Origin: a virus
Taxonomy: Duplodnaviria > Caudoviricetes
Virus record (IMG/VR): IMGVR_UViG_3300020043_002680
Span: 1-38,209 of that record
Length of the DNA: 38,209 nucleotides
Strand: one strand, 5' to 3'
Position 1 is the first letter of the stretch. The number at the start of each line of letters is the position of its first letter. Below, one piece after another: positions 1-38,209 of this stretch. A program made the position numbers and the translations under genes. The notes under the pieces were generated by a model. That model made no database searches. It was not told where the DNA came from and saw only the letters and a list, made by a program, of their open reading frames with translations.

Positions 1-1
1 A

Positions 2-151
2 GCAGCTAATCGCTGGCACCACTTTTTCACCAAGAAGGATCTTTCAAGCTGGCGCTGGCAACAAAGCATCGAAGGTAAAATCAAGCCAGACAGTAGGGCA
101 AACATACAGATCCAAATCCTTCGCGGATACCTAGACTACGTGAAACAGTAG
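2..151 (+). CDS. partial hypothetical protein (3' end, truncated by window edge)
   Basis: Frame open from base 2 (AANRWHHFF...YLDYVKQ) to TAG at 149-151, followed by an AT-rich intergenic region. Confidence 0.45.
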   Translation, partial: AANRWHHFFTKKDLSSWRWQQSIEGKIKPDSRANIQIQILRGYLDYVKQ

Positions 152-240
152 TCTGTAACCCACTCCTACCCATCAAACAGATAAATATCAGTCCCAAAAA
201 CCGACCCAAAGCGGTGAACAAAATAAAAAACTTTTGTCAC

Positions 241-269
241 TTGATTTCGATAAACTGAAAGAGTAATTT
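241..269 (+). promoter_or_regulatory. putative sigma70-type promoter, possibly giving a leaderless mRNA
   Basis: TTGATT (241-246), 17-bp spacer, TAATTT (264-269); ATG at 276 lies at the expected start site and has no SD. Confidence 0.45.
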
Positions 270-275
270 ATCCGT

Positions 276-560
276 ATGCCTTCAAAATTACACAGCATAT
301 CCGACTCCGAATGGAGTCAAAACGACAACCGCACACTCGCGGCTAAGTATCAAGCTACCAACGCCGTCGTCAGCCAATTCCGCCGTCTCCGTGGGAAGCC
401 TAAAGGACCGCGCAGTCCAGGCTCAGGCAGACCTCAGAAGCTCGCGCTTAGCGAGATCGACTGGTCACTCAGTAACAACGAAAACGCTAAAAAACTCGGC
501 TGCACCCCATCCTACATCACGATCTTGCGTCGCAGCCGCAAAGAAACCGACTTCGCATAA
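276..560 (+). CDS. small basic protein with two HTH-like units, putative regulator
   Basis: 94 aa; motif DWSLSNNENAKKLGCTPSYITILRR; similar to ORF 22184-22480. Confidence 0.65.
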   Translation: MPSKLHSISDSEWSQNDNRTLAAKYQATNAVVSQFRRLRGKPKGPRSPGSGRPQKLALSEIDWSLSNNENAKKLGCTPSYITILRRSRKETDFA

Positions 561-567
561 CGACAGC

Positions 568-837
568 ATGAAAACAAAGCTCATCAAGCACCTACGAAAA
601 CTACAGCGCACCGAGGCCGCGCTGGCTAAAGCCAAGGAGATCAGAAACGCAGCCCGCGTTGACCTGACAGTGGCCATATATGACGCCATGAAGGCCAATA
701 AACTAAGGCGTAGCCACATCCTGAAGAAGCTCCAAGGATGGTCGTCCGATAAAGTTGGCAACATCATCCATCTGCACCAAGGGCTGCGAACAGAAGCCGA
801 GTGGCTCCAGCTTATCGACGCGGTCTCCAGCAAGTAA
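568..837 (+). CDS. hypothetical basic protein, possibly DNA-binding
   Basis: ATG at 568 just after the upstream stop; 89 aa starting MKTKLIKHLRKL. Confidence 0.6.
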   Translation: MKTKLIKHLRKLQRTEAALAKAKEIRNAARVDLTVAIYDAMKANKLRRSHILKKLQGWSSDKVGNIIHLHQGLRTEAEWLQLIDAVSSK

Positions 838-849
838 CGATCAAACAAA

Positions 850-1377
850 ATGAAAACGACATACACAAACAAACAACTCCAAGAAGCTATTGATGCGGCC
901 TTTCGCGAATCAAGCGGTGACGACGGATTTTGGCTTGGCATCGCCCGCGCATTCCTCGACAACCTGCCGGAGCAGACTGAGCAGGAAGTTTTGAGCCTCT
1001 CCCAACTACGCCCGCTCTCCAAAGCTGGACCAGTGCCGGAAGGGTGCGTGAGGGTGACAGGATACTGCGAAAATGGCAGTTGGTTTCTAGGCGTAGACTG
1101 TCTAATGACACAAGACACCCACTTCGCTGACATCCGCTTGCCTTCCACAGAGAAGCCTGACCCTTTGGTAACGAAATCGGATTCGTCACCAGAATGGACA
1201 CCGCAAGTCGGCGATGTCGTCAGGCTCAAGTCCGGCGGGCCGCTGATGACTGTTGGTTGTCCGATTGAGCACACCATTCCGTCAGTTTCTTGTGCATGGT
1301 TTGACGGAACCACGCTTTGCTCTACGCCAATTCCAACCGCCTGTCTCGAACTCTCAACCAAGGAGGACGCACGATGA
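850..1377 (+). CDS. accessory protein with C-terminal YodC/DUF2158-like domain
   Basis: VGDVVRLKSGGPLMTV...CAWFDG motif; paralogue of 28619-29335. Confidence 0.75.
   Translation: MKTTYTNKQLQEAIDAAFRESSGDDGFWLGIARAFLDNLPEQTEQEVLSLSQLRPLSKAGPVPEGCVRVTGYCENGSWFLGVDCLMTQDTHFADIRLPSTEKPDPLVTKSDSSPEWTPQVGDVVRLKSGGPLMTVGCPIEHTIPSVSCAWFDGTTLCSTPIPTACLELSTKEDAR
1110..1142. repeat. inverted repeat block 1 (partner 29187-29219)
   Basis: 33 bp, 1 mismatch, manual alignment. Confidence 0.85.
1185..1250. repeat. inverted repeat block 2 (partner 28746-28811)
   Basis: 66 bp, 4 mismatches. Confidence 0.9.
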
Positions 1378-1382
1378 AAACA
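1333..1382. repeat. inverted repeat block 3 spanning a gene junction (partner 28614-28663)
   Basis: 50 bp, 3 mismatches; includes SD and the ATGA overlap. Confidence 0.9.
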
Positions 1383-1706
1383 CAACTAGAACAACTGAAA
1401 CAAGAACTCCGCGAGTTCATTAAACTGTCGAAAACGGTGCCAACTGCGCCTTGGGAATACGATGACGGTAGTGACGATATGGACTTTGATGGTGGTTGGA
1501 TATACGCACCAGACAGACCACTATTAAGCAAAGGCGATACATCGCACTCTACTATGTTTTTCATCGCCCGCTCCCGCAACATCTCGCCAGCTTTGGCGGA
1601 GTGTTTGTTGAGTCAGATCGAATGGCTAGAGCGATACGCAGTCCCCGTTGAAAGCGCCAACCAACAACTCCAAGAAATTCTCAACCTTTGGGAGGCAGCA
1701 AAATGA
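1374..1706 (+). CDS. Ead/Ea22-like accessory protein
   Basis: ATGA overlap with AAGGAGG upstream; PTAPW...FIARSRNISPAL resembles Ead/Ea22; paralogue of 27941-28174. Confidence 0.65.
   Translation: MKTQLEQLKQELREFIKLSKTVPTAPWEYDDGSDDMDFDGGWIYAPDRPLLSKGDTSHSTMFFIARSRNISPALAECLLSQIEWLERYAVPVESANQQLQEILNLWEAAK
1395..1432. repeat. inverted repeat block 4 (partner 28116-28153)
   Basis: 38 bp, 1 mismatch. Confidence 0.85.
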
Positions 1707-1742
1707 CCCAAGAAGAAAAACGAATCAAGCTGGCTGAGGCTG
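1689..1742. repeat. inverted repeat block 5 spanning a gene junction (partner 27905-27958)
   Basis: 54 bp, 4 mismatches. Confidence 0.85.
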
Positions 1743-2026
1743 GTGGGTGGAAAGTGCATCCTAAATACCGATTTATTGTCATCCCTCCAAACTCTCCACA
1801 CAGTGTCCAGCCCCTGTCAACTATTCCCGACTACTTCTCGGACCTCAACGCGGTGCATGAGTTGGAGAAGGTGCTGACTGAAGAACAACGTAGATCCTAC
1901 TGTGATTTCACTTACGACATTGCGTGTAGAATACAAAAAGAGACTGGAAAGTGGAACTGGATTTCACTCCCCGCAGCCCAACGCGCCGAGGCCCTCGGCC
2001 TAACCCTCAACCTCTGGAAACAATGA
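1703..2026 (+). CDS. phage ABA-sandwich-like small protein
   Basis: ATGA overlap; IKLAEAGGW...PDYFSDLNAVHELEK...AAQRAEA; paralogue of 27627-27944. Confidence 0.65.
   Translation: MTQEEKRIKLAEAGGWKVHPKYRFIVIPPNSPHSVQPLSTIPDYFSDLNAVHELEKVLTEEQRRSYCDFTYDIACRIQKETGKWNWISLPAAQRAEALGLTLNLWKQ
1826..1870. repeat. inverted repeat block 6 (partner 27774-27818)
   Basis: 45 bp, 3 mismatches, all in one codon. Confidence 0.85.
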
Positions 2027-2082
2027 AAACCTACCCATACATGGACGGCGACCAGCTGATCGAACTCGTCGAACAGCGCGAG
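1971..2082. repeat. inverted repeat block 7 spanning a gene junction (partner 27571-27682)
   Basis: 112 bp, 5 mismatches. Confidence 0.95.
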
Positions 2083-2334
2083 TATGACGAGATTTTAAAA
2101 CTAGCTCTCCAACTGGCTAATCTTCGAGCGGAAGATATGGCGACGATTAAGGATCAAACTGTGATGATAGAAAAGTTGGCAAATGCCCTCACTTTAATCA
2201 CAGAGGAATACGAAGACCGCAGATTCCAATTTGGTGACGAATATTTGTGGCAAAAACACGAAGGCAATAACCCTTTGCCTACTGCTTTTGCAGCCTTAGA
2301 AGCCTATGAATTATTGAAAGGAGAGCAGCCATGA
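2023..2334 (+). CDS. hypothetical accessory protein
   Basis: ATGA overlap; first 20 aa (MKTYPYMDGDQLIELVEQRE) identical to 27340-27630. Confidence 0.75.
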   Translation: MKTYPYMDGDQLIELVEQREYDEILKLALQLANLRAEDMATIKDQTVMIEKLANALTLITEEYEDRRFQFGDEYLWQKHEGNNPLPTAFAALEAYELLKGEQP

Positions 2335-2618
2335 GCACATTACTTCTAGAAATCTCGCGTAATCTCCGCAAGCAGGGCGAACGACTTGGCCGTGATGGGC
2401 TTAGCCAACGCGTTAATGATCTTGTTTTAGATTTTGCCAAAAAGCATCCCAATGGAAACTACCGCGAGGCAATTATCCTAGCTGGCAGACTCCGCGCTAT
2501 TTCATTGGCGGCTCGCTCAGATTTATACTGGGGCGAAAAAACAGATTTAGGATTCCATGATGAGGCTGAATATCAATTACCTAAATTTCAGAAAAGAAAC
2601 GAGGACCAAGAATCATGA
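2331..2618 (+). CDS. hypothetical accessory protein without counterpart in the right-hand array
   Basis: ATGA overlaps at both ends; GAAAGGAG SD upstream. Confidence 0.7.
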   Translation: MSTLLLEISRNLRKQGERLGRDGLSQRVNDLVLDFAKKHPNGNYREAIILAGRLRAISLAARSDLYWGEKTDLGFHDEAEYQLPKFQKRNEDQES

Positions 2619-2878
2619 GCGACACACCAAGAACGGATGAACACATGCTTGGCGGATCGTATAGTTTTGATGGCGACTTTGCCCGCGAGCTTGAGCGCGA
2701 ACTCAACGAATCAATCAAAGCCATCCGCGATGCCGACTTGGCTTTACGCAAATGCTTAAATTACCTGATCGTTCAACCAATCTTTACACGCAATAACAGC
2801 GACATTGAACGAGAATCGGAAACAATGGAATCTGTTCATTTTGCCCTCGCTAAACTCCAACCATTCACCACACCATGA
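2615..2878 (+). CDS. MSDTPR-family accessory protein
   Basis: MSDTPRT...DFARELERELN; paralogue of 27092-27343. Confidence 0.75.
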   Translation: MSDTPRTDEHMLGGSYSFDGDFARELERELNESIKAIRDADLALRKCLNYLIVQPIFTRNNSDIERESETMESVHFALAKLQPFTTP

Positions 2879-3165
2879 GCGATACACCGAGAACAATGAA
2901 GTTGTTAGACAAGCTTCTTGACGAAGATGGCGTGTTAGAAGAAGAAAACGCGCCTTTTGTTTGGGTTAGGCTTTCTAAAGGAATTGAGCGCGAACTCAAC
3001 GCAGCACTAGCAGCCAATGCCGAGCTTCTCGAACGTCTCCAGGAATCCCGTGAGTCTCATCTGATAGCAACAGCTAAAAAGGTGCAGACGATCCAGCAGC
3101 AGGCCGTTGAAATCGACAGGCTAAAGGCTGTGCTTGCTGATATTTACTCACTCAGCCGCTCTTGA
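2875..3165 (+). CDS. MSDTPR-family accessory coiled-coil protein, chimeric
   Basis: N-half resembles 26820-27095, C-half resembles the middle of 27340-27630; 3' end overlaps the convergent gene by 22 bp. Confidence 0.7.
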   Translation: MSDTPRTMKLLDKLLDEDGVLEEENAPFVWVRLSKGIERELNAALAANAELLERLQESRESHLIATAKKVQTIQQQAVEIDRLKAVLADIYSLSRS

Positions 3166-6100
3166 ATCTTGCGGGCTTCGCGTAGCACGTTAGCACCGAC
3201 ATCGACGGCGCCAGCAGCGGGGCCAATGACAGCAGATGCGCCAGCAGCGGCAGCGGTAGAAAGCGAATCTAACGCATCTATAAATTCTTCTGAATTATCA
3301 GGACTAAAAAGCTCATCCATGTTTTTACCGCCGCGAAGTAAGTCGTTTGCCGTTTTGCTTGCAAGGTCATCGGAAGGAAATACGCGAAGGCCAAGCAATG
3401 AACGCCCCACTTTGTCAATCAATCGACCAAGCACAAATAGCCCATTTACAGGGCCAAGTGTAAGCGCAAGCGTCCACTGATCTGTGCTCCACTCGCGATC
3501 ACGATCTTCATCGTCACCTAATAGCGAAGCAATCACACCAGCCATTACCTGCGAAACAGCAGCTTGCACGATATGAGCCACAAGCGCCCGCTGAACGTCC
3601 AACGACTTGTTTTTAGACTTGCCAGTTGCCAGCTTGCGAATTGCCATTAGCTCAACCGCAAGAGCCTTGCGCTGGTCAGATACAAACATTGACATTGAAC
3701 GCATAAACGGATTACCAGAACGTTCGTAAAGAGCGCGGGCATAAACGTCGGAAGGTTGCGCCGACGTGGCAATCATCTTTTCAACACGTGCAATGGCCTT
3801 GGCATCTGCAATCTCTGGCGTCATCTGCGGGTTTTCACGCATGTATCCGCGCCGATAATAATCAAAGGAAATAGCAGCACCCAGGGCAGTCCACCCACCG
3901 TCAACCATTCCCATCGGCATCATGCCTGCTTGCATAGCAAGAATGGATTGAGATCCAGTCATGCTTGAGCCCTGCATTGCAACGCGAGATTCAGCGGAGA
4001 AACCCGATTCAATACGACGGCGGATGATGTCAGACTTCCACATTGCGGAAACTTCACTAGCAAATGCCTGCGGCTCAATAAATGCGCGAGACATTCCCAT
4101 CATGTAATTGTGAGTAGGAACGTCAGCCAAAAGAGGATTCAGCAGCGCCGGAGTTTGCTTAATAATGGGAGAAATACGAAACGCCAATCCTTTATAAGCT
4201 CGATATTGCATGAGCCAGCGCCAAAAACGCGACATATTCACAAGCTCGTTTGCATTGTTCGTGCCGTTTTTTTCAATCGTGCTGATGTCTTGTTTGAGCC
4301 GTTGCAGATAACCCTCACTCTTTTTCTGGCGGATTGCCACGGCAGTATCTTTATCCAACAAGATAGCCTTCATATCTCGCATCATTTCAGCGTGCGCCAC
4401 CCAATGAGAGACGTTTTCCCAGTGAGCCAAGAACACGGCAAGCGCGTCACTCTCCACAAGTGAAGCCGTCGTATTCACGCGGGATTTTGTAAAGCCAGCA
4501 GCTAAGCCGCTATTCATATCTGAACTGTCCAAGTCCATCACCTCTCCGCCGGCGTTCATGTTTCGTCGATAGATCGGTGAATAGTTCTTAATGCGCGGAA
4601 GTGGCGCATTAAACAGCCTACGATAAATCGGATCAATCATGCCAGCCGCATCTTGATAGCTGCCAGAAATCCACCGTCCCAGCGCTTTAGCCTCTGGCGA
4701 AAGAAACTCTTCAAGCTGTGCGAAACTGTCAGCGTCCCAGCCATCGCGCTCCATTTGCTTGCGACTTGCTTCCTGCATTGACCATAGCCACCACTGAATG
4801 CCTTGCGTCTCCGACATCGTGCGAGATGTTGGAGCGGCTCTACTAGTCACTTTCTCAATAGTCACCGTGCGCTTGCGTGCGTTAGCGGCAAACTCTTCAA
4901 GAGCGGCGTCAACATCGGCCTGTTCAAGCCCTGCCGTCTTCGCGTCCATCGTGCCGTCAGCGAGCTTTGTCAGCGTGTCGATGTCTAGCTTGATTTCCTT
5001 CTTTGTGACTTTGGAAATCATGATTCCCGAGTCTTTGAGCTTCTGCAATTCAGCGATGCCGCGAGCGTGTTGAAACTTGCTGTCAGAGTTGAAGATAACC
5101 GTTAGCGCGTCTTTTTTCTGAGACTCCACAAGACGCTTGATGTCGGTGGAAAGATTCGCCGCATTGATGATCTTACCCGCGAAGTAATCGAGAATCTTGG
5201 AGTCTTCGCCAAAGATCAATTCAAGACGTTGGAGGGTAGTCCACAGAGACTCTGACAAAACTCCACGCATACCAAGCAAAGCGCGACGCATCACGCCCTT
5301 GTTCAAATTCGTGAGGTTGTCAGCCACAGCGGCATTCAGTTCGTCGCCGGCGAGAATGGACGCTTGCCCGCTCTGGCGCATGTCCGTCAAGAATGCCTTG
5401 CGCTCTTCGTCTAGGATCTTCTTTCCAAGCTTGCCCTGCTCAATCGTCTCGTTTAGCCACAAGAAAGCAGACTCGCGGGATGCAGAGTCCTTCGTGCTCC
5501 AAACTTCAAATAGGCGAGCAATGCCCAGTTTCGTCAGCGCGTCTTGCACTTCTTCCGCAGACTCCGATTCCTCGACCTGCTTTTCTAGCGCGGCCTGCTC
5601 TTTGGCTTGGCTTGCAATGTCTAAGTCAATAAACTCGGCGGCATAGTCCACCTGTTCCGTAGCTGTGGAAAGAATCTTGCCGGAGATTCGCCCGCTTGAA
5701 TCCCGCTTTGATTGATAGCGTTCAAGCAATTTATCAACCGCCGTTCCATATTGCTCCTTGAGATGCTTTTCTAGCAAATCCTGGCCACGTTCAAGCTGGC
5801 GTTGTAAGACCTTCAGCCGTGCCGATTCGCTAGCCTTGCGTGCTAGGGTGACAAAACCACCGATCTTGCCACGGATCTCCTGCGGGAACATGGCAACAAT
5901 AGCTTCTAGCGTGATGAGGTCACGCACGAGTGATTCACGCGGCGACCAGTCCTCTTTCTGCATTGCATCGGCCTCGTCGCGCCATGCTTGCGCTTCTTGG
6001 CGTGCTTGTTCAAACGCTGCTTTTTCAACGGATTTAACTGCGGCCTCTGCTTTGGCATAATCGGCCTTAGCATTACGATGCGATTTGATGGACGATTCAA

Positions 6101-9100
6101 GCGCGGCCCACATCTCGGAGGCAGTATCAAATCCCAGGTTGTTAGCCATTACGTCTGGCATGATGCCGCCAACCGCTGGAATCGTTACCTTGTTGATTTT
6201 AACCTTCACTTCACCAGACTTAATTGCAGCTTTGATTTCAGCGGGAACCTTGGCAGACGGGAAGCTTTCGCTTGATCCATCTTTGCGCGTGATAACAACG
6301 GTCTTAATTGTCCTGCCGTTAGAATACCATTGCGGAGGAATCCAATTCAGATCGTCGTATTGATCTTTGATGTCTCGACCTTCACGCGCAGCCGTAGCTT
6401 TCGACATTAATCGCCCGTTATCGTGAAGCATTTTCTTCACAATCGGATCGTCTTCCAGCGTGCCGACGCCTTCAGAATACGCCATCAGCGTGTCTGGCGT
6501 CAGCTTGTCCATGCCCTCATTTACAAGCTCAACTTCACGCTGTGCCTGCCGCATAGCCTGTTCCTTGTCCAGACTTTTCACCGTGCGCTTTTCACTAATC
6601 GGGCGGATCTTATTCCCTTGCGGTGTCCATCGCTCGTTGCTCCATTTATCGGCGAGCTTGGCAAACTGGCGGATAACTTTGGACTTAACCTCTAACGCGC
6701 CAGCCGGGTTCTCGGCAAAGTTGCGCTCTACTTGGTCGCTGAGTTCGTTGAGGTTGCGGATGGGTGAGATACTGAATCGAATATCTGGCGATGCCTCGTT
6801 GAACCGTTTGCTAAGTGGAATGACGTTGCCAGCATCGTCGTAGGTTACTGGGTCGGCCAGTTTGATATTGTTCGCCGTATTTTTGTAGAAGTAGTTTTGA
6901 ACATCGTCCTTGCCCCACTCTCGAATATCGTTGCCATCCCAAAAAAGGTTTTCCGCTGGAACGGATTCCTTGATGATTCGATATTCATCTTCGCCAAAGC
7001 GGGACTCTCCATGGTCAACTGCGTATGTTTTTGATGGAGTAACCCAATCGCGGTTTTCCAACTTTGCGCCTTTGATGTCAATCGGGACGGCGCGGTAAAC
7101 AGTTACAAAAGCTTTTTTACCTCGTTGGATTTTATCCATAGCGGCACGGATAGCCTTAAACGCTTCCATGCCAGCTTTGTCTTGATACGAGTAATAGCGA
7201 GGGCCAACGCGAGGATCAAAGTAATCGTCAGGCTGATTATGAATGCCTCGCGCAACTTGAACGAGAGAAGCGTCTGCGTCTCCATTTCTCACTTCCTCGT
7301 CAGCCCCGGTGGGGCCAGATGGCGCTCTGTGGGCATCCCTAAAATCAGCGTGAGGCAAGTATCCCGCCGCCTTCGCCACAGCATCCACCATCTTTTGCAA
7401 CAGCGTGCGATTCTTCTCAGGGTTTTTGGCAAGCTCAAGATACTCGGCATCCTGCTCTGGAGTGACTGGCGAGATGCTAAACGCCATATTCCCAGCGTCG
7501 ATCACTGCCTGAGCTTCCTCATCAACGCCAAGCATGGATTTCACCTCGCCAAGAACTTGCCCTTCCATCTGCTTCACCTCGTCGATGCCGAGGACTTTGT
7601 TGATAAACGTATCGTATTCTTCGCCGAGCTTGCTTTCATCGCGAGCTTTAGTGATAGCGTCAACGGTGCCAAACACGCCTTTGAGGTAGGCGGTAAATGC
7701 CTTGATTGCAGCCAGAATGCTTTTTAACGCGCTGACTTCCTCTTGAGTATTAGCGCCCATAACAGACGCCTCAATAGCGCGAGAAATAGACCCAGGTTTC
7801 ATGCCAGTGGCAAGGCCTTGTCGATCACGCCCTAGCACGTCACGCATGACCATTTCCGACACGGTTTCACGCAACATGGTTTCATTGCCTTGGCCATTTG
7901 CCAACGTGCGTAGATTGTCGATGAATTGAGCTTCTTCGGCGTTCAATGCCGTCACGCCTTCAAAAGCAGGCAAAAGCGCGCGCATTGCCGTGCGTGTCTC
8001 TTGATCTGAGAACGTGCCGTTTTCTATGCCCAATCGCCACGTCGATTCAAAGTTCTCATGCAGGAATGTAAATACCTGCGGCTGCCCTTCAGCTTGCGAT
8101 TTGTAGAGATTCATCCTGCGGACGATCTCTTTAGCCCCATCAGCCACGCGCATCGGGAAGATTTCGTTCGATCCGTTAATGTGCGCGAAAATACCTTGAG
8201 TGCCCGACTTGATGCCCGCAACTTCTGCCTCTGCACGGACGGTTTCAAGAGCTTGAGGGCCAAGCTGGCGCTGTGAAAGAATAGCACCGCCAGCATCGCG
8301 CCGAGTAGCCACGACTCCGACCGCTTCAACGTCAGACGCTTGAACAGTCTCACCAGTGAATACAGTTTCAGCCTGCCTGCCTTTTTCGTAATAACCGTCA
8401 ATCACGCTTACCAGCGCATCGGCCTCTTGCTGGCTTCCTACTTGGCGAATATCGACTGCAATGCGACGAGCAGCTTCGGCTGAATCTACGGGTATGATTG
8501 TCCCATCACCAACGGCAACTTGCCAGCCCGCAGGAGAGCGCGTGACATTTACCACAAATTCAGGCGATGATGTGTCTATTAACGCCGCTGTGTTAGCTTG
8601 TTCAGATTGTAGGCTTTTAAGCCTTTCAGCAGCTTGAATGCGTTGTTCGGCCGTAGCCTTTACTTGCGCCATGTCAGCGCCTTTTGCATTAATCTTCGCC
8701 CAATCCAAACGCATAGCGTCTTCCGCTTCGCTCCATTTGCCATCGTTAGCTAGCTCGCTAATTTTTGCGGCAGATTCTGGCGAATACTGAGCAGCTATCA
8801 GCATATCAGGCGAGCGCGCAAGTTGACGACCAGCGCGAAAGTCTGACAACTGACCAGTTCCAGCGCCAACAATAGCGAGCGGCAAGATTGTCGAAATAAG
8901 CTCAGGCAAGCTTTGTGCAAACTCGCCAAGAAATCCGTTCCAGTCTGCATCCGGAATATCTTTGCTCAGTTCATTTGCCAAACTCTGAACGGCTAGCGGA
9001 ATAACTCCTTGCGCAAACTCCTCGCCTACTTCCGTAGCTGTGCCGATTGCCGCCCGTGTGGCAAACATGCCAAGCGCCCCAGTTGCGCTAAAAATTGGCT

Positions 9101-10256
9101 GAGTAAATGCACGTTTAAGATTAGGAAGTCTGCCAAACAAAAAACGATCTGACGCAATTTCCGTGATTGCTTGAAACGGCGCTGACACGGTAGCAATGGC
9201 GTTTGCCGAATCACGCGACATTTCAGGATTACTTCGCCTGATGTCGTTATAAGTAGACCGCTGAAAACTGCCAAGCGTTACAGCAGCGCCAACGTAAGGC
9301 ACAAAAGACCCCAACGTCATTGGCAGCATTTCAGCAGCCCCGGCAATGTTCATGCCTGCAATTTTTACCGCTTTCAACGGCGCAAGTTTTCCAGTAGCGA
9401 TGTCGCGCATGTTGTCGCGAAGATCGAGAAAATCAGCGCGTTGCGCCTTTTGTTCTGGCGTTTGCGCTTCGACATCAAAGCCATACGACTGCCGTAAAAA
9501 CTCGCCAGCTGTGCTTTCTCCTGCCGTTTCTAATGAACTTACAAATGTATCTAGATAACGCTCCATCCCACGGACAAAAGCCGTTTTGATTCGCTCGGCA
9601 TCACCAGCTTTAGACTCTCCTGGAGTTTGCAGCGAAAGAGCTTCAAGAACGTATGGACGATCTTCTTTGGGAATCTTTACAAGCTCGCTAGCCATTGCGC
9701 CCCAGTCCATGCCTTCCGCCGATGTGTCAATGTTTCGCGCCATATCCGCCACGGCTTTAATCGTGTTTCGATATGGATTTACCTTTGCGGCCATTTCATC
9801 GTGAGCAGCCCTAGCAAGCCCGAGGTAATTTGTCATTCTGCCGGGAATTATTGATCCGGCTTCTTGTGTCTCAACTTCACGAAACTTGCCAAGCCACGAT
9901 TCACCGCGAGCCGCAGCAATGCGGGCAGCGTTTGCAATCTTTTCTTGCGCTCTGTAATCGGTGGCAATTTTGCCAAAAAGATCTTCATCAGAAACATCTT
10001 TCGCTTCACGCTCGCCAAAATAACTTCTGACAATGCCGTCTTTTTGTCCCTGCCATCCAGGATGATAAGGATTTGCTGGAACGCCAAGAATTCGCTCGGC
10101 CCATGCCGAAGTCGCCGAGGAATACAAAAGCGCATTCCTGTCTGGAAGTGGATATGACTCCACTTCGCCACCAAGAGCGCCAAAATCCTGAATAATAAAG
10201 GCTTCTCGAAGTCGATTGTCGGCGTCCTCTTGTGTAGATGGTCGAGTGATTGGCAT
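3144..10256 (-). CDS. giant internal virion (ejection) protein, large polyvalent type, with ADP-ribosyltransferase-like insert
   Basis: 2370 aa, last gene of the podovirus-like virion module; glycine-rich hydrophobic segments; ART-like motifs at about 6762-7481. Confidence 0.75.
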   Translation of the reverse strand: MPITRPSTQEDADNRLREAFIIQDFGALGGEVESYPLPDRNALLYSSATSAWAERILGVPANPYHPGWQGQKDGIVRSYFGEREAKDVSDEDLFGKIATDYRAQEKIANAARIAAARGESWLGKFREVETQEAGSIIPGRMTNYLGLARAAHDEMAAKVNPYRNTIKAVADMARNIDTSAEGMDWGAMASELVKIPKEDRPYVLEALSLQTPGESKAGDAERIKTAFVRGMERYLDTFVSSLETAGESTAGEFLRQSYGFDVEAQTPEQKAQRADFLDLRDNMRDIATGKLAPLKAVKIAGMNIAGAAEMLPMTLGSFVPYVGAAVTLGSFQRSTYNDIRRSNPEMSRDSANAIATVSAPFQAITEIASDRFLFGRLPNLKRAFTQPIFSATGALGMFATRAAIGTATEVGEEFAQGVIPLAVQSLANELSKDIPDADWNGFLGEFAQSLPELISTILPLAIVGAGTGQLSDFRAGRQLARSPDMLIAAQYSPESAAKISELANDGKWSEAEDAMRLDWAKINAKGADMAQVKATAEQRIQAAERLKSLQSEQANTAALIDTSSPEFVVNVTRSPAGWQVAVGDGTIIPVDSAEAARRIAVDIRQVGSQQEADALVSVIDGYYEKGRQAETVFTGETVQASDVEAVGVVATRRDAGGAILSQRQLGPQALETVRAEAEVAGIKSGTQGIFAHINGSNEIFPMRVADGAKEIVRRMNLYKSQAEGQPQVFTFLHENFESTWRLGIENGTFSDQETRTAMRALLPAFEGVTALNAEEAQFIDNLRTLANGQGNETMLRETVSEMVMRDVLGRDRQGLATGMKPGSISRAIEASVMGANTQEEVSALKSILAAIKAFTAYLKGVFGTVDAITKARDESKLGEEYDTFINKVLGIDEVKQMEGQVLGEVKSMLGVDEEAQAVIDAGNMAFSISPVTPEQDAEYLELAKNPEKNRTLLQKMVDAVAKAAGYLPHADFRDAHRAPSGPTGADEEVRNGDADASLVQVARGIHNQPDDYFDPRVGPRYYSYQDKAGMEAFKAIRAAMDKIQRGKKAFVTVYRAVPIDIKGAKLENRDWVTPSKTYAVDHGESRFGEDEYRIIKESVPAENLFWDGNDIREWGKDDVQNYFYKNTANNIKLADPVTYDDAGNVIPLSKRFNEASPDIRFSISPIRNLNELSDQVERNFAENPAGALEVKSKVIRQFAKLADKWSNERWTPQGNKIRPISEKRTVKSLDKEQAMRQAQREVELVNEGMDKLTPDTLMAYSEGVGTLEDDPIVKKMLHDNGRLMSKATAAREGRDIKDQYDDLNWIPPQWYSNGRTIKTVVITRKDGSSESFPSAKVPAEIKAAIKSGEVKVKINKVTIPAVGGIMPDVMANNLGFDTASEMWAALESSIKSHRNAKADYAKAEAAVKSVEKAAFEQARQEAQAWRDEADAMQKEDWSPRESLVRDLITLEAIVAMFPQEIRGKIGGFVTLARKASESARLKVLQRQLERGQDLLEKHLKEQYGTAVDKLLERYQSKRDSSGRISGKILSTATEQVDYAAEFIDLDIASQAKEQAALEKQVEESESAEEVQDALTKLGIARLFEVWSTKDSASRESAFLWLNETIEQGKLGKKILDEERKAFLTDMRQSGQASILAGDELNAAVADNLTNLNKGVMRRALLGMRGVLSESLWTTLQRLELIFGEDSKILDYFAGKIINAANLSTDIKRLVESQKKDALTVIFNSDSKFQHARGIAELQKLKDSGIMISKVTKKEIKLDIDTLTKLADGTMDAKTAGLEQADVDAALEEFAANARKRTVTIEKVTSRAAPTSRTMSETQGIQWWLWSMQEASRKQMERDGWDADSFAQLEEFLSPEAKALGRWISGSYQDAAGMIDPIYRRLFNAPLPRIKNYSPIYRRNMNAGGEVMDLDSSDMNSGLAAGFTKSRVNTTASLVESDALAVFLAHWENVSHWVAHAEMMRDMKAILLDKDTAVAIRQKKSEGYLQRLKQDISTIEKNGTNNANELVNMSRFWRWLMQYRAYKGLAFRISPIIKQTPALLNPLLADVPTHNYMMGMSRAFIEPQAFASEVSAMWKSDIIRRRIESGFSAESRVAMQGSSMTGSQSILAMQAGMMPMGMVDGGWTALGAAISFDYYRRGYMRENPQMTPEIADAKAIARVEKMIATSAQPSDVYARALYERSGNPFMRSMSMFVSDQRKALAVELMAIRKLATGKSKNKSLDVQRALVAHIVQAAVSQVMAGVIASLLGDDEDRDREWSTDQWTLALTLGPVNGLFVLGRLIDKVGRSLLGLRVFPSDDLASKTANDLLRGGKNMDELFSPDNSEEFIDALDSLSTAAAAGASAVIGPAAGAVDVGANVLREARKIQERLSE

Positions 10257-11836
10257 TATTTTGAAAGTCGTTGTTTTTCGATTTGCTGAATTTCTTCTGG
10301 CGTGAGTTGAATTTGTCCACTCTTACCTTCCGATGATGGCGCATAACGAAAATAATCCATAACCTGATCGGCATATGGTTCCGCTAACATCCGCACCGAT
10401 GCATTACGAGCTTGCTCGCGTGTTTTAATTTCTCCCGATTCAACCATGCGCTCAAAATCGGTGGCTAATTGATCGCGAATGGAAAGTAAAGACCTGAACT
10501 CAGCTTGTTTATCAACAGGAACCTCTTTTGTGTCTTCATCCATAAGCGCTTTAAGCTTAGGTTCATAAACGTAATCAAGAAATTTTTTATGATTGGCAAT
10601 TTCACTTTCGATTGGAGATGGTGGCGTGCGTTGTTGTTGCTTTTTGTAAAACTTCTCACGCAATGAACTTGTCAGTTTTTCGTCGTAAAGATTGAGACGG
10701 TTGATTGTGTCAACGATCTGAAACGTCTTTGCATCTTCAGGATCGTTTGTTGGATCGTATTCTTCCACGGCCTTTTCTAGAGCACGCTTAAGGATTGAAG
10801 CCTCGTATTGAGTCGGTGGCTTTTTGTCAAACACGCTCTGAATCTTGGCCTTTGCGATGGCATCAGAGCGCGGCATAAGCGTTTCCGCTTGCTTCATGTT
10901 TTGAATGCTGCCGCCTAAAATTCCATTCATCACGGCTCGCTGTTCTTCCATCTGCATTTCCTCAATGCGTGCAATCGCTTGATTTTTAATTCTTTCTCGC
11001 TGCTGTGGAGCGCTAAGACTTGGCGCAAAATCTGGATTATTCATCATCTCTACGACGCGCTCAGGATTCTTTTGAATCTCTTGATAAACAAAAGTCTCAT
11101 CCTTCATATCGTTAAGATTATCAATTTCAAGCTGATAACGTTCCGGCTCCATGGAATCACGGGAAGCGTCAAGCATTTGCTCAAGCTGAAAAATGCTTTC
11201 TTGCGTTCTTGATGCAGGATCGGCCAAACGTTCACGTTGTAAAATGTAGCTATTCCATTTTGAATCCTTTTCAGCTGAGTCAATAAACAAGCGCTTTGCC
11301 TGCGCTTGCTCTGGTAATATAAGCCCAGCTTTTGTGGCATCATCAACACCCTGTCTAGCTGCGTTAAAATCTTTAGATTTAACGGCATTATCAAAGCTCT
11401 GCTCCATTCTCTGCCCCGTCTGTTTGATGGCGCTAGCTTGAACTTGAATTGTCCCGCGAGTCGCCCAGTTTGAAAGCCTGTCGTTAAACTGCATTCTTGC
11501 TTCAGGCGTCAATTCAGCTTGATCGAATTGAGCTTTGATGTCGTTCTGCAAACTCTGCCACTTTGGAAGCCAATTCTTTTCATCCTGCCCTTCTGGCGAT
11601 TGCTGAAACGTCGCAAAATCCATCTGCGCTTTGTTCATCGCAAGACTAGCTTCCGTGAGCTTGGTCACGTCATTTGCACGCTTGGCCTTTTCTGCAATGT
11701 CAAAGGCCACGTTGCCTAAATTGCCGATCGCCTTGCCCATGCTGGCATTTGTGACGGCTGGAAGGTCGGGCGTGCGGATTGTCTGATTGCCGGTCTGGAG
11801 TTGCCCAGGTTCTTGAAGGATTGGAATGCGTGCCAT
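10256..11836 (-). CDS. internal virion protein (T7 gp15-position analogue)
   Basis: 526 aa, helical and Q-rich, MARIP start; lies between the small and giant ejection proteins. Confidence 0.65.
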   Translation of the reverse strand: MARIPILQEPGQLQTGNQTIRTPDLPAVTNASMGKAIGNLGNVAFDIAEKAKRANDVTKLTEASLAMNKAQMDFATFQQSPEGQDEKNWLPKWQSLQNDIKAQFDQAELTPEARMQFNDRLSNWATRGTIQVQASAIKQTGQRMEQSFDNAVKSKDFNAARQGVDDATKAGLILPEQAQAKRLFIDSAEKDSKWNSYILQRERLADPASRTQESIFQLEQMLDASRDSMEPERYQLEIDNLNDMKDETFVYQEIQKNPERVVEMMNNPDFAPSLSAPQQRERIKNQAIARIEEMQMEEQRAVMNGILGGSIQNMKQAETLMPRSDAIAKAKIQSVFDKKPPTQYEASILKRALEKAVEEYDPTNDPEDAKTFQIVDTINRLNLYDEKLTSSLREKFYKKQQQRTPPSPIESEIANHKKFLDYVYEPKLKALMDEDTKEVPVDKQAEFRSLLSIRDQLATDFERMVESGEIKTREQARNASVRMLAEPYADQVMDYFRYAPSSEGKSGQIQLTPEEIQQIEKQRLSK

Positions 11837-11839
11837 AAA

Positions 11840-12493
11840 TTACAGTCCTGCTGGACGTTGTGAAACTGTGCGCGGCTGATAGCCCGCTGGTATTGTAGAT
11901 GCACCACCCGCCGCTTGAGGCCGTGTTGACCACGATTGATAAGCCTGCCCGAGCGTTGATCCAATATTGCCGATGGCCTGCCCTGTGGCGTCGCTGCGTA
12001 TTCCTGCGGCTGTTTGCTGCCCCATCTGGAGCGTGGACGTGCGCTGATAGGCTAGCTGCCGTTGAGATAACTGATTCACGTATTGCTGATCTGCTAGCTC
12101 TGTTTGCTGTTTGGCCCAGGTGTCAGCTTCCAATGCAAGAGACGATCCAGTGCCAAGCATAGCGCCACTGCCAGCCATTGCCGCGAGTTGCGTCGCCCTT
12201 TGCCTGCGTTGCTCCTGCACCGCTCGACGTTGATTCTCTTGACTCTCAAGTGCCTGCCTTTTGCGCTCCTCGCCGATAGCGTCAGCTTGGGCCTGTGCGT
12301 TGTATTCGGCCTGTTTAGCTGCATTCTGAGCTGACTCATACTGCATGTATGTTCCAGTGGCACCTGCAATTAACGATACAACAAGGAGCGTTGTAGAAAT
12401 AGGCTCATTACAAGGCGGACGAGTCGAGCAGTGAATGCCAATCGGCCCGCCAGTATTCAGCGGGAGGTAATCAAGATGGTCACGGTATCGCAT
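11840..12493 (-). CDS. small internal virion protein (T7 gp14-position analogue); start uncertain
   Basis: Hydrophobic LLVVSLIAGATG segment then Q/A-rich coiled coil with AGSGAMLGTGSSL; first ATG at 12493. Confidence 0.7.
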   Translation of the reverse strand: MRYRDHLDYLPLNTGGPIGIHCSTRPPCNEPISTTLLVVSLIAGATGTYMQYESAQNAAKQAEYNAQAQADAIGEERKRQALESQENQRRAVQEQRRQRATQLAAMAGSGAMLGTGSSLALEADTWAKQQTELADQQYVNQLSQRQLAYQRTSTLQMGQQTAAGIRSDATGQAIGNIGSTLGQAYQSWSTRPQAAGGASTIPAGYQPRTVSQRPAGL

Positions 12494-12896
12494 AAATGGC
12501 CTGTGTGCTTGTGTGTTCGGATACGTGCCAGCCCTCAGAGTTGCGTAGAAACCTAGCAAGCGGAGTGCGGGTGTATATCCTCACCACCTTATAACTCAAA
12601 GGCACGTCATCGCAAGTTCTCAGATTTGAGAGAAACGAAAGAATTGTGCGCCACAAGATCGGCCATCCCTTTCGGCATTTCGCGAAGGAAGTTCCCGGCT
12701 TAGTGAAAAGGTTGTCTAGCGAGGCAATGGGACATCCAAACGCCAGATACACAAAGCACACGGCAAAAGGCCCGTCGTCGTCCTCGACGATAAAGCCATT
12801 CGGGCTGAGTAGCTGCGGGATCATCGCCATGCCGCGAGCTTTAGCCCATGCTTCAACAAGCGGGAAGTCCTCGGGAATATAGGCTCTAATGGTCAT
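12480..12896 (-). CDS. GNAT-fold protein (T7 gp13-position analogue)
   Basis: MTIRAYIPEDFPLVEAW...GFIVEDDDGPFAVCFVY has a GNAT-like pattern; follows tail tube B. Confidence 0.6.
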   Translation of the reverse strand: MTIRAYIPEDFPLVEAWAKARGMAMIPQLLSPNGFIVEDDDGPFAVCFVYLAFGCPIASLDNLFTKPGTSFAKCRKGWPILWRTILSFLSNLRTCDDVPLSYKVVRIYTRTPLARFLRNSEGWHVSEHTSTQAIYAIP

Positions 12897-12910
12897 GTGA
12901 TGATTTCCTG

Positions 12911-12941
12911 TCAGTTCATCACGAACTGATATTAAAGTCAA
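12911..12941 (-). promoter_or_regulatory. putative promoter with overlapping palindrome
   Basis: TTGACT (12941-12936), 17 bp, TGAACT; palindrome TCAGTTC-N5-GAACTGA at 12911-12929. Confidence 0.35.
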
Positions 12942-15691
12942 GTTCCGGCACTGGAGTTGTCGCCAATCTCAATCTTGAGAATCATGGAAAGAAGATTGAA
13001 CGGCAGCGGATGGCGGGAGCCGATAGTAATATCAGCGGAGTCATCCCACGGGCCATTGAACATCTGCATTTTGGTCTGGCCGCTTTTGTGCCCAAAATTA
13101 GACACGTTGTTATTCCAAATTATCCATGAATTGAAAATGTTTTCATCCATGTCTGTGTAATCCACAGCCGTGGCGTCGCTCCAGTCCATTGTCAGGCGTT
13201 GGTCTGTCACTGTTGGGCGAATGCAAATATTGCCGTATTTCGACTGAAACAACCGGAATGCCACAGAGTTAATGCGCCATTTCCGCATTTGAGACGTGCC
13301 ATCCTGAAGTTGTAACTCAATTCTATTTGGGACGATCCAAGCATTGTAAGGAATGCCAATAATGTGAAACCCTGAATAGTTTCCTGTGATGGTCACAATG
13401 CCGCTGGATACTGAAAACTCCTTTGGCGATCCGTCTGCATTTAAAATTGTGGTTTTCGTGGAGGCATTACTGACAACTACCTTTTCATTGTTGTAAATGC
13501 TGGCACCAAGATTGAACGTAGTTAACCCAGTTCCAGCGTTATAGGTGCCATTAACATACTGCCAAGCATCGCAAAATGCGGTAAGGCTTATACCATAAGA
13601 CGGATCTGCCGAACTCATGGCATTAATCATTGCGCCGCCACTAATCGTTTCTAAAGAAAACTCATCATCATTATTATCAAAGAGGAAAACCAGCGTATCG
13701 CCAGCCGATGAGGCCTCTGAATAAACAACGCAAATGGATTCACATTCGCGGTTGTTTAGGCTGTTAAATTCCTGCCGATGCCAAGCGGTGACGTTGTTCT
13801 CTCGGTCGTAACTAAAGCCAGCAACTTCTCCGCCTGAAAAGGTAAGCCAGATAATTGAATCGGGCGATTGTGAGTAATTGATTTCCGTGATTGTGCCTCT
13901 GAGATTCGGAATATGCTCAGCCAGCAAGCTCATGTCTGGCGCTGAATAGCCGTCCTTTTCAAAGACATAGGCAAACTCACGCAAACGATTATCACGGGTA
14001 AGCCATAGCAAGCCATCGCCTGCAAGCACTGGCTGCAATGAGTTTGAACCGTAACGGCTCCAACGCCTAGCCCGCGCGTTCGATGGCGTCATTACCGTAT
14101 CCTGTTCGCCACTGTCCATCGTCCATTCTTCGCCAGCCGTGCCAATAACAAGCGTGCGTTTAAAGCTGGAGATCCACTGAATGTCATTGGCCTCAGTTGC
14201 CGCCAGCGTGATGTCGATGCCAGAAGTATCAAGCGAGCCAGTCAGGAACGTGTAAAAGTCGTCGATCTGACTAGCCCAGATACGGGTCGGATAAAGCTCA
14301 GTCCCAGCGAACCAAAGGCGATTATCATGGAACGCCACCGTGCGAGGATATCCGCGAGTTTCAGAGAATGCGCCCTTGCGCCAGACTGGGAACGTCGTGC
14401 CAAGGACTTCGTTTGGAATGAGCGAATCAACCGCCAGCTTTGGAATTCCTCGAACTTGCGTCGTGGAAACGTAACTTTCAATCTTGAATGGGATGTCTAG
14501 CTTTCCGACTACTGGCTCCACGGTCATTCTCGAAACGTTAGCATCCGCACCACTGCGAACGGCCATCATCCTATACCAGCCGCCAGTGTTCGGCGCTTCT
14601 GCCGTGTAGCTGATCGTTCCTTCAAGGTTGCCGCCAATTGCCCATTCGCGAATAGTGGTAAAGTTTATGCGGTCTAGAGATTCCTGAAGCTGAATTACTG
14701 AACCCGCTGGAGATTTGCCAGTTTCCCAACTTGTCCGCGCAACGTAGGAGCCTTGAATAAATATGGCCGCGCTTGTTGTAGTTGCTGGAGCCGCCGCGAT
14801 TGGCTCAGTTGCAATTCTACTGTTTGACCCTGGAGACAAGAGCCACGTTGAGCCAACTTCGTCAGCGTCAAAAGTGGCGGAACTGGCTATGAGCCTGTAA
14901 TCCGTGATCGTAATCAGCACCCATTGAGCGCCAGTTCCCGGCCTGTTTGCGCTTGATGCGGTGTGTGCTGTGATGCAAAAATAATTACTGCCAAAATACT
15001 CGGTAACATCGCCAGCCACATAAGCAGCGCCCACATTCCACGGCTTTTGATAAACGGCTTTATCCCATTTTGCCAAAGTAAAAGCAACGTCTGAGTTGGC
15101 CGTTTTGCACCTGTAAAGGTCGTTTAGATACAGAACGAAGTTGCCCACTGAATAGCTCGTTGCCGTCACCCAGTCGTTGGCGTCGTATTCGAGCAGCATC
15201 GTCACCGCCTCGCTTGGCGGATCGAGAGCGGGAGCAAACTGAAACGGCGTGTCAATGATGCTCCACGTGCCATCACTGGCGCGAGTGATTACAGCCGGAT
15301 GCTTAGTCGCAACCGTTAGGTGCATGATGTCGTTAAGCTGGCAGTAATGCAGCGCCCTGATTTCTTCCACTGTGTAAGTAGTCGTCAGTGTGGCAACAAG
15401 CGAGAAATCGGAAGCATCCCACACTTTAATGGCATTCTCTTTGAATCCGAGAATGTAATTAACCTCTGTTGAACGCTTCCAAGCAATCGTTCTGACAAGA
15501 TCTTGCGTGTGCGTGTCGGAAACTTTGAATTGAGTGCCGGGACGCTTGAATACTCCGCCATACGAACGGGGCAGGAAGTTTTCAAGGAGCCTGCACCCTG
15601 TCGCATATTTCTCGGAGTCCGTGCGCCCGTCCATAAGTGGCGACATCTCGCCACCGTTGAACACTGATTTGATCGTTTGGAATTGAGGCAT
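12938..15691 (-). CDS. tail tubular protein B (nozzle) with inserted CBM5/12-like modules
   Basis: 917 aa; FNGGEMSP...GRTD...ENFLPRSYGGVFKRPGT N-terminus and GYPRTVAFHDNRLWFAG typical of gp12-like proteins. Confidence 0.85.
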   Translation of the reverse strand: MPQFQTIKSVFNGGEMSPLMDGRTDSEKYATGCRLLENFLPRSYGGVFKRPGTQFKVSDTHTQDLVRTIAWKRSTEVNYILGFKENAIKVWDASDFSLVATLTTTYTVEEIRALHYCQLNDIMHLTVATKHPAVITRASDGTWSIIDTPFQFAPALDPPSEAVTMLLEYDANDWVTATSYSVGNFVLYLNDLYRCKTANSDVAFTLAKWDKAVYQKPWNVGAAYVAGDVTEYFGSNYFCITAHTASSANRPGTGAQWVLITITDYRLIASSATFDADEVGSTWLLSPGSNSRIATEPIAAAPATTTSAAIFIQGSYVARTSWETGKSPAGSVIQLQESLDRINFTTIREWAIGGNLEGTISYTAEAPNTGGWYRMMAVRSGADANVSRMTVEPVVGKLDIPFKIESYVSTTQVRGIPKLAVDSLIPNEVLGTTFPVWRKGAFSETRGYPRTVAFHDNRLWFAGTELYPTRIWASQIDDFYTFLTGSLDTSGIDITLAATEANDIQWISSFKRTLVIGTAGEEWTMDSGEQDTVMTPSNARARRWSRYGSNSLQPVLAGDGLLWLTRDNRLREFAYVFEKDGYSAPDMSLLAEHIPNLRGTITEINYSQSPDSIIWLTFSGGEVAGFSYDRENNVTAWHRQEFNSLNNRECESICVVYSEASSAGDTLVFLFDNNDDEFSLETISGGAMINAMSSADPSYGISLTAFCDAWQYVNGTYNAGTGLTTFNLGASIYNNEKVVVSNASTKTTILNADGSPKEFSVSSGIVTITGNYSGFHIIGIPYNAWIVPNRIELQLQDGTSQMRKWRINSVAFRLFQSKYGNICIRPTVTDQRLTMDWSDATAVDYTDMDENIFNSWIIWNNNVSNFGHKSGQTKMQMFNGPWDDSADITIGSRHPLPFNLLSMILKIEIGDNSSAGT

Positions 15692-15696
15692 GATGA

Positions 15697-16560
15697 TTAT
15701 TCAGTGATTCCACCTGTCCAAATGCTGCCGAAACGTGCGCTCACAATCTGCGAGTCATTAAACGGCGGAATGCGTCGTGCTTTACCTTCGTTGGAGTCTC
15801 GAGCTTTAACCGGAGGAGCCACGGCCTTTTCAAAAAACTGGCGCATTTGCTGAGCCTGCCCTGATGCGCCCTGGGTGTCCTGCGCGATGTAAGAAGCAAG
15901 CAGAAAGGAAAACGCCGTCACAAAGTCAGCCGGATACTCGGTTACATCCGTGATGCGCTGAATGTATTTCAGGTTGATCGTCTCCTCATCCGTCAGGATT
16001 AGACCTTTCTCAAAGGTGAAATCAGCGCCGGCATCTTCCATCTGCCCGCCGCCAGCATTGAGGGAAATCACGCGCAAGCAGTCATCCGGCGGAGTGTGCT
16101 GAAAATCCCAGTCAAAGGCGGGAATCTTTACCCATTTACCGCCGCTTGTGTAAGTGCCAGCAAACACAGAGTCGTCCAGGGTAAACTCATCCGCATCCAC
16201 GCGAGTTACATACCATTGACCATTCGCAGCCGTTACGCCTTCCACGTCCTTGATATAGACGCGCTGGCCCGTCTGAATGCCGTGGCTTCCGTCTGTGATC
16301 TTAATCAAGCCGCCTGAACTGACCACATCCGTAACATTGTAATACGTCGCCGTTTGCCGATGACGTGCCGTGGCAAAGTTCCATGGATGCGCTCGCAAGA
16401 CTTCATCAAGCGCCGTGTAAATAGGCGTTCCTGCGTCTGGATTATACCACTTCCGCATACTCGCGGCCTGCTGCGTCGTGTCAGTGGAAAGCGCAGTCAG
16501 TGCCCTGCCTCCAAGGTGGGCGATAGCAAGGTTTGCAATCTCAGTAGCGGTGGCGGCCAT
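15697..16560 (-). CDS. tail tubular protein A (adaptor) with inserted beta-domain
   Basis: IANLAIAHLG...HPWNFA...PDDCLRVI motifs of gp11-like proteins. Confidence 0.8.
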   Translation of the reverse strand: MAATATEIANLAIAHLGGRALTALSTDTTQQAASMRKWYNPDAGTPIYTALDEVLRAHPWNFATARHRQTATYYNVTDVVSSGGLIKITDGSHGIQTGQRVYIKDVEGVTAANGQWYVTRVDADEFTLDDSVFAGTYTSGGKWVKIPAFDWDFQHTPPDDCLRVISLNAGGGQMEDAGADFTFEKGLILTDEETINLKYIQRITDVTEYPADFVTAFSFLLASYIAQDTQGASGQAQQMRQFFEKAVAPPVKARDSNEGKARRIPPFNDSQIVSARFGSIWTGGITE

Positions 16561-16577
16561 AATGGTAATGATTCAAG

Positions 16578-16613
16578 AAAAAGGGAGGCTCCTTAATACA
16601 CAAGGAGCCTCCC
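16578..16613 (-). terminator. intrinsic terminator after the decoration gene
   Basis: GGGAGGCTCCTT stem with AAGGAGCCTCCC, followed by TTTTT on the minus strand. Confidence 0.8.
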
Positions 16614-16632
16614 GAGGTCAACCAACGGAAGG

Positions 16633-17100
16633 TTAGTTCCAATCGATGTATTCGATCTCGAAGTAGAGAACGACGGAAGCGGTGACAGTGTTCGCGGATG
16701 CGATGGTCACGATCACGGCGCTGTTGTCAGTGGTTACGGTCGGAGCCAAATCGCCAGCAGTGCCAGCAACCGCAGATCCAAAGCCCACAGTGCCACCGCT
16801 CGAAAGAACGATGCCATCAGCGTAGAGGTCTGCATTGGAGCTTGTGCCAATGTCCAGCGTGAGCGTGGTGCCAGGATCAACGCATGAAACCGCCGAACCT
16901 GCCCGAGAAAGCGAAGCGCCTTTAGGAAGGTAGCAAAGGTTGAATGTGTCATTCGCGGCCTCACTTCCGGTGGTGGTATAAGAAGCGCGAAGCTTCTTAA
17001 CCGTGCCGCCAGTTGTGCCAGTGCGGTTTGGACGTTCGGAGCCGTCAAGGAGAGCGGCAGCTTGTGCCGTGTAGAGGGATGAATCAGTAAGAGCAGCCAT
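16633..17100 (-). CDS. probable capsid decoration/cement protein
   Basis: 155 aa, beta-rich and T/A/G-rich, directly after the capsid gene (LPKGA...TLDIG...DLYADGI). Confidence 0.6.
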   Translation of the reverse strand: MAALTDSSLYTAQAAALLDGSERPNRTGTTGGTVKKLRASYTTTGSEAANDTFNLCYLPKGASLSRAGSAVSCVDPGTTLTLDIGTSSNADLYADGIVLSSGGTVGFGSAVAGTAGDLAPTVTTDNSAVIVTIASANTVTASVVLYFEIEYIDWN

Positions 17101-17127
17101 AAGAGTATTTTGTGAGTGGTGAAGGTT

Positions 17128-17158
17128 TAAGAAAGGGGCGGCTTTTACACCGCCCCTC
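17128..17158 (-). terminator. intrinsic terminator after the major capsid gene
   Basis: AGGGGCGG/CCGCCCCT stem followed by TTCTT on the minus strand. Confidence 0.7.
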
Positions 17159-17168
17159 TCAGTTCATG

Positions 17169-18068
17169 TTATGGGGTTTCGTCAGCGTAGAGGCGGACAA
17201 CCTTTTCGTTCTCAGTGCGGACGGCGCCGAGCATCATGGTTGAGCGGATCTGAAGCGCGTGACGACGCTGTGGCAGGATGTCCATGCGGGTCTGGCGGTC
17301 GCTCATCGCGAACTTGATGGCCGAGCTATGGAAGGCGAAGCAGCTGCGAACGTCAGCGGTGCCGCTAACAGTGCCAACTGGCAGACGCTGAGACTTCAGG
17401 AACTTGAAGCCGAGGAAGGTGTCAACCTGGCCGTCAACCAACGCCTTAACGGTGTTGAAGTCAGCGCTTGTCAGATTGGTGTCGCGCAGGAGGTCTTGCT
17501 CCTGTTGAGCACCGATGACGATGTAACGGCCCTGTGCAGGAACTTCGCTCACGTCCATGAGATACTTGGCGCGGCGGAGCTTTGCCAAGGTCATGCCGAT
17601 AGAGGTCGGAGATCCAGTCTCAGCGTAGTTGGCAGCGACGCTTTGACCAGCCGGGAAGCTGTCAGTGGTCGTGCCGTCTTCGCCGATGTAGCGGGTGGCA
17701 TCAAAGGCGGAGATGATGACGTCATCAATCGCACGGTTGAAGGCCATCGCGTGGCTCTGAACTTCGTCAGAAGTTGGCAGAACGATGGTGCCAAGAAAAT
17801 GCTTGTCCCACTCGTCGAAGGTCGTAACCTTTTCCTTTGGGCGCTGAGTCATCCAATACTTGGAGGCATCAAGCTCGCCGTCTGGAGTGTCGCCTTTGCG
17901 GGTAAGGATGTCTTGAGCTTCTGAGTCGTTCAGAAGGTTGAACCATTTCTTTTTGCCAGTGAAATCGGCGCGAGTAATGGAAGTGAGCAAACGGGAATCC
18001 ATCTGCTGAAGAACTTGGTCGAACGACGTTTGGAAAGTCGTCGGATAGAATGTGTCAATGGTGGCCAT
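17169..18068 (-). CDS. major capsid protein
   Basis: 299 aa after the scaffold gene; LQQMDSRL...AFNRAIDDVII...SADFN.VKALVDGQVDTFLGFKF...GAVRTENEKVV. Confidence 0.85.
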   Translation of the reverse strand: MATIDTFYPTTFQTSFDQVLQQMDSRLLTSITRADFTGKKKWFNLLNDSEAQDILTRKGDTPDGELDASKYWMTQRPKEKVTTFDEWDKHFLGTIVLPTSDEVQSHAMAFNRAIDDVIISAFDATRYIGEDGTTTDSFPAGQSVAANYAETGSPTSIGMTLAKLRRAKYLMDVSEVPAQGRYIVIGAQQEQDLLRDTNLTSADFNTVKALVDGQVDTFLGFKFLKSQRLPVGTVSGTADVRSCFAFHSSAIKFAMSDRQTRMDILPQRRHALQIRSTMMLGAVRTENEKVVRLYADETP

Positions 18069-18074
18069 GATAGG

Positions 18075-18210
18075 GCGTAAGATTGGAATTTGAGTGAAAG
18101 CTAACCGTGTGATTAGCAGGAAGAGTCGTGTCTCCCGTCTTCTTGGTTTTCCGCTTTCGCGGGCCTCAATTTCGGCTTACGGCTTGTCCTTTCGGGGCCG
18201 TTGTTACCCT
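18075..18210 (-). promoter_or_regulatory. structured 5' leader of the capsid gene
   Basis: Two GAAA-tetraloop hairpins with A-rich internal loops, plus further stems. Confidence 0.5.
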
Positions 18211-18240
18211 AAATTCTCACATCTGAGAAAAGATGCAAGC

Positions 18241-18274
18241 AAAAAAAACGGCCCCCATTTCTGAGAGCCGTTTT
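18241..18274 (-). terminator. intrinsic terminator after the scaffold gene
   Basis: AAAACGGCTCTCA-GAAA-TGGGGGCCG followed by T8 on the minus strand. Confidence 0.75.
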
Positions 18275-18340
18275 CTTGAGGGTATTGTAGCCTAAGCCTA
18301 TTCCGTGTGCTGGCCTCATTAAAGGCACGCCCTTCTCAAA

Positions 18341-19183
18341 TCATTTCTGCGATGCGTTGAAAAGCCCCTGAAGTCTGGCAAGCGCAGACTGTTGAGCTTC
18401 TGGCCCGTTCTTTCCTTGAAAGTCGTCGGAGCCTTGAATCTTAGTCATCTGCTCGCGATACGTCGCGGTGCTGTCAGACTTCACAAGACCCTTGTCGTCG
18501 CCGATCATCTCATCGAAGCGCAGTGCAGCGCGGATGAAATGCGGATTGTTGCCCAGTCCGCTAGCTTCCAGATCGACGCCCAGGGCGGTAGCGCCACGGT
18601 TAGCACGCTGCCAGTTGTCTTTAGCGTTGTCCTTCCACTCGGCATTGAGTTCAGCCACCATCGCGTCCACCTGCTCTTGTTGCATGGCCTGCGACTTCTC
18701 CACTAGGCCGCTTATATTCTCATTATTGAGATCAATCAGTTCTTGAAGCGCTTCAGGCGGAACGCTGTATTTGTGGGCAATGGATGCAGCCTTCCCGGCT
18801 AGTTCAGCATTCCACTCGACGCCTTCCGGCAGCTTGTCAGGAGCTTTCAAGCCGTAATCTTCCGGCTTCTCTGGCGCTCCTGTGAACTTGCGGAGGTCTG
18901 CAAAATACTTGGCTTGATCCTCTGGCGATGCGTCAGCGCCGGGTTTCTTTGGTGCCTGCGACTTCGAGGAGAATGCTTTCTCCAAGTTGGCGTAGCTGAT
19001 GGCTAGCTGATCTAGCTTGGCCTCGCCCTTCTGTGCATCCCAAAACTTTTCAGGGATGAAATCGGGCCGCTGATTGGTGGATGGCGCGGACTCTATTGGC
19101 GGCGAGGGTGTCGTGTCGGTTGTGGTGGCAGACTGCTGTTGCAGTGCTGTCTCCGCCGTTTGTTGTGTTGTGTCGGTTTCCAT
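18341..19183 (-). CDS. capsid scaffolding protein
   Basis: RPDFIPEKFWD...LAISYANLEK...APEKPEDYGL; acidic; precedes the capsid gene. Confidence 0.8.
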   Translation of the reverse strand: METDTTQQTAETALQQQSATTTDTTPSPPIESAPSTNQRPDFIPEKFWDAQKGEAKLDQLAISYANLEKAFSSKSQAPKKPGADASPEDQAKYFADLRKFTGAPEKPEDYGLKAPDKLPEGVEWNAELAGKAASIAHKYSVPPEALQELIDLNNENISGLVEKSQAMQQEQVDAMVAELNAEWKDNAKDNWQRANRGATALGVDLEASGLGNNPHFIRAALRFDEMIGDDKGLVKSDSTATYREQMTKIQGSDDFQGKNGPEAQQSALARLQGLFNASQK

Positions 19184-19188
19184 AGGAA

Positions 19189-19581
19189 TTAGATGCCGTT
19201 AGCCTTGCAGAACTGAGAGTAAGTGTCATTGCCGTAGCTGTTCACAAAGCACCGAGCGAAGTATTGCGTGCCGGGTGTGCCGAAATCGGCAGGAACGTCA
19301 AAAGTAATGCCTGCCGCTAGATCATCACAACTAGCGGCAGGCTCCATCGCCGAGTCAGTCCCGGGCAACTGCGGCGTGGAAATTGGTTCAACCGTCAAGC
19401 ATTCTTTGTCAGTTGGCGCGTCTGCGACTTCAAAAGTCAGTCCGGCAATACCTGCGGCTTGGCGAATCTGCCCAACAATGCGCGGCGCTGGCTTGGCCTT
19501 CATCCATGCGGTTTCGCCGATGATGCTGCCGATTATTTCGCCGTCGCGGTCAATTTGATTGTCTTCTGTGATCGTAATCAT
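19189..19581 (-). CDS. hypothetical protein
   Basis: 130 aa, ATGA-coupled within the head operon. Confidence 0.65.
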   Translation of the reverse strand: MITITEDNQIDRDGEIIGSIIGETAWMKAKPAPRIVGQIRQAAGIAGLTFEVADAPTDKECLTVEPISTPQLPGTDSAMEPAASCDDLAAGITFDVPADFGTPGTQYFARCFVNSYGNDTYSQFCKANGI

Positions 19582-19859
19582 GTCTCTTGTTCTTTAGGTT
19601 TCTCAGTCTCAGGAATGCCCTTCAGGTGCATGGTGAATAGCCACCGAAGTGGCTCTTTCTGTCCTTCTCGGAATGCTGCTTTGACTGCATCGCCACCTTG
19701 CTCAAAGGCAGGATTCAGGATGCCGCCCACGTCAGCATTCAAGCTGCGGAACACTAGCTGGAAGTCGTCTTTGTCGAAAAGTCGGAGCGTTGCTTTAAGA
19801 ACGTCTTTCTTCTCGGCGTCGCTAAGTGGTTTTAGGAGTTCTGCGGTTGCGGGTGTCAT
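19578..19859 (-). CDS. small head-module protein (Bbp19-like)
   Basis: 93 aa after the portal; LF...DFQLVF..L...AAFREGQK motif. Confidence 0.6.
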   Translation of the reverse strand: MTPATAELLKPLSDAEKKDVLKATLRLFDKDDFQLVFRSLNADVGGILNPAFEQGGDAVKAAFREGQKEPLRWLFTMHLKGIPETEKPKEQET

Positions 19860-19882
19860 GTGATGATGCGCGGCGTTGATGA

Positions 19883-21562
19883 TTACGCCCCGACTAATTC
19901 CTTCACTTTGTCGATGCCGCCAGCATTATTTACGGCGCTGCCCATCTCCTTAGCCATCATCGCGGCCTGTTGCATTTGCTGTTGCTGTGCTCGTTGTTGC
20001 TGGATGGCTTCAACGTCTTCACGCTTGCGGAGCAGCCCTTCAGGAGCGCCAACAAGGCGGGACTTTTCGCGGATGTAGAAGCCCGTATCAATATTGTCCA
20101 TGATCGTAGGATCAGCTGGAGCCATTGCCATTGCGGTCTGCATGACTTCATCAGCGCCGCGAGCATTCCACGAATCAATGGCCATCGCTAGGCGTGAGGT
20201 CAAAGCGATCTCTGGATCAGCAACCTGCACAAAGCCACGGCCTACAAGCTCGTATGCTTCCTGCGGAGGTGGAGGCAGCAAGCCATTCTCGGCGCAAAGC
20301 TCGAAGGCACGGCGTAAATGCGGCTCAATCGTCTCTCTCACGTCGCGGTGATAGATCGGCCCCACAGTGTCCAGCTTCTCGCCTGCTCGCTGCGCTACCT
20401 CGTATGCGGTCATCTCGCGATCAATGCTTGCGAACATCTGGAACATATCGAGCGAGCAAAGACGTTTAATCATGTCTTGACGCATTCGCACACGCTCCAA
20501 GGCAACTGACCATTCACCAGTGACAGGCACCTGATAAACGCTTTCCGGCCCCATGCCAGAAGGGTAATAGTTCAGCGCCCGTGCTGCCGTTTTGAGCGAT
20601 CCCTCAAACGTATCTGGCACCATCATCGGCGGAAAGACTTGCTTCTCCGCGAAGACATCCATCATCTGCTGGATGAAATTTAGCTGCCTAGCTTCCGGCA
20701 GAATGGCGAATCCCGGGCCGTAGCCCCATCCCGCTGAGCCGACGATTGAGTCGTAGCTCAGATAACGGCCAACGGTGAAGGGAAATCCATCGTAGCCGCC
20801 TTCTTGCACCATCTTCTGACTCTGCATCTCGACATAAGCGCTGAGATACTTTTTCCGAGTCTTCACGTTGTAGCCATACGCGCCAACTTTGGACGGCTCG
20901 CGAGGCTCCACGATATGGATGAAGTCAAAGCGCTTGGACTTATCGCCACCTTCCAGTAGGCAGTCAGAGATTACCTTCGGCATGTTTTCCTCGCCGAACT
21001 TCTGTCGTGCCTGTTCTGCCGTGAGGTCAAACTCACGAATGAACCGGTAACACTTGCCAAACGGGTCAAGCTCAAAGACGTAAGTGCCGATCTTGATCTT
21101 CTCAAAGCGCAGTCGGTTGCCCTCGCCCATCTCGGAGAAAATGGCAGTAGTGCCAAAATTCCAGAGGTCAGCGACGGATTCTAGGCGTTCAAGCTGGAAG
21201 TTGGATCGGCTGTTAATCTCCTGATTGAGAATCTGCGAGCATTCCGAGAGCCATCCCTTCACCGAGTCGTCATTCCTAAGCTTCAGATTCGGCTTTAGTG
21301 CAAGCCACGGTTGAGACGCCGGAGTTGTCCATGACGTGTAAGCAGCTACAGCGCGTTGCACCGAATCCGTGGCCGTGGCGTCGTAAATTTGAGCCTCGAC
21401 GTTAGAGTCGGGCATGTAGCGTTTAGTCGTAATCCCTGCCTTGCGTGGCGAAACGTAATTGGCGATGTCCTGCCAGATCTGATCTTGCGTTGCTACGCGC
21501 TGATCTTTAAGCCGTTGATAGCACTTCAGCCATCTTTTCGTCTGGTCGGTGCCTTCGTCCAT
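19883..21562 (-). CDS. portal (head-tail connector) protein
   Basis: 559 aa; WQDIANYVSP...IYDATA...FGT...GYGPG...MTAYEVAQRAGEK and a Q-rich C-terminus. Confidence 0.92.
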   Translation of the reverse strand: MDEGTDQTKRWLKCYQRLKDQRVATQDQIWQDIANYVSPRKAGITTKRYMPDSNVEAQIYDATATDSVQRAVAAYTSWTTPASQPWLALKPNLKLRNDDSVKGWLSECSQILNQEINSRSNFQLERLESVADLWNFGTTAIFSEMGEGNRLRFEKIKIGTYVFELDPFGKCYRFIREFDLTAEQARQKFGEENMPKVISDCLLEGGDKSKRFDFIHIVEPREPSKVGAYGYNVKTRKKYLSAYVEMQSQKMVQEGGYDGFPFTVGRYLSYDSIVGSAGWGYGPGFAILPEARQLNFIQQMMDVFAEKQVFPPMMVPDTFEGSLKTAARALNYYPSGMGPESVYQVPVTGEWSVALERVRMRQDMIKRLCSLDMFQMFASIDREMTAYEVAQRAGEKLDTVGPIYHRDVRETIEPHLRRAFELCAENGLLPPPPQEAYELVGRGFVQVADPEIALTSRLAMAIDSWNARGADEVMQTAMAMAPADPTIMDNIDTGFYIREKSRLVGAPEGLLRKREDVEAIQQQRAQQQQMQQAAMMAKEMGSAVNNAGGIDKVKELVGA

Positions 21563-21567
21563 ATAGT

Positions 21568-21843
21568 TTAGCGAGTAGTAGGCATTTGGAAGCCGTAGGG
21601 ATTCTGAACAGGCTTAGGCTTTGGCCTTGTGTTAATCATCACGCCCTCGCCACCAGTGCCGAGACTGCCGATTGATCCAAGCGCCGTGCTAGGCGCGAGA
21701 GGATTCGCGGGGTTGATCGTCTTTTGCAAGCCTTGCCGACGATTAGCGCCGATGAACGCCTGCTCTCCTGCGGCTGTATCTGCCCTTACTGGAGCAGGTG
21801 ACGGTGGCGGTGATTTAGGTTTATCTGGTTTTGAGCCTCCCAT
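21568..21843 (-). CDS. small proline-rich protein preceding the portal
   Basis: MGGSKPDKPKSPPPSP start, typical of the pre-portal gene in podovirus-like modules. Confidence 0.65.
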   Translation of the reverse strand: MGGSKPDKPKSPPPSPAPVRADTAAGEQAFIGANRRQGLQKTINPANPLAPSTALGSIGSLGTGGEGVMINTRPKPKPVQNPYGFQMPTTR

Positions 21844-21860
21844 AATTGCGCGATTCTCTC

Positions 21861-22187
21861 TCACTTTTGAGAAGTCGCAAGCCTTTTTATGATCCTGCCG
21901 TATGGAATCCAGTGAACCTTTCCGCCTTCAGATCGGCAAAAGCCAAGCCAACGGCGCTTATCTCTGAGCGGGTCAATGCTGACGAAGTCGTCTAGATTGC
22001 CAACGGCCAGAGTGACGAAGACGCCAAACTCCGAGTATTCGCCAAAGTCTCGTGCCGTGTCCATCGCGCAAATAAAGCATTCCGGCGATGAATAGACATA
22101 ACCCTCTCGCAAGTGGTCATTCATCATCCCGTTGAAATCCATTCCCAGATCGACGGCTATTTGATGGGCTTCTTGGAATGGTGTCAT
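21861..22187 (-). CDS. hypothetical protein
   Basis: ATGA-coupled start (MTPFQEAH...), 108 aa. Confidence 0.6.
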   Translation of the reverse strand: MTPFQEAHQIAVDLGMDFNGMMNDHLREGYVYSSPECFICAMDTARDFGEYSEFGVFVTLAVGNLDDFVSIDPLRDKRRWLGFCRSEGGKVHWIPYGRIIKRLATSQK

Positions 22188-22480
22188 CTCTGGTATCGCG
22201 GCTTGAAGTTGTGCAGGCGATATACCTGGACGGCAGATTCGCTGCATTTGAGGATTTTGGAAATGGCCCAGTTTGAATGGCTCGCCCATGCCTTGTCACT
22301 AATCTGCGGCAGCTGCTCTTTGAGTCGTGTTCGCGTGGTCTTGTCTGGGGCCCTAGGTGCTCCAATCCGTCGCCGTGCCGTGGTTACTGTGCGTTCGCAG
22401 CATCCAAGCTGCTTAGCGATTACCTCGTTTGTTTGGTTCCAGTCCGTGACGCTACTAAAGTCAATGCGGTTGTAGAGCAT
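22184..22480 (-). CDS. two-unit HTH-like DNA-binding protein
   Basis: DWNQTNEVIAKQLGCCERTVTTARRR; similar to 276-560. Confidence 0.7.
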   Translation of the reverse strand: MLYNRIDFSSVTDWNQTNEVIAKQLGCCERTVTTARRRIGAPRAPDKTTRTRLKEQLPQISDKAWASHSNWAISKILKCSESAVQVYRLHNFKPRYQR

Positions 22481-22495
22481 GTGATGATGATTTTA

Positions 22496-22636
22496 TTATT
22501 GTTCTTGTTCTATTGGCTCGCGCCTGCGTGATGAATGAGTGCGATTGCCTCGACAATATGGACAGCTTCCGTGATTCCGGCAAGTCCTATCGAATCTACG
22601 GCTTTTGCGATATGGCTTTTTGATTGTCCTGCTCAT
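22496..22636 (-). CDS. 46-aa basic Cys/His protein (not in the ORF track)
   Basis: MSRTIKKPYRKSRRFDRTCRNHGSCPYCRGNRTHSSRRREPIEQEQ; ATGA overlap with the TerL stop; fills the gap. Confidence 0.7.
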   Translation of the reverse strand: MSRTIKKPYRKSRRFDRTCRNHGSCPYCRGNRTHSSRRREPIEQEQ

Positions 22637-23934
22637 GTCTGTTGCCATTCCTGTCTCCTGCGCGGCCCTTCCGGCGAGTTGTAGCCGGGAATCAAACCGA
22701 GCCTATCAGCTTCAGCCATAGTCCTAACGCCGTCAGCGACGTGAGAGGCCCAAGTGTGAAGCGGGACATTGCGAACGACGCCGGATGATGAGTCTGGCGC
22801 TTGCTCGTATGCCTTTAAACCTTTCACCCCAGTTTCACAAGCTGGCAAGCGAAACTCAAAAGTTGGCATTAGTCCCATAACGTAGTCGATGCCTTGCCAA
22901 ACGTCGGGAATCACTGGGACAATGACTAAATTCTTGAATCCTGCCTGCATCGCATCGGACTCAAAGGTAACGCCGTTTCGCTGCGTTTGGCGTGCATCGT
23001 GCGGCAGGTAATGCTTCCCGTATTTGTAACCCTTGGCTTCCATGTGCGCGTATCGCTCTACAATCGTGAGCGGTAAGCCAATGTCACAATCAATCCAACG
23101 CCAGTGACCAAAAGCCGAGCGTTGACCATACCACACCGTTGTGTTGCGCGGCCCTCCTAAGTCCCAGAATGTATGAACCGGCGAACGTCCATCAATCGGG
23201 AACTCTCCAATCCTTCCCTCTGCTGCCGCTGCCGTCATGTATCGGCCATAGATTGCGTTCTCGTTGGCAATGTTGAAATCACAATAGAACTCCTGCCTGA
23301 TTAGCGGCTCAGACATCCCTGAACGGCGCTCCTCGTCAATCTGCTCCTCACTGATGGCCTTTGTGTCTTCCACGCTTAAGACCTGGGTGAACCATGTCGG
23401 ATTAGTTTTAACCGTCTTCAACATGTCAAAGAAGTGATTTTCTCCGCGAGGCGTCCCGTTGAACCATGCAAATCCTCCGTTCTCTGCCAAGATCGGGCGC
23501 GTGTAATCCCACGCCAGAGGATTCTGATTTTGAAACTCCGAGAACACAACGCCGTAGTAGTTACCGCCCACAACGTCCAAGTTGTCAGTGCCTAGAATCT
23601 GGATCGTTGAGCCGTTGATTAGCTCGATTCGCATATCCGTTTGATTCGGAGGCTTAGCGAGCAATTCTTTCGGGATGTGGTCGATGACGCGCATCCCATT
23701 ACTCACGTCCACGTTCAACCAGAGAGCTTTCCGGCCTAGCGCGGCAGTCGGAAAGTAATAACTGTAATTTGCCTTCGTCTCAATAGCTCGGCAAATCAGC
23801 TTCGTGAAACAGAGCTTGTCCTTTCCCGCCCTTCGATGAAACACCATGAGGCAGCGCTTATGAGTGTCCATCGCCCGCCACATTGGAAGCTGGTAATCTC
23901 GTGGCGTGAACCGATGAGGCAGTTCGATGGTCAT
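22633..23934 (-). CDS. terL: terminase large subunit
   Basis: PRDYQ, HRRAGKD Walker A, VVFSEF Walker B, GTPRGENHF, QEFYCDF, WDLG, LPHDA, SHVADG nuclease motifs. Confidence 0.92.
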   Translation of the reverse strand: MTIELPHRFTPRDYQLPMWRAMDTHKRCLMVFHRRAGKDKLCFTKLICRAIETKANYSYYFPTAALGRKALWLNVDVSNGMRVIDHIPKELLAKPPNQTDMRIELINGSTIQILGTDNLDVVGGNYYGVVFSEFQNQNPLAWDYTRPILAENGGFAWFNGTPRGENHFFDMLKTVKTNPTWFTQVLSVEDTKAISEEQIDEERRSGMSEPLIRQEFYCDFNIANENAIYGRYMTAAAAEGRIGEFPIDGRSPVHTFWDLGGPRNTTVWYGQRSAFGHWRWIDCDIGLPLTIVERYAHMEAKGYKYGKHYLPHDARQTQRNGVTFESDAMQAGFKNLVIVPVIPDVWQGIDYVMGLMPTFEFRLPACETGVKGLKAYEQAPDSSSGVVRNVPLHTWASHVADGVRTMAEADRLGLIPGYNSPEGPRRRQEWQQT

Positions 23935-24296
23935 AACTTTCTAATCACAATCTCACTCACGCCGGAATGCTCCACCTTTTCAGGCTCATTCCATCCGGTC
24001 ATGCGAGCGATGATCTCAGCGGCTCGAAGTTGTTCGGCTTTAACCTCTTCCACGCCATCGACGGCACGCCAGAGGAAAGCATAAAGCTCCTCCTTTTTGC
24101 GCTCACTTTTAGCGGCAGTCACAGCGCGGATTTCCTCAATTCTAGCCTTCATACCATTAATTACCATAAACGAAGCAGAGTGAGCGTCAGCATCTTTCGT
24201 CTTCCCAGTTGCCTCTCTCCACGCAGCGGAAGCATTGCCAGAGACAGCATAAAGCTGTGCAAATCGTTCGTGCTTAGGATTCTTTAGTGCTGGCAT
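23931..24296 (-). CDS. terS: terminase small subunit
   Basis: LKNPKHERFAQLY...GNASAAWREA N-terminal HTH and EKVEHSG C-terminus; directly upstream of terL. Confidence 0.8.
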   Translation of the reverse strand: MPALKNPKHERFAQLYAVSGNASAAWREATGKTKDADAHSASFMVINGMKARIEEIRAVTAAKSERKKEELYAFLWRAVDGVEEVKAEQLRAAEIIARMTGWNEPEKVEHSGVSEIVIRKL

Positions 24297-24297
24297 A

Positions 24298-25578
24298 TCA
24301 ATTAAAGTCTTCTCTGATTTCTTTGAAAGTAAAGGTAGGCCCTGAAAATGCCAGCGGAATTGTCCAATTGCGTGCGCCGCCTCGGTTCTTGTCACAATAC
24401 AATCTGCGCTGAGTTTCGTCTGATACGCCATCAACCTCGACTTTTGAGATAATGAACACGCTATCAGCATTCTGACCAATGGCCCGAGATTCGCGTAATT
24501 TACCGTAATCGTTTAGCTGTGAAGCTGTGAGGATGTGGCAACCGCTGCGACGTGCTGCATTCTTCATGCGTCTGGATACGCTAGAAACGATTTCTTCCCG
24601 AGTTGCGCCCTTGCGTCCCTCTTCCTCAAGAAGCTGGAGATAATCGACAACGGCTAAATCGTAGCCGCCTTGTTCGATGTCGGCCAAGATGTCTGATGCC
24701 GTAGCATTGTCGGTGTCGATCAAATCACAACCTAGGTCTGAAAGCTCACGAATTGACCGCATAAGCATATCCTGCTGACCTCGAGTCATTAGGCCATTGT
24801 AAAGCGAGGCATTATCAACGCCGCTGTCTTCGCTCAATATTCGCAAGGTCTGCTCTGTAATCGGCATTTCTAGCGAATACCACGCCACCTTAGCACCTGA
24901 TCTCAGCGCATTTCTCGCGCAGTTTTGCATGATAGCGCTTTTGCCGTCGGAAGGCAGGCCCGCAAATACAGTGACGCGGCCTTTCTGAAGTCCTCCGCAT
25001 TTCTTGTCCATCGTATCAAACCCAGTTGTGAATCCTGCTAATGCGCCCCCTTTGCTCATTCGTTCCTGTATCTCGTCCATCGTTTGATCCATTGCCGTTT
25101 TCAATGTTACCCGTGACAGTTTGCGAATTGTTGATTTTGCCACGGATTCCAGCGCTTCCTGAGCCTGCTCAATCGCGTTAGCGATGCTAATGCTTGAATC
25201 TTGGAATATGGCCAGTGCTTTGGAATGCGCTTCGATGTGGCACCGAGCAAGATACTTGTCAGTAACGATGCGCTTGTATTCGAGATAATGAGCCGGACTT
25301 GGAACGTAACAGAACAACTCTGAAAGGTAAGAGTCACCTCCGACGCGTTCCAATTCACCAAGGCTGCGAAAGTGAGAACCCAGGATGATTGGGTCAATGG
25401 GACTCCCTGAATCGTAAAGGGTAACAAGAGCGGTAAAAATACGTCTGTGCTTTTCAAGGTCAAAAGCTGAAACATTCAGGCTGTTCCTAGCCTCTCCGAT
25501 TCGATTGACTGGATCTTGAAGAAAGCATGAGAGAAGCGATGATTCAGCCTCGTGTGATACTGGCATGTTCATAAGCAT
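24298..25578 (-). CDS. dnaB: DnaB-like replicative helicase
   Basis: EAESSLL N-domain, TGF..MD...GGLQKG, GLPSDGKS, SLEM, VDYLQL, ASQLN, LRESRAIGQNAD, KNRGG. Confidence 0.92.
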   Translation of the reverse strand: MLMNMPVSHEAESSLLSCFLQDPVNRIGEARNSLNVSAFDLEKHRRIFTALVTLYDSGSPIDPIILGSHFRSLGELERVGGDSYLSELFCYVPSPAHYLEYKRIVTDKYLARCHIEAHSKALAIFQDSSISIANAIEQAQEALESVAKSTIRKLSRVTLKTAMDQTMDEIQERMSKGGALAGFTTGFDTMDKKCGGLQKGRVTVFAGLPSDGKSAIMQNCARNALRSGAKVAWYSLEMPITEQTLRILSEDSGVDNASLYNGLMTRGQQDMLMRSIRELSDLGCDLIDTDNATASDILADIEQGGYDLAVVDYLQLLEEEGRKGATREEIVSSVSRRMKNAARRSGCHILTASQLNDYGKLRESRAIGQNADSVFIISKVEVDGVSDETQRRLYCDKNRGGARNWTIPLAFSGPTFTFKEIREDFN

Positions 25579-26267
25579 GATTGAGGGCGGATTGGTTGAG
25601 CTTTCGGTTTTGGTTTCTCGTCCTCGTAGCGTTTTGAATTAAGGTAGCTGGCAGGATATGGAATGTATTGTCCTGAATCTTTAGTCCAGTCTTCAGACGT
25701 ACGTTGCCAGTCTAAAGCATTAAGAACGGTAATGAGGTCTGGTTTGATTTTGTTCCATGCTTTCAGAGCGTCTGATTTAGCGGTCTTTCTTGGATATGCT
25801 GTCCAAAATTCCTCAAAACCTTCCCAATCCGAAGGATGTCCCTTCCCTTCCTTGTTCCCTTCCCTTCCCTTCCCTTCCTCCTTGGAGTCCTCCAAGATAA
25901 TTCCAAGATCATTCTTGGAGCCTTCTTGGAATACGCTGGAAGCCTTGAGTTTACTTGGATTCGGCTTGTCCACCCTTTGATGCTTAGCAAAGTTCTTGAT
26001 CCTACCAATAGACCTTCCTTGATCATCTTTGCCCAGGTCAATCCACCCTACGCTGGAAAGGTCTTGGAGTGCTCTTGGAATCTTCGTGGAATCCTCCAAG
26101 AATGGAAAGACCTGTCCACGAATCAGCACTGGATTGGCTAGGAAGTATCCTTCATCGTCTGCCCAGTTGAGCAGAGCAATGGCAAGTAATCGCGTGAACT
26201 CAGACTTACTACACAATCCTTCGTGCATCCAAAATTCAGGCTTAATGGTTCGTATTCTCATAAGCAT
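25569..26267 (-). CDS. phage replication initiator (start at 26267 or 26261)
   Basis: RIRTIKPEFW...ADDEG N-terminus and FEEFWTAYPRK...YIPYPASYLN C-terminus; upstream of dnaB. Confidence 0.8.
   Translation of the reverse strand: MLMRIRTIKPEFWMHEGLCSKSEFTRLLAIALLNWADDEGYFLANPVLIRGQVFPFLEDSTKIPRALQDLSSVGWIDLGKDDQGRSIGRIKNFAKHQRVDKPNPSKLKASSVFQEGSKNDLGIILEDSKEEGKGREGNKEGKGHPSDWEGFEEFWTAYPRKTAKSDALKAWNKIKPDLITVLNALDWQRTSEDWTKDSGQYIPYPASYLNSKRYEDEKPKPKAQPIRPQSCL
25840..26100. repeat. iteron-like repeats, putative replication origin inside the initiator gene
   Basis: CTTGGA/TCCAAG at 25881, 25891, 25902, 25914, 25925, 25954, 26063, 26074, 26095; CCCTT tract at 25840-25880. Confidence 0.6.
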
Positions 26268-26372
26268 AAAAAACCCTCAACTCTACTCGCCATGTGGACC
26301 CCGCCTATGACGGCACGGTGAGCAGAATTGAAGGATTTTTGATTCATAGGATGTAATGCCGCAGGGGTCCAA
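26268..26372 (-). promoter_or_regulatory. structured leader/attenuator upstream of the replication initiator
   Basis: About 23-bp G-U-containing stem ending in U6; its loop is complementary to upstream segments. Confidence 0.6.
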
Positions 26373-26425
26373 TCCTGTTTATTCGGCATCTCAGTTTATC
26401 AGATTTGAGAAAATAAAAAGAACAA

Positions 26426-26815
26426 TTACCACGGAATTTCTCCGCCATCGTCTTCTAAGGGCGCGGGAGCTGCCTTTGCAACCTGCCGAGTCGGGCGAGC
26501 TTCACTGCCGTGCATTTTCCGGGTTTCATAGCTTTCGTTTGACCACTCCTTGCCGTTGCCGATGATTGGCAGCTTAGCGGCTCCGCTTTCTCGCTCCTCT
26601 TTGGTTGATGGCTCAGCGACAAAGTGCGTGTTGCCGTAGTCGTCCTCACCGTTCTTGTTGGAAATGGCCTCCAGGTTGAGATAAACCTTGCCGTTTTGGT
26701 GCGGCTTGGCGCGGCTCTTGGCAATGCGGATCACTACGCAGTCCTCGCCTTTGATGGTTGCTTTGCAGGCTCCCTGGAGTTGGAGCAGGTTGATTGAGAT
26801 GTTTAGTTTTTTCAT
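26426..26815 (-). CDS. SSB-like protein
   Basis: Beta-rich core, flexible linker and acidic-aromatic tail (LEDDGGEIPW). Confidence 0.6.
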   Translation of the reverse strand: MKKLNISINLLQLQGACKATIKGEDCVVIRIAKSRAKPHQNGKVYLNLEAISNKNGEDDYGNTHFVAEPSTKEERESGAAKLPIIGNGKEWSNESYETRKMHGSEARPTRQVAKAAPAPLEDDGGEIPW

Positions 26816-26819
26816 GGGA

Positions 26820-27095
26820 TTATTTAATGTAGGGTTCGAGTTGGGAGGATACTTCGTTGCAGAGTTTGTCGTGCGCGGTGGCGTCTGGCGCTCCGTCAGC
26901 GTAGGTTTCCGTTTCGTAATAGACTTTGCGGATGACTTTTTTCAGCTCTGCGAGTTCCGCTTTCGCTGCGTTGAGTTCGCGTTCTAAAGTTTTAGCAAGT
27001 CTTACCAAAACAAAGGGCGCGTTATCATCTTCAAGCCTTCCATCACGGTCTAAAACTTGAGTCAAGGCTTCTAGTGTTCTCGGTGTATCACTCAT
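26820..27095 (-). CDS. MSDTPR-family accessory protein
   Basis: MSDTPRT...NAPFVLVRL...ERELNAA; GAAAGGAG SD and ATGA overlap. Confidence 0.75.
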   Translation of the reverse strand: MSDTPRTLEALTQVLDRDGRLEDDNAPFVLVRLAKTLERELNAAKAELAELKKVIRKVYYETETYADGAPDATAHDKLCNEVSSQLEPYIK

Positions 27096-27343
27096 AGCTC
27101 TCCTTTCGCTGCTTTGATCACTGCTGTAGCCGCATTGAATGCCGCATCGCATTCATCGACACTTTTCCATTCTTCATCGTTGGGTGCTCCAATAACGGCT
27201 GAACAAAGCTTTAAAGCATCCACTGCTGAGTTGAGTTCGCGTTCTAGCTCGCGGGCAAAATCACAGATAGCTATTTCACCCTCGGTCATGTAAATGCCGG
27301 TAATTGGGCCAATGAAATCGTCTGATCGTGGTGTATCACTCAT
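27092..27343 (-). CDS. MSDTPR-family accessory protein
   Basis: MSDTPRS...DFARELERELN; paralogue of 2615-2878. Confidence 0.75.
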   Translation of the reverse strand: MSDTPRSDDFIGPITGIYMTEGEIAICDFARELERELNSAVDALKLCSAVIGAPNDEEWKSVDECDAAFNAATAVIKAAKGEL

Positions 27344-27630
27344 AGCTGATCTCCTTTCGCGGATTCGTAGGCGGAGAGAGCAGCAAAAGCTGTATCACCT
27401 GTCCATGAATAGTCTCGGTGCCCAGTTTCTTTAATCCATGCGATTTCTTTCAAAGCACCCGCCAGCCTATCCAACATTATAGCCTGCCTCTGAATCGTCT
27501 GAACGTCTCTGGCTGATGCGTGGAGATGTGACTCGCGGGCTTCGGCTAGTCGTTCGAGGAGTTGGTCAAGCTCGCGCTGTTCGACGAGTTCGATCAGCTG
27601 GTCGCCGTCCATGTAGGGGTATGTTTTCAT
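27340..27630 (-). CDS. hypothetical accessory protein
   Basis: MKTYPYMDGDQLIELVEQRE...TAFAAL; paralogue of 2023-2334. Confidence 0.75.
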   Translation of the reverse strand: MKTYPYMDGDQLIELVEQRELDQLLERLAEARESHLHASARDVQTIQRQAIMLDRLAGALKEIAWIKETGHRDYSWTGDTAFAALSAYESAKGDQL

Positions 27631-27682
27631 TGTTTCCAAAGTTTGAGGGTTAGTCCGAGGGCCTCGGCGCGTTGGGCTGCGG
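27571..27682. repeat. inverted repeat block 7 partner (of 1971-2082)
   Basis: 112 bp, 5 mismatches. Confidence 0.95.
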
Positions 27683-27944
27683 TGGCGCTGATGTAGGAAT
27701 CTTTACCTTTTGAACCGTCCACCATAGCATTTAGACGATCAGCATAACTCCAGAATTGAGACAATGTGAGAATCTTCTCCAACTCATGCACCGCGTTGAG
27801 GTCGTTGAAGTAGTCGGGTATCTCTTCAAAACCAATATTTGGGTGTTTTTTATGCCCCCAGCATTTACGTCCATCTAACCACGGCTCTTCTTGCGTAAAT
27901 CCAGCAGCCTCAGCCAGCTTGATTCGTTTTTGTTCTTTGGTCAT
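27627..27944 (-). CDS. phage ABA-sandwich-like small protein
   Basis: Paralogue of 1703-2026 (IPDYFNDLNAVHELEK). Confidence 0.7.
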   Translation of the reverse strand: MTKEQKRIKLAEAAGFTQEEPWLDGRKCWGHKKHPNIGFEEIPDYFNDLNAVHELEKILTLSQFWSYADRLNAMVDGSKGKDSYISATAAQRAEALGLTLKLWKQ

Positions 27945-28174
27945 TTCGATGCCTCCCAGATGGTGAGGATTTTTTCGAGCTTTTCTTGCGCGTCGCTTGG
28001 ACAATTGCAGGCTTCGTATGGATCTGCGGAAACTTCGCTTAAGCTAATTGTTTCCAGTCCTTCCACAGCCACCAGCAAACACTCCACCGTCGCTGCCGAG
28101 ACGTTCATATAAGTCTTCGACAGTTCAATGAACTCGCGGAGTTCTTGTTTCAGGTTTTCGATTTGTGTGCTCAT
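27941..28174 (-). CDS. accessory protein, shorter paralogue of 1374-1706
   Basis: LKQELREFIELSKT...ECLL...WEASK. Confidence 0.7.
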   Translation of the reverse strand: MSTQIENLKQELREFIELSKTYMNVSAATVECLLVAVEGLETISLSEVSADPYEACNCPSDAQEKLEKILTIWEASK

Positions 28175-28181
28175 CGTTTTC

Positions 28182-28622
28182 TTATGCAAAGTTTGGGTTG
28201 GTGTTGTCTCGAAGCCATTGGGCTTGGGCGGATTCAGCAGCATCTTGGGCAGCGGCATCGGGGGCATCGGGGGCATCGGCAGCATAGGCAGCATAGGCAG
28301 CAGCACGGGCAGCATCGGCGGCAGCAAGGGCAGCGGCTAACTCCTCATCGGTCGCCGCGCCGTTAACGTGACGATCAGCAACGTCGATGGCGTTGAGGCT
28401 GCGCTCGTCGGTCAGAAGGTGTTGCACCTGACGCGACGCCCAGACGGCGAACCGCCTAAGCTCAACGTCGGTCAGCACTCCTTCTCGGGTGGCTATCCAC
28501 ACCAGCCATTCGGTTCCCGCAGTTTGCCACACCTCGTTCATGTCTTTGCAGTGGGCGAGTGCCCACTCGCAACCGTCGCTACAGGCGTTGTGCTTATCGC
28601 AGAATTCTTTGATTGTTTTCAT
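28182..28622 (-). CDS. hypothetical protein with alanine-rich C-terminus (Imm5-like helical family possible)
   Basis: NACSDG..W...LRRFAVWASRQVQHLLTDERSLNAIDVA...ATDEELAAA; 9-bp tandem units at about 28252-28330. Confidence 0.7.
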   Translation of the reverse strand: MKTIKEFCDKHNACSDGCEWALAHCKDMNEVWQTAGTEWLVWIATREGVLTDVELRRFAVWASRQVQHLLTDERSLNAIDVADRHVNGAATDEELAAALAAADAARAAAYAAYAADAPDAPDAAAQDAAESAQAQWLRDNTNPNFA

Positions 28623-29335
28623 CGTGCGTCCTCCTTGGTTGAGGGTTTGAGGCAGGCGGTTGGGAACAGCTCAAGACATGAGCGATTACCATCAAACCAA
28701 TGACACCAACTGTCAGATGGATCATCTTTATCTATGCCGCGCGTCGTCATCAGCGGCCCGCCAGACTTGAGCCTGACGACATCGCCGACTTGAGGGTTCC
28801 ATTCTGGTGACATTACCAGAGGCTTGTCGGCGTAGCGCCAGCCGATGATGTCGGCAATAGAGTCCAACTTTGACCATCTGAACTGCTGCGCTGGGGCATC
28901 CGCATACCATACGTTTCCGTCAGCGAACAAGCATTGAATAATCGCCTCCCTAGCACACGGCATCGCATCCCCCGGCGTGTGCTTTGTCCAAGTCTTGCCG
29001 TGTGCCTCGAAGGTTTTGAGCTCTGGCTTGATGCGGTAGCACTCTGATCCATCGCCAAACTCAGGGTCATCAATGTCTTTCCAAGCTGGCGATGCGTCTG
29101 AACCGTAGTTATACTGTATCACCTTACCCTCCGCGTGAGCCTTCTTCAGCTCGGCGTAAGGGTCCGGCTTTTCGGCTGGCTCATCTGGCAAGCGGATGTC
29201 TGCGAAGTGGGTGTCTTGTTTAAAGTCATTCTCACTAAAACCCTGATCTTCATTCCAGAAAAGTCGCTGGCACCCTTCTGGAACTTCTTCAGCTTCAGCG
29301 ATTGGTCTTAGTTGTGATATGTTATCTGTTTTCAT
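28619..29335 (-). CDS. multi-module accessory protein with C-terminal YodC/DUF2158-like domain
   Basis: ATGA-coupled; shares blocks with 850-1377 and carries about 110 aa of extra modules (YRIKP; DIIGWRY). Confidence 0.75.
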   Translation of the reverse strand: MKTDNISQLRPIAEAEEVPEGCQRLFWNEDQGFSENDFKQDTHFADIRLPDEPAEKPDPYAELKKAHAEGKVIQYNYGSDASPAWKDIDDPEFGDGSECYRIKPELKTFEAHGKTWTKHTPGDAMPCAREAIIQCLFADGNVWYADAPAQQFRWSKLDSIADIIGWRYADKPLVMSPEWNPQVGDVVRLKSGGPLMTTRGIDKDDPSDSWCHWFDGNRSCLELFPTACLKPSTKEDAR

Positions 29336-29709
29336 TGTGGTGGTTGCTCTTTTGTGATGGTTAAAATAACTCTGGGTCTTCTGGCGTCCTTGGCAAACAT
29401 TGGCCTCTCGGGCCAAAGGGATTTATCGTTGACGATGACTCCTGAATCTGCAATCCCGTCTTCGTAGGCTTTGAGGGATGCCATGAAATTGCCAGGATCA
29501 GGGAACCGATACGTTGGGAAGTAGGCCGACACTTCCAGTTTGGACTTCATCCAGCCTTCCGGCGTATTGCCTTTAAGCGCCGCCACCGTGGCGATGTAAG
29601 CGGCCTTCCGGTGCGCCTTTGTCAGCTTAGACTTGATGGCCCAGTGAACGCGAGCGTTTGGAGATAGCTGTTTATAGGGTAGCGGCAGAGTGATGGTGAT
29701 TGAGGTCAT
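29332..29709 (-). CDS. rusA: RusA-family Holliday junction resolvase-like protein
   Basis: ITLPLP...SPNARVHW...DPGN...KAYEDGIADSGVIVND...PRVILTI. Confidence 0.75.
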   Translation of the reverse strand: MTSITITLPLPYKQLSPNARVHWAIKSKLTKAHRKAAYIATVAALKGNTPEGWMKSKLEVSAYFPTYRFPDPGNFMASLKAYEDGIADSGVIVNDKSLWPERPMFAKDARRPRVILTITKEQPPQ

Positions 29710-31061
29710 GCTGATTTTCTTTCTAGCCAGGCTGGCAGTTGAGCTTTTGCGCGTGGGACGTATGCGTTTTTGATGCTAGTTTCTTGGCCTCCCATGATGG
29801 CTTTGACCATTTGGCGCTTCATGTCGTCATGCTGTTCGGCCTTACGTTCAATAGTCCGCCATACTGGCAATTCAGCGTCAGAAATTACGACGTGAACATT
29901 GACTGGCTTTTTCTGCCCAAATCGCCACTCGCGTCTAATTGCCTGATAAAATGACTCGTAGCTGTAACTTATGGATGCAAAAACCATGTGGCTAGCGTGT
30001 TGCCAGTTCATTCCAAAGCCGCAGATCGACGGCTTACTGATGAGAACTCGGGCGCGGCCCTCGCTGAATGAAGTCATGCGCTCCTCTTTGTCGTCAATAC
30101 TGTCACTTCCTTTTACTTCAACGGCATCAGGAATGAGTTTTGCCAGCATTGCGCTTTCGTCATTAGACTCGCACCAAACAAGGCAAGATTCGCCGTTGTT
30201 TGCCAATTCAGCAGTAAGCTCGCATCTTTCGCGAATTGTTAAGCGCTTTGTCCTGTGCAAGTCCGTCGCTGAACTTGTGGGCATTGCGAACAGCTCGCCC
30301 TCATCGCCACCTTGCAGCGGAGTGTTGACTGTGTGCGTGTGCATTTTCAACGGCGGCAAATTGTAAGCGCCGTCATCAAATCCAAGATCGGACGGTTTTG
30401 AAATGCAAGCAGCCCAGCTTCCTACCCACTCCCAGAAGTCAGCGGCAGCATGGCCTTTAACGCGATAAACTCCAACCTTGGAAGGGTCATTGATAAACCA
30501 CCTTGCCAGCATCTCAGTCGATGGCATGACGCCCAGGAACTGAGAGTGATTGCCAAGCTCCATGTGATCGTTAGGCGCTGGAGTAGCGGTGCAGGCTAGG
30601 CGGTATGGAGTCTGGGAAAACGAGTCGCAAAGCAATTGCTTTGTCTTGCCCATGAAACCCTTTAGAATTGAGCTTTCATCAAGCACAACGCCTTTAAATC
30701 GGGCGCAGTCGAATTTATCAAGACGCTCATAATTTGTAATCGTTACACGGCTTAAAACTGTGCCGTCTTTTGAATAAACGACATCCATTCCAAGGCGTTC
30801 GCGAGCTTCACGGACTGTCTGGCTTGCCACTGCCAGCGGCGCAACTATAAGCACTTCGCCGGGAACGTGACGTGCCCATTCGCATTGCGTGATCGTCTTG
30901 CCTAGTCCTGTGTCGAGAAACAAAGCGGCGCGGCCTTTGTTAAGCGCAAACTCTGCCACCTGCCTTTGAAACGGAAATAATGACGGATGAATGCCATCGT
31001 GTGCAATCGGCGACGAGGCTGGAAGTAGCTTCTTTGAAGCGAGAAAATCAGCGTAATTCAT
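29706..31061 (-). CDS. SNF2/SF2-type helicase
   Basis: LFPFQ, DTGLGKT, LDESS, TATPAPND, GFGMNWQ, QAIRREWRFGQ. Confidence 0.88.
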   Translation of the reverse strand: MNYADFLASKKLLPASSPIAHDGIHPSLFPFQRQVAEFALNKGRAALFLDTGLGKTITQCEWARHVPGEVLIVAPLAVASQTVREARERLGMDVVYSKDGTVLSRVTITNYERLDKFDCARFKGVVLDESSILKGFMGKTKQLLCDSFSQTPYRLACTATPAPNDHMELGNHSQFLGVMPSTEMLARWFINDPSKVGVYRVKGHAAADFWEWVGSWAACISKPSDLGFDDGAYNLPPLKMHTHTVNTPLQGGDEGELFAMPTSSATDLHRTKRLTIRERCELTAELANNGESCLVWCESNDESAMLAKLIPDAVEVKGSDSIDDKEERMTSFSEGRARVLISKPSICGFGMNWQHASHMVFASISYSYESFYQAIRREWRFGQKKPVNVHVVISDAELPVWRTIERKAEQHDDMKRQMVKAIMGGQETSIKNAYVPRAKAQLPAWLERKSA

Positions 31062-32026
31062 AGCAGAAACTCCGGTTGAGCTGAAGCGGATGCGAGGAAC
31101 GCTTTGGCGTGTTCATAATACTCTGGCTTTAATTCGCTGCCGATGAACTTCCGGCCCATCTCAACGGCGCAAACGCCCTCTGAGCCAATGCCAGTAAAGG
31201 GAGAAAATACCACGTCGCCAGGATTGCTCCAAAGCTGAATAGAACGACGAATCACTCCAAGTTGTAACGGGCAGATGTGTTTCTCATCTTTGTCGCTGCG
31301 TGCAATTTTAAAATTAAGAACGTCCTGCTGATCTATGTCCCACCAAACAGGTTCAGCGTATCGTCGCCAAACGTTAATAGAATCCACAGATGCCACGCTA
31401 TTCCTTGAATACTTGGACGGGTGATAACATCCCTCATTGCGCGGATCTAGTGACGGGTCGCCAATGTAGCCTTGGAACCCGCCGCGAGATATTGGCTTGT
31501 CACTGCGAAGTCCTTCCGTCGTCGGCTTCCGCATTACGATAAGATAATCAGCCATACCCTGCCGAAGCTGAGATTGATCGGACAGAACTGACTTGTGAAG
31601 AAGGCCGTTGTTGTTTGTGCGCTCGCGCTCAGTGACTGGGCATTTCCATATTGTTACGCGGGAATGAAAATTCCAGCCAGCCTCTTCATGCGACTTGATA
31701 ATTGCGCCGGGAAAGTCGCGGAGTCCTGCGTAGCCATCGCTGCCAAAATAGGCGGGAAGGTCTTTGCAATGCACGACGGTTAGACGGCCTGGGACTGTGA
31801 CTCGGAGCTTGTCACGAATCAGGAACTTGTATTGCTCAAAGAACTCTTCCGTGTTCGCACAGTTTCCCATGTCTGCCACCGAGTCGCTGTAAATATACAG
31901 ATTCGCGAATGGTGGAGAATAGACGCTGAGGTCGATTGAATTATCTGGAAGCGATGAGCAAAGCTCTACGCAGTCGGCATTGAATAAACTCCAGCCTTCG
32001 CCGGATGATTGATCTAGTATGTTCAT
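31058..32026 (-). CDS. N4-C/N6-A DNA methyltransferase, beta class
   Basis: SPPF catalytic motif precedes HICPLQ and the FSPFTGIGS SAM-binding motif. Confidence 0.88.
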   Translation of the reverse strand: MNILDQSSGEGWSLFNADCVELCSSLPDNSIDLSVYSPPFANLYIYSDSVADMGNCANTEEFFEQYKFLIRDKLRVTVPGRLTVVHCKDLPAYFGSDGYAGLRDFPGAIIKSHEEAGWNFHSRVTIWKCPVTERERTNNNGLLHKSVLSDQSQLRQGMADYLIVMRKPTTEGLRSDKPISRGGFQGYIGDPSLDPRNEGCYHPSKYSRNSVASVDSINVWRRYAEPVWWDIDQQDVLNFKIARSDKDEKHICPLQLGVIRRSIQLWSNPGDVVFSPFTGIGSEGVCAVEMGRKFIGSELKPEYYEHAKAFLASASAQPEFLL

Positions 32027-32049
32027 AGTGATGATGTGTGATGATTCCT

Positions 32050-32241
32050 TTACTTGTTTTCTTCCTGAAACTTGAGCAATGCAGCGCTTAGCTTATTTTC
32101 AAAAGCGTAGTTTGATTGATCGCAGCAATAGGATATGATGTGTTGAACTAATATGTCCTCTCCGTGTTGGCGAGCGGTTTCGCTCATGATATCTACAAAA
32201 TCGAGACACACGGGAACTTCAATGCATGTTGTTTCGTTCAT
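32050..32241 (-). CDS. hypothetical protein
   Basis: 63 aa, ATGA-coupled to the nuclease gene. Confidence 0.55.
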   Translation of the reverse strand: MNETTCIEVPVCLDFVDIMSETARQHGEDILVQHIISYCCDQSNYAFENKLSAALLKFQEENK

Positions 32242-33419
32242 TGGTCGATTCGGTTATTTTCCACGACTTCAAAAACTGGCTTGCCTGTATCAGTGATGCC
32301 GTGCAGCACCGTATCGGCCATTGCTTCAAGCGCTTTGCCCTTGGCTTTTGTGGCATCTTTGAGCACTTCATTCAGCCCTTTGAGACTGAGTGTGCATTTG
32401 CCCGTAAAGGCATCAGCGGTGACTCCGAGAGCGGCGGCGCGCTCGTAAGCGGTGGCAACGTCGGTGATCTTGCGACGGCCCGATTTCTCTTTGAGCGAAT
32501 AACCTGGGATCTCGCCAGCTTCAACGCGCTGTTTGAAGACTGCCTTGTGAGCGGCAATGAAAGCGCCCATCAATCCCACGACGTTCTGCTCAATGTGGAT
32601 GAGTTGTTGCGGCGTCATTTCCGACATGCGAGCAAACACGGTCTTGTTGCGTGTCGCAGCATCGGCGGGCAGCGTCTCAGGCTGGACGACATCGAGCGCG
32701 TTTATGTTAGCATCTCGGAGCGTTGGACAGGAAAAGCGAGCCTTGCAGTATTTGCAGTGGTCGCCTGCCTTGCGGTTTTCTGGGATTGCAATGCGCTCAC
32801 TGACAAGCGCGGCATCGAGAAACGAATGAGCAAGCGCCAACGCAGATTGACCGTAATCCGCAACCGTTGGCTTGCCCTTCCACGGCTGGACGAGTGCCAC
32901 GCGCAGGCTAGTCAGCTTGTGACGCTTTGCCACAAGAACGGCCAATCCCATAAGCTGGGGATTCTCGATGGCGCTTTTATGCTTCCCGTGCAGCGCCTTG
33001 AAGTCGATGAGAAGGCCGCGCTCGCCCTGGGTGTAAAGCCGATCAAACTGCCCGGTGAATACAACGTTGGCCCTTGTGCTGCCGTTGACCGGGACAACTG
33101 CACCAATGTCAGTAAGTCCGTAGCGCAGTTCCTTAAAACCTAGCGGAGCATCGCCTTCGGTTTGCCATTCGTTAAGCAATCGCTCCGTTTGATCTTCACA
33201 CATCTCCGCCGTTTGCGCGGCTGAATAGCTCACATCGTCAACGCTCAGATCGTCGGAAAGCACAGCGTGAACGTCCGTGCCTTCGTTGGCATCGCTCAGG
33301 TCTTCCGGCACGTCTCCGGCTGCAATCTCTGCCTTGTGGCTCGCTGGGCACTCCATGACTCGGCCTAACTTGGATGCACTGGGAACGTGCTGGAATGGGT
33401 TGGTGTATGTTGCGCTCAT
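32238..33419 (-). CDS. PD-(D/E)xK nuclease (DUF2800/Cas4-like)
   Basis: PSAS...CPAS, EGTDVH, GQFD...LIDFK, NPQL, GDHCKYCKARFSCP. Confidence 0.82.
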   Translation of the reverse strand: MSATYTNPFQHVPSASKLGRVMECPASHKAEIAAGDVPEDLSDANEGTDVHAVLSDDLSVDDVSYSAAQTAEMCEDQTERLLNEWQTEGDAPLGFKELRYGLTDIGAVVPVNGSTRANVVFTGQFDRLYTQGERGLLIDFKALHGKHKSAIENPQLMGLAVLVAKRHKLTSLRVALVQPWKGKPTVADYGQSALALAHSFLDAALVSERIAIPENRKAGDHCKYCKARFSCPTLRDANINALDVVQPETLPADAATRNKTVFARMSEMTPQQLIHIEQNVVGLMGAFIAAHKAVFKQRVEAGEIPGYSLKEKSGRRKITDVATAYERAAALGVTADAFTGKCTLSLKGLNEVLKDATKAKGKALEAMADTVLHGITDTGKPVFEVVENNRIDQ

Positions 33420-33420
33420 A

Positions 33421-34320
33421 TTACTTGCACTCCTTTCTAACGGCGGCCTCAATGCCTGCCCAAAGTTCCAGCGCGCTTTTGAGCGTGTCGTCGTCAGCCG
33501 ATTCCAGCGGCGTGAACTCATCTCCGCCAATGCCCGATTCCTGGAGTTTAGTCAGCACCTGGCCCCACTTAAGGCCGGATGCAGTGAGCTTGACTTTGAC
33601 CTGATCGAGCAGCGTGACGGCCTCGACTTCAAACAAAGATGATTCTGCCGCCCCGTTTAATGAGCCTGTTTTTTCGCCTACTTCAGGAGGGGCGGCAGTC
33701 TGCGGCGATTTTGCCGCGAGAGTCTTGAAAAGTGGTGATGATTCAGCGCGTGGCGTTACGTCGCGTTCTACAGTGTCAGTGACTTCTTCCGCCGTCATCA
33801 TGCCTAGTGTGATATCTGGCGCGTAGAGGCGGGCGAAGAACGCTGCGGCGCGGTAGCGTAGCATAAGCTCAGGCATTGTCTGCCATTTGCTGCCGTTCTT
33901 TGTGCTCCAGCCTTCAGCCTTTGCCATTTCCAGCGTGATCTTTGGCCCTTCCAATGGCGTGCCTTCTGGCTTGCTCTTAGTCCATGCCACGCAAGAGCGG
34001 GACGGCTTGCCTTCTTCGCCTTCCATCTTGAACTGCAGCGGCTCAAAGCGGCCTGCACTGTTGACCATCGCAATCAGGAAAGTGGCGCGGAAGCTGGGCC
34101 GTCCGTGGATGATGTCCACATTTTGGATGGTCATGAATGGATCGGTGCCGAGTCGCTTGGCGATGTTGATCGCGATTGCACAATTGGCGATGTTGCCTTG
34201 GAAGTCTTTGGGGACTAGCGTTGATGCACTAAACATCTTAGCTTGCCTTTGCAGCATCTCAAAGGCTGCGTTCTCGCGTGCAATTTGCACGTCTTCTGTA
34301 GTGGTGATGATTTCGCTCAT
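33421..34320 (-). CDS. recT: RecT-like single-strand annealing recombinase
   Basis: LVPKDFQGN.ANC...IHGRPS...AKAEGW...WQTMPELMLRYRAAAFFARLYAPD..LGM.TAEE. Confidence 0.8.
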   Translation of the reverse strand: MSEIITTTEDVQIARENAAFEMLQRQAKMFSASTLVPKDFQGNIANCAIAINIAKRLGTDPFMTIQNVDIIHGRPSFRATFLIAMVNSAGRFEPLQFKMEGEEGKPSRSCVAWTKSKPEGTPLEGPKITLEMAKAEGWSTKNGSKWQTMPELMLRYRAAAFFARLYAPDITLGMMTAEEVTDTVERDVTPRAESSPLFKTLAAKSPQTAAPPEVGEKTGSLNGAAESSLFEVEAVTLLDQVKVKLTASGLKWGQVLTKLQESGIGGDEFTPLESADDDTLKSALELWAGIEAAVRKECK

Positions 34321-34342
34321 AGTGGTGATGATGTGGGGTTGA

Positions 34343-35437
34343 TTAGATTGCGGATGCTTGAGCTTCGATCCATTTGGCAAAGCCTTCGATTTTGGCCGTG
34401 ATTTCAGCCATGACAGCCTTGCCTTCGGATGTCGAAGCCTCTGGCGCTTTGAGTGCTCGCACGGTCGCGGCAAAGGCGAGCGCCTTTTGTTTATCGGGAG
34501 CGCGAGCGGCTTTCTTTGCCGCGTCGGCAGCTGCTTTTTGTTTTGATGCTTCATACGCTTGCCGTTCAGCCTCCAGCTTTGCAGCTTTATCTGCCTCAGC
34601 CTTGATACGGGCGATTTCCTTCTCAGCGGCTTCACGCTCGGCTTTGGCTTTGGCTTCGATTTCCTCGCGTTCAGCGCGGGCCTTAGCCTCAATGGCCTCG
34701 CGTTCCTTCCGATTATTTTCTGCGATCCTGCGAACTTCAGCTTGTGCGGCTTCACGCTCGGCTCTGGCTGCAATCTCAGCGGCCTCGCGTTCAGCCTTCA
34801 GCTTTTCATTCTCGGCGCGGATGCGGGCACGTTCAGCAGCCTCAGCCGCTTCACGTTTAGCGCGTTCCTCGGCTTCGATGCGCTCGCGCTCGATGCGTTC
34901 CGCTTCGGCTTTGCGTGCGGATTCAATCTTTGCGGCGCAGAGGATTTTAGCGTCCTCAAAGTAACTTCTCCATTGCTCCGGCGTCATATCGGCCAACTGA
35001 GGGACGACGGAACCGGTATCAAGGTATGGCGCGATGGCTTCGGCTCGCTCATTGCCAATGCGGAGACGTTCAGCAGCGGCGAGACGCTCGGCATAGTCTT
35101 CCTGTTCTTGAAGGTGCCTTTCTAGCGGCACGATAGCGGCGTCCAAAATGTTGTAAACGCCGTCGATGGCTTTGCCCATACGAAGGGAATCCTCCTTGAG
35201 AGCTTTGCGCGTTTTTTCGGCTGAGACGCGAATGTTTTTCAGTTCAAGCCGGATCGTGCGCGCTAGCTTCATCTCTGCCTTTTGGTCAAAAGACGTGACC
35301 TGAATAGAGAGCGCTTGGTTGCGCCACTTTTCAGCCTGCTCAAAAGCGGATTTAAAACCCGTTTCTATGTTAGAGAGTAGTGATGGCGGCAAAGATTGCG
35401 CGTCAGGAATTGCAAGTGTAATTAAGGGTGTTTTCAT
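34343..35437 (-). CDS. long coiled-coil protein of the recombination module
   Basis: 364 aa; RKALKEDSLRMGKAIDG followed by an E/A/R/K-rich heptad region. Confidence 0.75.
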   Translation of the reverse strand: MKTPLITLAIPDAQSLPPSLLSNIETGFKSAFEQAEKWRNQALSIQVTSFDQKAEMKLARTIRLELKNIRVSAEKTRKALKEDSLRMGKAIDGVYNILDAAIVPLERHLQEQEDYAERLAAAERLRIGNERAEAIAPYLDTGSVVPQLADMTPEQWRSYFEDAKILCAAKIESARKAEAERIERERIEAEERAKREAAEAAERARIRAENEKLKAEREAAEIAARAEREAAQAEVRRIAENNRKEREAIEAKARAEREEIEAKAKAEREAAEKEIARIKAEADKAAKLEAERQAYEASKQKAAADAAKKAARAPDKQKALAFAATVRALKAPEASTSEGKAVMAEITAKIEGFAKWIEAQASAI

Positions 35438-35450
35438 GTGATGATGTGAA

Positions 35451-35681
35451 TTAGATGAATGCAAGGCAGAGGATTATGACAACTAGCAGGATGCCGCCTG
35501 CAATAGCTGAGAATGTTTCGTGGTATCTGGCGAGGAGAAAGCGGCGCTCCGCTTCCAGCCTGCGCTGCCGTGGAGAATTTGCGCGAATATGGTCATCCAT
35601 CTTGAGGTGCCACTGTGCCCGGTTGTCGGTGATGCGGTCGCCCATGCTAGAGCGGAACTGAAATGAGGATAGATTATTCAT
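35451..35681 (-). CDS. hypothetical protein with C-terminal transmembrane segment
   Basis: 76 aa ending AIAGGILLVVIILCLAFI. Confidence 0.6.
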   Translation of the reverse strand: MNNLSSFQFRSSMGDRITDNRAQWHLKMDDHIRANSPRQRRLEAERRFLLARYHETFSAIAGGILLVVIILCLAFI

Positions 35682-36003
35682 TGGCGGTAAGGTATTCGAG
35701 TGCGTCTAAAGCTAGTTGAACTGGAACGCGAGCGCGGAAGGAGGCTTCCCACGCTTCATTCTCGGAGTATAATTGAATGCCGGGATCTTCGCCAGCCACG
35801 GGCCAAGACATGTGACGGTCAGCGATAACCCAGGTAAGATTGTCGTCATTGCGGAATTCCAGGCGATAACCGCCGTCGATGGCGTCAGGATTCTTGAGGA
35901 TGAATCCAAGATCTTCCAGCTTGCGGAAGATCGTAGCAAAGAACGCACGCTTGCGCGGCCCCTCATTGATGGCGTCAAGCCATGGCGTGAGGTCGTGGCT
36001 CAT
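35674..36003 (-). CDS. hypothetical protein
   Basis: 109 aa, ATGA-coupled. Confidence 0.65.
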   Translation of the reverse strand: MSHDLTPWLDAINEGPRKRAFFATIFRKLEDLGFILKNPDAIDGGYRLEFRNDDNLTWVIADRHMSWPVAGEDPGIQLYSENEAWEASFRARVPVQLALDALEYLTANE

Positions 36004-36173
36004 ATTGCTGATCCTTTCCGAAGGCGCAGAGGATTGCCAGTCTTGGCTTGCTTGCGTTTGAGCAGATCGGCGAGGCCTTGATTTACCAGCGCCTTAAGCG
36101 TTGTGCCGTTCTGCGCGGCGTATGTTTTGGCCTGCGTGTGCAAGTCGTCGTCAATTTTTATTTGGGTTGTCAT
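36000..36173 (-). CDS. ribbon-helix-helix regulator
   Basis: MTTQIKIDDDLHTQAKTYAAQNGTTLKALVNQGL is an RHH pattern; first gene of the early operon. Confidence 0.75.
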   Translation of the reverse strand: MTTQIKIDDDLHTQAKTYAAQNGTTLKALVNQGLADLLKRKQAKTGNPLRLRKGSAI

Positions 36174-36200
36174 GATGTGATGATGTCGTGATGACAACGC

Positions 36201-36250
36201 ATCTAATCACACGGCATTTATTCCGTCAAATACAAATGTATTAAAATACA
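36201..36250 (-). promoter_or_regulatory. putative early promoter with operator
   Basis: TTGACG (36229-36224), 17 bp, TTAGAT (weak -10); palindrome AATACA-AA-TGTATT at 36229-36242 and a third half-site at 36245-36250. Confidence 0.45.
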
Positions 36251-36260
36251 GAAAATCTTT

Positions 36261-36464
36261 TTACCCGTGCCGATTCTGCCACCGCGCCAGCGATTCGGAC
36301 AGCGGCTCGTCTCCATGAAAATTCATCACGCAGACACAGTTCTTGTGCTCGCATTGCACAAACGTGCAGCCCGGCTCATGCTCGACTCGTGGCTTGCTAT
36401 CCTTGCGCCTGCGACACTTGGCCGTCTCATTAAAATGATTCGCGATACGTTCCCAGTCCGTCAT
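36261..36464 (-). CDS. small Cys-rich hypothetical protein
   Basis: 67 aa with several cysteines, downstream of the endolysin. Confidence 0.55.
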   Translation of the reverse strand: MTDWERIANHFNETAKCRRRKDSKPRVEHEPGCTFVQCEHKNCVCVMNFHGDEPLSESLARWQNRHG

Positions 36465-36466
36465 GA

Positions 36467-36943
36467 TTAAATCAGTTTATTAACGTCGTAGCCTACTGCT
36501 GGCATTTTGGCGCGCAACTCTGCAAGCGTCTTGCCAAAGGTTATCTGGAAGTGTGGACTTTCTGTGAATGTCTTCCACGTTCCAGCCCACTCTATGCCGT
36601 GCGCTGCCGCCAGCTTGCCAATCTCGGCATAGAGCTTGTCTGCCTCTGCTGGTTTCTTCTCATCGAGGTAAACGCCATTCTTGAACAAGCCAAGGTCAAT
36701 GGCTAGGCCGTAATTGTGCCAGCTTGAACCGGGCCTCGCTTTGGTTACGATCCGCCCCGACTTAGTCCTGCCTTGCGCGTAGAGCGCTGCCTGTGCCGCC
36801 CATGATCGAAGGCCAGAGATGATTTCAACGGTCACGCCTTTCGCGGCCATGGCAGATTCAGCCGCGACAAGGAACGGCTCGAACTTCGCAGCAGCCTTCT
36901 TGTTTAAGCTGCCAAGGTTCTCAATGGTTCTCTTTGTTCTCAT
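36467..36943 (-). CDS. endolysin, M15-family L-Ala-D-Glu peptidase
   Basis: SGLRS...Q..LYAQGRT...SSWHNYGLAID...WAGTW...ESPHFQ. Confidence 0.9.
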   Translation of the reverse strand: MRTKRTIENLGSLNKKAAAKFEPFLVAAESAMAAKGVTVEIISGLRSWAAQAALYAQGRTKSGRIVTKARPGSSWHNYGLAIDLGLFKNGVYLDEKKPAEADKLYAEIGKLAAAHGIEWAGTWKTFTESPHFQITFGKTLAELRAKMPAVGYDVNKLI

Positions 36944-37064
36944 GCTTTCGTTTCCTTTCGTCTGTCGCCGCTAAATCACAACTGATGAAAAGCGCGATTA
37001 TTGAGAGTAATCCAAATGACACCAATGCAAAAATGACGCCGCAAAAAATGCCAATGAAGTCCAT
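36921..37064 (-). CDS. 47-aa single-TM protein, possible holin (not in the ORF track)
   Basis: MDFIGIFCGVIFALVSFGLLSIIALFISCDLAATDERKRKHENKENH; TGATG-coupled and overlaps the endolysin start. Confidence 0.5.
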   Translation of the reverse strand: MDFIGIFCGVIFALVSFGLLSIIALFISCDLAATDERKRKHENKENH

Positions 37065-38047
37065 CAGTAAACCCTCCCATTGATGATCTTGTGGTTAGTC
37101 ACTTCATAGTTTCCATCCGCCTGCGTTTCAACCCAAGCAAAGCCGTGATTCCAACGGTTTACAATGGCGTAGTCCGGCGACAAATCGCACAGACATCCAG
37201 TGCTCCAGCATGACGATAGCTTTTTATCAAGACCTGTGCTTTCTGTGTGTTCACTGGTTCGGTGCCAATGCCCGCAGATCAAAGACTCCTGCACGCGCAT
37301 CCAAATGCCACGCGCAGGGTTTACAGGTGAACTCATGCCCTGTGGCAATTCGTGCCCGTGGTAGATCGGCAAACTGCCTAGCCGGATAAGCGTCAGTGAT
37401 GGGACAAGTTCAATATTGAGTTCCTCGAACTTCAAAAGCACTGGAAGCTCAAAGTCTGACACGCCAAGAAGAACTGGCGCATTTTTGACCAGAAACATTT
37501 CCATGCGTGCCTCATGGTTCCCAATTTTGTAAAGGATACGGGCAGTTGGGAACTGCTTGCGAAGGTAGAATAGAAACTGGCGGAGGGCATCAAGTTCATC
37601 CGCAAGCGAGCGGCGCGGATCTTTGTCGTGACGGGACACGCCATAGAAGTCACCGATGTCACCGTTGAGGATGATTACATCAGGCTTCTTTTTCTTACCG
37701 TGCGCGATGGCGGCAGCGACTGCCGTCTCGTCGTGGTAGGGGATGTGGATGTCCGACAAGATCAACACCTTCAAGGCCCCTGATAAAACAATCGGCTTGC
37801 GACTCCTAGAAAGAGTCTTCGGCATGACGTTTTGTTGCCAGCCAATTGGCTTAAACATGGACTTATCGGCGATGCTTTGCTTGCTTTCTTTGCCCTTCGC
37901 GCCTCTCACATGCCTAATCATTTGACGGGCATTTTCTAGGCTCGTGAACACTTTAGGTCTTTCCTTGTGCATAACCCTTGCAAGCGTGCGATTTTCCAAA
38001 TCTGGAAACCGTGTGATGAATTCTCTGGCGATTTCCGTTTTGGTCAT
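37064..38047 (-). CDS. calcineurin-like metallophosphoesterase with basic N-terminal domain
   Basis: SDIH, GDIGD, GNHE, HGH, GHWH motifs. Confidence 0.88.
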   Translation of the reverse strand: MTKTEIAREFITRFPDLENRTLARVMHKERPKVFTSLENARQMIRHVRGAKGKESKQSIADKSMFKPIGWQQNVMPKTLSRSRKPIVLSGALKVLILSDIHIPYHDETAVAAAIAHGKKKKPDVIILNGDIGDFYGVSRHDKDPRRSLADELDALRQFLFYLRKQFPTARILYKIGNHEARMEMFLVKNAPVLLGVSDFELPVLLKFEELNIELVPSLTLIRLGSLPIYHGHELPQGMSSPVNPARGIWMRVQESLICGHWHRTSEHTESTGLDKKLSSCWSTGCLCDLSPDYAIVNRWNHGFAWVETQADGNYEVTNHKIINGRVY

Positions 38048-38051
38048 AGCG

Positions 38052-38209
38052 TTACTTGCCTCTTCCTATGGTTAAAGCTCGGGTGAATGCGGCCTGTGAA
38101 TAGAGATGCTCGCCAGTGCCTCTCCAGCGTCCTTCAGCAAATTGATATTCGACGCCCTCAAGACTTGTTACTGAGGTCGGTGTGTAGAGTGCCGACGAGT
38201 TTAGCAAGG
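38052..38209 (-). CDS. partial hypothetical protein (3' end)
   Basis: Frame open from the window edge (LLNSSALY...TIGRGK) to TAA, 4 bp before the next ATG. Confidence 0.5.
   Translation of the reverse strand, partial: LLNSSALYTPTSVTSLEGVEYQFAEGRWRGTGEHLYSQAAFTRALTIGRGK

Follow-up and report, generated by a model that had tools for sequence, protein, structure and literature searches.

In T-even phages, hypervariable segments of gp38 lie between conserved motifs, and exchanges in or near these motifs draw on a population-wide library, as far as described in PMC3157838. The esaG/tipC immunity arrays of Staphylococcus and Streptococcus are, in the account of PMC9484751, tandem paralogues of known function within one bacterial chromosome, with three high-similarity blocks per gene and recombination leading to new alleles and to gene gain or loss. 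Annealase-driven exchange at short diverged homologies is described for the mosaicism linked to Rad52-like recombinases (PMC3945230, PMC2327257), and a boundary-sequence idea for phage mosaicism is cited in PMC3029335. In the PeSL cassettes of T4-type phages, short repeats, each an intergenic promoter plus stem-loop, shuffle small non-essential genes, as outlined in PMC2839356. Pools of variants of flexible genes reassort in natural phage populations and recent domain shuffling has been reported, the cases given in PMC7468147 and PMC10684548 being whole-gene variants or domains, mostly annotated (tail fibres, lysins, polymerases). A 30-kb region between inverted repeats is described as invertible in cyanophages (10.64898/2026.02.14.705889).

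The window analysed here, 38,209 nt in its full length, derives from a freshwater phage and has small unnamed genes in two sets, array A on the plus strand and array B on the minus strand, which are mutually inverted. On comparison with the described systems, these arrays may best be likened to gp38 and to staphylococcal esaG shuffling, sharing with the former the alternation of conserved motifs with variable segments inside one gene, and the reassortment of those segments, and with the latter the DNA-level homology blocks. However, gp38 as portrayed in PMC3157838 is a single virion receptor-binding protein with glycine-rich motifs, whereas here the shuffling concerns several unrelated, non-structural-looking small families within one operon, some blocks run across gene junctions, and modules pass from one family to another. 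Unlike the esaG/tipC arrays of PMC9484751, mostly one copy per family is present per genome and the evidence favours exchange between phages. The arrays resemble the lambdoid nin region, as presented in 10.1101/2020.10.05.325894, in their packed non-essential genes, ATGA overlaps, adjacent resolvase and position in a replication operon, but an array also lies inverted beside virion genes. While nin and Rad52-like mosaics, in these sources, are gene- or module-scale, the unit here is 25-150 bp inside genes of 100 aa, so that natural phage recombination works down to modules of this size; compared with the cases of PMC7468147 and PMC10684548, what is swapped here is a pair of inserts within an unnamed scaffold of 100 aa. 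PeSL-type cassettes were rejected, since the blocks are coding, position-specific and mutually different, not one repeated element as in PMC2839356, and promoter-like sites occur at chance in 1-3400.

Array A opens with A1 (850..1377), a multi-module gene with DUF2158 at its end, which holds blocks 1110-1142 and 1185-1250 and the start of 1333-1382. It is followed by A2 of family F2 (1374..1706), containing block 1395-1432, a mid motif at about 1560-1610 and the start of block 1689-1742, and by A3 of family F3 (1703..2026), whose helical motifs lie at blocks 1689-1742, 1826-1870 and 1971-2020 and whose two exchangeable inserts span 1743-1825 and 1871-1970. The 112-bp block 1971-2082 has its second half in the initial 60 bases of A4 (2023..2334); A5 (2331..2618) matches phrog_33658, and A6 and A7 of family F6/7 (2615..3165) have a common mid block at 2675-2707 and about 2984-3005, with A7 overlapping the end of a convergent gene of 2370 aa. 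Array B, on the minus strand, comprises B7 and B6 of family F6/7 (26820..27343), B7 adjoining a conserved 129-aa gene at 26815; B4 (27340..27630), with a start in common with A4 and a middle related to the A7 tail; B3 of family F3 (27627..27944), with inserts unrelated to those of A3; B2 (27941..28171), a short F2 allele that G001 likewise has at its A site; the Ala-rich B1b (28182..28622; phrog_18326); and B1 (28619..29335), again multi-module with DUF2158 at its end. Directly upstream of array B lies a RusA-like Holliday junction resolvase (29332..29709, minus strand; phrog_34), and further on a PD-(D/E)xK exonuclease (32238..33419) and a RecT-like single-strand annealing protein (33421..34320), both on the minus strand; all three had been listed by the initial annotation. 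At the left end, A0a and A0b (276..837, plus strand) are 97-99% identical to proteins of G008 and were not found at the corresponding site in G001, G005 and G011. G008 is a 65-kb phage otherwise unrelated to the window; it holds a single array, which includes B1b. A two-box repeat of about 70 bp (152..221, plus strand), present in one copy, also separates early genes in G008.

The initial annotation had proposed that both arrays hold the same families in the same order, with seven near-identical DNA blocks alternating with unrelated segments. The order holds overall, except that A5 is without counterpart in array B and that B1b is an extra gene of array B. All seven blocks were recovered, starting at 1110, 1185, 1333, 1395, 1689, 1826 and 1971 in array A and at 29187, 28746, 28614, 28116, 27905, 27774 and 27571 in array B, with 1, 4, 3, 1, 4, 3 and 5 mismatches, respectively, and with self-BLAST scores of 56-182 bits against a control best of 31.9 bits (array A versus 20 resampled genomes). 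Four of the six inter-block segments score at the level of shuffled controls (z -0.4 to 0.4), whereas the other two retain residual similarity (z 2.9 and 3.8), and in two of the four non-aligning segments the difference is mostly one of length (42 vs 375 bp and 12 vs 460 bp). No insert is common to A and B. Further common pieces lie at 2675-2707, 2875-3005 (75%) and 2280-2335, and one match is out of order, the A7 tail (3025-3104) resembling the middle of B4 (27561-27482) at 72%. In four of the seven blocks, A and B are mutually the nearest sampled versions, a closeness that exchange between phages alone would not call for.

The blocks are also alike at silent sites. Between the window and G005, four-fold sites of the F3 motifs are identical at 19/20 and 18/21 positions, compared with 377/908 in core genes; the corresponding values are 17/19 versus 38/111 in DnaB for L057, and 14/19 versus 20/83 in comparison genes for L056. 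The excess is absent or weak for L060 (9/17 vs 350/949 in core genes) and L078 (6/15 vs 32/91). Over all F3 pairs, four-fold identity ranges from 0.46 to 0.62, while 0.28-0.29 is expected from the inserts' own codon use, and the block proline codon is CCC in 58 of 79 instances, against 23 of 210 insert prolines and 0 of 14 in capsid genes. Capsid genes likewise favour C-ending codons for Asp, Phe, Asn and Tyr, so conservation at two-fold sites may partly be codon preference. Since silent sites of the blocks are alike while core genes are saturated, protein selection alone is insufficient; the anchoring DNA stays alike across such phages, and the check on synonymous divergence came out in favour of conservation beyond protein selection, apart from the two phage pairs with little or no excess.

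Relatives have different inserts between the same blocks, as had been predicted for exchange points of sub-gene modules, and these inserts are not invariant but reassort. At the DNA level, the F3 loci were the best 80 of 381 by protein similarity, a choice that favours close gene pools; 79 of 88 genes could be segmented, giving 60 alleles per insert. Only 4 of the 30 pairs with insert 1 in common also share insert 2, and only 4 of the 46 pairs with insert 2 in common share insert 1, the non-shared partner inserts being at the shuffled level (0.44 and 0.36 vs 0.42). Some linkage is left, with four co-shared pairs against 0.45 expected if unlinked. At the protein level, 176 of 196 proteins were segmented into 167 insert combinations; insert 2 is shared in 10/413 pairs that share insert 1, and the converse holds for 10/303. 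Closed allele cycles are absent from the 79-gene DNA set and appear only in this larger protein set, in which seven independent cycles were found, among them two four-way squares. F3 inserts reassort almost freely among the 176 members, conserved motifs alternating with variable segments within single genes. Reassortment in F2 was seen among 17 genes (1/5 and 1/7 pairs), the halves of F6/7 are recombined too, and some loci carry tandem F3 pairs. In P0037, which comes from a different genome, insert 1 is of A type and insert 2 of B type. In addition, contigs from four independent runs (X1-X4), which cover parts of both arrays without the region of the 2370-aa gene, depart from the window and return to it at the edges of blocks (27682/27774, 27820/27901, 27961/28113 and 1750/1844).

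We consider it likely that these patterns reflect population-wide shuffling below the gene level, by general homologous recombination inside the 30-110 bp blocks of several accessory families of small proteins, all very large. The crossovers would fall within the blocks and be made by host enzymes or by phage annealases (RecT or Sak4 type), and repeated exchange would keep the blocks alike as DNA. Where a block spans an SD/ATGA junction, whole genes could come and go and still be translationally coupled. The arrays would then belong to a nin-like accessory region. The RecT-like protein and the PD-(D/E)xK exonuclease of the window are candidate enzymes for the exchange, the latter as a possible partner of the annealase. 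RecT matches occur in 5 of 13 carriers, AAA_24/Sak4-type proteins in five others and neither in three, which counts against this reading; ERF is found in none of the 13. The expectation that neither a reverse transcriptase nor a site-specific recombinase takes part agrees with the gene content: PF00078 is present in 0/13 carriers and a reverse transcriptase in none of the 50 window proteins, which argues against a diversity-generating retroelement, and no serine or tyrosine recombinase family is found in those 50 proteins, in a record that may lack a few kb, which speaks against shufflon- or invertase-type inversion.

A stronger version, which we regard as unlikely, would make the blocks selected crossover sites marked by a common CTCAAC, the inverted array an in-genome donor as in antigenic variation, and the whole a combinatorial counter-defence or host-takeover library of Verrucomicrobiota phages. 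Were it true, thousands of specificities would arise from a constant helical scaffold with two inserts that can be swapped.

Somewhat less probable is a dedicated in-genome system, in which the two arrays swap modules through gene conversion or a double crossover, or in which the intervening 24 kb is inverted, with one array acting as a reservoir. For blocks 1110, 1333, 1395 and 1971, A and B are closer to each other than to any sampled version (2, 2, 11 and 1 versions, which are small samples), and in the first 50 bp of block 1971 they differ by 3 mismatches where 42 sampled versions show at least 4; Rad52-like annealases recombine 800-bp inverted repeats within a phage genome in the experiments covered by PMC3945230, and the P0037 combination would also fit. 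However, blocks 1185, 1689 and 1826 are closer to other phages, and an array is found at site A only in G001, G005 and G011, only after RusA (site B) in G013, and once in G008. A single F3 copy occurs in 8 of the 10 other records searched and two in 2 of 10, both on one strand, while the two copies of the window lie 26 kb apart; tandem paralogues of esaG type within one genome were rejected on these counts. Because close relatives carry one array and A and B have no common insert, a dedicated two-array system is unsupported. The pairing of inverted arrays does not represent a conserved device, and the earlier proposal of swapping between them found no support beyond a hint of exchange between A and B. 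Under population-wide shuffling, the second array is likely a by-product of module exchange. In this phage group the array lies beside the 2370-aa virion gene (site A) or follows RusA in the replication operon (site B, comparable to a lambdoid nin region), and the window genome probably combines a body of A type with a B-type segment of RecT, RusA and array. The window RecT is 63% like that of G013 and 25-27% like those of G001, G005 and G011. A search of viral contigs for relatives of RusA yielded only three loci.

It is improbable that the blocks are conserved because they themselves function as DNA or RNA, for instance as a recombination-stimulating site, a binding site or an RNA structure, with shuffling secondary. 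CTCAAC occurs six times in A and five times in B (2.0-2.6 per kb, compared with 0.43 elsewhere) and is used by 9/11 Leu-Asn pairs in the arrays against 3/33 in core genes, with one copy in another frame. However, the blocks are otherwise dissimilar to one another, an RNA structure in the mid-gene block is unsupported (-1.66 kcal/mol, compensatory change in 0/6 pairs), and promoter-like sites are at chance (2 vs 2.6), promoters and terminators in 1-3400 being near chance. Homogenisation together with the C-ending codon preference can yield the hexamer.

An assembly chimera, in which common blocks led to sequence of a co-occurring phage being built in as one array or as the left end, seems more doubtful still. 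Over bases 1-1020 the window shares 93-96% identity with the unrelated G008, the tail-fibre-like genes beyond array A in G001 are missing where the contig ends, and the record is linear and known from one contig. Against this, in G001 and G011 the sequence passes unbroken from A7 to the 2370-aa gene, X1 bridges the B7 junction (26745-26967), X2 joins RusA to a B1 module, and the evidence for reassortment is independent of the window contig. A mis-join could be confined to the left end, namely the first 850 bases or about 1-1020, and such blocks are places where metagenome assemblers can mis-join phages.

Least probable, and already largely refuted, is protein selection only on an old duplication with conserved helices and fast-evolving loops, recombination having no special role: the blocks do coincide with helices of a confident predicted model and two inter-block segments keep residual similarity, but rate differences cannot be the source of near-identical inserts beside unrelated neighbours in both directions and of closed cycles, nor does this reading fit the conserved silent sites, such as CCC at the block proline.

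The blocks code for conserved motifs in small phage proteins that are widespread but unnamed. The literature searched, which covered few subscription papers, did not describe these families or their shuffling; A3 had no match in 50,697 records of cultured and GenBank phages, and among 59 F3 and 16 other array proteins no Pfam model scored above cut-off for the array families except DUF2158 (A1/B1). Family F3 has at least 7,995 clusters, making it a family of no fewer than about 8,000 proteins, unnamed and each with two exchangeable inserts. Its blocks map onto helices at residues 3-13, 48-55 and 91-101 of the predicted model (pLDDT 94.5). Atlas feature scores reached 0.91 for NinX (on 24% of members) and 0.89 for ABA_S (on 22%), whereas PF10765 (P22 NinX) and PF18066 (Phage ABA sandwich) match 0/59 members at E ≤ 1; the NinX lead may be a further tie to the lambdoid nin region. 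A PDB sequence search gave no match below E 0.14, while the fold search found as its best PDB match the middling 1R7L (Z 6.4, rmsd 3.5, 85 aligned), a structure that we take to underlie PF18066; the viral models matched are uncharacterised proteins. With the F3 scaffold it can be asked directly if selection, for example against host defences, favours such diversity or if it arises neutrally as a by-product of annealase activity. For F2 the leads are weak, namely P22 Y8K6 and Ead/Ea22 (PF13935), the latter without a Pfam match but with Atlas feature scores of 0.81-0.86 and TM 0.56-0.62, and one F2 relative has a below-threshold match to Tad8 (E 0.0045), a lead only.

The seven DNA blocks that the initial annotation described as common to the inverted arrays A (850-3165, + strand) and B (26820-29335, - strand) were all recovered, with 1, 4, 3, 1, 4, 3 and 5 mismatches, and their matches of 56-182 bits are far beyond chance, 20 resampled genomes giving at most 31.9 bits. 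The segments between them, said to be largely unrelated, lie at the shuffled level in four of six cases, whereas two retain weak similarity. The gene order, said to be the same, is mostly common to both arrays, except for one additional gene per array and one module out of order, in which the A7 tail matches the middle of B4 (72%). B1b contains an Ala-rich stretch (28235-28340) whose length differs from one relative to another (146 aa in the window, 200 aa in phage G008, 216 aa at locus L056).

The blocks are motifs of protein families. F3, the family of A3 and B3 with three motifs around two inserts, was found at 381 viral loci, of which the best 80 by protein similarity were used here, and comprises at least 7,995 protein clusters (of 7,996 scored), with no Pfam match for 59 members and no match among 50,697 GenBank phages. 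Its predicted structure is confident (pLDDT 94.5), with the three blocks on helices 3-13, 48-55 and 91-101, and the leads to NinX and an ABA-sandwich were weak. No paper on F3, F2 (A2/B2) or F6/7 (A6, A7, B6 and B7) was found in the literature searched.

Sub-gene shuffling of these large unnamed phage families is real and population-wide, and its mechanism is of a known type. Splitting F3 genes into insert 1 and insert 2 with motif patterns segmented 79 of 88 distinct genes (nine were missed by the patterns), with 60 alleles per insert at 75% identity. Insert 2 was common to 4 of 30 pairs with the same insert 1, insert 1 to 4 of 46 pairs with the same insert 2, and partner inserts not in common were as unlike as shuffled DNA. 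Residual linkage was observed (four co-shared pairs versus 0.45 expected), and these 79 genes contained no closed allele cycle. With the 120 homologues listed added, 176 of 196 proteins were segmented, yielding at 65% identity 103 alleles of insert 1, 111 of insert 2 and 167 combinations, with co-sharing in 10 of 413 and 10 of 303 pairs sharing insert 1 and insert 2, respectively, and seven allele cycles, including two four-way squares. The exact second inserts of A3 and B3 also occur behind another insert 1, in proteins P0065 and P0092, respectively. F2 resembles F3 (1/5 and 1/7 pairs co-shared; 17 genes), as does F6/7, with gene halves recombined (16 genes), and modules move between families, the B7 tail lying inside an F2 gene of locus L128. 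The check set beforehand, whether the blocks flank changed inserts in relatives, came out in favour of exchange between related phages. In four freshwater or aquatic metagenome runs (X1-X4), which did not include the window genome itself, block edges are the points where contigs depart from the window and return to it; such short joints may stem from other organisms, here the related phages themselves. At locus L059 (3008-3678), two F3 genes in tandem have insert 2 in common but differ in insert 1, a swap example within one genome. At L042 (3672-4001), an F2 protein matches Tad8, a family of Thoeris inhibitors, below threshold (E 0.0045, 17 bits versus a cut-off of 27).

A dedicated two-array system, as first proposed, was not upheld, the layout not being conserved. 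Phages G001, G005 and G011 carry a single array at site A, beside the 2370-aa virion gene, and G013, which has the same gene set, carries one after RusA with one F3 gene. Most core proteins of G001 (68% complete, both sites covered) are 85-96% identical to those of the window; in G001 and G011 the array converges on the 2370-aa gene with inserts differing from the window's, and at site B the nuclease gene directly adjoins the 129-aa gene. Among 10 further records, eight have one F3 gene and two have two, both on one strand. The window RecT shares 63% identity with that of G013 and 25-27% with its counterparts in G001, G005 and G011. The RusA type of the window is present in G013 and absent from G001 and G011; the window would thus unite a body of A type and a replication segment of B type. 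Site B is natural, since the B7 junction is spanned by an X1 contig (26745-26967) and the RusA end is linked in an X2 contig to a B1 module via 372 other letters. The inverted pair of arrays is likely incidental.

A and B are mutually nearest among the sampled versions in four blocks, other phages being as close or closer in three, and share no insert; this may reflect either conversion between A and B from time to time or the drawing of both from a single local gene pool. The left end (1-1020) has 93-96% identity to L029 3400-7300 of G008, a 65-kb phage without match to the virion proteins of the window. It would be a mis-join or else a natural import, made recently through the array; the population-level conclusions are independent of this end. 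A two-box repeat of ~70 bp occurs once in this left end (152-221) and six times in the G008 stretch examined, where one gene between two repeats is missing from the window left end.

Protein selection alone was weighed at silent sites. Between the A and B blocks, 51/58 four-fold and 54/55 two-fold sites are kept, figures inflated by the blocks having been picked for likeness. A fairer test took motifs as defined by the family, in phage pairs whose core genes could be compared as well, and four-fold identity to the window was higher in motifs than in core genes for G005 (19/20 and 18/21 versus 377/908), L057 (17/19 versus 38/111 in DnaB), L056 (14/19 versus 20/83) and L107 (15/18 versus 127/330), with little excess for L060 (9/17 versus 350/949) and L078 (6/15 versus 32/91). 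Across all pairs of the 79 genes, the three F3 motifs reached four-fold identities of 0.46, 0.62 and 0.49, where the codon use of the inserts predicts 0.28-0.29. The C-ending preference at two-fold sites is also found in capsid genes; CCC encodes proline in 58/79 cases in the block versus 0/14 in capsid genes. Hence, protein selection by itself does not suffice to explain the blocks. As causes of the silent-site conservation, neither RNA structure nor a promoter excess was found. One hexamer, CTCAAC, is found repeatedly in the blocks of several gene families (1353, 1680, 1844, 2006, 2702 and 2995 in array A; 28643, 28397, 27800, 27235 and 26975 in array B), roughly five times as densely as in the remainder of the genome.

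Among 13 near-complete carriers, window included, five match RecT, five others AAA_24 (Sak4-type) and three neither; none matches ERF or a reverse transcriptase, the latter in line with the initial proposal, and a retroelement was rejected, as were an invertase system and the PeSL promoter and stem-loop cassettes. No single dedicated enzyme accompanies the array. General recombination would be the likely engine of module exchange, because Rad52-like phage recombinases work on short, diverged homologies (PMC3945230, PMC2327257). The array resembles T-even gp38 in exchange at conserved motifs separating hypervariable segments (PMC3157838) and staphylococcal esaG arrays in having three homology blocks (PMC9484751), and its context is nin-like (10.1101/2020.10.05.325894); it belongs to none of these families.

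The record is linear (38,209 bases, completeness estimate 99%) and encodes podovirus-type head and tail proteins, the 2370-aa protein, an O-like initiator, DnaB, an SNF2-type helicase, a methylase, a PD-(D/E)xK exonuclease, a RecT-like protein and a RusA-like resolvase. Its host is likely a member of Verrucomicrobia, since three of four prokaryote genomes with an F3 relative bear that label. The contig is probably a few kb short, the 99% estimate notwithstanding, because its ends (38052-38209, 1-275) lack the tail-fibre-like genes that in G001 (L009 4647-7540) separate array A from the metallophosphoesterase gene. The core genes are mosaic too (24298-26267): against G001 and G011, four-fold sites are kept at 0.86-0.97 in DnaB and the O-like gene and at 0.34-0.60 in portal, terminase and helicase, and the N-terminal half of the G011 O-like protein differs from the window's. 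In the 2370-aa protein, the C-terminal 400 residues (3147-4346) are 76-98% identical in relatives, the rest being far more diverged. Two long same-strand overlapping frames surround a gene, probably for a cytosine methylase, that lies immediately upstream of the initiator gene at L132 4675-5786 (G011) and L060 6051-7013.
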